Shown one piece after another: positions 1 to 64,000 of a stretch of DNA of 64,000 nt (positions within the stretch are counted from its first letter, which is position 1; each line of letters begins with the position of its first letter). Origin of the DNA: Haplodiscus bocki (lineage: Eukaryota); assembly GCA_965655095.1 (NCBI GenBank), contig OZ296650.1, positions 91,264,001-91,328,000 of the forward strand, in the 5' to 3' direction. The notes beneath the pieces are model-generated. The model was not told the origin of the DNA, did no database searches, and was given only the letters and a program-made list of their open reading frames with translations. The position numbers and the translations under genes were made by a program.

Positions 1-1560
1 ACAAGGTTGGTACACGTCTTCGAGTACTGGCGAGTTCTAGTCCACTGTCAGGCAGGACTCCTGAATTATAGGTACCGAAAATTGTCCAGGACGCTTATGA
101 TGATGGCCTAGAACAAATGAAACCTCAACGATCTTTGCTAGTGCTTCTGGAGATTAGAAGTGCCTACGACAGGGTTTGGAAAAGTGCTCTGTATAAAAAG
201 ATGAACGATAGTCACGTCCCTACGTCTGATTAATGAGACAAAGTCCGTCCTCGATGATAGGAGCTCTCGGGTCCGACGGAAGAAAAAACACTGACCAAAA
301 GACGAGCGTTCCTTGACGACCTCCCCCGAGGGTCAGTACTAGCGCCTACCACTTGGTTGATCAACTGCATTTACCCTTCCGAGAACAATCGTGAGCAGAG
401 GCCCAACAGATGCAATCAGCTAATTTGCCGACGACACGGCGATTATTACCAAACGTTCCAGCATTGAACAGTGCAAGAACATGGTGCAATCGGCTTTCAA
501 TTCAGCACAGGACTGGTGCGACAGGTAGAAGGTTAGTATGAGCCCTGAAAAGTGCAACTACAGGATGTTCACGCTGCATCCAGCAGAAAGCAACAGTGAA
601 AAGCTAGTTAACCTCGCCCTCGAAGGCGCAGAAATCGACCACTACAAGAACCCATTCTTCTTCGGACTGAAGCCGGACGCGCACCTTATATATCACGAGC
701 ACTTGTTAGTTGCAGAAAAGTTACACCAGACGTAGAGCACTACAGGCAATTGCACACAAAAGCGCGGGTGCCAATCCAGCCAGCCTAAGAACCGCGTACC
801 TGACAACCACTAGAATGATTGCCGACTATGCAGCTGGCATCTGGTTGACCATGGCCGGAACCTCCACGAAGGACTTCATTCAAAGTTCGGAAAGTAATTG
901 TGCTAGGTTAAAAGGCTGCCTCCATCCAACCTGATGAAGACCTACCAGTTTGTGCAACCTCCCACCATTGCGAACACTATCCAAACAAATTGCTGCATGC
1001 CTGAGGGAAGGACTCGTGAGACTATACCCTCAGGTCCCAGTCCAGCAAACGGCCGAGACTGAGGTCTTGCCCAGGCTCTGCAGCAGAACCTACGAAGAAG
1101 TCGAAATGAAAGGTTAACGAAGCAGCAAGGTCACTGAGACACTTTCGGCGTTGCTGTTGGCAGACAGCTGGCATTGATCTTACGCCGACGGCGCTGAATA
1201 GAAAGCCAGGAGAATCACTAGCAACAACTAGGATCGGACCGTAGAGCTGACACAAAGAATGCACTGAAATCTGAATAGACTGCCGGAAAACCTGCCCCAA
1301 TCGGTTACTAGATAAAAACAAAAGAGCTAGAGCCAAAACGTTCCTCTCCAGCCTCCCACCAAGCGATGACACAGCATGGGCTGCGGGGTCTGTGAGCGAC
1401 AACAGTGGCCAAATGGGGTATTGTTCTAAGCACTCGATGTGAACCAAAAGCAACCAGACTCCAAGCAGCCACCGCTGAACTGAAGAAGGATAGCAAAGAA
1501 GCTGGTTTATTCCTGGGAACTTCGGCCAAACCAATGAACAGCTAGCTGGAATCCCGAAAA
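1..1560 (+). mobile_element. Degenerate non-LTR retrotransposon (I/Ingi-like) RT to RNase H fragment
   Basis: Interrupted frames give LLVLLEIRSAYDRVWKSALYKKM (~135-200), LPRGSVLAP (~320-345), FADDTAII (~425-450), NPFFFGLKPDAHL (ORF 538-735) and an RNase H-like start LPPSDDTAWAAGSV (~1350-1395). Many stops and frameshifts. Confidence 0.8.
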
Positions 1561-1599
1561 CGTTATCCCTCTCAACGCGAACGTTCTTTTAGGCGTACT

Positions 1600-2025
1600 T
1601 CACAATTGATAAAGTCCTAAATCCGACAAATGTTCACGCGGAACTGACTTTGAGTTTTTTATCGCAATTGTGTGGCAAGGTTGTAGAATGTGACTTAAAT
1701 GGGAAGATTTATCAAACATGTACAATTTTTGTTTTTTTTTATCTTGAAAAATTGTTTTTTTTTAAAAAAAAAACCTAATTTTTTTCCATATTTGCTATAG
1801 TTGGCAACTTAGCTGTAGAATGTTTCTCAAATGATGGTATCTCTTCAAAGTGTCTTTTCCACCCTAATTGTGAGGGTTTGTTGCAGAAAAATCGGAAGTT
1901 TTCTACTTTTGTGAAAGTTTGATGAAGGAAGTTTGTTGGAAAAAAACGCTTTTATCGTTTTATAATGCATCTTTAACAAAATTGGAGGGCGACAAAAAAT
2001 TTGCCGGTGATGGCCGGCCCTTTTC
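1600..2025 (+). mobile_element. Putative non-autonomous Helitron-like repeat
   Basis: Ends in the hairpin GCCGG-tgatgg-CCGGC (2003-2018), in a context similar to the terminus at 59640-59677. Internal GTAGAATGT motifs are shared with 53990-54240. Left boundary uncertain. Confidence 0.4.
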
Positions 2026-4324
2026 TTTGGAAGCGATGCTGGAAATGATAACGGTTGGCAAAAATATTGGCTAGTTACAAAGTTCGGCGACGGCGACTGA
2101 TCGATTTTCTGGTTTTATTGGACCAGGGATTCCATCCATTTAAGTTATTTTTCTTTCGGACTTGTGAACCGACGCGAGCAAGTTGTAGAGACCAGGATAT
2201 GTCACTATCATTCGCTTTACTTGCATAAAACACTTCAGACTCATAGATGGCCGGCCTGCTTCTCTTGCGTAGTTCCAAACACTGAATTATAACGGTGTTA
2301 ATGATGAATGGGCCCTTGACGCTGTCGAGAAGTTTTTTTACTGCCGGGTTTGAAGCTGTTGGGAATCAGTGCATTATATTGTTCGGACATTTCGCCTAGA
2401 TGTGTAGTCCAATACGTGCTGTTCTGTAATAATGCAACTCCAATGTGTAACAGTCATTTTCGGAGTTGAAAATCTCGAAAACTAAAAAACTATCCTAAAG
2501 TTCTAAAACAAAAGTTTCATGGATTTGTAGATAGTTTTCAAGTCTTCATTTGATAATTTTCCATCAATATCTAAGATGTTTAAAAATGCTACTTTCAGCA
2601 AAATTTGATTGTTTTTGCTGTTTTTTTTAGAATTTTGGTTCAATCAAAGGCTCAAAGAATGCATGCCAATCTCCGTTAAATGGTGATATAATTTCTTTGC
2701 AAAATTAACCTGGCATTTATTTTTTTTGTAGTTTAAGTCTTGAACAGTGGAATTAAGTGTACAAGTTGTTTGACGTGGCATTTGGGGCAAGTTCAGATTA
2801 TGTTACAATCAAATTATCAATAAATGTACTCCAATTGGCAAAAATGGAGGTCCTGTTGAAATTGGAGTCCCTAAAACATTTTCATTGAAAAACTTAGCCG
2901 TTCTGAACCTGTTTCTCTGACTTAGCATTTTCGCATATAGCATCTTTTTCTCCACTGAAAGTTTCTTGACTTGCAATGTTTGAGGAAGCTAGTTAGTTCA
3001 TTGTTGGTATTTCTTCTTTTTGAAAATGTTTCAGGTTGATGGCGAGTAATGCTACACATCTCCGATGTAGTGTTGAAACAAATAAATAGGTAAACAAGAG
3101 TTATATTGAAATGGGCCTGTTACAGTGCTCAGTTTTTCATATGGATTTACTTCCTTCATTTCCATGTGGAATCATGGTCTCTAGACATTTTTCTACGTTT
3201 GTAATTTTCAAAGTTTTTGTTTCCAAAATTTTTTATTGATTCATGACCTCGGCAGGAAGTATTCCAAAATTGTACCCAGCGAAAAGTTTTGCACAAATGG
3301 AGATGATGGATCCGAATGAAAAGCGAAGGCTGAATATTTGCGCTATCATCCTTAGTTTTGATCATTTAGTGGGTGAAATTGAAAAGAGGTCACATGACGG
3401 CTTTTGAATATTCTGATTAGCCTGAGCTTGCGGCTCGTGATACCACTGTTGATCAATGAGTGCATGCACGAATTCATGTAGATCAAAGGTACTTGTAATG
3501 TAATCCGAAATATCGTCATTTCAAAATTTAGCTTTTGGGATTTTTCATGTGTAATTCACCATTATGTACTATTTTGATGTCCATTTTTTCTTGATTCGCA
3601 TTCGTCATGTGTCGAATCTTTCTCCGGATTGGAGAATTTGAATAAAAATCATTGTCAACGACAGTCTGCTTTGCTTGACTTTATATTTTTCTGTTCCGTC
3701 TATTTCGATTTTTTGCTTATTTGCCTTATTTCCTATAGCTGAGCTGTATCCACGATTGAAAAGCATCTAGTTTTCTTATTCTCCCTATAACTGTCGTAAT
3801 ATTTTACTAAAAGTTGTATCCGTACAACTAGCTGAGAAACGTATTTATCGTATACTGTAATTTCTTCACATAAAATGCTTGTTTTTCATGAGCCAAATTT
3901 CATCCTTTCTATGACATTCAGTGTTAATTTTATCATATCAAAAAGTTGAGTAGTTTCTCAACCAATCGTGTCTTATTTGATCAAATATGCAAATCAGCCA
4001 GCCTAAGTATCTTTTATTGCAAAATTGCTGTGGAATGAGGGATTCACGTGGTTTTCCATTTCAAAATCAAAGGGCTTAAGCTTCATATTTTGAAGTTTGT
4101 TCAAGTGTTCGTTGAAGTTGCAAAGTTCACTTTCAACCGTCTCGTTCAATAATGAACATGGACGTTCCGAGATCTGATTCTAAGAGAAACTCGAGAGATC
4201 GAAATCGATAAGGCAGCGATGATCAAGTCTTTGCTCAAAAATGAGAGTTCGTCTTTCTCTTCATTTTGTGCCATCGGGTTTTTTTGTTTTCCTGACTTCA
4301 AAACAGCGTTTGCTGATTGTTTAG

Positions 4325-4516
4325 GTTGTGTACGGAAGATGGTTGGTGGATGGGTACCCCAGAGTGGTGCTATTTGATATTAGCAGCCAAGCGTGGAGAG
4401 TGGAACAATGGAAGAGCGATTTCTACAATGCATGTCACATTGGTGTGCCCTACTACGACAAAGAGGCCATGGATTCTCTAGTGTTTGGCTCACTCGTCAC
4501 TTGGTTTATCGGAGAG
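4325..4516 (+). CDS. GYS: Glycogen synthase exon (visible exon 1, 192 nt)
   Basis: tttag|GTTGTG...GGAGAG|gtgaga; encodes [18 protein letters not shown]...LVTWFIGE. Confidence 0.95.
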
Positions 4517-7500
4517 GTGAGATGGACCAAATATACTCATTAAACTGTCATTTCATCCATTCACTATTTATTTATGTAAGCTGTGTAAAGACAGCCGAAT
4601 TGTCGGCCCAATCGACTATCCGGCCGCTTTTCGGGAAAATTCTTGGATCCGGTGCTGGTCGATATGTGCACGTACCCCGTTCTGAAAATTTTTTCAAGTT
4701 CTGATATTTAACGCTGTCAGTTATCAGACCAGAGGAATTTTTAGTGCATAAAAACTTCTAATTTTGTGTGATGGAATGAAATTAATGTACATAAATCCGA
4801 AAATATAGGGTCCTTTGATTCGCCAACTAATGGTAATAAACTCGATTCCAATGAGCATTAAATCCTATTAGACTTAATCAAAAACAAATCTTACGACATC
4901 AAAAGTACTCAATATAGAAGCTGTTTTTTTGAGAAACTACCTGTCTACAAAATGAATCCATTTTCTGGATAGTGACCAATTCACTGCTTTTTCAACAGTC
5001 ATCATCTGTAGACTTTGCCAATCTCACATTCAAGAGAAGGCTGGACAGACTGTCCTCAATTTTGAAAATTACTCCCTTCCATGCAAACATGTACATTTTA
5101 TATGTTTTTTTTGTTGCAATTGGCTGGAACTTGTAGAATTGATATCTCTCGTGCCTGCTAATTAGAAGTGTGATTAGCATTGTTAGCAAAAATGCCGATG
5201 ACAGATATGCCATTAGCCGCAGACATTATTGAAAATATTTTGAGGTAGGTTTTTGCTCTTGCAGAAATCGAAGTGGCAAGGAAGAAAGAAAAAGAAGAAA
5301 TTTTATTTCTCTAAGCGAACAGATTTATTAATTAATCCATATCAAATTTGCATCAAGGAGAAGCTTGGAGAGGACAACAATCGAAATCATTCGATTCACA
5401 GATACTTGCCCTTGAAGGTTTGGAGGGAGTTTACGTTGCATAAAATCAAGGAACTATATGCTTCCACAAATATTTTTCATTATAATTTCATGTTGTGCAC
5501 TTTTTGTGTGTTTTTTGGATGAACTTTTAGTCCTATTTCTGCACGACGTTTGTTCATCTTGCTGAAATACCCTTCGGATTACATTGGTACTTAACTGTCT
5601 TGTAGTATACTCCTGTCCTTGGAAATTACAGAAAAATTGAACCAATTTTCAGAAATTTCGGAAGCCATCCCTTGCACTTCTGCATCAAATGTTCTAAGTT
5701 TGCCATAAACCCCTCATTCTCAAACTAGTCAAGTAGGATGAGCTGCTGATATTCTCCAGATATCTCTTTAGCGTGTGAAACACTACTTAGTATCATTACA
5801 GGGCAGAGGTCAGGCTAACTGGCAACGCGAAAGCTGAGTTAATGTAGCTCCACGGCTTGACATATTATCTTTATTAAGACGGCCAATGAACGTTGAACGT
5901 GTTCATTGAAACACACACCTGACAAGCTTGTTATTTCGTAATATGAAACTCGCTATTACGATTTAAAAAATCAGCAAGCTGTTCCGGAGGTAAGGAGTGC
6001 TCATTGAAAAAATTATCATTAGAGATTATTGAAGAACTTCAGACGTCTTGAATGAATCGGGTAACGTTGTATTATGACCTTTCTGGCATTTTGTCTGAGA
6101 AAATTTTTACTACAGCTCCTTGTGTTATGTGAAGACTTAGTAAAAACGAATTGTTCAAGCAGTCACTATGCAAGTTATTGATTTACTTCAAGACAACTTT
6201 GAGAACTTCATATACATATAACTTATACACAGATAAAATGCCCTATATCATTAGCTCATCCTATGCACTGAAAAACCTTTTTAGGATGCAATTGGGCTAA
6301 CTATTTTTCTTTGTAACTTCAAAGTTGGTAATAAGCTAGTTAGCTGCAGCAACCATAAATAAGTACACCATATTGAGTAGTCGGCTGAATATTTGTTTCA
6401 TGGAAAAGTATCGATTGATTTCGCTGCACACATTGTGGCAGTTTAGATACAACTCCGGATTGTCTTCAAGCTTCTCGAGAACGTTTATTTGTGAATTAAA
6501 ACGATGTTCAAAGTCCACATACACGCCCAAATGTTTAGATATTTGCTCACTCTCAATTTGTATTCCATCAATCTCCAAATTTGAGACTGTCTTAGTGATG
6601 ATCTTCACCTGCTCTGTCTTTTCTAAATTGTGGGTCAGGTGGTTACTTTTTAGGCAGTTTCCAATGGAATCCAGGTCTTTTCGAATCTCTTGTTATCAAT
6701 TGCAGTAATAGTAGTTTCGTGTGCAAAGAGATTTATCTCGGAATTTCTACACACTGAAGGTAAATCATTTATGTGAATAGGAAACAAAATTGAGCCCTCT
6801 GGAACTCTAGACACCACATTTCTTTTAGATGAAGTTGAATTGTTTACTTTCACGTAGTGAGTGCGTTTTGATAAGTAATTTTTGAAGCGATCAATACAAA
6901 ACAACCTCACACCGTAGTTATAGAGAATCTGAAAATCAAAGGTATCAAACCTTTTTCATGAGATCTAGAAAAATATATACTGCTCGCTGAGAAGGCTTAT
7001 GCCGAATTTCCTCCGTAAATTCTGCCAATGCATCGATTGTACTGTTTTTTCTTAAACCAAACTGATTTGTATAAACTGTTCGAAGAAAAAAGAAAATCTG
7101 GTGTGTATAGCACGCTCAAAAACTTTGCTTCATATTGGTAATAGAAAAATAGGTCTATACTTTTGACAGTCTTGGGAACCATTTTTCTGCAGTGGTTTTA
7201 CCTTTGCACATTCCAAATTGTTGAGGAAAACCCCGTTTTTGAAAGAAAGATTTATAAAGTCGGCCAGGAGCGCAAATGTCGTTGGTGCAGTTGCTTTCTT
7301 TGAGATTTGCTTGCAGAGCCCGGTGAAGATTTATTTCGAGAGAAGTTAAATTTTCGAGAGAACGCATGGGAGCGTAATGACTCAGAAGATCACAAAGAAT
7401 TGATTACCTTCTGTCTTTTTGTCTATTACACAACTATAGGGATTTAATTTCGTAATTCGACTTGTTGTGTCAATCAGATTACATCAACATTGCAGGACTA

Positions 7501-10500
7501 GCAGGCTGGGAAAGGCCAAATGGCTGCTTCCCGTAAAGTTGCAAAGTGTTGTGGGAAGACACTATTGTTTTCCAAAAATTCTGGTACCTAAGGAGTCTCA
7601 TGGTTATTTAAAAGTCACTATCGTTAACAGAGCACTTTTTCTGCAAAACGTCGACTAAAAACAATGAATGTAGAGTGTTGTATTGGGGTCAAAAATAGGC
7701 AGCGACTAAATCAGAAGATAGCTTTAGCTGGAAACATGAATTCAGTGTTGCCTTCTTCGCGGCGCATTCTTGCGTGAAAGTGCTTTTGTTTTCGAAAACA
7801 CAGTTCAACGTCTTTTCACGGAATAGAACTTTGAAATAAGTTTGGACCCAATTTACACTATTTTGAATATCTTATCTACATTTTTGAACACCGGTTGTTC
7901 GATCGTTCTATTTTAAATGTTTTTATGCTCAAGAAAATTTGTTCATAGAAAAATTATTGGCTCTTTGATACTGTCTACTGTAATTTAAAGTTTTTTTCAA
8001 TGTGTCTTGTAACCGCATTTTATGATCATTAGTTTTGACTTGTGTTCAATGGACCACGCATCAGTTGCAAAGTGTTGGAATAGCATTGATTTATGTTATT
8101 GGTAAACCGAGATGCTCGAAGGCGACTAATGCGAACAGTCGGTAATTGATTTCAAATATCGAGAATAAAGTGTAGAAAAGTCGACAGTGTTTCATACATC
8201 AGAGAATCCGTTGAATCTGTATCACGGTTGGAGCAAGTTCACAATCTCCACCACATGCTCATGACGTTGGAATTGAAATTGACTGCGGCAGTTGAACCAA
8301 TCATATTTAAGCAGTTTACATGCCCGCGCATCTTCGAACCAGTTTTATCAAAACTCATTGAGACAAATAAGTACGAAATATTTAATTCTTCGAAAGCCCT
8401 CACGTATCTCCGAGCGTAGCGAGGGCACAGGTACCGCCGGCGCATCACGGACAATGTCGACGTGCCGAAGGCAACGGTTTCGATACTAATCAGTATTCTC
8501 ATTCTTTAAAGTATAGGCGTAATTGGCATACCGACAACTCATAGCAGGTGCAAACTCATTTGATCTAAGAAAAGCCACAACTTATAATCAATTGCAATTG
8601 AACTACACAACAATAGCAATCAATTCAATTGGCACTAACAATTTGAAAAAATCAAAATGGTTTGCGATTCCTTCAACAAAATGCTGTTTGTTGTTCTGAT
8701 GATTGTCCAATTTATTCCATCACTTGTTGCTCTGCACATAATTAGAATCCCTGCACATTGATTGATTTTCTAGCCCTGAGTTCTGGCTATTTTCACTTCA
8801 GTCGAGCTTTGCTCGCGGCATAGAAAAACCAGCTATTTTTCTAAAGCCGGATGTGCGAATCGCTTGCGGTGCTGGAAAGCTCGGTGCCAGCCCTATGCGG
8901 AATTGTTTTTTCTGGGAACCAGAGTGACTTTTTCGAAGTATATTCAGAACTCTCAAGGGGATGAGTGATGGGTTAAGACCTTTGAGGACAGTGAAAGCGT
9001 TTTCCTACAAGAGAATGTTCTTGCTCGTGGACAGCATGAACTCCAAGGGCACTGTGTGATGAATGTAAATTGCGTCTGTGTATAGTGTATACCTGATAAA
9101 TCAGCAAAGATGTCTTATGATTTTGTGGCGGCAGGATTTTTCCGCACGTGGCGAGTCGTAACACTTTTTTTCTGTGGTTTCGTCTTTAATTTTTAATTTT
9201 AAGTAGCTCGGTAAAAACTGAAAGCGCACTTGTAACTGATTTTGTTCCCCTTCTCCGGAAAAAGTTTAATCGAGGGTTTTTGTAGAAATCATTGCTTGTA
9301 CTTTTTCGAAATTTCTGGGAAAAACCAAAACAGAGAATTGAAGACCCACATGATACACAATTGAAAAACCAATTGTTTTTATCAGAAAAGTCTTCCTATT
9401 AAGCGGGCCACTCCAGCTTACTACGATTGAAGTATCTTTGTCTGCACGTTTACAACTCCCTTAGTTATTCATATTTGCTTTTTTGGCTTACAGTGTACCC
9501 TTTCCCTGCTGGTTGAGAAAGCTTGATATGCTTGTGGAAGTCCCTCAAATTCTAGTAAAATGTCTTTTTGCTGTTTTAATGTAGGAACAGATTGGATCCC
9601 TGAAATTGCCTGAGCTTTTTTTGAAACGGATTTTTTTTGAATAATTATTGCGTAGATTGTGATCACCCACTTAAAGTTCAGCTATTCTCGGTTGGGACAA
9701 CTCCCCGGTGGTCACGGATCTCCTTTTTCATCAAATGATAAGAGTTATGGCTTGGTTATTAAGTTTTTAAACAGAATTATTTTTTATTGTAATTTTCCTG
9801 AACACTATTGTTTGGTTTGCAACTCTCGCCTTTACATGCAACTTTTTGGTATTGTGAAACTTGGCTGAAAGTTACTGACATTCTTATCGATAGTCAATCT
9901 GGAAAGATGTCAATTTAATCGTGGGATTTTCGAATGTCATTGATTGCGTTTTCCAAAGATTTTTTTGTAAGAATAACGATCGGATAATGGTTCAATCTTG
10001 TTGGCTGTTTTGCGGAGCTCTCTTTCGTGTCTGTATTACACCCCCAACTAGCAGATAGTATGGATTAGGATCGTTAACCTTTTTCCCTCCGTCCATAACT
10101 TGCATCGGCGGGTCAGTTGGTCAGTAATACACTACTGGAAATTCGACGGGAAACTCACTTCGCTTCCTGTTCAGTCTTCTTTGCAAGCGGGTGATTGAAA
10201 AAAGAATCAACCGCTGAGCAGCGATTTACTCAGCGCAGTTGCTTGTGTATCTTCAATAGTTGTGTGGAATATTTTGCAAAAATTGACTGTAGAATTTATG
10301 GGTAAATGTTTTTCGTAAACATCTGTATTCCAGATTGTTTTCATCCACTGGTCATACAAAAACATGCAAATCCGGGAATCTGCAGAAATGGAGTGACGTC
10401 CCATTTTTATAAATCTTTTCACGTCTTGAGTTCTATTTGGAATTTGGAAAATCTCTCACCTGCGTGATCTTTCGAAGTTTTTTTCTGGACGACTAACTGT

Positions 10501-13500
10501 TAGCTCGCACTCTTTCAGTGCTCATTAAGAAGCCTGGAATATAGGGAATTTTTGGAGAACTCGGTATGTGCCTTGTCATACCTTCCATGCGAAGTTTCTT
10601 GTATTTCAACGTTCGAATTTTTTTAGTTGCTAGTTTTTCAAAGTTGACTACCGTATGCATTACGATTATCCAGTGCTAATACAAAAAATGGTTGTTATGG
10701 TGAAACCTCTGGAAAAGCCGGAAGTGCTGTCTCAGACCTTTCCCCGCGAAATTTTCTGCCCTGTGATTGATAATTTTAAAATTTTTCTACTTGCGTCTTT
10801 TTCAAAGTTGTTCTCGGGTTGAAATGTCGTCTTTTCAAGCTGACTCGAAGGCTTTTTCCACTACTTTGAGGACCGAAGATTCACGATGCATGATTTCGAT
10901 GCGAAACAGTTTGTATTTGAATTCGAGTCGAAACTCGATTTTTTTTCACCTTGGACCTTTTTTGAAGCGTGTTTTTTCTCGGAGACCGTCGTTTGGACTG
11001 CGGCCAGCCACTGTTCCCTGAGATGGTTGAAATATCGAAAATCAGAATAGAAGCAGGCATGCTATTCTATACGTTTGATACTTATCGCACAACTATTTTG
11101 AATTGTTCTCTGAGATTCAATTTTTTTTGCGTCGTTTCTCCAATTTGCTGCCGCAAATGCTTAATTTGAATCCTGATAAGTAGGGGTATTTCAGAAGGAC
11201 TGTATTTTTCGTTTCCTTCTGGCTGCAAACTTTTTCTATATAGACTCAAGAAAAACTCGAGAATTAGTTGTGTTATCGTCGGTTGGCAATTAGTCGATGC
11301 TTTTAAAAGCAATTGTTTTTAAAATGGTTTACTGTCTGAAAATTACTAAAGTTCTTTCCTTTTTCTGGCAATTAGGACAACATGCCTGTGATTTGTTGGT
11401 TCAATTTCTTCATCCTTGTGCAATTGTGATCTTGAAACTTAGAAAATGTGATTAATGTGTAACGGATTTCTTTTTCTTTACTCATTCTGAGTTCAAGGAA
11501 GAAAATGTGTTTTGGAAACCGGTCTATATTTACTTGTTTTATCTTGTCCATAACTTGTATTTTTGTACGTCAGCAGAGAGTGTAGTCATATAGTGTAGAT
11601 AGTCAAAAGCTGCCTGTTTTTTGGTAGGTACTTTTTCATTTTCGCGTTTGTTACTGTGCTAACTTCTAAATATTGGGCAGCAACATGCTGTAACCTGAAA
11701 AGACGTTGTTGATATTTCAATTTCTCGAATGAGAAAGTTTGACTGTTACTTGTTCTTTTTCGCGTTTTTTTACTTGGAACTTTGTCAAAATTGGGTGGCA
11801 AATTGGTGTAACCTGAAAAGACATGATTGATATATGAATTTCTTGATTATGGGACCCTGTGACAAGTACTTCTCTCCATTTGTCTTTTTCGAAACTCCTT
11901 GATTGACAGCTGTTGTGGTATATCTAAAAGTGTCTATCACATCTATCGTAGTTTCAAATGTTTTTTGGGATCCGTTATTGCAACTGACAAATCAGAATGT
12001 TGTGCTCCGTCTAAAATGATTGTGGAAGATTTCGAGTTTCCCTATTGAACCAAAAAGGTCCTTACCGTTAAGAATAACTCATTCTAAGTTTCATCTCAAA
12101 CAATTTTTAATTGCTTAATATACAGTGCATAAGTGGAACCTCCGGTACGGGTGCAAATATTTATGGTGAGGTACAGTGATTGTTTTGTCGAAAGTGAATG
12201 TCAACTTTATATTTGAAAAGGAACGTCGATGGATGCCCTGGACTTCAATTTTAATTACTTATTACTTACTATAATTATTATAATTTATAATTATTATTAC
12301 TTCAATTTTTGTCATGCGATTTCTTTCAGTTCAAAGCTCAGAGTAAACTGGACCCAGATAATAAGGGAAACTCTGTAGTGATTGCGCAGTTCCATGAATG
12401 GCTAGCTGGAGCAGCTGTTGTGTTATGTAGAACTCGACCTGTCGAATGTGCCACTGTCTTCACCACGCATGCAACCCTTTTGGGACGATATCTCTGTGCC
12501 GGCAAATGCGACTTCTATAACAATTTACCAAATGCAAGTCAAACCCAACCACCATTTTTTGTTTCCTGTTTTTCTTGCAAAAATCCAAATATGGCTTGCT
12601 TTATGCCAAAATCGTTCCGCTTAATGTACACGTAATTCGTGAACTTTTCGAATCTTAGGGCTGTTTATGGGACCCTTTATGGTTCTGACCGGAACCGTAT
12701 TATTGGAATACGATCCGGCCAGAACTATTTCAAACTGACCGCGCTGTCAATGGCATTAAAAGAAATGCTGCCTAGTTTACAAAAAGGGAAACATCAACAG
12801 AAACCATTGCTACTTTGTCGTCTTGAAGCAAAGTGCTGCTGTTTCTGTAACACAGCTTCATGTGCATTTAGAAGGGTGTTTTTCGGTTGAACATTGAAGC
12901 TTAGAGTTCAAATCAACGGTACAACTTTAGGATATTGCATGTTTTTAGAAATCCGGCCAGAACTCCGGTACAGCCTTTTCCTACTGCCAAAACACTATAT
13001 ATTCTTTGAGGGTTCAATTTCACCTCTCTATACCGAAATTTCACTGTGCCGAAATAAATGGGAAATATTTATTCCAGATAATTGCAATAAGGAAGCAAAT
13101 TCTAAGCGCAATTTTTTCTGGTCAGTGTTGAAAACAGTTGGTTTATTATCTCCTTGTTTGCTGCTTTTCGAGCGTTGTTTTCCAGCGTGCATTTTGTGAG
13201 TGCTAATCATTGACTGAACCAGAAGGATGAATTGTTTCAGTTCGACGTAGACAAAGAAGCCGGTGATCGTCAAATCTATCATAGATACTGCATTGAAAGA
13301 GCTGCCGCTCATGCTGCCCATGTATTCACAACTGTCTCCGATGTCACTGGTTTGGAAGCACACCATCTACTAAAACGAAAACCTGGTCAGACAGCATTTT
13401 TCGTGCTCCGTTAAATCTGTTCAATTAGAAATTACTTCCAAAACTTTTTCCATAGCTGAAGGTCTAGAGTTGGTTTTTGAAGTGAAAAAATTCAAATAAG

Positions 13501-16500
13501 TCGGCTAAAGGAATCTTCCTTTGGATAGAGAGTTATATTTAGTTACCGTTATCGTTATATTTCGTTACCATGATGTATTGAAGGGAATAATGGTCTGTTG
13601 GCAAGAAGTTTGCGTTACCGGCGTTTTCTAGAAGTTCAATCTTAAACAAGGTTGCGATGTTTGGAAGTACAGCGTTGACAATTTTTTCAACAACTGTGAC
13701 CTTAGATGTGTTTTTTAATCATTCCTTCATCTGTGTACTCTTATAGGCCATGTTTTTTTAATGAGTCGTCACGTTTTTCATTTAGATATCCTGACGCCCA
13801 ATGGTATGAATGTTGTGAAATTTGCTGCCTTGCATGAGTTTCAAAATATGCATGCCCAAGCCAAAGCTAAGATTCACGATTTCGTCAGAGGACATTTTTA
13901 CGGGTAAGAATACACGTCTATGACCAGTTATTGTCAATTAATTGAATACTCCCTTTCGTTTGCCATAAGTCGAGTCAAACTTTACAACATAAATGCATGC
14001 ACAGGTCCTATTTTTTTGGTGGATTTTGTATAATAAATTCGAAAACGTTTCATTTTTTTCAGTTGTCTTTGCAAAAGAAAGGATCGCTTTTGCCGCCATC
14101 AAGGGATTGCGATTAAAAATCTATTTCCTCCTTCTTATCGTCTGTTAAAACTTTTTTCTTTGAAATGCGAAACCTTGACAAAATTCAAAGCAGTTTATGT
14201 TGATGGTCTAATCGCTTATCTCGTTTTCCCCTCCTTGCAAGTTTTTTCGAAGAGCGGCTTGGCCTCTGGATTTACTTCCCTCGTCTTCACCCAAGCTAGA
14301 GAGCTTCAGTATTTACTGCAATTCCAGGTACAAAAAGTAATCGATTCAATTCAAATTCTTCAAGTTAGTTCCCATCTTTTTTTTGGATTTGTGAACTTTC
14401 AGCCTATTTTTGCTAAATTCGCTTGATTCCATTTACCATTTTAAGATCTTATGCTTATTGCCTGGCATTCATAATGTATATTTTGTCGTTGCTTTTACTG
14501 AGAAATGTGTCTGACTACTACAGTGGCTTTTGTTTTTTCCGGTCGCGTTATACTACTTACTGTTCAGAATTTTTCAGATAGTACCCATTAATTTTGGAAC
14601 CAGCATTGCACTTCGAAAACGTGAAAACGTTTTCAGCTAGCAAAAAAAGTACTGCAAAGGCATATACCATATTTGTTTTTATTCACACTTTCTGAGACAG
14701 AATGAATCGTAACAACCCTCTACTAAGTTTTGAACTAAAAGTTGAAGATTATACAACTTTTATCAAAGAGGAGTATAATAGCCGCTTTTCGTCCGGAAAG
14801 CCTCGATTTTCTTAAAAACGGACCCCCTGTGGATATTGCGGATGGTATTGGAATGCTTCCAACATGAACGGTGCGTTTACTTGCACTGATCGTTAAAATT
14901 GTTTTTTCAATGAGCGACCAAATTGGATCGATCCATAGCTGAATCAAAGAGTGCTTTATTGCTCTGGCGTAGCTTGCAAGGTGTGTTTTCAAGTTAATGT
15001 GAACTAAATTTTTCCAATGTAGTTCGGGGGTAATAAGCAGGCAAAAGCATGGCTCTTTCCAAGCTTTAGCAACGCAGGGATTGGAAAAAATCTTGAAATT
15101 ATCAATTTTTTTCCAACTTGGGCAAAAACTTTAGGGAGTGTATGCGAAGTATTGGGAGAGGGCAGTGAAGTTAAAATGGTATATAGTTTCGAATTTCATT
15201 ATGGGTTAGTATCCGATCATGGATCTCACCATTCGTAAGTGCTGAGAATGCATGAATCTATGAAAGTTTGTGAACCTGAAATATTTACAACTTGTGTACG
15301 GCGGTTATAGAGGAAGTACCTGGTGTGTGTATCTGGATATGTTGAATTGGGGGAATATGTTCCAATTCTGATACGGTTTCAGTATTCTGCAATGGTTTGA
15401 CCATTCTCGCTCAGTGCTCAGTGAGAGTGGAGGGCATGGCAAAAATCTCGATTTTTTTGGAGTTTTTACCTGCTAGGTCGCACTAAAAAGATTGAGACCT
15501 CCAAATGTAGTGCAGAGTTTAAGTAGGATAGTGAAAGTAGTGGAAAAAGCCGGGGAACTTGAAGTGGATAACAGTTACTGTTCTTTGTTAGGGACAGTAT
15601 CCCCGTGAAGCCGTTGCTTTTACCAAGCTCTGGAAGCTGAGGCAATGGAAAAGCCGTGGAAATCTTGAAATCATTCCAACTTGGGTACAATAGTTAGAGA
15701 GGAAATCAGAGAGAGTAAGCAATGAATATAAAGCTGAGAATAGTTTTGAATTTTGTTGTGAGGTAGTTTCCAGGATAAGGTTTGGCCATTTCGAGCGTCG
15801 GAAAGTTGTTTTTATTTGAGGTTACTTCAACCTGAGTGTTGAGGCTAGAGAGGATGGGCTCAACTTTAGGAGTGGCTGATGAACTTGAAATGGGGAAACG
15901 TTATCAGTTCTAATCCGCTGAAGTATCCTGATCTTATCTTTACCATGGCGAAGTTGTGGGGATGCGAAAAGTCACAAAAATCTAAGAATTCAAGGAAGCT
16001 TTTCCAACTTGGGTTTTGGAGTTGAGGAGCGAGGCCTTAGTGTTGGAAGTGGACCGACAAGTTTCAACTGGATTGATTTCTAACAGACAGTAGTGTCATG
16101 CTGTAGTCAATGTCATGCTGTTTGAAGTTTCTGATTACTTTTCCCCTTAAAATAAAACGTAATGGATGGTAGTCGTTACAAACAATTCCGATGCGTCTAA
16201 GTTTCTTAAATGGGCGTTCAAAAATTACTCGAGAGTATCAGCCTTGAGCGGCTTTGTTTGCCAGTGGTATTTTTAGTACTTGCTGTTTATGTGGTATGGA
16301 CTGTTTTGTAGAAGTTGAAATTGGATTGAAATAATCAATGGCCTCATGTCACTCGGTTACCTCTCCGGGCCTTGCTAAAAGTGTAGCCACAACGGGGGTG
16401 GAGTGATCTATGGAATTTGCTGTAGAAGTATGCCCCATAAAAACACTTTCAATACGAAATTTTACCGCAATTGGTTGCTGGAATTTATTCCGTTTCTAAG

Positions 16501-19500
16501 CATGCCTCTTGTTGTAGTTGCTCAATGGTTTTTCATTCTTTTATAACAGTGGCAAAACGTCAGCTTGATACGGTCCACCTGCGTTTTTTCTCGTTCATTG
16601 GCAATTCGCACAAAATGTATGTGAACTGATTTTAGTCAAAATCAAAGATCTTTTGGGCTGGTGTTCAATGACGACAGCCATGTGCGCTTGACTTTTATGA
16701 TCGTCCGGTTTCGAATCCCACGTCGGTCGAAATTTTGGTCGCTTATTTCCCTTTCTCAGAGTATGGCATCTTCATTGGAAATACGAAATATTTGTTTGAA
16801 TCGGGAGAGATGTGATCTGCGTTGACGATTCTTTTCGCAAGTTCACTCCAAATTGAACTTTTCTCGATTCATGGACTATTTTCGCTGAGATTCAATTTTT
16901 CAAGTTGAGCTTATTCTTTGACCATTGACGGTGATTTTCGTTACTTTCGCTCGATTTCATGCTTCTTTCTTTACGACATCGGTATCGGTTGGAAATTGAC
17001 AACGCTATCATCAAAAAAATTAAATCAATAGTTGGAAAAATCGATAGTTATCTCTAACCTTGTGTTCAAGAAGACCTTGTTTCTGCTGTTTCTCTCACTG
17101 CTTTCGCCTTTTTGGCCATACGGTTAATCTTTTCAGCTACGTTAGCAGTCTACTTTTGTAGAAAACGTTGATTTCTTGGGAAAGGTTCCGAATATCTGAG
17201 GTTTTTGGTGAAAAATGTTTTGTTTCCAAAATGGCCAAAATTTGGTCAGTTTCTCGATTGTCAGAATTTTCAAAATTCTGTTCTGAATGTCAGTTTTTAG
17301 CAGCGCGTCCAAAGGAATGAAACGGGCGCAACATGTGCTTTCGAAGATCTGTGGAGTTTTTGCGGCTTTTTGGTTTTCTGACACGTTTTTTTGTGCTATA
17401 TTTGAACCAATTTTGGCTAAAATTTCATTTTCACCTTGATTTTCGCACCTTTAATTTCCTTATTCACTCTCTTTCCTCTGGGCCGAAGTAATGTGATGTA
17501 GAAGCACAAATACGGATAGGTAGACGAAGTTTTGCAGTTGTTTTTCTGGGATTTTTTTGTTTCGAATTATTTTTCCATTTTTTGACTTGAGCGAAACATT
17601 TTCCTGGTTGCGTTCTAATTTTGCTTTTCAGCTACAAGGGCATCAAAATCCTTTAAGACGGGACAAATCCTTACTAAGTGCTAGATTTTTAAATCCGTCT
17701 GCTTGAAATTCGTCGGTTTTGGGTTTTCTAATCTGTATATTCAGCTAAACGTACGATTTTGGCATGCCTTTTCTCGTTGGTCCTGCAAATCATGTTTTTG
17801 AATTTGACTTCAGCTAATCTCAATAGAAAGTGTTGCAATCTGAAATCTTCTGGTTTTTGAAGTTTTTGGCAAAGTGGTTCTTTTTGCGCTTCCTTTTCAG
17901 CATTTTTGTTTCCTGCGTTCGTGAGCATTTTAGCTTATAGTTGTTCTTCTGTTCCCCAAGTAGGCCCTCTGTCTACATTTGCAGCAAGTACAGTTCAAAC
18001 TCAATAGTTACTGCTAAAAATATATCGAGTTTAGGAAATGTGAGGTAATCTGCTATTTATACCATGAGAGAGCCTTCTCTGCGCTATAGGGTGCTTATTC
18101 TTGCTATTGTTTTCAAGTGAAGTCTGGCAATAAAACAAGTTTTCTGTTTTTGTAAAGTTTTCGTACTTTATGCGGTCAGAAAAATTTTGCGGTCTTCAAC
18201 AGAAACCCCAGAATTTGTTTTTAGAGTGTCTGGCCAGTTTCATTTTTTCACTGATGTAAAGTTCTGTTTCGATAATCTCGGAAGTTTTCATATGGCTTTC
18301 GAGAGCTTATCGCCGATATCTATACTTAGTGCTGTTGCAAATTCTCGGAAGAATGGCGGAATTTCTTGGGCCAGCTTCAGGACCCTATGCTTGGCCTCTG
18401 TGCAACACTAGAGACTAGCAAGTCTTAAGGAGTCGTTCCGTCAACCACTTTTTTCATCCGTTCAATACTTCTCCGTCGCAGAGTGTGCGTTTTCGATAGT
18501 GCTGAAATTTGTTCATGTCACGTTGTTACCTTTCGAATTTTTGTTCACGTGCCCCAATATCAGTGTACTTAATAAAAAAAACGCTCCGCTGGTCTTATGG
18601 AGTTTCAGGGCTCAAATGCTTCCAATTTTCCTCTCGAAAATTTTCAATTTGTAGTTCGAAAATTGAGGATGTTTTTACGGTCATCTTTCATTAAGGGTGG
18701 TCTTACACAAGACTTTCATTTGGCTGGCATTTCTTCGTCGGTGTTTTGAGTTTGCGCTACCTACCTAGTGGTCCTGTAGACGGGCAGTGATTAACTTTTC
18801 TAACGAAATTTTTTGACTTGGATTTTTTCTGGGGTTGTTCGTGAGATTTTTTTGCTCAATTACAACTGCTCGGATTGAGTCCATCTGGTGATGATTCAAG
18901 TAGTCGCTGCAGAAGTTTTTGGGCAAGTTACCGGGTAGGTTTGTTTGCAATCATCTCCGATTATACTTTGATTTTGGTTTTTGAGAAATTAAGGTAATAC
19001 AACTCAACGTCGCTTGTTAAGTGTTTTTCCTATTATATGATGGTCGGGCTGGGTGCATCCGGTAGTAGTTCAAATGTCTGTTACTAGGATTTCCTGGGTT
19101 GTTTCATTCCCAACGTTTTTTGTTAAATTTTGCAACTTTTTCTTCCGAAATTGAAGAGTTTTTAAATTGCCCGTTGTTTCTGTTAACGACCACTAGTAAA
19201 TATTCTCGGACTTCAATTATCTACTTTTCATTTGGAAGATATGCACAATCAAGAATCTGCAGAGAAGGAAAGATGTCCGGTTTCTTACTTTAGCGAAATC
19301 TCTCGACTCATGGCTCATGCATAGTTTTGGGATTATTTTGAATCCAAAAAATTTGTGTCTCCAAAGTTGTTTTTCTCAAAAACTACTGGTCAGGGTATGT
19401 TCCTCCAGTTCTCATTCATGATGCTACACCATAGGAAATGCCTGGAGAAACCGGGATATACTGTCTCGTTTCCCTGCATGAGTTTTTTTGGCCTGTTGTC

Positions 19501-22500
19501 TGATTTTTGAAAAATTAATACTCCGCGTCTTTCTCGGAGGAAATTGGTGGTTGGATTGCGGCCATCTTGTGCTCATTCCAAATCCAGCAAAGTACGAAAC
19601 CGGTGGAGTAGCTGGAAAGTAGCTCTTTTTTGCAGATCTGTGTTTTATTTCTTCTTCACTGGAATCTGTTTTTCACGACAATCAATAAAACCATTTTCGT
19701 CTGTTGGCATTTAGTCTCTGCTCTTGCTGACTGTAGTCGCAAGTGCCGCTTCGACGACCCTGTGTAGAGTATGAAGTGCCTCTTTTGTAGCAGTATTGTT
19801 TCTTAAATTCCGCGGTGAAATAATCAGGAGAGGTTTTTCTGGCCATTTTTTGCCTGCTGTCGCAGAGGCAATTGATTGTTCGAACCATAGCGTAAACTAG
19901 TAAGCTCATGTTTTGCATTTTTGTTTCTTGATACATGTTGATTCCTGATTCGTGCTAGCACGGATATAAATAATTGAAGGTGGTAAGTCGAAAGTAGTTG
20001 AAGGTTGAGATCCTATTCTTGTGAGGTAGTATCCAGGAAATGGTTTGGCCATTTCGAGCGTCGGAAAATTGTTTTTATTTGAGGTTACTTCAACCTGAGT
20101 GTTGAGGCTAGGGAGGATGGGCGCAACTTTAGGAGTGGCTGATGAAATTGAAATGGGGAAACGTTATCAGTTCTAATCCGCTGAAGTATCCTGATGTTAT
20201 CTTTATCATGGCGATGTTGTGGGGATGCAAGAAGTCACAAAAGTCTAAGAATGCAAGGAAGCTTTTCCAACTTGGGTTTTGGAGTCGAGGAGCGAGGCCT
20301 TAGTGTTGGAAGTGGACCGACAAGTTTCAACTGGATTGATTTCTAACAGACATTAGTGTCTGGTCAAACGACCAGTCAATGTCATGCTGTTTGAATTTTT
20401 TTTATTACTTTTCCCCTTAAAACAAAACGGTAATGGATGGTAGTCGTTACAAACAATTCCGATGCGTCCAAGTTTCTTAAATGGGCGTTCAAAAATTACT
20501 CGGGTATCAGCCTTGAGCGGCTTTGTTTGCCAGTGGTATTTTTAATACTTGCTGTTTATGTGGTATGGACTGTTTTGTAGAAGTTGAAATTGGATTGAAA
20601 TAATCAATGGCCTCTTGTCACTCGCTTACCTCTCCGGGCCTTGCTAAAAGTGTAGCCACAACGGGGATGGGGTGATCTATGGAATTTACTGTAGAAGTTT
20701 TCCCCATAAAAACACTTTCAATACGAAATTTTACCGCATTTGGTTGCTGGAATTTATTCCGTTTCTAAGCACGCGTCTTCTTGTGGTTGCTCAATGGTTT
20801 TTCATTCTTTTATAACAGTGGCAAAACGTCAGCTTGATACGGTCCACCTGCGTTTTTTATCGTTCGTTGGCAATTCGCACAAAATGTATGTGAACTGATT
20901 TTAGTCAAAATCAAAGATCTTTTGGGCTGGTGTTCAATGACGACAGCCATGTGCGCTTGAGTTTTATGATCGTCCGGTTTCGAATCCCACGTCGGTCGAA
21001 ATTTTGGTCGCTTATTTCCCTTTCTCAGAGTATGCCATCTTCATTGGAAATACGAAATATTTGTTTGAATTGGGAGAGATGTGATCTGCGTTGACGATTC
21101 TTTTCGCAAGTTCACTCCAAATTAAACTTTTCTCGATTCATGGACTATTTTTGCTGAGATTCAATTTTTCAAGTTGAGCTTATTCTTTGACCCTTGACGG
21201 TGATTTTCGTTACTTTCGCTCGATTTCATGCTTCTTTCTCTACGACATCGGTATCGGTTGGAAATTGACAACGCTATTATCAAAAAAATTTAATCAAGAG
21301 TTTGGAAACATCGATAATTATCTCTAACCTTGTGTACAAGAAGACCTTGTTTCTGCTGTTTCTCTCACTGCTTTCCCCTTTTTGGCCTTACGGATAATCT
21401 TTTCAGCTACGTTAGCAGTCTACTTTTGTAGAAAACGTTGATTTCTTGGGAAATGTTCCGAATATCTGAGGTTTTTGTTGAAAAATGTTTTGTTTCCAAA
21501 ATGGCTAAATTTTGGTCAGTTTCTCGATTGTCAGAATTTTCAAAATTCTGTTCTGAATGTCAGTTTTTGGCAGCGCGTCCAAAGGAATGAACGGGCGCAA
21601 CATGTGCTTTCGAAGATCTGTGGAGTTTTTGTGGCTTTTTGGTTTTCTGACACATTTTTTTGTGCTATATTTGAACCAATATTGGCTAAAATTTCATTTT
21701 CACCTAAATTTTCGCACCTTTAGTTTCCTTATTAACTCTCTTTCCTCTGGGCCGAAGTAATGTGATGCAGAAGCACAAATACGGATAAGTAGACGAAGAA
21801 GTTTTGCAGTTGTTTTTCTGGGATTTTTTTTGTTTTGGATTATTTTTCCATTTTTTGACGTGAGTGAAACGTTTTCCTGGTTGCGTTCTAATTTTGATTT
21901 TCAGCTACAAGGGCATCAAAATCCTTTAAGGCGGGACATATCCTTACTAAGTGCTAGATTTTTAAATCCGTCTGCTCGAAATTCGTCGTTTTTGGGTTTT
22001 CTAATCTGTACATTCAGCTAAAGGTACGATTTTGGCATGGCTTTTCTCGTTGGTCCTGCAAATCATGTTTTTGAATATGACTTCAGCTAATCTCAATAGA
22101 AAGTGTTGCAATCTGAAATCTTCTGGTTTTTGAAGTTTTTGGCAAAGTGGTTCTTTTTGCGCTGCCATTTCAGCTTTTTTGTTTCCTGCGATCGTGAGCT
22201 TTTTAGCTTATAGTTGTTGTTCTGTTCCCCACGTAGGCCCTCTGTGTACATTTGCAGCAAGTACAGTTCAAACTCAATATTTACTGCTGAAAATATCTCG
22301 AGTTTAGGAAATGTGAGGTAATCTGCTATTCAAACCATGAGAGAGCCTTCTCTGCGCTATAGGGTGCTTATTCTTGCTATTGCTTTCAAGTGAAGTCTGG
22401 CAATAAAACAAGATTTCTGTTTTTGTGAAGTTTTCATACTTTTTGCGGTCAGAAAAGTTTTGCAGTCTTCAACAGAAACCCCAGAATTTGTTTTTAGTAT

Positions 22501-25500
22501 GTCTGGCCAGTTTCATTTTTTTACTGATGTAAAGTTCTGTTTCGATAAGTTTTCATATGGCTTTCGAGAGCTTATCGCCGATATCTATACTTAGTGCTGT
22601 TGCAAATTCTCGGAAGAATGGCGGAATTTCTTGGGCCAGCTTCAGGACCCTATGCTTGGCCTCTGTGCAACACTAGAGGCTAGCAAGTCTTAAGGAGTCG
22701 TTCCGTCAACCACTTTTTTCATCCGTTCAATACTTCTCCGTCGCAGAGTGTGCGTTTTCGATAGTGCTGAAATTTGTTCATGTCACGTTGTTACCTTTCG
22801 AATTTTTGTTCACGTGCCCCAATATCAGTGTACTTAATTAAAAAAACCGCTCCGCTGGTCTTATGGAGTTTCAGGGCTCAAATGCTTCCAATTTTCCTCT
22901 CGAAAATTTTCAATTTGTAGTTCGAAAATCAAGGATGTTTTTACGGTCATCTTTCATTAAGGGTGGTCTTACACAAGACTTTCATTTGGCTGGCATTTCT
23001 TCGTCGGTGTTTTGAGTTTGCGCTACCTACCTAGTGGTCCTGTAGACGGGCAGTGATTAACTTTTCTAACAAAATTTTTTGACTTGGATTTTTTCTGGGG
23101 TTGTTCGTGAGAATTGTTTTGCTCAATTACAACTGCTCGGATTGGGTCCATCTGGTGATGATTCAAGTAGTCGCTGCAGAAGTTTTTGGGCAAGTTACCG
23201 GGTAGGTTTGTTTGCAATCATCTCCGATTATACTCTGAAATTGGTTTTTTAGAAATTAAGGTAATACAACTCAACGTCGCTTGTTAAGTGTTTTTCTTAT
23301 TATCTGATGGTAGGCCTGGGTCCATCCGGCACTAATTCAAATGTCTGTTACTAGGATTTCCTGGGTTGTTTCATTTTCAACTTTTTTTGTGAGTTTTTGC
23401 AACTTTTTCTTCCGAAATTGAGAATGCACAATCAAGAATCTGCAGAGAAGGAAAGATGTCTGGTTTCTTACTTTAGCGAAATCTCTCGACTCATGGTTCA
23501 TGCATAGTTTTGGGATTTTTTTAAATCCAAAATTTTTGCGTCTCCAAAGTTGTTTTTTCTCAAAAACTACTGGTCAGGGCATGTTCCTCCAGTTCTCATT
23601 CATGATCCTACACCATAGGAAACGCCTGCAGAAACCGGGATGTACCGTCTCGTTTCCCTGCATGAGTTTTTTTGGCCTGTTGTCTGATTTTTGAAAAATT
23701 AATACTCCGCGTGTTTCTCGGAGGAAATTGGTGGTTGGATTGCGGCCATCTAGTGCTGATTCCAAATCCAGCAATGTAAGAAACCGGAGGAGTAGCTGGA
23801 AAGTCCTCTTTTTTGCAGATCTGTATTGTATTTCTTCTTTACTGGAATCTGTTTTTCACGACAACCAATAAAACCACTTTCGTCTGTTGGCATTTAGTCT
23901 CTGCTCTTGCTGACTGTAGTCGCAAGTGCCGCTTCGACGACCCTGTGTAGAGTATGAAGTGCCTCTTTTGTAGCAGTATTGTTTCTTAAATTTCGCGGTG
24001 AAATAATCAGGAGAGGTTTTTCTGGCCATTTTTTGCCTGCTGTCGCAGAGGCAATTGATTGTTCGAACCATAGCGTAAACTAGTAAGCTCATGTTTTGCA
24101 TTTTTGTTTCTTGATACATGTTGATTCCTGATTCGTGCTAGCACGGATATAAATAATTGAAGGTGGTAAGTCGAAAGTAGTTGAAGGTTGAGATCCTGTT
24201 CTTGTGAGGTAGTATCCAGGAAATGGTTTGGCCATTTCGAGCGTCGGAAAATTGTTTTTATTTGAGGTTACTTCAACATGAGTGTTGAGGCTAGGGAGGA
24301 TGGGCGCAACTTTAGGGTGGCTGATGAACTTGAAATGGGGAAACGTTATCAGTTCTAATCCGCTGAAGTATCCTGATGTTATCTTCATCATGGCGAAGTT
24401 GTGGGGATGCAAGAAGTCACAAAAGTCTAAGAATGCAAGGAAGGTTTTCCAACTTGGGTTTTGGAAACGAGGAGCGAGGCCTTAGTGTTGGAAGTGGACC
24501 GACAAGTTTCAACTGGATTGATTTCTAACAGACAGTAGTGTCTGGTCAAACGACCAGTCAATGTCATGCTGTTTGAAGTTTTTTGATTACTTTTCCGCTT
24601 AAAACAAAACGGTAATGGATGGTAGTCGTTGCAAACATTCCCGATGTGCCTAAGTTTCTTAAATGGGCGTTCAAAAATTACTCGTGAGTATCAGCCTTGA
24701 GCGGCTTTGTTTGCCAGTGGTATTTTTGTAATACTTGCTGTTTATGTGGTATGGACTGTTTTGTAGAAGTTGAAATTGGATTGAAATAATCAATGGCCTC
24801 ATGTCACTCGCTTACCTCTCCGGGCCTTGCTAAAAGTGTAGCCACAACGGGGATGGGGTGATCTATGGAATTTACTGTAGAAGTTTTCACCATAAAAACA
24901 CTTTCAATACGAAATTTTACCGCATTTGGTTGCTGGAATTTATTCTGTTTCTAAGCACGCGTCTTGTTGTAGTTGCTCAATGGTTGTTGATTCTTTTATA
25001 ACACTGGCAAAACATCAGCTTAATACGGTCCACCTGCGATTTTCTCGTTCGTTGGCAATTCGCTCAAAATGTATGTGAACTGATTTTAGTCAAAATCAAA
25101 GTTTTTTCGGGCTGGTGTTCAATGACGACAGCCATGTGCGCTTGAGTTTTATGATCGTCCGGTTTCGAATCCCACGTCGGTCGGAATTTTGGTAGCTTAT
25201 TTCCCTTTCTCAGAGTATGGCATCTTCATTGGAAGTACGAAATGTTTGTTTGAATCGGGAGAGATGTGATCTGCGTTGACGATTCTTTTCGCAAGTTCAC
25301 TCCAAATTGAACTTTTCTCGATTCATGGACTATTTTCGCTGAGATTCAATTTTTCAAGTTGAGCTTGTTCTTTGACCATTGACGGTGAATTTCGTTACTT
25401 TCGCTCGATTTCATGCTTCTTTCTCTGCGACATCGGTATCGGTTGGAAATTGACAACGCTATCATCAAAAAAATTAAATCAATAGTTTGGAAAAATCGGA

Positions 25501-28500
25501 AGTTATCTCTAACCTTGTGTTCAAGAAGACCTTGTTTCTGCTGTTTCTCTCACTGCTTTCCCCTTTTTGACCATACGAATATTCTTTTCATCTACGTTAG
25601 CAGTCTACTTTTGTAGAAAACGTTGATTTCTTGGGAAATGTTCCGAATATCTGAGGTTTTTTGTCGAAAAATGTTTTGTTTCCAAAACGGCCGAAATTTG
25701 GTCAGTTTCTCGATTGTCAGAATTTTCAAAATTCTGTGCTGAATGTCAGTTTTTAGCAGCGCGTCCAGAGGAATGAAACGGGCGCAACATGTGCTTTCGA
25801 AGAACTGTGGAGTTTTTTTGGCTTTTTGGTGTTCTGAGACGTTTTTTTGTGCTATATTTGAACCAATATTGGCTAAAATTTCATTTTCACCTGAATTTTT
25901 GCACCTTTAGTTTCCTTATTAACTCTCTTTCCTCTGGGCCGAAGTAATGTGATGCAGAAGCACAAATACGGATAGGTAGACGAAGAAGTTTTGCAGTTGT
26001 TTTTCCGGGATTTTTTTGTTTTGAATTATTTTTCCATTTTTTGACTTGAGTGACGTTTTCCTGGTTGCGTTCTAATTTTGCTTTTCAGCTACAAGGGCAT
26101 CAAAATCCTTTAAGACGGGACAAATCCTTACTAAGTGCTAAATTTTTAAATCGGTCTGCTCAAAATTCGTCGTTTTTGGGTTTTCTAATCTGTACATTCA
26201 GCTAAACGTACGATTTTGGCATGCCTTTTCTCGTTGGTCCTGCAATTCATGTTTTTGAATATGATTTCAGCTAATCTCAACAGAAAGTGTTGCAATCTGA
26301 AATCTTCTGGTGTTTGAAGTTTTTGGCAGAGTGGTTCTTTTTGCGCTGCCTTTTCAGCTTTTTTGTTTCCTGGGTTCGTGAGCATTTTAGCTTATAGTTG
26401 TTCTTCTGTTCCCCAAGTAGGCCCTCTGTCTACATTGGCAGCAAGTACAGTTCAAACTCAATATCTACTGCTAAAAATATCTCGAGTTTAGGAAATGTGA
26501 GTTAATCTGCTATTTAAACCATGAGAGAGCCTTCTCTGCGCTATAGGGTGCTTATTCTTGCTATTGTTTTCAAGTGAAGTCCGGCAATAAAACAAGTTTT
26601 CTGTTTTTGTGAAGTTTTCATACTTTTTGCGGTCAGAAAAATTTTGCAGTCTTCAACAGAAACCCCAGAATTTGTTTTTAGTATGTCTGGCCAGTTTCAT
26701 TTTTTTACTGATGTAAAGTTCTGTTTCGATAAGTTTTCGTATAGCTTTCGAGAGCTTATCGCCGATATCTATACTTAGTGCTGTTGCAAATTGTTGGAAG
26801 AATGGCGGAATTTCTTGGGCCAGCTTCAGGACCCTATGCTTGGCCTCTGTGCAACACTAGAGGCTAGCAAGTCTTAAGGAGGCATTTCGTCAACCACTTT
26901 TTTCATCCGTTCAATACTTCTCCGTCGCAAAGTGTCCGTTTTCGATAGTGCTGAAATTCGTTCATGTCACGTTGTCACCTTTCGATTTTTTGTTTACGTG
27001 CCCCAATATCAGAGTACTTATTAAAGAAAAACGCTACGCTGGTCTTATGGATTTTCAGGGCTCAAATGCTTCCAATTTTCCTCTGGAAATTTTTCAATAT
27101 GTAGTTCGAAAATTAACGATGTTTTTACGGTCATCTTTCATTAAGGGTGGTCTTACACAAGACTTTCATTTGGCTTGCATTTTTTCGTCGGTGTTTTGAG
27201 TTTGCGCTACCTACCTAGTGGTCCTGTAGACGGGCAGTGATTAAATTTTCTAAGGAAAATTTTTGACCTGGATTTTTTTTGAGGTTGTTCGTGAGAATTG
27301 TTTTGCTCAATTACAACTGCTCGGATTGGGTCCATCTGGTGATGATTCAAGTAGTCGCTGCAGAAGTTTTTGGGCAAGTTACCGGGTAGGTTTGTTTGCA
27401 ATCATCTGCGATTATACTCTGAAATTGGTTTTTTAGAAATTAAGGTAACACAACTCAACGTCGCTTGTTAAGTGTTTTTCCTATTATATGATGGTCGGGC
27501 TGGGTGCATCCGGTAGTAGTTCAAATGTCTGTTACTAGGATTTCCTGGGTTGTTTCATTCCCAACGTTTTTTGTTAAATTTTGCAACTTTTTCTTCCGAA
27601 ATTGAGAATGCACAATCAAGAATCTGCAGAGAAGGAAAGATGTCTGGTTTCTTACTTTAGCGAAATCTCTCGACTCATGGTTCATGCATAGTTTTGGGAT
27701 TTTTTTAAATCCAAAATTTTTGCGTCTCCAAAGTTGTTTTTTCTCAAAAACTACTGGTCAGGGCATGTTCCTCCAGTTCTCATTCATGATCCTACACCAT
27801 AGGAAACGCCTGCAGAAACCGGGATGTACCGTCTCGTTTCCCTGCATGAGTTTTTTTGGCCTGTTGTCTGATTTTTGAAAAATTAATACTCCGCGTGTTT
27901 CTCGGAGGAAATTGGTGGTTGGATTGCGGCCATCTAGTGCTGATTCCAAATCCAGCAATGTAAGAAACCGGAGGAGTAGCTGGAAAGTCCTCTTTTTTGC
28001 ATATTTGTATTGTATTTCTTCTTCACTGGAATCTGTTTTTCACGACAACCAATAAAACCACTTTCGTCTGTTGGCATTTAGTCTCTGCTCTTGTTGACTG
28101 TAGTCGCAAGTGCCGCTTCGACGACCCTGTGTAAAGTAAGAAGTGCCTCTTTTGTGGTAGTATTGTTTGGTAAAACTCGCGGTGAAATATTCAGGAGAGG
28201 TTTTTCTGGCCATTTTTTGCCTGCTGTCGCAGAGGCAATTGATGGTTCGAACCATAGCGTAAACTAGAAAGCTCATGTTTTGCATTTTTGTTTCTTGATA
28301 CATGTTGATTCCTGGTTCGTGCTAGCACGGATATAAATAATTGAAGGTGGTAAGTCCAAAATAGTTGAAGGTTGTTCCTTGTGAGGTAGTATCCAGGAAA
28401 AGGTTTGGCCATTTCAAACGTCGGAAAGTTGTTTTTATTAGAGGTTACTTCAACCTGAGTGTTGAGGCTAGGGAGGATGGGCGCAACTTTAGGAGTGGCT

Positions 28501-31500
28501 GATGAACTTGAAATGGGGAAACGTTATCAGTTCTAATCCGCTGAAGTATCCTGATCTTATCTTTATCATGGCGAAGTGGTGGGGATGCAAGAAGTCACAA
28601 AAATCTAAGAATTCAAGGAAGCTTTTCCAACTTGGGTTTTGGAGTTGAGGAGCGAGGCCTTAGTGTTGGAAGTGGACCGACAAGTTTCAACTGGATTGAT
28701 TTCTAACAGACAGTAGTGTCATGCTGTAGTCAATGTCATGCTGTTTGAAGTTTTTGATTACTTTTCCCCTTAAAATAAAACGGTAATGGATGGTAGTCGT
28801 TACAAACATTCCCGATGCTCCTAAGTTTCTTAAATGGGCGTTCAAAAATTACTCGAAAGTATCAGCCTTGAGCGGTTTTGTTTGCCAGTGGTATTTTTTA
28901 GTACTTGCTGTTTATGTGGTATGGACTGTTTTGTAGAAGTTGAAATTGGATTGAAATAATCAATGGCCTCATGTCACTCGCTTACCTCTCCGGGCCTTGC
29001 TAAAAGTGTAGCCACAACGGGGATGGGGTGATCTATGGAATTTACTGTAGAAGTTATCACCATAAAAACACTTTCAATACGAAATTTTACCGCATTTGGT
29101 TGCTGGAATTTATTCTGTTTCTAAGCACGCGTCTTGTTGTAGTTGCTCAATGGTTTTTGATTCTTTCATAACACTGGCAAAACATCAGCTTAATACGGTC
29201 CACCTGCGTTTTTTCTCGTTCGTTGGCAATTCGCTCAAAATGTATGTGAACTGATTTTAGTCAAAATCAAAGTTTTTTCGGGCTGGTGTTCAATGACGAC
29301 AGCCATGTGCGCTTGAGTTTTATGATCGTCCGGTTTCGAATCCCACTTCGGTCGGAATTTTGGTAGCTTATTTCCCTTTCTCAGAGTATGGCATCTTCAT
29401 TGGAAGTACGAAATGTTTGTTTGAATCGGGAGAGATGTGATCTGCGTTGACGATTCTTTTCGCAAGTTCACTCCAAATTGAACTTTTCTCGATTCATGGA
29501 CTATTTTTGCTGAGATCCAATTTTTCAAGTTGAGCTTGTTCTTTGACCATTGACGGTGATTTTCGTTACTTTCGCTCGAGTTCATGCTTCTTTCTCTACG
29601 ACATCGGTATCGGTTGGAAATTGACAACGCTATCATCAAAAAAATTTAATCAAGAGTTTGGAAACATCGATAATTATCTCTAACCTTGTGTACAAGAAGA
29701 CCTTGTTTCTGCTGTTTCTCTCACTGCTTTCCCCTTTTTGGCCATACGAATAATCTTTTCAGCTACGTTAGCAGTCTACTTTTGTAGAAAACGTTGATTT
29801 CTTGGGAAACGTTCCGAATATCTGAGGTTTTTGTTGAAAGATGTTTTGTTTCCAAAATGGCCAAAATTTAGTCAGATTCTCGATTGTCAGAATTTTCAAA
29901 ATTCTGTTCTGAATGTCAGTTTTTGGCAGCGCGTCCAAAGGAATGAACGGGCGCAACATGTGCTTTCGAAGATCTGTGGAGTTTTTGTGGCTTTTTGGTT
30001 TTCTGACACATTTTTTTGTGCTATATTTGAACCAATATTGGCTAAAATTTCATTTTCACCTAAATTTTTGCACCTTTAATTTCCTTATTCACTCTTTCCT
30101 CTGGGCCGAAGTAATGTGATGCAGAAGCACAAATACGGATAAGTAGACGAAGAAGTTTTGCAGTTGTTTTTCTGGGATTTTTTTTGTTTTGAATTATTTT
30201 TCCATTTTTTGGCTTGAGTGAAACATTTTCCTGGTTGCGTTCTAGTTTTGCTTTTCAGCTACAAGGGCATCAAAATCCTTTAAGACGGGACATATCCTTA
30301 CTATGTGCTAGATTTTTAAATCCGTGTGCTCGAAATTCGTCGTTTTTGGGTTTTCTAATCTGTACATTCAGCTAAACATACGATTTTGGCATGCCTTTTC
30401 TCGTTGGTCCTGCAAATCATGTTTTTGAATATGACTTCAGCTAATCTCAATAGAAAGTGTTGAAATCTTAAATCTTCTGGTTTTTGAAGTTTTTGGCAAA
30501 GTGGTCCTTTTTGCGCTGCCTTTTCAGCTTTTTTGTTTCCTGGGTTCGTGAGCATTTTAGCTTATAGTTGTTCTTCTGTTCCCCAAGTAGGCCCTCTGTC
30601 TACATTGGCAGCAAGTACAGTTCAAACTCAATATTTACTGCTAAAAATATCTCAAGTTTAGGAAATGTGAGGTAATCTGCTATTTAAACCATGAGAGAGC
30701 CTTCTCTGCGCTATAGGGCGCTTATTCTTGCTATTGTTTTCAAGTGAAGTCTGGCAATAAAACAAGTTTTCTGTTTTTGTGAAGTTTTCATACTTTTTGC
30801 TGTCAGAAAAATTTTGCAGTCTTCAACAGAAACCCCAGAATTTGTTTTTAGTGTGTCTGGCCAGCTTCATTTTTTTACTGATGTAAAGTTCTGTTTCGAT
30901 AAGTTTTCATATGGCTTTCGAGAGCTTATCGCCGATATCTATACTTAGTGCTGTTGCAATTTCTCGGAAGAATGGCGGAACTTCTTGGGCCAGCTTCAGG
31001 ACCCTATGCTTGGCCTCTGTGCAACACTAGAGACTAGCAAGTCTGAAGGAGTCGTTTCGTCAACCACTTTTTTCATCCGTTCAATACTTCTCCGTCGCAA
31101 AGTGTGCGTTTTCGATAGTGCTGAAATTCGTTCATGTCACGTTGTTACCTTTCGATTTTTTGTATACTTGCCCCAATATCAGAGTACTTATTAAAGAAGA
31201 CCGCTACGCTGGTCTTATGGAGTTTCAGGGCTCAAATGCTTCCAATTTTCTTCTCGAAAATTTCCAATATGTAGTACGAAAATTAACGATGTTTTTACGG
31301 TCATCTTTCATTAAGGGTGGTCTTACACAAGACTTTCATTTGGCTTGCATTTTTTCGTCGGTGTTTTGAGTTTGCGCTACCTACCTAGTGGTCCTGTAGA
31401 CGGGCAGTGATTAACTTTTCTAACGAAAATTTCGACTTGGATTTTTTCTGGGGTTGTTCGTGAGAATTGTTTTGCTCAATTACAACTGCTCGGATTGGGT

Positions 31501-34500
31501 CCATCTGGTGATGATTCAAGTAGTCGCTGCAGAAGTTTTTGGGCAAGTTACCGGGTAGGTTTGTTTGCAATCATCGCCGATTATACTCTGAAGTTGGTTT
31601 TTGAGAATTTAAGGTAATAGAACTCAACGTGGCTTGTTAAGTGTTTTTCTTATTATCTGATGGTCGGGTTGAGTCCATCCGGTAGTAATTCGAATGTCTG
31701 TTACTAGGATTTCCTGGGTTGTTTCATTCCCAACCTTTATTGTGAGAATTTGCAACTTTTTCTTCCGAAAATGAATATGCACAATCAAGAATCTGCAGAG
31801 AAGGAAAGATGTCTGGTTTCTTCCTTTAGCGAAATATCTCGACTCATGGTTCATGCATAGTTTTGGGATTTTTTTAAATGCAAAATTTTTGCGTTTCCAA
31901 AGTTGTTTTTCTCAAAAACTACTGGTCAGGGTATGTTCCTGCAGTTCTCATTCATGATCCTACACCATAGGAAATGCCTGCAGAAACCGGGATGTACCGT
32001 CTCGTTTCCCTGCATGAGTTTTTTTGGCCTGTTGTCTGATTTTTGAAAAATTAATACTCCGCGTGTTTTTCGGAGGAAATTGGTGGTTGGATTGCGGCCA
32101 TCTTAAGCTCATTCCAAATCCAGCAAAGTGCGAAACCGGCGGAGTAGCTGGGAAGTAGCTCTTTTTTTGCAGATCTATGTATTATTTCTTCTTCACTGGA
32201 TTCTGTTTTTCACGACAATCAATAAAACCATTTTCGTCTGTTGGCTTTTAGTCTCTGCTCTTGCTGACTGTAGTCGCAAGTGCCGCTTCGACGACCCTGT
32301 GTAGAGTATGAAGTGCCTCTTTTGTAGCAGTATTGTTTCGTAAAACTCGCGGTGAAATAATCAGGAGAGGTTTTTCTGGCCATTTTTTGCCTGCTGTCGC
32401 AGAGGCAATTGATTGTTCGAACCATAGCGTAAACTAGTAAGCTCATGTTTTGCATTTTTGTTTCTTGATACATGTTGATTCCTGGTTAGTGCTAGCACGG
32501 ATATAAATAATTGAAGGTGGTAAGTCGAAAATAGTTGAAGGTTGTTCCTTGTGAGGTAGTATCCAGGAAAAGGTTTGGCCATTTCAAATGTCGGAAAGTT
32601 GTTTTTATTAGAGGTTACTTCAACCTGAGTCTTGAGGCTAGGGAGGATGGGCGCAACTTTAGGAGTGGCTGATGAACTTGAAATGGGGAAACGTTATGAG
32701 ATCTAATCCGCTGAAGTATGCTGATCTTATCTTTACCATGGCGAAGTTGTGGGGATGCAAGAAGTCACAAAAATCTAAGAATTCAAGGAAGCTTTTCCAA
32801 CTTGGGTTTTGGAGTTGAGGAGCGAGGCCTTAGTGTTGGAAGTGGACCGACAAGTTTCAACTGGATTGATTTCTAACAGACAGTAATGTCTGGTCAAACG
32901 ACCAGTCAATGTCTTGTTGTTTGAAGTTTCTGATTACTTTTCCCCTTAAATTAAAACGGTAATGGATGGTAGTCGTTACAAACATTCCCGATGCGCCCAA
33001 GTTTCTTAGATGGGCGTTCAAAAATTACTCGTGAGTATCAGCCTTGAGCGGCTTTGTTTGCCAGTGGTATTTTTGTAATACTTGCTGTTTATGTGGTATG
33101 GACTGTTTTGTAGAAGTTGAGATTGGATTGAAATAATCAATGGCCTCATGTCACTCGCTTACTTCTCCGGGCCTTGCTAAAAGTGTAGCCACAATGGGGG
33201 TGGGGTGATCTATGGAATTTGCTGTAGAAGTTTTTCCCATAAAAACACTTTCAATACGAAATTTTACCGCAATTGGTTGCTGGAATTTATTCCGTTTCTA
33301 AGCAGGCGTCTTGTTGTAGTTGCTCAATGGTTTTTGATTCTTTCATAACACTGGCAAAACATCAGCTTAATACGGTCCACCTGCGTTTTTTCTCGTTTGT
33401 TGGCAATTCGCACAAAATGTATGTGAACTGATTTTAGTCAAAATCAAAGATCTTTTGGGCTGGTTTTCAATGACGACAGCCATGTGCGCTTGAGTTTTAT
33501 GATCGTCCGGTTTCGAATCCCACGTCGGTCGAAATTTTGGTCGCTTATTTCCCTTTCTCAGAGTATGGCATCTTCATTGGAAATACGAAATATTTGTTTG
33601 AATCGGGAGAGATGTGATCTGCGTTGACGATTCTTTTCGCAAGTTCACTCCAAATTGAACTTTTCTCGATTCATGAACTATTTTCGCTGAGATTCAATTT
33701 TTCAAGTTGAGCTTGTTCTTTGACCATTGACGGTGATTTTCGTTACTTTCGCTCGAGTTCATGCTTCTTTCTCTACGACATCGGTATCGGTTGGAAATTG
33801 ACAACGCTATCATCAAAAAAATTTACCAAAGAGTTTGGAAACATCGATAATTATCTCTAACCTTGTGTACAAGAAGACCTTGTTTCTGCTGTTTCTCTCT
33901 TTGCTTTCCCCTTTTTGGCCATACGAATAATCTTTTCAGCTACGTTAGCAGTCTAATTTTGTAGAAAACGTTGATTTCTTGGGAAATGTTCCGAATATCT
34001 GAGGTTTTTGTTGAAAGATGTTTTGTTTCCAAAATGGCCAAAATTTAGTCAGTTTTTCGATTGTCAGAATAATCAAAATTCTGTTCTGAATGTCAGTTTT
34101 TAACAGCGCGTCCAAAGAAATGAAACGGGGGCAACATATGCTTTTGAAGATCTGTGGAGTTTTGTGGCTTTTGCGTTTTCTGACACATTTTTTTGTGCTA
34201 TATTTGAACCAGTATTGGCTAAAATTTCATTTTCACCTAAATTTTTGCACCTTTACTTTCCTTATTCACTCTCTTTCCTCTGGGCCGAAGTAATGTGATG
34301 CAGAAGCACAAATACGGATAAGTATACGAAGAAGTTTTGCAGTTGTTTTTCTGGGATTTTTTTGGTTTTGAATTATTTTTCCATTTTTTGGCTTGAGTGA
34401 AACATTTTCCTGGTTGCGTTCTAATTTTGCTTTTCAGCTACAAGGGCATCAAAATCCTTTAAGACGGGACATATCCTTACTAAGTGCTAGATTTTTAAAT

Positions 34501-37500
34501 CCGTCTGCTCGAAATTCGTCGTTTTTGGGTTTTCTAATCTGTACATTCAGCTAAACATACGATTTTGGCATGCCTTTTCTCGTTGGTCCTGCAAATCATG
34601 TTTTTGAATATGACTTCAGCTAATCTCAATAGAAAGTGTTGCAATCTGAAATCTTCTGGTTTTTGAAGTTTTTGGCAAAGTGGTTATTTTTGCGCTGCCA
34701 TTTCAGCATTTTTGTTTCCTGCGATCGTGAGCTTTTTAGCTTATAGTTGTTCTTCTGTTCCCCAAGTAGGCCCTCTGTCTACATTTGCAGCAAGGACAGT
34801 TCAAACTCAATATTTACTGCTAAAAATATCTCGTTTAGGAAATGTGAGGTAATCTGCTATTTAAACCATAAGAGAGCCTTCTCTGCGCTATAGGGTGCTT
34901 ATTCTTGCTATTGTTTTCAAGTGAAGTTTGGCAATAAAACAAGTTTTCTGTTTTTGTGAAGTTTCCATACTTTTTGCTGTCAGAAAAGTTTTGCAGTCTT
35001 CAACACAAACCCCAGATTTTGTTTTTAGTATGCTCGCCAGTTTCATTTTTTTACTGATGTAAAGTTCTGTTTCGATAAGTTTTCATATGGCTTTCGAGAG
35101 CTTATCGCCGATATCTATACTTAGTGCTGTTGCAAATTCTCGGAAGAATGACGGAATTTCTTGGGCGAGCTTCAGCACCCTATGCTTGGCCTCTGTGCAA
35201 CACTAGAGACTAGCAAGTCTTACGGAGTCGTTTCGTCAACCACTTTTTTCATCCGTTCAATACTTCTCCGTCGCAGAGTGTGCGTTTTTGATAGTGCTGA
35301 AATTTGTTCATGTCACGTTGTTACCTTTCGATTTTTTGTTTACTTGCCCCAATATCAGAGTACTTTTTAAAGAAGACCGCTACGGTGGTCTTATGGAGTT
35401 TCAGGGCTCAAATGCTTCCAATTTTCCTCTCGAAAATTTTCAGTGTGTAGTTCGAAAATTAACGATGTTCTTACGGTCATCTTTCATTAAGGGTGGTCTT
35501 ACACAAGACTTTCATTTGGCTTGCATTTTTTCGTCGGTGTTTTGAGTTTGCGCTACCTACCTGGTGGTCCTGTAGACGGGCAGTGATTAACTTTTCTAAC
35601 GAAAATTTTGACTTGGATTTGTTCTGGGGTTGTTCGTGAGAATTGTTTCGCTCAATTACAACTGCTCGGATTGGGTCCATCTGGTGATGATTCAAGTAGT
35701 CGCTGCAGAAGTTTTTGGGCAAGTTACCGGGTAGGTTTGTTTGCAATCATCGCCGATTATACTCTGAATTTGGTTTTTGAGAAATTAAGGTAATACAACT
35801 CAACATGGCTTGTTAAGTGTTTATCTTATTATCTGATGGTCGGGCTGGGTCCATCCGGTACTAATTCGAATGTCTGTTACTAGGATTTCCTGGGTTGTTT
35901 CATTCCCAACCTTTTTTGTTAAATTTTGCAACTTTTTCTTCCGAAAATGAAGAGTTTTTAACTTGCCCGTTGTTTCTGTTAACGACCACTAGTAATTATT
36001 CTTCGGACTTCAATTATCCACTTTTCATTTGGAAGATATGCACAATCAAGAATCTGCAGAGAAGGAAAGATGTCTGGTTTCTTACTTTAGCGAAATCTCT
36101 CGACTCATGGTTCATGCATAGTTTTGGGATTTTTTTGAATCCAAATTTTTTGCGTCTCCAAAGTTGTTTTTCTCAAAAACTACTGGTCAGGGTATGTTCC
36201 TCCAATTCTCATTCATGATCCTACATCATAGGAAATGCCAGGAGGAACCGGGATGTACCGTCTCGTTTCCCTGCATGAATTTTTTTGGCCTGTTGTCTGA
36301 TTTTTGAAAAATTAATACTCCGCGTCTTTCTCGGAGGAAATTGGTGGTTGGATTGCGGCCATCTTGTGCTCATTCCAAATCCAGCAAAGTACGAAACCGG
36401 TGGAGTAGCTGGAAAGTAGCTCTTTTTTGCAGATCTGTGTTTTATTTCTTCTTCACTGGAATCTGTTTTTCACGACAATCAATAAAACCATTTTCGTCTG
36501 TTGGCATTTAGTCTCTGCTCTTGCTGACTGTAGTCGCAAGTGCCGCTTCGACGACCCTGTGTAGAGTATGAAGTGCCTCTTTTGTAGCAGTATTGTTTCG
36601 TAAAACTCGCGGTGAAATGATCAGGAGAGGTTTTTTGGCCATTTTTTGCCTGCTGTCGCAGAGGCAATTGATTGTTCGAACCATAGCGTAAACTAGTAAG
36701 CTCATGTTTTGCATTTTTGTTTCTTGATACATGTTGATTCCTGATTCGTACTAGCACGGATATAAATAATTGAAGGTGGTAAGTCGAAAGTAGTTGAAGG
36801 TTGAGATCCTGTTCTTGTGAGGTAGTATCCAGGAAATGGTTTGGCCATTTCAAACGTCGGAAAGTTGTTTTTATTAGAGGTTGCTTCAACCTGAGTGTTG
36901 AGGCTAGGGAGGATCGGCGCAACTTTAGGAGTGGCTGATGAACTTGAAATGGGGAAACGTTATCAGATCTAATCCGCTGAAGTATCCTGATCTTATCTTT
37001 ACCATGGCGAAGTTGTGGGGATGCAAGAAGTCACAAAAATCTAAGAATTCAAAGCTTATTCTAAGGAAGCTTTTCCAACTTGGGTTTTGGAGTTGAGGAG
37101 CGAGGCCTTAGTGTTGGAAGTGGACCGACAAGTTTCAACTGGATTGATTTCTAACAGACAGTAATGTCTGGTCAAACGACCAGTCAATGTCATGTTGTTT
37201 GAAGTTTCTGATTACTTTTCCCCTTAAATTAAAACGGTAATGGATGGTAGTCGTTACAAACATTCCCGATGCGCGCAAGTTTCTTAAATGGGAGTTCAAA
37301 AATTACTCGTGAGTATCAGCCTTGAGCGGCTTTGTTTGCCAGTGGTATTTTTTTAATACTTGCTGTTTATGTGGTAACAAATGCTTTGTAGAAGTTGAAA
37401 TTGGATTGAAATAATCGATGGCCTCATGTCACTCGCTTACCTCTCCGGGCCTGCTTGAAGTGTAGTCACAATGTGGGTGGGGTGATCTATGGAATTTGCT

Positions 37501-40500
37501 GTAGAAGTTTTTCCCATAAAAACACTTTCAATACGAAATTTTACCGCAATTGGTTGCTGGAATTTATTCCGTTTCTAAGCACGCGTCTTGTTGTAGTTGC
37601 TCAATGGTTTTTGATTCTTTCATAACACTGGCAAAACATCAGCTTAATACGGTCCACCTGCGATTTTCTCGTTCGTTGGCAATTCGCTCAAAATGTATGT
37701 GAACTGATTTTAGTCAAAATCAAAGATCTTTTGGGCTGGTGTTCAATGACGACAGCCATGTGCGCTTGAGTTTTATGATCCTCCGGTTTCGAATCCCACG
37801 TCGGTCGAAATTTTGGTCGCTTATTTCCCTTTCTCAGAGTATGGCATCTTCATTGGAAATACGAAATATTTGTTTGAATCGGGAGAGATGTGATCTGCGT
37901 TGACGATTCTTTTCGCAAGTTCACTCCAAATTGAACTTTTCTCGATTCATGGACTATTTTTGCTGAGATTCAATTTTTCAAGTTGAGCTTATTCTTTGAC
38001 CCTTGACGGTGATTTTCGTTACTTTCGCTCGATTTCATGCTTCTTTGTCTACGACATCGGTATCGGTTGGAAATTGACAACGCTATCATCAAAAAAATTT
38101 AATCAAGAGTTTGGAAACATCGATAATTATCTCTAACTTTGTGTACAAGAAGACCTTGTTTTTGGTGTTTCTCTCACTGCTTTCCCCTTTTTGGCCATAC
38201 GAATATTCTTTTCATCTACGTTAGCAGTCTACTTTTGTAGAAAACGTTGATTTCTTGGGAAATGTTCCGAATATCTGAGGTTTTTTGTCGAAAAATGTTT
38301 TGTTTCCAAAACGGCCGAAATTTGGTCAGTTTCTCGATTGTCAGAATTTTCAAAATTCTGTTCTGAATGTCAGTTTTTGGCAGCGCGTCCAAAGGAATGA
38401 ACGGGCGCAACATGTGCTTTCGAAGATCTGTGGAGTTTTTGTGGCTTTTTGGTTTTCTGACACATTTTTTTGTGCTATATTTGAACCAATATTGGCTAAA
38501 ATTTCATTTTCACCTAAATTTTCGCACCTTTAGTTTCCTTATTAACTCTCTTTCCTCTGGGCCGAAGTAATGTGATGCAGAAGCACAAATACGGATAAGT
38601 AGACGAAGAAGTTTTGCAGTTGTTTTTCTGGGATTTTTTTTGTTTTGAATTATTTTTCCATTTTTTGGCTTGAGTGAAACATTTTCCTGGTTGCGTTCTA
38701 GTTTTGCTTTTCAGCTACAAGGGCATCAAAATCCTTTAAGACGGGACATATCCTTACTATGTGCTAGATTTTTAAATCCGTGTGCTCGAAATTCGTCGTT
38801 TTTGGGTTTTCTAATCTGTACATTCAGCTAAACATACGATTTTGGCATGCCTTTTCTCATTGGTCCTGCAAATCATGTTTTTGAATATGACTTCAGCTAA
38901 TCTCAATAGAAAGTGTTGCAATCTGAAATCTTCTGGTTTTTGGCAAAGTGATTCTTTTTGCGCTGCCTTTTCAGCATTTTTGTTTCCTGCGTTCGTGAGC
39001 ATTTCAGCTTATAGTTGTTCTTCTGTTCCCCAAGTAGGCCCTCTGTCTACATTTGCAGCAAGTACAGTTCAAACTCAATATTTACTGCTAAAAATATCTC
39101 GAGTTTAGGAAATGTGAGGTAATCTGCTATTTAAACCATAAGAGAGCCTTCTCTGCGCTATAGGGTGCTTATTCTTGCTATTGTTTTCAAGTGAAGTCTG
39201 GCAATAAAACAAGTTTCCTGTTTTTGTGAAGTTTTCATACTTTTTGCGGTCAGAAAAATTTTGCAGTCTTCAACACAAACCCCAGAATTTGTTTTTAGTA
39301 TGCTCGCCAGTTTCATTTTTTTACTGATGTAAAGTTCTGTTTCGATAAGTTTTCATATAGCTTTCGAGAGCTTATCGCCGATATCTATACTTAGTGCTGT
39401 GGCAAATTCTCGGAAGAATGGCGGAATATCTTGGGCCAGCTTCAGGGCCCTATGCTTGGCCTCTGTGCAACACTAGAGACTAGCAAGTCTTAAGGAGTCG
39501 TTTCGTCAACCACTTTTTTCATCCGTTCAATACTTCTCCGTCGCAGAGTGTGCTTTTTTGATAGTGCTGAAATTTGTTCATGTCACGTTGTTACCTTTCA
39601 AATTTTTGTTTACTTGCCCCAGTATCAGAGTACTTATTAAAGAAGACCGCTACGCTGGTCTTATGGAGTTTCAGGGCTCAAATGCTTCCAATTTTCCTCT
39701 CGAAAATTTTCAATTTGTAGTTCGAAAATTAAGGATGTTTTTATGGTCATCTTTCATTAAGGGTGGTCTTACACAAGACTTTCATTTGGCTTGTATTTTT
39801 TCGTCGGTGTTTTGCGTTTGCGCTACCTACCTAGTGGTCCTGTAGACGGGCAGTGATTAACTTTTCTAACGAAATTTTTTGACTTGGATTTTTTCTGGGG
39901 TTGTTCTTGAGATTTGTTTTGTTCAATTACAACTGCTCGGATTGGGTCCATCTGGTGATGATTCAAGTAGTCGCTGCAGAAGTTTTTGGGCAAGTTACCG
40001 GGTAGGTTTGTTTGCAATCATCTCCGATTATACTCTGAATTTGGTTTTTGAGAAATTAAGATAATACAACTCAACGTGGCTTGTTAAGTGTTTTTCCTAT
40101 TATCTGATGGTCGGGCTGCGTCCATCCGGTAGTAATTCAAATGACTGTTACTAGGATTTCCTGGGTTGTTTCATTTCCAATTTTTATTGCGAGTTTTTGC
40201 AACTTTTTCTTCCGAAATTGAAGCGTTTTTAACTTGCCCGATGTTCCTGTTAACGACCACTAGTAAATATTCTTCGGACTTCAATTATCCACTTTCCATT
40301 TGGAAGATATGCACAATCAAGAATCTGCAGAGAAGGAAAGGTGTCGGGTTTCTTACTTTAGCGAAATCTCTCGACTCATGGTTCATGCCCAGTTTTGGGA
40401 TTCTTTTAAATCCAAAATTTTTGCGTCTCCAAAGTTGTTTTTCTCAAAAACTACTGGTCAGGGTTTGTTCCTCCAATTCTCATTCATGATCCTACACCAT

Positions 40501-43500
40501 AGGAAGTGCCTGGAGAAACCGGGATATTCCGTCTCGTTTCCCTGCATGAGTTTTTTTGGCCTGTTGTCTGATTTTTGAAAAATTAATACTCCGCGTGTTT
40601 CTCGGAGGAAATTGGTGGTTGGATTGCGGCCATCTTGTGCTCATTCCAAATCCAGCAAAGTACGAAACCGGCGGAGTAGCTGGAAAGTAGCTCTTTTTTT
40701 GCAGATCTATGTTTTATTTCTTCTTCACTGGATTCTGTTTTTCACGACAATCAATAAAACCATTTTCGTCTGTTGGCTTTTTGTCTCTGCTCTTGCTGAC
40801 TGTAGTCGCAAGTGCCGCTTCGACGACCCTGTGTAGAGTATGAAGTGCCTCTTGTGTAGCAGTATTGTTTCGTAAAACTCGCGGTGAAATAATCAGGAGA
40901 GGTTTTTTGGCCATTTTTTGCCTGCTGTCGCAGAGGCAATTGATGGTTCGAACCATAGCGTAAACTACTAAGCTCATGTTTTGCATTTTTGTTTCTTGAT
41001 ACATGTTGATTCCTGGTTCGTGCTAGCACGGATATAAATAATTGAAGGTGGTAAGTCCAAAATAGTTGAAGGTTGTTCCTTGTGAGGTAGTATCCAGGAA
41101 AAGGTTTGGCCATTTCAAACGTCGGAAAGTTGTTTTTATTAGAGGTTACTTCAACCTGAGTCTTGAGGCTAGGGAGGATGGGCGCAACTTTAGGAGTGGC
41201 TGATGAACTTGAAATGGGGAAACGTTATGAGATCTAATCCGCTGAAGTATGCTGATCTTATCTTTACCATGGCGAAGTTGTGGGGATGCAAGAAGTCACA
41301 AAAATCTAAGAATTCAAAGCTTATTCTAAGGAAGCTTTTCCAACTTGGGTTTTGGAGTTGAGGAGCGAGGCCTTAGTGTTGGAAGTGGACCGACAAGTTT
41401 CAACTGGATTGATTTCTAACAGACAGTAATGTCTGGTCAAACGACCAGTCAATGTCATGCTGTTTGAAGTTTCTGATTACTTTTCCCCTTAAATTAAAAC
41501 GGTAATGGATGGTAGTCGTTACAAACATTCCCGATGCGCGCAAGTTTCTTAAATGGGAGTTCAAAAATTACTCGTGAGTATCAGCCTTGAGCGGCTTTGT
41601 TTGCCAGTGGTATTTTTTTTAATACTTGCTGTTTATGTGGTAACAAATGCTTTGTAGAAGTTGAAATTGGATTGAAATAATCGATGGCCTCATGTCACTC
41701 GCTTACCTCTCCGGGCCTGCTTGAATTGTAGTCACAATGGGGGTGGGGTGATCTATGGAATTTGCTGTAGAAGTTTTTCCCATAAAAATACTTTCAATAC
41801 GAAATTTTACCGCAATTGGTTGCTGGAATTTATTCCGTTTCTAAGCACGCGTCTTGTTGTAGTTGCTCGATGGTTTTTGATTCTTTCATACCACTGGCAA
41901 AACATCAGCTTAATACGGTCCACCTGCGTTTTTTCTCGTTCGTTGGCAATTCGCACAAATTGTATGTGAACTGATTTTAGTCAAAATCAAAGATCTTTTG
42001 GGCTGGTGTTCAATGACGACAGCCATGTGCGCTTGAGTTTTATGATCCTCCGGTTTCGAATCCCACCTCGGTCGAAATTTTGGTCGCTTTTTTCCCTTTC
42101 TCAGAGTTTGGCATCTTCATTGGAAATACGAAATATTTGTTTGAATCGGGAGAGATGTGATCTGCGTTGACGATTCTTTTCGCAAGTTCACTCCAAATTG
42201 AACTTTTCTCGATTCATGGACTATTTTTGCTGAGATTCAATTTTTCATGTTGAGCTTATTCTTTGACCCTTGACGGTGATTTTCGTTACTTTCGCTCGAT
42301 TTCATGCTTCTTTCTCTACGACATCGGTTTCGGTTGGAAATTGACAACGCTATCACCAAAAAAATTTAATCAAGAGTTTGGAAACATCGATAATTATCTC
42401 TAACTTTGTGTACAAGAAGACCTTGTTTCTGGTGTTTCTCTCACTGCTTTCCTCTTTTTGGCCATACGAATAATCTTTTCAGCTACGTTAGGAGTCTACT
42501 TGTGTAGAAAACGTTGATTTTTTGGGAAACGTTCCCAATATCTGAGGTTTTTGTTGAAAGATGTTTTGTTTCCAAAATGGCCAAAATTTAGTCAGTTTCT
42601 CGATTGTCAGAATTTTCAAAATTCTGTTCTGAATGTCAGTTTTTAGCAGCGCGTCCAAAGGAATGAAACGGGCGCAACATGTGCTTTTGAAGATCTGTGG
42701 AGTTTTTTTGGCTTTTTGGTTTTCTGACACATTTTTTTGTGCTATATTTGAACCAGTATTGGCTAAAATTTCATTTTCACCTAAATTTTTGCACCTTCAA
42801 TTTCCTTATTCACTCTCTTCCTCTGGGCCGAAGTAATGTGATGCAGAAGCACAAATACGGATAAGTAGACGAAGAAGTTTTGCAGTTGTTTTTCTGGGAT
42901 TTTTTTGGTTTTGATTTATTTTTCCATTTCTTGATTTGAGTGAAACATTTTCCTGGTTGCGTTCTAATTTTGCTTTTCAGCTACAAGGGCATCAAAATCC
43001 TTTAAGACGGGACATATCCTTACTAAGTGCTAGATTTTTAAATCCGTCTGCTCGAAATTCGTCGTTTTGGGGCTTTCTAATCTGTACATTCAGCTAAACA
43101 TACGATTTTGGCATGCCTTTTCTCGTTGGTCCTGCAAATCATGTTTTTGAATATGACTTCAGCTAATCTCAATAGAAAGTGTTGCAATCTGAAATCTTCT
43201 GGTTTTTGGCGAAGTGATTCTTTTTGCGCTGCCTTTTCAGCATTTTTGTTTCCTGCGTTCGTGAGCATTTCAGCTTATAGTTGTTCTTCTGTTCCCCAAG
43301 TAGGCCCTCTGTCTACATTTGCAGCAAGTACAGTTCAAACTCAATATTTACTGCTAAAAATATCTCGAGTTTAGGAAATGTGAGGTAATCTGCTATTTAA
43401 ACCATAAGAGAGCCTTCTCTGCGCTATAGGGTGCTTATTCTTGCTATTGTTTTCAAGTGAAGTCTGGCAATAAAACAAGTTTTCTGTTTTTATGAAGTTT

Positions 43501-46500
43501 TCATACTTTTTGCTGTCAGAAAAATTTTGCAGTCTTCAACACAAACCCCAGAATTTGTTTTTAGTATGCTCGCCAGTTTCATTTTTTTACTGATGTAAAG
43601 TTCTGTTTCGATAAGTTTTCATATGGCTTTCGAGAGCTTATCGCCGATATCTATACATAGTGCTGTTGCAAATTCTCGGAAGAATGGCGGAATTTCTTGG
43701 GCGAGCATCAGCACCCTATGCTTGGCCTCTGTGCAACACTAGAGACTAGCAAGTCTTAAGGAGTCGTTTCGTCAACCACTTTTTTCATCCGTTCAATACT
43801 TCTCCGTCGCAGAGTGTGCGTTTTTGATAGTGCTGAAATTTGTTCATGTCACGTTGTTACCTTTCAAATTTTTGTTTACTTGCCCCAGTATCAGAGTACT
43901 TATTAAAGAAGACCGCTACGCTGGTCTTATGGAGTTTCAGGGCTCAAATGCTTCCAATTTTCCTCTCGAAAATTTTCAGATTGTAGTTCGAAAATTAAGG
44001 ATGTTTTTATGGTCATCTTTCATTAAGGGTGGTCTTACACAAGACTTTCATTTGGCTTGTATTTTTTCGTCGGTGTTTTGCGCTTGCGCTACCTACCTAG
44101 TGGTCCTGTAGACGGGCAGTGATTAACTTTTCTAACGAAATTTTTTGACTTGGATTTTTTCTGGGGTTGTTCGCGAGATTTGTTTTGCTCAATTACAACT
44201 GCTCGGATTGGGTCCATCTGGTGATGATTCAAGTAGTCGCTGCAGAAGTTTTTGGGCAAGTTACCGGGTAGTTTTGTTTGCAATCATCGCCGATTATACT
44301 CTGAATTTGGTCTTTGAGAAATTAAGGTAATACAACTCAACGTGGCTTGTTAAGTGTTTTTCTTATTATCTGATGGTCCGGCTGGGTCCATCCGGTAGTA
44401 ATTCGAATGTCTGTTACTAGGATTTCCTGGGTTGTTTCATTCCCAACCTTTTTTGTGAAATTTTGCAACTTTTTCTTCCGAAAATGAATATGCACAATCA
44501 AGAATCTGCAGAGAAGGAAAGATGTCTGGTTTCTTACTTTAGCGAAATCTCTCGACTCATGGTTCATGCATAGTTTTGGGATTTTTTTAAATCCAAAATT
44601 TTTGCGTCTCCAAAGTTGTTTTTCTCAAAAACTACTGGTCAGGGTATGTTCCTCCAATCCTCATTCATGATCCTACATTTTGGGAAATGCCAGGAGGAAC
44701 CGGGATGTACCGTCTCGTTTCCCTGCATGAATTTTTTTGGCCTGTTGTCATTTTTGAAAAATTAATACTCCGCGTCTTTCTGGGAGGAAATTGGTGGTTG
44801 GATTGCGGCCATCTTGTGCTCATTCCAAATCCAGCAAAGTACGAAACCGGTGGAGTGGCTGGAAAATAGCTCTTTTTGTGCAGATCTGTGTTTTATTTCT
44901 TCTTCACTGGAATCTGTTTTTCACGACAATCAATAAAACCATTTTCGTCTGTTGGCATTTAGTCTCTGCTCTTGCTGACTGTAGTCGCAAGTGCCGCTTC
45001 GACGACCCTGTGTATAGTATGAAGTGCCTCTTTTGTAGCAGTATTGTTTCGTAAAACTCGCGGTGAATTAATCAGGAGAGGTTTTTTGGCCATTTTTTGC
45101 CTGCTGTCGCAGAGGCAATTGATTGTTCGAACCATAGCGTAAACTAGTAAGCTCAAGTTTTGCATTTTTTTCTTGATACATGTTGATTCCTGATTCGTGC
45201 TAGCACGGATATAAATAATTGAAGGTGGTAAGTCGAAAGTAGTTGAAGGTTGAGATCCTGTTCTTGTGAGGTAGTATCCAGGAAATGGTTTGGCCATTTC
45301 AAACGTCGGAAAGTTGTTTTTATTAGAGGTTGCTTCAACCTGAGTGTTGAGGCTAGGGAGGATCGGCGCAACTTTAGGAGTGGCTGATGAACTTGAAATG
45401 GGGAAACGTTATCAGTTCTAACCCGCTGAAGTATCCTGATCTGATCTTTACCATGGCGAAGTTGTGGGGATGCAAGAAGTCGCAAAAATGTAAGAATTCA
45501 AGGAAGCTTTTCCAACTTGGGTTTTGGAGTTGAGGAGCGAGGCCTTAGTGTTGGAAGTGGACCGACAAGTTTCAACTGGATTGATTTCTAACAGACAGTA
45601 ATGTCTGGTCAAACGACCAGTCAATGTCATGTTGTTTGAAGTTTCTGATTACTTTTCCCCTTAAATTAACGGTAATGGATGGTAGTCGTTACAAACATTC
45701 CCGATGCGCGCAAGTTTCTTAAATGGGAGTTCAAAAATTACTCGTGAGTATCAGCCTTGAGCGGCTTTGTTTGCCAGTGGTATTTTTTTAATACTTGCTG
45801 TTTATGTGGTAACAAATGCTTTGTAGAAGTTGAAATTGGATTGAAATAATCAATGGCCTCATGTCACTCGGTTACCTCTCCGGGCCTTGCTAAAAGTGTA
45901 GCCACAACGGGGGTGGAGTGATCTATGGAATTTGCTGTAGAAGTATGCCCCATAAAAACACTTTCAATACGAAATTTTACCGCAATTGGTTGCTGGAATT
46001 TATTCCGTTTCTAAGCATGCCTCTTGTTGTAGTTGCTCAATGGTTTTTCATTCTTTTATAACAGTGGCAAAACGTCAGCTTGATACGGTCCACCTGCGTT
46101 TTTTCTCGTTCATTGGCAATTCGCACAAAATGTATGTGAACTGATTTTAGTCAAAATCAAAGATCTTTTGGGCTGGTGTTCAATGACGACAGCCATGTGC
46201 GCTTGAGTTTTATGATCGTCCGGTTTCGAATCCCACGTCGGTCGAAATTTTGGTCGCTTATTTCCCTTTCTCAGAGTATGGCATCTTCATTGGAAATACG
46301 AAATATTTGTTTGAATCGGGAGAGATGTGATCTGCGTTGACGATTCCTTTCGCAAGTTCACTCCAAATTGAACTTTTCTCGATTCATGGACTATATTCGC
46401 TGAGATTCAATTTTTCAAGTTGAGCTTATTTTTTGACCATTGACGGTGATTTTCGTTACTTTCGCTCGATTTCATGCTTCTTGCTCTACGACATCGGTAT

Positions 46501-49500
46501 CGGTTGGAAATTGACAACGCTATCATCAAAAAAATTTAATCAAGAGTTTGGAAACATCGATAATTATCTCTAACCTTGTGTACAAGAAGACCTTGTTTCT
46601 GCTGTTTCTCTCACTGCTTTCCCCTTTTTGGCCATACGAAAAATCTTTTCAGCTACGTTAGCAGTCTACTTTTGTAGAAAACGTTGATTTCTTGGGAAAC
46701 GTTCCGAATATCTGAGGTTTTTGTTGAAAGATGTTTTGTTTCCAAAATGGTCAAAATTTAGTCAGTTTCTCGATTGTCAGAATTTTCAAAATTCTGTTCT
46801 GAATGTCAGTTTTTAGCAGCGCGTCCAAAGAAATGAAACGGGGGCAACATGTGCTTTTGAAGATCTGTGGAGTTTTTGTGGCTTTTGCGTTTTCTGACAC
46901 ATTTTTTTGTGCTATATTTGAACCAGTGTTGGCTAAAATTTCTTTTTCACCTAAATTTTTGCACCTTTCATTTCCTTATTCACTCTCTTTCCTCTGGGCC
47001 GAAGTAATGTGATGCAGAAGCACAAATACGGATAAGTAGACGAAGAAGTTTTGCAGTTGTTTTTCTGGGATTTTTTTTGTTTTGAATTATTTTTCCATTT
47101 TTTGACTTGAGTGAAACATTTTCCTGGTTGCGTTCTAATTTTGCTTTTCAGCTACAAGGGCATCAAAATCCTTTAAGACGGGACATATCCTTACTAAGTG
47201 CTAGATTTTTAAATCCGTCTGCTCGAAATTCGTCGTTTTTGGGTTTTCTAATCTGTACATTCAGCTAAACATACGATTTTGGCATGCCTTTTCTCATTGG
47301 TCCTGCAAATCATGTTTTTGAATATGACTTCAGCTAATCTCAATAGAAAGTGTTGCAATCTGAAATCTTCTGGTTTTTGGCAAAGTGATTCTTTTTGCGC
47401 TGCCTTTTCAGCATTTTTGTTTCCTGCGTTCGTGAGCATTTCAGCTTATAGTTGTTCTTCTGTTCCCCAAGTAGGCCCTCTGTCTACATTTGCAGCAAGT
47501 ACAGTCCAAACTCAATATTTACTGCTAAAAATATCTTGAGTTTAGGAAATGTGAGGTAATCTGCTATTTAAACCATGAGAGATCCTTCTCTGCGCTATAG
47601 GGTGCTTATTCTTGCTATCGTTTTCAAGTGAAGTCTGGCAATAAAACAAGTTTTCTGTTTTTATGAAGTTTTCATACTTTTTGCTGTCAGAAAAATTTTG
47701 CAGTCTTCAACACAAACCCCAGAATTTGTTTTTAGTATGCTCGCCAGTTTCATTTTTTACTGATGTAAAGTTCTGTTTCGATAAGTTTTCATATGGCTTT
47801 CGAGAGCTTATCGCCGATATCTATACTTAGTGCTGTTGCAAATTCTCGGAAGAATGGCGGAATTTCTTGGGCGAGCTTCAGCACCCTATGCTTGGCCTCT
47901 GTGCAACACTAGAGACTAGCAAGTCTTACGGAGTCGTTTCGTCAACCACTTTTTTCATCCGTTCAATACTTCTCCGTCGCAGAGTGTGCGTTTTTGATAG
48001 TGCTGAATTTTGTTCATGTCACGTTGTTACTTTTCAAATTTTTGTTTACTTGCCCCAGTATCAGAGTACTTATTAAAGAAGACCGCTACGCTAGTTTCAG
48101 GGCTCAAATGCTTCCAATTTTCCTCTCGAAAATTTTCAATATGTAGTTCGAAAATTAACGATGTTTTTACGGTCATCTTTCATTAGGGGTGGTCTTAAAC
48201 AAGACTTTCATTTGGCTTGCATTTTTTCGTCGGTGTTTTGAGTTTGCGCTACCTACCTAGTGGTCCTGTAGACGGGCAGTGATTAACTTTTCTAACGAAA
48301 GTTTTGACTTGGATTTTTTTTGGGGTTGTTCGTGAGAAATGTTTTGCTCAGTCGCAACTGCTCGGATTGGGTCCATCTGGTGATGATTCAAGTAGTCGCT
48401 GCAAAAGTTTTTGGGCAAGTTACCGGGTGCGTTTGTTTGCAATCATCGCCGATTAATTTCTGAATTTGGTTTTTGAGAAATTAAGGTAATACAACTCAAC
48501 GTGGCTTGGAAAAGGTTTTTCTTATTATCTGATGATCGGGCTGGGTCCATCCGGTAGTAATTCGAATGTCTGTTACTAGGATTTCCTGGGTTGTTTCATT
48601 CCCAACCTTTTTTGTGAAATTTTGCAACTTTTTCTTCCGAAAATGAAGAGTTTTTAACTTGCCCGTTGTTTCTGTTAACGACCACTAGTAATTGTTCTTC
48701 GGACTTCAATTATCCACTTTTCATTTGGAAGACATGCACAATCAAGAATCTGCAGAGAAGGAGAGATGTCTGGTTTCTTACTTTAGCGAAATCTCTCGAC
48801 TCATGGTTCATGCATAGTTTTGGGATTTTTTTAAATCCAAAATTTTTGCGTCTCCAAAGTTGTTTTTCTCAAAAACTACTGGTCAGGGTATGTTCCTGCA
48901 GTTCTCATTCATGATCCTACATCATGGGAAATGCCAGGAGGAACCGGGATGTACCGTCTCGTTTCCCTGCATGAATTTTTTTGGCCTGTTGTCATTTTTG
49001 AAAAATTAATACTCCGCGTGTTTCTCGGAGGAAATTGGTGGTTGGATTGCGGCCATCTAGTGCTGATTCCAAATCCAGCAATGTAAGAAACCGGAGGAGT
49101 AGCTGGAAAGTCCTCTTTTTTGCAGATCTGTATTGTATTTCTTCTTTACTGGAATCTGTTTTTCACGACAACCAATAAAACCACTTTCGTCTGTTGGCAT
49201 TTAGTCTCTGCTCTTGCTGACTGTAGTCGCAAGTGCCGCTTCGACGACCCTGTGTAGAGTATGAAGTGCCTCTTTTGTAGCAGTATTGTTTCGTAAAACT
49301 CGCGGTGAAATAATCAGGAGAGGTTTTTCTGGCCATTTTTTGCCTGCTGTCGCAGAGGCAATTGATTGTTCGAACAATAGCGTAAACTAGTAAGCTCATG
49401 TTTTGCATTTTTGTTTCTTGATACATGTTGATTCCTGGTTCGTGCTAGCACGGATATAAATAAATGAAGGTGGTAATTCGAAAATAGTTGAAGGTTGTTC

Positions 49501-52500
49501 CTTGTGAGGTAGTATCCAGGAAAAGGTTTGGCCATTTCGAGCGTCGGAAATTTGTTTTTATTTGAAGTTACTTCAACCTGAGAGTTGAGGCTAGGGAGGA
49601 TGGGCGCAACTTTAGGAGTGGCTGATGAACTTGAAATGGGGAAACGTTGTCAGTTTTAATCCGCTGAAGTATCTTGATCTTATCTTTACCATGGCGAAGT
49701 TGTGGGGTTGCAAGAAGTCGCAAAAATCTAGGAATTCAAGGAAGCTTTTCCAACTTGGGTTTTGGAGTTGAGGAGCGAGGCCTTAGTGTTGGAAGTGGAC
49801 CGACAAGTTTCAACTGGATTGATTTCTAACAGACAGTAATGTCTGGTCAAACGACCAGTCAATGTCATGTTGTTTGAAGTTTCTGATTACTTTTCCCCTT
49901 AAATTAAAACGGTAATGGATGGTAGTCGTTACAAACATTCCCGATGCGCGCAAGTTTCTTAAATGGGAGTTCAAAAATTACTCGTGAGTATCAGCCTTGA
50001 GCGGCTTTGTTTGCCAGTGGTATTTTTTTAATACTTGCTGTTTATGTGGTAACAAATGCTTTGTAGAAGTTGAAATTGGATTGAAATAATCAATGGCCTC
50101 ATGTCACTCGCTTACCTCTCCGGGCCTGCTTAAAGTGTAGTCACAATGGGGGTGGGGTGATCTATGGAATTTGCTGTAGAAGTTTTTCCCATAAAAACAC
50201 TTTCAATACGAAATTTTACCGCAATTGGTTGCTGGAATTTATTCCGTTTCTAAGCACGCGTCTTGTTGTAGTTGCTCAATGGTTTTTGATTCTTTCATAA
50301 CACTGGCAAAACATCAGCTTAATACGGTCCACCTGCGTTTTTTCTCGTTCGTTGGCAATTCACACAAAATGTATGTGAACTGATTTTAGCCAAAATCAAA
50401 GATCTTTTGGGCTGGTGTTCAATGACGACAGCCATGTGCGCTTGAGTTTTATGATCGTCCGGTTTCGAATCCCACGTCGGTCGAAATTTTGGTCGCTTAT
50501 TTCCCTTTCTCAGAATATGGCATCTTCATTGGAAACACGAAATATTTTTTTGAATCGGGAGAGATGTGATCTGCGTTGACGATTCTTTTCGCAAGTTCAC
50601 TCCAAATTGAACTTTTCTCGATTCATGGACTATTTTTGCTGAGATTCAATTTTTCAAGTTGAGCTTATTCTTTGACCCTTGACGGTGATTTTCGTTACTT
50701 TCGCTCGATTTCATGCTTCTTTCTCTACGACATCGGTATCGGTTGGAAATTGACAACGCTATCATCAAAAAAATTTAATCAAGAGTTTGGAAACATCGAT
50801 AATTATCTCTAACTTTGTGTACAAGAAGACCTTGTTTCTGGTGTTTCTCTCACTGCTTTCCTCTTTTTGGCCATACGAATAATCTTTTCAGCTACGTTAG
50901 GAGTCTACTTTTGTAGAAAACGTTGATTTTTTGGGAAACGTTCCCAATATCTGAGGTTTTTGTTGAAAGATGTTTTGTTTCCAAAATGGCCAAAATTTAG
51001 TCAGTTTCTCGATTGTCAGAATTTTCAAAATTCTGTTCTGAATGTCAGTTTTTAGCAGCGCGTCCAAAAGAATGAAACGGGCGCAACATGTGCTTTTGAA
51101 GATCTATGGAGTATTTGTGGCTTTTTGGTTTTCTGACACATTTTTTTGTGCTATATTTGAACCAGTATTGGCTAAAATTTCATTTTCACCTAAATTTTTG
51201 CACCTTCAATTTCCTTATTCACTCTCTTCCTCTGGGCCGAAGTAATGTGATGCAGAAGCACAAATACGGATAAGTAGACGAAGAAGTTTTGCAGTTGTTT
51301 TGCTGGGATTTTTTTGTTTTGAATTAATTTTCCATTTTTTGACTTGAGTGAAACGTTTTCCTGGTTGCGTTCTAATTTTGCTTTTCAGCTACAAGGGCAT
51401 CAAAATCCTTTAAGACGGGACATATCCTTACTAGGTGCCAGATTTTTAAATCCGTCTGCTCGAAATTCGTCGTTTCTGGGTTTTCTAATCTGTACATTCA
51501 GCTAAACGTACGATTTTGGCATGCCTTTTCTCGTTGGTCCTGCAAATCATGTTTTTGAATATGACTTCAGCTAATCTCAATAGAAAGTGTTGCAATCTGA
51601 AATCTTCTGGTTTTTGGCAAAGTGATTCTTTTTGCGCTGCCTTTTCAGCATTATTGTCTCCTGCGTTCGTGAGCATTTTAGCTTATAGTTGTTCTTCTGT
51701 TCCCCAAGTAGGCCCTTTGTCTACATTTGCTGCAAGTACAGTTCAAACTCAATATTTACTACTAAAAATATCTCGAGTTTAGGAAATGTGATGTAATCTG
51801 CTATTTAAACCATGAGAGAGCCTTCTCTGCGCTATAGGGTGCTTATTCTTGCTATCGTTTTCAAGTGAAGTCTGGCAATAAAACAAGTTTTCTGTTTTTC
51901 TGAAGTTTTCATACTTTTTGCTGTCAGAAAAATTTTGCAGTCCTCAACAGAAACCCCAGAATTTGTTTTTAGTATGCTCGCCAGTTTCATTTTTTTACTG
52001 ATGTAAAGTTCTGTTTCGATAAGTTTGCATATGGCTTTCGAGAGTTTATCGCCGATATCTATACTTAGTGCTGTTGCAAATTCTCGGAAGAATGGCGGAA
52101 TTTCTTGGGCCAGCTTCAGCACCCTATGCTTGGCCTCTGTGCAACACTAGAGACTAGCAAGTCTTACGGAGTCGTTTCGTCAACCACTTTTTTCATCCGT
52201 TCAATACTTCTCCGTTGCAGAGTGTGCGTTTTCGATGGTGCTGAAATTTGTTCATGTCACGTTGTTACCTTTCGAATTTTTATTCACGTGCCCCGATATC
52301 AGAGTACTTATTAAAGAAAACCGCTACGCTGGTCTTATGGAGTTTCAGGGCTCAAATGCTTCCAATTTTCCTCTCGAAAAATTTCATTATGTAGTTCGAA
52401 ACTAAAAGATGTTTTTTATGGTCATCTTTCATTAAGGGTGGTCTTACACAAGACTTTCATTTGGCTTGTATTTTTTCGTCGGTGTTTTGCGTTTGCGCTA

Positions 52501-55500
52501 CCTACCTAGTGGTCCTGTAGACGGGCAGTGATTAACTTTTCTAACGAAATTTTTTGACTTGGATTTTTTCTGGGGTTGTTCGCGAGATTTGTTTTGCTCA
52601 ATTACAACTGCTCGGATTGGGTCCATCTGGTGATGATTCAAGTAGTCGCTGCAGAAGTTTTTGGGCAAGTTACCGGGTAGGTTTGTTTGTAATCATCTCC
52701 GATTATACTCTGAATTTGGTTTTTGAGAAATTAAGATAATACAACTCAACGTGGCTTGTTAAGTGTTTTTCCTATTATCTGATGGTCGGGCTGCGTCCAT
52801 CCGGTAGTAATTCAAATGACTGTTACTAGGATTTCCTGGGTTGTTTCATTTCCAATTTTTATTGCGAGTTTTTGCAACTTTTTCTTCCGAAATTGAAGCG
52901 TTTTTAACTTGCCCGATGTTCCTGTTAACGACCACTAGTAAATATTCTTCGGACTTCAATTATCCACTTTTCATTTGGAAGATATGCACAATCAAGAATC
53001 TGCAGAGAAGGAAAGGTGTCCGGTTTCTTACTTTAGCGAAATCTCTCGACTCATGGTTCATGCCCAGTTTTGGGATTCTTTTAAATCCAAAATTTTTGCG
53101 TCTCCAAAGTTGTTTTTCTCAAAAACTACTGGTCAGGGTTTGTTCCTCCAATTCTCATTCATGATCCTACACCATAGGAAGTGCCTGGAGAAACCGGGAT
53201 ATTCCGTCTCGTTTCCCTGCATGAGTTTTTTTGGCCTGTTGTCTGATTTTTGAAAAATTAATACTCCGCGTGTTTCTCGGAGGAAATTGGTGGTTGGATT
53301 GCGGCCATCTTGTGCTCATTCCAAATCCAGCAAAGTACGAAACCGGCGGAGTAGCTGGAAAGTAGCTCTTTTTTTGCAGATCTATGTTTTATTTCTTCTT
53401 CACTGGATTCTGTTTTTCACGACAATCAATAAAACCATTTTCGTCTGTTGGCTTTTAGTCTCTGCTCTTGCTGACTGTAGTCGCAAGTGCCGCTTCGACG
53501 ACCCTGTGTAGAGTATGAAGTGCCTCTTTTGTAGCAGTATTGTTTCGTAAAACTCGCGGTGAAATAATCAGGAGAGGTTTTTCTGGCCATTTTTTGCCTG
53601 CTGTCGCAGAGGCAATTGATTGTTCGAACCATAGCGTAAACTAGTAAGCTCATGTTTTGCATTTTTGTTTCTTGATACATGTTGATTCCTGGTTAGTGCT
53701 AGCACGGATATAAATAATTGAAGGTGGTAAGTCGAAAAAAGGTTGAGATCCTGTTCCTTGTCTTAGAATCAAAAATGACAATTTTGCAATTCTTTCAATG
53801 AACCTTTTTTTCGGTAGTTTTTTTGGAAGCTGATGAGTATTGATGCTTTGAAACCGATAATTCTATTGCAAGTCACGAGTGATGAAAGCTGCGGTCGTCT
53901 TGCGCCCATGTTGCATGTATGGAAGGAAAATCATTTATTGAACATGTTTTTTTAATGCATGAATTTGCCAATTGCAAGCTCAAATTTTTTAATTCGCCAA
54001 ATTGTTGTAGAATGTGTTTATTACAGTTGCTTTTCTCAAAAAATCAATTTGCTTACCAAAATTTAGTTTTTTTTGAAAAAAGTTCTGTATAAATCATACT
54101 TTTAAATTTTGTAGTTTATGATATCAATGGGAAAAGTGGCAATTTTTCAAAAAAAATAGATTTCAAAAAGAGAAAAATTAATGTTAACGCATTCATCGTA
54201 AATTTGGGTGACGGAAATTATAACGGAGGTATTTGAGCGTAATCAAAAGCACCAGCTTCAGTATTCGCAACCTTCTCTTTGCTTTTGATACCAAAAATTA
54301 TGAATCATTGAGTTGAGTTTTTTTTCTGTTTTCAGCAATTTGCTGAAAAAGCAATTGCATTTATATAAGATTGATTGAGTGAAAGAAATTTCGAACTTCT
54401 GGTTTGATTGGTGAGGAAAAATTGTCTGAAACCTAGTTTCATGCTTTGTAAGGCAGTGGGTTGGGTATTCTGGTCACCAGGAAAATGCAGAAATTTTCAG
54501 AGGAATTCCGAAATAACGGATATCATTGTCAATTTTTTTCAGGCATTTCACTTTCGACCTGGAACAAACTATATACATGTTCACAGCTGGTAGATACGAA
54601 TTCAGCAACAAGGGCGCCGACATGTTCCTTGAAGGACTAGCCCGATTAAATTACATGCTGAAAGTAGGTTACGCATCACCTCGTACTGGCACCATTTCGG
54701 CTTGAAACACCCACCTGAATTTGCAAAGAAAATTTTGACTCGTTGTTGGTTACAATAATTTTGGCATCAATTTTCGATCTCGGTCACATTTTATTCGTTC
54801 TTGGACTCAAAGGTGGGATTTTTTAGTAGCATAATTTAGTGCGCTACTTTGCAAAAATTGAAAAATGCACAGATTTTAGAACTAAGAATCAAACATGTTT
54901 TTAATTTCGAATTTTCAGAAGAAACCAATGTGTTGGTTTTAGTCATCCGGCAGCACCACAACAGTCGTTGCTCTCCTCATATTCCCTGCCCGTACAAACA
55001 ATTTTAACGTGGACTCGCTCAAAGGACAGGCTGTTGTAAAGCAACTCAAGTTAGTCACTTTTCGTACATTTTCATAGCTGACTCTTAAACTTCGTACTTT
55101 TTCAAACAACCTAACTTATACATTACTCATTTTAAGCTTTTTATTTTCATGAAGAAATACTGTCTTCAACTAACATTGATTGTCTCCCAAGTTCCCGCTA
55201 GTTTTAGAACTCGAGATTCTCAGTGCTTCTTTCTTGATCCTTTGGGCAATAGGAGTTCGACTTTTAAATCAGTTTGTAAGCAATCCAATTTTTTTCAGAG
55301 AAACAGTTGCGAGCATCCAGAACAAAATCGGAGACAGACTTTTTGAAAGCTGTTTGAGACAAAAGGTGCCGGAAAGTTCAGAACTATTGCAGCAGAATGA
55401 TTTAGTACAGTTGAAGAGATGTATTTACTCGTTGCAAGTTGGTAACTAAGCATATTTTTGCTCATCAGGTGGTTATTCGTCTTTGGTAAATCTCATTTTT

Positions 55501-58500
55501 TAAGAGACCTAATCTTCCACCGATTTGCACGCACAACATGGTTGATGATCACAAGGATCAAATTCTGGCAACTCTTAGGAAAGTGCACCTGTTCAACGAT
55601 GACTCTGATAGGGTTAAGGTTAGTGAATTCAATGCTCCTTTTATTCGTTCTAAAGCTCTAGTCCTTCGAAAGCGTATCTTTTGCTTTTTACGGCGTTATT
55701 GGAAACGGCTAATATCGATTTTTTTTTCATCCAGCTCAAAACTTGCATTTTCGACATCATCAGGTAGACGTCTTGTGTAAACGATCGAAAACAATTTTTT
55801 TGAGACAATATGGATGGCACTTGAACACTAGCAATAACAAATGAAGAACAGCGTCCTAAAAGTTCATGTTCAATGTTGGTGTTTTGAATTTGAGAGTGAA
55901 CGAGTAATTGTTCGTGTTCTTTTTCACGTTGTTTACTATGCAAAGTATGGGCTTTAAAATTGTGTAACCTAAAAAGATGATTGACAGATCACATTTTCGC
56001 GGATGAGACACTGTACTGTGGAAGATATCTCCGAACATGGTTTCAAATGTCTCTCAGAACCTTTGATATGGACTCTCTAACTTTGATGCCAACTGTTAAT
56101 TCAGAGTGTGTTCCGCTTCGCCTCTGTGTGAACATTTCTGAATGTCAAAGGGGAGTTCTTTTAGCGTTCACGATAACGTCTCAGAGAATTGTTTTTTGGC
56201 GGAAGTGCAATGAAACAAAAGCATCGCAATCTGCACATGTACCGTGGAAGCATGTTGGTTTTTAGTCGGTGCTTTTTTAACCGCGCAAAATTACAAATTA
56301 TTTGGGTGAAAATCTTTTTAGGGTACCCGTTTTATTTAAGATTACTGTCCAGGAACGGGAAACACCGTTTTTACGTGCAAAAAAATGGACCTTCGGCCCA
56401 ATTTTTTTTTCATGATACCCCTTACCTATACCAAAAAATCTGCAAAGACATATCCCATAGATGTTTGAATGCATTACTTAGTCGGGCAGTATAAAACATA
56501 CTAAAGAGCCAATCCATCCAATTTTCCCCCAAATTAGATTTTTCACGAAAAACTTCTTTCCCATAGATATTTTGAGCTTTATGGGCGGTGACGACTTGGG
56601 CCGTTCTCGGATTGTTAGTGTTGGCTTGTATGTTTCTTGAAAAATTGTATTGTAGGCGTCACGTCTCCGCAAATACCCTTGGTTCAACTTGCCGTCGTCA
56701 GGTCGGCTCATGATTATTCAGCTTCAAAGCCGGTCTTATTCTGGAGAAAAAAATTAAATAGTTTCAAAGTGTACCGAGTTTTATTATACTGCCGCAAATT
56801 AGAGATGACAAATTGCAAGTGCAGGTTCCACGAATTCATAGCAGAGTTTTTTGAGGGAAACTTATAAAGGTACCTGAAAGATATTAATGGCGCCAGCATT
56901 TTTGAAATCATTTATGCAATTTTGTCGGTATCGCCTGTTTGATGCGAGTGTTAAGTGGGGCTGTTTTCTGGGAATGGTCTTATTTTTTTGCGGACAAGCA
57001 AGATATATTGAAGAACCAAAACTTCGCGTATATCCGAGTAATCAGTCAAATTGCGATGTAATACGTGTTTTTGGCTCCGCCCATTTTCGCCAAGTTACTT
57101 GTTCTCTTCCAGATTCCCATAATATTTAATAACCAGATGATTTAATCTTTGGGAGCTCCTGAGTATGTTTTAAGAAAACTCGTCATTTTTCACGATTTCA
57201 ATGTAACTTTATTTGTGACAAGTTAGAAGTGCGTACTTTTGGCAGTTCAAATGTTCGCGGAGAGGATTTACAGATTTCAAAAAACTTGTACACGTTTGGT
57301 GATTTTAGGTAATCTTCCATCCTGAATTTTTGTCTTCCACTAGTCCTCTGCTCAGCATGGATTACGACCAATTCGTCAGAGGGTGTCACTTAGGAGTGTT
57401 TCCTTCATACTATGAGCCGTGGGGTTACACTCCCGCAGAATGTACTGTTATGGGGATTCCTTCGATCACGACCAATTTGTCAGGTTTTGGCTCTTTCATA
57501 GAGAAGCATGTGACAGATTCGTCATCTTACGGCATCTACATTGTTGATCGCATGTTCAAACATCCTGAAGAATCACAAACTCAATTGGCACAGGTCGGTA
57601 GCCTTTTGCTTTCTTTCTCTTGGCACAGATGTTGGGCCAAATGAACAATGAAGCGAATTGCGGACCGATTAACACAAGTTTCATTTTTGACGTCGTACAG
57701 AGTCTAGTGTAAACGGTCAAAATGACCATTTCCGAGACATTTGGCAGGTACTGGTTTATTCTAGTTCTATAATAAACTGAAATTTTATTCGTTGGTCCCA
57801 AGAAAATGAACATCCCAAAAGGTCCAGGCTGATTTTTCAATTCCTTATCAGACAATGTGGCAGAGGTACTTGCTCATTCTCGTTGCAAAATGTGAAGATT
57901 TTTTAAACATTGGGCTGTAATATGCGTAGTCTAAAAAGAAATGATTGACGGATCAAATGCATCAGCTGGAGACAGTGGAAGGTATTGAATTCGCCTTTTT
58001 CGAGCAAATGCTAGATTAAAAGCTCTGATGAGTCAGGATGTGCTTCCTTGACATCCTTCTTTGTAGGACTTCGGAAAATTTAGTTTTACCTAGTACTTAT
58101 AGTGTAACTCGCTTTTTGTTTTTTTTTTTAAACGCTTGTTTGTACGACATTTTGCGACTTCGTATGACATAAGGATTTTCGTGCAAAATTTTTGAAAAGT
58201 TTGGAGTGTGAGTACAGGAGAGATCACATGGAACATAATAATAGCGTGGAGAGCAATCAAATCAACAATATTTTCATTTTTTTGTTCCCAGGTCAATATA
58301 CTTATTAAGTGTGAACCCCGAAATATTTTTCGCGGGAAAATGGATTAAGTGTTAGGGGGACCCCATGGTTATTCCAAAAACTTTTTGAAGTCCTATCCGC
58401 CTTGCAATTAGTTGGCCCTGATAATGCATTTGACTGAAAATCGAGATGCTGTGTTGGATAATTTCTGAAAACCCAAAACTTTTCAAGCTTAATATGCTCT

Positions 58501-61500
58501 AACTTTATGAGTGTCATACAGAAGCGCGCGATTTGGGCCGTTTCCGGCCTGTTTGTCTCGTTCAGGGAATTTCCGTGGCCTATCGGTTTTATTCCGGGCA
58601 AAACAGTATTTTTCGAGAAGCGTTGATTTCGGTTTGTTCTTGTGATTCTTCTGTCTTTGTTTTGTATTTACTTTGTTTTATTATTTTTCGCCGCATGTGT
58701 AATATGCAAGAAAAATTTTTCATTCAGTAAAGTCGTTTTTCTTTTTTTTCCAGTCCAAAATTGCCAACTTTTTTTATTCAAAAATAGATGACAGCAGTGG
58801 GGTTAGGACAACAGGGTTCTGAAGCGACAGGTCCGCGTTCGACTCTTTGTCGTGCCAAATATTTTGTGACATTTATGAGAATTTGCATTCCAATGATTCC
58901 CATGGCACAGCGGGTAGGACAACAGGGTTCTGAAGCGGTAGGTATGGGTTCGAATCCAGCTTTTACCTACATTTTTTAACTCAATTATTAAGACGGAAAA
59001 TCGTGATGCCGCTCCTTTTATGCATGAAAAGTTTCGATACCAGAATTGTTCTGAAACCAGGAAGGGTTCCAGTACGAAATTTTTCAGCACTGAGACCAGA
59101 AAATTTCGACGGAAACTCGTGATGCTCCCTCCCCCTCTATCATCCATATATTTTTTCGCTACCGGAAATATTCTGAAACACAGCACAGAAGGTTTCCTCT
59201 TTGAAATGTTTCGGTACTATGAGACAAAACAATTCCGGCGGAAAATCGTGATACCCCCTTTCTCTCTCTTATCCTTAACATTTTTCGCTACCAGAGATTT
59301 TCTGAATCACAGAAGGGTTCCCCTGCGAAGTTTTTCGGTACTGTGAGACAAAAAAGTTTCCGAAGGAGAATCGTAATACCCCCCTCAGCCCCCTCTTATG
59401 CATGAAATTTTTCGATACCCGAAATTTTCTGAAATACCGAAGAGTTCGCCCGCGAATTTTTTCGGCACTGTGAGACAAAAATTTTTCAACGGAAAATCGT
59501 GATACCCATAATCTTCTGCATAAAAAAATAGAAATCCATGGTGGATTGATGTTTGTAGAAAACCTTTGAAAACTGAATTCAAAACAGTAGTATCGTTTTG
59601 AACCGTTTGCAAAAGTTCATCATCAAAATATTCGTAGATGGGCGAAAAATATGCCGGTGCTAGCCGGCCGTCTTGTTAACTGCACTGAGTTTCGCCAAAA
59701 TTTTCAAGGACTTTTCTTCGTGAGTTCCACCGGAGCTATTTTATTGTATGAACAATTTTTTTTGGAAAAATAGCATTTGGTAATTACTTGTGGAGTTAAT
59801 TTTTTATTAGAGATTGATTGGCTGATTAAATTGAGCCAGTTCTTTCTTATGATAACATTTGCTTTTTGATCACATAGCCTGATAACTGCTTTTTATTTTA
59901 GTTTATGTTTGACTTTTGCCGACTAACACGAAGGCAAAGAATTGTGCTGAGAAATCGAACAGAACGTCTCAGTGAGCTACTTGACTGGAAGTCGTTAGGA
60001 TTGGTTAGATGATCATGCTTTTTACTCAAAATTTTCAAATCGAAGTGCTAATAGTTTTTAACATGATCTTCGATATAAACTTTTGATTACCATATACTCT
60101 GTCACAAATGTCAGATTTACCTTCCTATTCAGGCAGAGTACTATCAAATTACCGCCATGTCATTTTAATGTCATCAGATCTCACCATGCTAGAGAACTTC
60201 TGCCAAGGTTTGAAAACTCCCAGCGAATCAATGCATACTGTGAAAGTGGAATGTTTTAAATCACTTGGCAATTAATACAACGGAAAGCACGTTATTCGTT
60301 TGCTTCTGAAAAATTTTTGCTGTTTTGCTTCATATAGGTCGTTTTTTCAATTTTGAATTTTGCTGATTTTTGTGCAAATTTCATATTGCCTTTTCATTTC
60401 AGTATTATGTGAAAGCACAAGAACTGGCTGCGAAGAGATTCAAACCGGACATGTTTTCTGATCTGAAGTCGCCAATAGAGGTTAGTTTTTGTTTTTTGTG
60501 TGAGTTGTAATGTCTATTCTGAGAGAGTTTGTTACGGTCACACTCGAATCATCAAAATAATTATTCTTCGTGCCTCATTAAGGGAACATTGAGAAGATTT
60601 ATGGAATGTTTGACTTCCATTTTTCAAAAACCTGTGTTAAAATGATAAGTTTCGGCATTGCGTATTTGTTAAGAAGCTCTTTAAAACGACTTTCAGCGTC
60701 AGTCGAACTAGGAACCCCTTCTGTCAAATCAGCACATTGAATTGCCAATCTGCCAGAAGCATTTGTGCCAGTGTTCTGCTGGCTGTAATGATTTTGTGAA
60801 CTACGAAAAAAGCCATCTAGGATTTGTTTCTTTATATAGGATTTGTTGAATTTGAATATCTTTGTTTGAATATATTTGTTTGAAAATTTTTCAGATGCTT
60901 TTGAAGTATTTTGCAAAAATAACTGATGTTAAAGTCGTAGCGGTAATACACTACTAAAAATGGCATTTACATTGTTACGTCGTCTATAATCATTGGGAAT
61001 AAATGTTCATAGAAGAGGTTTGGGTTTAGTTGAGGTGTTGGCAATTCGGCAAACTGAATTTGCAATCCAAATAAGGTCGATGATATTGGCAATGATCCCA
61101 GAAGTCCTTGTAAAAATGTGCTTATTTCCCAAATTCGCTTTTTGTTGTCTCTGAAGCATTTTTGAGATCTCACTTTATACCTCGAACGCATAAAAACAAT
61201 AGACTGTTCTGACGGCAAAGTGGTCTTCGAATGTTTTGTCAAAAAGGCCAGGATTTCTTTACATCTAAATGTGTAAAATAATCGTGAACGAAATGTGATC
61301 GGATAACGAAATTGAGCTCTTCAGGCGGGCGATCGAAAAATTTGGAACGGCGGGCATTTTTTATAATCTGTTGTTGAACTAATCAGCTGCCTGTTGCAGT
61401 ATGAGATTGAAAGAAAAAGGAATGCGTTCAAATTAAGGGTACGGTAAGTTCATGATCTACCTCTGAAGTTCTCTCTTCGTCTTAAAACTACAAAAAAAAT

Positions 61501-61984
61501 ATTTTGGTATACTTGGGCCGCCTCAGGATATCATTCTCATTTTCCTGTTTGCGACATGAGGATATCATTAGCAATAACATAAATGAAACAACGACCTTGT
61601 CATGCATTAGAGATTGGGGTTGAAGAACCTCCTCTTTCAGAACATTGAAATGGGAGTCGTTTTGGAACTTTTGTTGATATAAATAAAATAAAGTCTGCTC
61701 TCATGTCATTAGTACCCAATGTTTTTTTATTGCAGTTAACCCCATTGCCCAAGTCTTATTCTGCTCTGACTACCCCCTCCAGTAGCAAAGGCACCTCGCC
61801 AACGGGCAGTGACGACGAAGATGATTCTGAGAACAGTGAAGAAGAGTATATCCAGCTGCAGGCACTCAGAACAGAAATATCGCCACAGGGCAGCAGCAGC
61901 AGCTCTGGTACCAGAGGAGGAGCTGGATCTCCCTCTAAGCGCGAAAAAGATGTAGAGGAGGGCTTTAAGGAAATAAATATATAA
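4325..61984 (+). CDS. GYS: Glycogen synthase (GT3 family), 5'-truncated by the window; join(4325-4516,12330-12533,13241-13385,13786-13903,54543-54663,54943-55049,55299-55437,55505-55618,57309-57593,59902-60003,60403-60480,61736-61984)
   Basis: The spliced exons total 1854 nt in one frame with compatible phases. Hallmark motifs: [66 protein letters not shown] (E-X7-E), [20 protein letters not shown], and an S/T-xxx-S tail. Confidence 0.97.
6150..7130 (-). mobile_element. Degenerate CR1/L2-type LINE reverse transcriptase fragment
   Basis: IFLDL (~6960-6975); [14 protein letters not shown]...[21 protein letters not shown]...LFAHET (ORF 6650-6910; decayed GVPQGS and FADDT); KHLGVYVD (ORF 6336-6608). 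Confidence 0.85.
8700..11900 (-). mobile_element. Heavily decayed coding relic of an unidentified transposable element
   Basis: Run of broken protein-like minus-strand frames (8973-9164, 9469-9666, 10207-10422, 11082-11312) with weak SGNH-like words. No decisive motif; boundaries approximate. Confidence 0.3.
12250..12300. repeat. AT-rich (TTA/TTAC)n low-complexity tract
   Basis: ttaattacttattacttactataattattataatttataattattattac, just upstream of the exon 2 acceptor. Confidence 0.6.
12330..12533 (+). CDS. GYS: Glycogen synthase exon 2 (204 nt; probable GC donor)
   Basis: tttcag|TTCAAA...CCAAAT|gcaagt; encodes ...AQFHEWLAG...[25 protein letters not shown]. Confidence 0.9.
13241..13385 (+). 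CDS. GYS: Glycogen synthase exon 3 (145 nt)
   Basis: tttcag|TTCGAC...CCTG|gtcaga; encodes [33 protein letters not shown]...KRKP. Confidence 0.95.
13786..13903 (+). CDS. GYS: Glycogen synthase exon 4 (118 nt; absent from the ORF track)
   Basis: tttag|ATATCC...TACGG|gtaaga; encodes (D)[38 protein letters not shown](G). Confidence 0.95.
15760..53761. repeat. Intronic macrosatellite: 9 head-to-tail copies of a ~4.2-kb unit
   Basis: Unit starts (GAGGTAGT) at 15760, 20023, 24206, 28383, 32553, 36819, 41084, 45268 and 49506; ends at 53761. Unit lengths 4263, 4183, 4177, 4170, 4266, 4265, 4184, 4238, 4256. The same short ORFs recur at this period in the ORF track. Confidence 0.98.
16655..16736 (+). 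pseudogene. tRNA-like / SINE-head module (one per unit; also ~20924, 25109, 29280, 33457, 37733, 42000, 46170, 50409)
   Basis: A-box-like TGGTGTTCAATGA, B-box GGTTTCGAATCCC, ~73-nt span whose ends pair with GU wobbles (GGCTGGT/GTCGGTC), then TTTT. Does not fold as a canonical cloverleaf. Confidence 0.55.
53290..53900 (-). pseudogene. Decayed SGNH/GDSL esterase-like domain spanning the right flank and unit 9
   Basis: In order on the minus strand: AAFITRDLQ (block I, GDS-like), KGSLKEL (block II), [13 protein letters not shown] (block III, GxN-like), QDGRNPT (block V, DGxHP-like). Stops and frameshifts lie between them. Confidence 0.5.
53960..54245 (+). repeat. Degenerate copy of the 1600-2025 repeat family
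   Basis: gccaaattgttgtagaatgt and aacgcattcatcgtaaatttgggtgacggaaattataacggagg resemble 1800-1825 and 1965-2010. Confidence 0.35.
54543..54663 (+). CDS. GYS: Glycogen synthase exon 5 (121 nt), after the 40.6-kb intron
   Basis: ttttcag|GCATTTC...CTGAAA|gtaggt; encodes [40 protein letters not shown]; phase 2 matches exon 4. Confidence 0.95.
54943..55049 (+). CDS. GYS: Glycogen synthase exon 6 (107 nt)
   Basis: ttttag|TCATCC...CTCAA|gttagt; encodes [35 protein letters not shown]. Confidence 0.93.
55299..55437 (+). CDS. GYS: Glycogen synthase exon 7 (139 nt)
   Basis: tttcag|AGAAAC...TTGCAA|gttggt; encodes [19 protein letters not shown]...LKRCIYSLQ. Confidence 0.92.
55505..55618 (+). CDS. GYS: Glycogen synthase exon 8 (114 nt)
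   Basis: tttaag|AGACCT...GTTAAG|gttagt; encodes [38 protein letters not shown]; preceded by a 67-nt intron. Confidence 0.92.
57309..57593 (+). CDS. GYS: Glycogen synthase exon 9 (285 nt; catalytic E-X7-E)
   Basis: ttttag|GTAATC...GCACAG|gtcggt; encodes [15 protein letters not shown]...[37 protein letters not shown]...QLAQ. Confidence 0.96.
58788..58856 (+). pseudogene. tRNA-Gln(CTG)-derived cassette, copy 1
   Basis: GGTTAGGAC...TTCTGAA...GGTCCGCGTTCGACTC; A and B boxes present, stems degenerate. Confidence 0.5.
58895..58965 (+). pseudogene. tRNA-Gln(CTG)-derived cassette, copy 2
   Basis: GATTCCCATGGCACAGCGGGTAGGAC...TTCTGAA...GGTTCGAATCC then TTTT; 5' end resembles metazoan tRNA-Gln GGTTCCATGG; stems do not pair. 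Confidence 0.55.
58993..59510. repeat. Minisatellite of ~116-129 bp, about 4.2 copies
   Basis: CGGAAAATCGTGAT-like starts near 58993, 59109, 59238, 59363 and 59489; each unit has TTCGxTACC...TTCTGAA...TTCGGxACTGTGAGACAAAA. Confidence 0.9.
59902..60003 (+). CDS. GYS: Glycogen synthase exon 10 (102 nt; arginine cluster)
   Basis: ttttag|TTTATG...GGATTG|gttaga; encodes [34 protein letters not shown]. Confidence 0.95.
60403..60480 (+). CDS. GYS: Glycogen synthase exon 11 (78 nt)
   Basis: tttcag|TATTAT...ATAGAG|gttagt; encodes [26 protein letters not shown]. Confidence 0.88.
60600..61400 (-). mobile_element. Highly decayed Gypsy-like pol (RT/RNase H) relic
   Basis: [12 protein letters not shown] (~61220-61255; cf. 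DDILIFSKTFEEHL), [11 protein letters not shown] (~60930-60965; cf. FLGLVGYYRRF) and TNASG (cf. TDAS) occur in the expected order. Confidence 0.4.
61736..61984 (+). CDS. GYS: Glycogen synthase terminal exon (regulatory tail, TAA stop)
   Basis: ttgcag|TTAACC; encodes [30 protein letters not shown]...KEINI*, with an S/T-xxx-S ladder followed by an acidic patch. Confidence 0.88.
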   Translation, partial: LTPLPKSYSALTTPSSSKGTSPTGSDDEDDSENSEEEYIQLQALRTEISPQGSSSSSGTRGGAGSPSKREKDVEEGFKEINI

Positions 61985-62436
61985 CATAGATACATCATCA
62001 CTGCAACCTCAATCAAAATCGGTTTCAGATTTATTACATGTTATCTGGTTCTTGTGTGGTTTTGAGCTGAAGACTTGTTTTGATATCTGAAATGCTATTA
62101 AATCAACGAATTAATGGATACGTTTGGTAGTGGCCAAACTTTAGACCTATAAATTTGTAATAATCTTGATCATTAACTTTTCACTGCGAGACAGGTGCTA
62201 AATTCTGTAAACTTAAGAAGTTTTTCACAATCGTTTTGACATTCGGTTATGAAATGCTGCTTTCGCAATTCATGGAGATTCTTGCCACGGTTCAGTTTGC
62301 CAGAAATGTATCCCAAGCAAACCATTTAATCAAAAACAGGTTGACGTTTAACCAAACTATTTCGAATAATTTCTATTAGTGTCAGACAAAATGGCCGACC
62401 GTTTCTCCTTTGTTGCCGATGACTAATTATTTTTAT

Positions 62437-62442
62437 AATAAA
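62437..62442 (+). promoter_or_regulatory. Candidate polyadenylation signal of GYS
   Basis: AATAAA ~450 nt after the stop codon, followed by T-rich sequence. Unverified. Confidence 0.3.
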
Positions 62443-64000
62443 AACTGATTTTATTTTTATCGCGCTTTTCCGGAGTCAATTTCAGTTTTGAGATGGTCAG
62501 AATAATTAGTCGTCTTGACATTTTAATTCACAATATAGAACTTTATAAATATATCTTTTGCATTAAAATCCCATTTTATCTTAGTTAAGAATCGGCTTCC
62601 AGCTCATGTATTGCTGAATTTTTGAAATGTTGTTGAGGCCGATAATCAATTGCCAAGCCACGAAATCTCACACTCCCGGCTTATCGGCAACGGAAGTTGT
62701 CTGTTTGCAAGAATTCATGTGGGCTATCTAAGTTTTGAAGGCTTTGATGGTACTATACAGAGTTGGTGACGTTAAAAGTTTCTGGCTGTAACATGGAGAA
62801 AGACGTTTTCAGACTAAAATGCTTTTCGTAGATTTCATGCTATACTAAGATCACAATGTAAATTTCAAAGCTACTTTTAGTCGATTGTGACTGAAAATTT
62901 GATTGACTTTTTGCGATGATTCTTTTTAAATAGAAACCTGTCATTGAATGTGAATTTTTAAATGGCGGAAGAGCCATTTGCTGGAGTCGGAAGGTTGGAT
63001 CGAAGTACTGAAGTGAAATATGAAGCAATGTTGAAGCGATATTTATAGGAAGTAAATTGGACAAGTAAGAAATGGACATGAAATTCTGCTTTTATGGGTA
63101 AAAGCCATGTATCTATAATAGGTGGCTGAATACAATTTCTTGGAACACAATTATCTTTGCTCTGAAAAACGCCAAAATTTCCATTTGATTGTTGTTACAA
63201 TTTCGGATCTGCTACAGAATCTCTTTTGGAAGTATTCTAAATTGTTTTTGATGCTTGACGCCCGGATAGTGATGTACTTTGAAAGAACTGTATTTCATCG
63301 ATTACAAGCAGCGCTTGTTTTTAAAAATTCAATGTTTCGACACAGCTTCTAATCGCGGGTGTTTAGAAGAGCAGAGCGAAGCCTATTCGCACAAGGACAC
63401 GTCAAAATGATTTCGTTTTTTTCCCGTCCGTGACATCCCTCTGCGTTTCATCTCTTTAGATGTAATTTTCTCGGCACCTATTGGTCGGAGTTTTCCGATT
63501 TTTGTATAAAAACTACAATGGGTTCACGATCATTCCTATTCCAAATTTTCAGCCGCCTAAAGTTTTTTCGGCAAGTTATTAGTGATAAAAATTTCATTTT
63601 TCGGATTTCCTAGAGGGCAAACGTTAATTTTCTCTGTCTGTACCGAAATCTTAGAAATGCTAATGTTTTTGCATTAATCGATGGAACGCCGTTCAGTTGA
63701 GCGGCTTGCTGTGGTATTGTTTTTCAAGAGTTTTTTCGGTCAGTTTTCGTCAAAAACAGCGGAAACTTCCGATTTTTTTTTCGGGACAGATTGGATATTC
63801 CCCATTGCCCACTGCATTTGTTAACTTTGACGCTCATTTTCTACAAACGCATATGTACGATCCGTTTACTTTTTGCTTAGCTGCAATGGCAACGTCGTTT
63901 TTGACCGGGCCGAGTTTTTTGGTGGAGGATAATTTTTCGCTTGGCGAAAACAATTGGAAACAGTTTTTTTCAGAGGGCCAGTGTTACTTTGTCGCACTTC

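What the first reader, a model, noticed from the sequence alone, without database searches (positions are those of the whole stretch)
15760..53761. 38-kb, 9 x 4.2-kb macrosatellite inside a glycogen synthase intron
Nine complete units expand what would be a ~7-kb intron to 40,639 nt in a core metabolic gene whose exons remain intact. The unit is not rDNA, a histone cluster or an intact transposon. It is an arbitrary slice of decayed retroelement-like DNA plus a tRNA-like module. Units differ by many substitutions and indels, so the array has been turning over for some time. It is a candidate copy-number-variable locus that could affect GYS transcription time, chromatin or splicing (inference).
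Basis: seen in the sequence. Interest (0 to 1): 0.8.

Follow-up and report, generated by a model that had tools for sequence, protein, structure and literature searches.

The report
Nine-copy 4.2-kb repeat in glycogen-synthase intron
A 4.2-kb piece of ordinary intron DNA in this animal's only glycogen synthase gene was copied head-to-tail nine times, stretching a roughly 7-kb intron to 40.6 kb; the array is real and old, but it looks like passenger DNA, not a working element.

Summary
Window 15760-53761 holds exactly nine head-to-tail units of 4170-4266 nt, with pairwise K2P divergence of 2.9-6.2%. The array lies in a 40,639-nt GT..AG intron (13904-54542) of the genome's single glycogen synthase gene, whose exons are intact and in order.

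What it is:
- **Where it came from:** it arose in place. An old dispersed repeat runs unbroken from the unique left flank into unit 1 but is cut off at the internal junction tested. The junction carries a 4-nt TTGT microhomology. The whole unit occurs nowhere else in the 1.5-Gb assembly.
- **What the unit contains:** fragments of several old (60-75% identical), non-coding dispersed repeats in otherwise unique intron DNA. Twenty open frames gave no Pfam domain, and ARAGORN and Rfam gave no tRNA.
- **History:** units are mosaics, with at least 46 exchange events, and neighbouring units are more alike than distant ones. Diversity along the unit shows no conserved island.
- **Independent support:** short-read contigs from two other samples break at the array edge. 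Collapsed in-array contigs are 6-9.5 times as deep as the flank, which argues against an assembly artefact.

No RNA data were available, so splicing is inferred from the gene being single-copy and intact. Scan notes (not checked here) list several other macrosatellites in this genome. This is an ordinary new member of a known kind.

The parts
15760..53761 (+). Tandem array of nine whole units of about 4.2 kb (38,002 nt). Unit starts: 15760, 20023, 24206, 28383, 32553, 36819, 41084, 45268, 49506.
   Evidence: Self-BLAST; flanks do not match the array; alignment and divergence; all nine genomic copies lie only here.
13904..54542 (+). The glycogen synthase intron that holds the array: 40,639 nt, GT..AG, phase 2.
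   Evidence: Splice sites read; flanking exons abut at human GYS1 residues 314|315.
13786..13903 (+). Glycogen synthase exon just upstream of the array intron (..DILTPNG..RGHFYG). The start is inferred from an AG acceptor.
   Evidence: PDB match to GYS residues 275-314, E 6e-17; sequence read; PF05693 hit.
54543..54663 (+). Glycogen synthase exon just downstream of the array intron ([13 protein letters not shown]). The end is inferred from a GTAGGT donor.
   Evidence: PDB match to GYS residues 315-355, E 8e-15; PF05693 hit.
15756..15759 (+). TTGT in the unique left flank, identical to the last four bases of every unit: a 4-nt microhomology at the founding duplication junction.
   Evidence: Junction sequences printed.
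15487..16253 (+). An old dispersed-repeat copy that runs unbroken across the outer left boundary at 15760. Its right part starts every unit (shown at the 36819 junction; the other junctions follow from unit identity).
   Evidence: Dispersed copies L026, L028 and L029 align continuously over 15487-16253, 15674-16079 and 15514-16066, but at the internal junction 36819 their main alignments begin at 36821-36853.
16558..18699 (+). In unit 1 (and the same place in every unit), a fragment of about 2.1 kb of an old, non-coding dispersed element (unit positions about 799-2940). It holds the B-box-like 11-mer at 16708-16718.
   Evidence: About 61% identity to copies on C10, C8, C5, C7 and C3; no long open frames in those copies; sharp shared terminus; 11-mer.
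19155..19237 (+). A segment of about 85 nt (unit positions about 3396-3478) present in units 1, 5, 6, 8 and 9 and deleted in units 2, 3, 4 and 7.
   Evidence: BLAST gaps; alignment columns 3428-3512; a dispersed repeat piece spans its right edge, so presence is the older state.
4319..4567 (+). Upstream glycogen synthase exon region (Pfam positions 69-151); edges approximate.
   Evidence: PF05693 exon-by-exon hits.
57309..57641 (+). Open frame holding the highly conserved glycogen synthase exon (Pfam positions 444-545), single-copy in the genome.

Best explanation
The array is a locally born tandem segmental amplification. A 4.26-kb slice of the intron, itself unique DNA peppered with old transposon fragments, was first duplicated head-to-tail by a repair or replication error. 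That error joined its end to its start at a 4-nt TTGT microhomology, the signature of polymerase-theta end joining or template switching. Once two copies existed, unequal exchange between misaligned copies raised the number to nine. Gene conversion and further exchange then shuffled variants among units while mutations accumulated to 3-6%. The array has no product. It is transcribed as part of the glycogen synthase pre-mRNA and removed with the intron, so its only predictable effect is a longer primary transcript. Shown: the structure, the local origin, uniqueness in the genome, the mosaic units, and an intact single-copy host gene. Inferred: the repair pathway, the growth mode, neutrality, and removal by splicing.
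For: (1) Nine whole units with sharp edges. A whole number of copies is what duplication of one defined segment gives. (2) The left flank and every unit end in TTGT. My estimate of 4 or more nt of junction microhomology arising by chance at this base composition is about 2%. Microhomology is a hallmark of polymerase-theta-dependent tandem duplications (PMC13031629). (3) Three dispersed copies of an older repeat align unbroken across the outer left edge, but only rightwards from the unit start at the internal junction tested. The breakpoint therefore cut a repeat copy that was already there. (4) The full unit has nine copies in the 1.5-Gb assembly, all here. Elsewhere there are only 100-480-nt pieces at 65-75% identity, or about 2 kb at 61%. 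The DNA abutting both edges is unique. (5) There are 221 informative sites in clear blocks shared by non-adjacent units, and at least 46 exchange events. Divergence rises from 4.1% between neighbours to about 5.3% between distant units. Shared variants sit in physically contiguous units more often than in shuffled orders (73 sites against 33, p=0.009). (6) There is no sign of constraint. Diversity is 2.5-8% in every 200-nt window. No Pfam domain was found in 20 frames, and no Rfam or tRNA hit. The one open frame seen in all units is frame-shifted in units 5-7. (7) All 11 PF05693 hits in the genome belong to this one gene, in order over profile positions 9-582. The conserved exon is single-copy, so the 40.6-kb intron must be spliced for the animal to make glycogen synthase. 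(8) In short-read contigs of two samples, unique-flank contigs stop at 15767-15785. Collapsed array contigs have 6-9.5 times the flank's k-mer depth in sample S1.
Against: No long read or RNA read was available. The four runs are short-read contigs from one study, and the tool warns that contig depth is not a copy number. Nine copies is thus supported, not measured. Neutrality rests on absence of evidence: enhancers, small-RNA sources or chromatin effects need no open frame and little sequence conservation. A 4-nt microhomology has about a 2% chance of being a coincidence. The sense strand of the array is unusually T-rich (AT skew -0.21 against about -0.09 in the other introns). This is only partly explained by the T-rich dispersed element it carries.
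Confidence: 0.8

Rival explanations
1. Assembly artefact: one or a few units were wrongly expanded, or two haplotypes were stitched together, so the real intron is much shorter.
For: Tandem repeats are error-prone in assemblies. No long read spanning the array could be examined. Mosaic units could in principle come from chimeric assembly.
Against: Units differ by 2.8-6.0% and each carries 13-55 private substitutions, enough for long accurate reads to tell them apart. Independent short-read contigs, which differ from the assembly by SNPs and indels in the flank, show collapsed in-array contigs at 6-9.5 times the flank depth, and the flank contigs break at the array edge. No second copy of the locus exists on unplaced contigs.
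Confidence: 0.05
2. Functional array: the repeat acts in proportion to its copy number on glycogen synthase, for example as a block of enhancers or silencers, a heterochromatin or small-RNA source, or a delay line for transcription.
For: Large tandem repeats often have local effects on methylation and expression in humans (abstract of bioRxiv 10.1101/2020.12.16.423078). Satellite-filled introns need special handling in Drosophila (PMC6508621). The array has persisted long enough to diverge 3-6%. A possible depth difference between the two samples hints at copy-number variation.
Against: No conserved island exists along the unit. No RNA family, tRNA or protein domain was found. The unit's edges cut an older repeat arbitrarily. 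Scan notes list several other kilobase-unit arrays of dead genes and transposons in this genome (not checked here), so no special explanation is needed.
Confidence: 0.08
3. Transposon-borne or transposon-seeded satellite: the array came in with, or was generated by, a mobile element, as with the hAT-derived array noted elsewhere in this genome.
For: About half of the unit is an old dispersed element (unit positions 799-2940). Scan notes describe transposon-seeded arrays in this genome.
Against: The unit's edges do not coincide with the element's ends: the element terminus is at unit position about 799, not at the junction. The unit also holds pieces of at least four other repeat families and unique DNA. 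The full unit is found nowhere else. The DNA abutting the array is unique and shows no element ends. The left breakpoint lies inside a different, pre-existing repeat copy.
Confidence: 0.04

Closest known systems
Macrosatellites and large VNTRs of vertebrate genomes (for example D4Z4, DXZ4 and intragenic kilobase-unit VNTRs)
   Same: Head-to-tail array of kilobase-sized units at a single locus, with units homogenised by exchange. Such arrays can sit within genes and can affect nearby chromatin and expression (abstract of bioRxiv 10.1101/2020.12.16.423078; the names and properties of D4Z4 and DXZ4 are from my own knowledge and the abstracts).
   Different: D4Z4 and DXZ4 units carry a gene or CTCF and promoter features and are GC-rich, and their copy number is known to vary widely. 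Here the unit is AT-rich (39% GC) with no detectable gene, RNA or conserved block. Copy-number variation is not shown.
Satellite-filled gigantic introns of Drosophila Y-linked fertility genes (kl-3, kl-5)
   Same: Tandem repeats expand an intron of an essential gene whose exons stay intact, so the repeats are transcribed and spliced out (PMC6508621).
   Different: Those introns are megabases of simple short-unit satellite and need a dedicated expression programme. This one is 38 kb of a complex 4.2-kb unit in a housekeeping metabolic gene. A 40-kb intron is unremarkable for a 1.5-Gb genome whose same gene also has introns of about 18 kb and 8 kb.
Microhomology-mediated tandem duplications (polymerase-theta end joining; replication template switching)
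   Same: A simple head-to-tail junction with a few bases of microhomology and no inserted DNA, within non-repeated breakpoints (PMC13031629).
   Different: Those studies describe single new duplications. Here the founding event was followed by amplification to nine copies and long divergence. The enzyme involved cannot be read from the sequence.
Other kilobase-unit arrays noted in this same genome (hAT-insertion array, dead SET-gene array, Nup54-fragment array)
   Same: The same genome and the same general process: a local segment copied head-to-tail many times and left to decay (scan notes; not re-tested here).
   Different: Those arrays are built from a recognisable gene or transposon and have 28-80 copies. 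This one is built from anonymous intron DNA, has nine copies, and sits inside an active single-copy gene.

Membership tests
Macrosatellite (large-unit tandem array) | Units arranged head-to-tail without spacers | tested here: met
   Unit n ends where unit n+1 starts at all eight internal junctions.
Macrosatellite (large-unit tandem array) | Unit length in the kilobase range with several copies at one locus | tested here: met
   Nine units of 4170-4266 nt, and all genomic copies are at this locus.
Macrosatellite (large-unit tandem array) | Copy number varies among individuals | tested here: inconclusive
   Contig depth ratios are 6-9.5x in sample S1 and 7-18x in sample S2, but contig depth is not a copy number and the unique-depth baseline in S2 is unclear.
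Transposon-derived satellite or mobile array | The repeating unit, or its junction, also occurs dispersed elsewhere, or the array is bounded by element ends | tested here: not met
   There is no other full unit in 1.5 Gb. The DNA next to the edges is unique. The unit edges do not match the element ends.
Retroelement (LINE or LTR) remnant | Recognisable reverse transcriptase, integrase, gag or endonuclease remnants | tested here: not met
   No Pfam family reaches threshold in the 20 longest open frames of units 5, 6 and 9. Dispersed relatives have no long frames in the homologous part.
tRNA gene or tRNA-derived SINE head | Cloverleaf or tRNA-model match, or both A and B boxes | tested here: not met
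   ARAGORN finds 0 genes. Rfam shows no tRNA at gathering score or at E<=5 in a unit. There is only a one-mismatch B-box-like 11-mer at unit position 949, and no A box was evident when I read the sequence upstream of it.
rDNA or histone repeat | The unit encodes rRNA or histones | tested here: not met
   No Rfam hit and no Pfam hit.
Glycogen synthase, eukaryotic type (Pfam PF05693), the host gene | Match to the family profile over most of its length, exons in order and open | tested here: met
   Eleven exon-wise hits cover profile positions 9-582 of 639, all above the cut-off and in order on one strand. PDB matches to the C. elegans, human and yeast enzymes have E down to 4e-17.
Glycogen synthase, eukaryotic type (Pfam PF05693), the host gene | The mRNA is actually spliced across the array intron | not testable with these tools
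   No RNA run was listed for this organism. Splicing is inferred from canonical splice sites and from the gene being the only copy.

The most novel reading that the evidence does not exclude
The array is a copy-number-variable intronic module that tunes the animal's only glycogen synthase gene. It could do this by nucleating repressive chromatin or small RNAs, or by adding a delay to each round of transcription, so that individuals with different copy numbers differ in glycogen storage.
Probability: 0.05. Interest if true: 0.55.

Novelty: new member of a known kind. Interest (0 to 1): 0.22.

Why it matters
The array is a clean, fully resolved example of how a macrosatellite is born from anonymous DNA. 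The founding breakpoint, its microhomology, the older repeat it cut through and the later exchange history are all still readable. It also sits inside a single-copy core metabolic gene, which makes it a convenient natural test of whether intron length or repeat copy number affects expression. On present evidence it does nothing, and scan notes point to several similar arrays in the same genome, so it changes no current view.

Tried and rejected
- **Tandem Repeats Finder:** it cannot see a 4.2-kb period, and found only two small unrelated repeats.
- **tRNA-like module:** ARAGORN, Rfam at gathering score and Rfam at E<=5 on one unit gave nothing. The only hits were chance-level snoRNA and lncRNA matches at E 2-3.
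- **Retroelement content:** two Pfam scans of 20 open frames from units 5, 6 and 9 gave only sub-threshold noise.
- **Internal repeats or terminal inverted repeats in the unit:** only short chance-level matches.
- **Conserved open frame:** the minus-strand frame at unit positions about 3926-4195 is open in all units but changes frame in units 5-7, so I rejected it as a gene.
- **Class of the 2.1-kb dispersed element:** its terminus is sharp and carries a small hairpin. I could not assign it to a transposon class.
- **RNA evidence:** no RNA run was offered, and the single runs search was used on a mixed exon-and-array stretch, so the exon-exon junction was not tested.
- **Organism identity:** names are coded and a words search of scan notes gave nothing. 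I ran no further search on it.
- **Frames in other introns that looked like reverse transcriptase by eye (6339-7403, 529-931):** Pfam does not confirm them.
Full report

Yes. A BLAST of the first putative unit against the window finds nine head-to-tail copies.
- Unit starts are 15760, 20023, 24206, 28383, 32553, 36819, 41084, 45268 and 49506, and the array ends at 53761.
- Unit lengths are 4170-4266 nt.
- Neither flank has any similarity to the array, so the array holds a whole number of copies with sharp edges.
- A MAFFT alignment of the nine units (4298 columns) gives pairwise substitution divergence of 2.8-6.0% and indels of 8, 9, 10, 12 and 85 nt.
- K2P distances are 2.9-6.2%, with a mean of 4.6%.
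- The window contains no N.
- Tandem Repeats Finder did not report the array only because its longest period is 500.

**2. The host gene**

Open frames on the + strand read as glycogen synthase.
- The frame ending at 13903 matches residues 275-314 of human muscle glycogen synthase, and the equivalent residues of the C. elegans and yeast enzymes, at E about 1e-17.
- The frame starting at 54544 matches residues 315-355.
- The donor is GG|gtaaga and the acceptor ttttcag|G. The intron is 13904-54542, 40,639 nt, phase 2.
- Without the array the intron would be 2,637 nt, and with a single unit about 6.9 kb.

A six-frame search of the whole 1.5-Gb assembly with Pfam PF05693 finds 11 exon-sized hits.
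- All hits are in one gene on contig C3, in order, covering profile positions 9-582 of 639.
- The most conserved exon (57309-57641) is single-copy in the genome.

This is therefore the animal's only detectable glycogen synthase gene, and its exons are intact. The gene also has other long introns of about 18 kb and about 8 kb.

**3. What the unit is made of**

I searched the whole assembly with the unit in one piece and in three pieces.
- The full unit exists only as the nine copies at this locus.
- Elsewhere there are only short, old pieces (65-75% identity, 60-480 nt). They match unit positions about 60-320, 799-1142 (the most abundant), 1350-2145, 3419-3537 and 3773-3992.
- More sensitive alignment shows that the 799-1142 piece is the end of a longer dispersed element. 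That element is collinear with the unit from about 799 to about 2940 at about 61% identity.
- Copies of this element have no long open frames in the homologous part.
- The copies share a sharp terminus containing a 6-bp-stem hairpin. I could not class the element.

- Twenty open frames from units 5, 6 and 9 give no Pfam family above threshold, and none related to transposons.
- ARAGORN finds no tRNA in the window.
- Rfam finds nothing at gathering score, and no tRNA even at E<=5 in a unit.
- The only tRNA-like trace is GTTTCGAATCC, one mismatch from a B box, at unit position 949 inside the dispersed element. No A box was evident when I read the sequence upstream of it.

"Decayed retroelement-like DNA plus a tRNA-like module" is thus not supported. 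[quoted passage not shown] is what the tests show.

**4. Origin in place**

Three observations fit together.
- **Microhomology:** the left flank ends in TTGT, every unit ends in TTGT, and the right flank shows no similarity to the unit start. The founding junction (unit end to unit start) therefore has a 4-nt microhomology. I estimate the chance of 4 or more nt at this base composition at about 2%.
- **A pre-existing repeat was cut:** three dispersed copies of an older repeat (L026, L028, L029) align continuously from the unique left flank into unit 1, over 15487-16253, 15674-16079 and 15514-16066. At the internal junction 36819 their main alignments begin only at 36821-36853. The left breakpoint therefore cut through a repeat copy that was already in the intron. 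That copy is whole once, at the outer edge. The other seven junctions were not aligned separately, but they share the same sequence.
- **No mobile-element ends:** the DNA directly abutting both edges is unique in the genome, so the array is not the inside of a mobile element.

A whole number of copies is what duplication of one defined segment followed by unequal exchange produces. Microhomology at simple tandem-duplication junctions is a hallmark of polymerase-theta end joining (PMC13031629). Which pathway acted here is inference.

**5. History after birth**

- **Mosaic units:** of 221 parsimony-informative sites, many define mutually incompatible groupings arranged in blocks of 100-500 nt. 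Examples by alignment column are units 1+4 at 351-363, units 6-9 at 458-568, units 1+8 at 620-861, units 3+4 at 912-1054, units 3+6 at 1392-1503 and units 2+3+8 at 3843-3970.
- **Exchange events:** the four-gamete test needs at least 46 exchange events. Some of these could be recurrent mutation.
- **Distance effect:** neighbours are more alike (4.1%) than units 5-8 apart (5.1-5.4%). Shared variants sit in physically contiguous units more often than in shuffled orders (73 against 33 sites, p=0.009).
- **The 85-nt segment:** it is absent from units 2, 3, 4 and 7. A dispersed repeat piece spans its right edge, so absence is a deletion that later spread to a non-adjacent unit.

All this is the usual signature of unequal exchange and gene conversion in a tandem array.

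If the neutral rate is 1-5e-9 per site per year, the closest pair (2.9%) last shared sequence roughly 3-14 million years ago. That rate is my assumption, because the organism is not known to me, so this is an order-of-magnitude inference only.

**6. Any sign of function?**

None was found.
- Diversity among units is 2.5-8.0% in every 200-nt window, with no conserved island.
- The one open frame present in all units changes frame in units 5-7.
- CpG is hardly depleted (observed/expected 0.90), the same as neighbouring introns.
- The sense strand of the array is markedly T-rich (AT skew -0.21 against -0.07 to -0.095 in the other introns). The dispersed element in the same orientation is also T-rich elsewhere (-0.11 to -0.19), which explains part of this but not all.
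- Poly(A)-signal hexamers on the sense strand are not depleted relative to composition: 22 AATAAA against about 11 expected.

**7. Is it an assembly artefact?**

No long reads could be examined. Four runs of one study (two samples, organism coded) hold the stretch as short-read contigs. I laid them on 14100-20099.
- The unique-flank contig (14100 to 15767-15785) stops at the array edge in three runs.
- That contig differs from the assembly by SNPs and small indels, so it is not simply the assembled haplotype.
- Flank k-mer depth is 31.7, 34.7 and 8.76 in the three runs of sample S1.
- Contigs inside the array that collapse several units have depth 218-300, 206-252 and 57-77 in the same runs, which is 6-9.5 times the flank.
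- The tool warns that contig depth is not a copy number. I use it only as support for "many copies, of the order of nine".
- In sample S2 the ratios are 7-18 times depending on which flank contig is taken as baseline. This may hint at copy-number difference but is unresolved.
- Each unit carries 13-55 private substitutions, and no extra copy of the locus exists on unplaced contigs.

Taken together, an artefact is unlikely.

**8. Mechanism and consequence**

The best reading has five steps.
- A microhomology-mediated tandem duplication of a 4.26-kb intron slice occurred first.
- Unequal exchange then amplified it to nine copies.
- The copies diverged over a long time, with conversion shuffling variants between them.
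- The array has no product.
- It is transcribed within the pre-mRNA and removed by splicing.

At typical RNA polymerase II speeds of 1-4 kb per minute (general knowledge), 38 kb adds roughly 10-40 minutes per transcript. That figure is inference, and any effect on expression is untested.

**9. Comparison and novelty**

- The array meets the structural definition of a macrosatellite. It lacks the gene or regulatory content of the well-known human ones, and its copy-number variation is not shown.
- It resembles in kind, but not in scale, the satellite-filled introns of Drosophila Y-linked genes (PMC6508621).
- Large tandem repeats can affect nearby genes in humans (abstract of bioRxiv 10.1101/2020.12.16.423078). 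A regulatory role therefore cannot be excluded, but nothing here points to one.
- The scan's own notes list several other kilobase-unit arrays in this genome: a hAT insertion, a dead SET-domain gene, Nup54 fragments and others. I did not re-test these. They suggest that such amplification is common here.

Verdict: a real, well-resolved and ordinary array. It is a new member of a known kind and of low interest, apart from being a tidy worked example and a possible natural test of intron-length effects.

Noticed in passing
window 59018-59507 (and 58947-58957): A 127-nt tandem repeat, 3.9 copies at 74% match, lies in a downstream glycogen synthase intron. Just next to it is a perfect B-box 11-mer, GGTTCGAATCC. 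ARAGORN and Rfam (E<=1) find no tRNA there. It may be a SINE-like element with a tandem-repeat tail.
   Followed up: partly
window 11629-11843: A 118-nt repeat of 1.8 copies (78% match) lies in the intron upstream of the exon at about 12300.
   Followed up: no
window 15255 (runs X2; also 14513 in X3 and X4): Short-read contigs of the other samples leave the assembly's sequence at 15255 (sample S2) and 14513 (sample S1) and run on into unrelated letters. These are possible insertion or deletion polymorphisms in the unique part of the same intron.
   Followed up: no
L022 (G000:C8:30607377-30616377) and L025 (G000:C3:88987272-88997271): These two loci on different chromosomes are 90-93% identical over about 4.9 kb plus 0.7 kb, including DNA outside the dispersed element. 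In L022 the two blocks are separated by about 3.4 kb that carries open frames of 233-448 aa. This looks like a segmental duplication with a later insertion. The frames were not scanned.
   Followed up: no
unit position about 799; window 16558, 33351 and so on; L021-L025 near position 1000: The abundant dispersed element has a sharply defined end that starts with a small hairpin (GCTGGC AAAC GCCAGC) followed by TTATTACGGTCGAC. Its class is not determined, and there are at least 40 copies in the genome.
   Followed up: partly
window 15760-53761 compared with other introns: The sense strand of the array is unusually T-rich (T 36.7%, A 23.9%; AT skew -0.21) compared with -0.07 to -0.095 in the gene's other introns. 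This is only partly explained by the T-rich dispersed element it carries.
   Followed up: partly
window 1-2000: This stretch has a higher GC content (0.458 against about 0.38 elsewhere). Its open frames looked like transposon remnants by eye, but Pfam gave no match for 529-931.
   Followed up: partly
whole window: CpG observed/expected is about 0.8-0.9 in the introns and the array, so there is little CpG depletion. This suggests weak or absent germline CpG methylation of this region.
   Followed up: no
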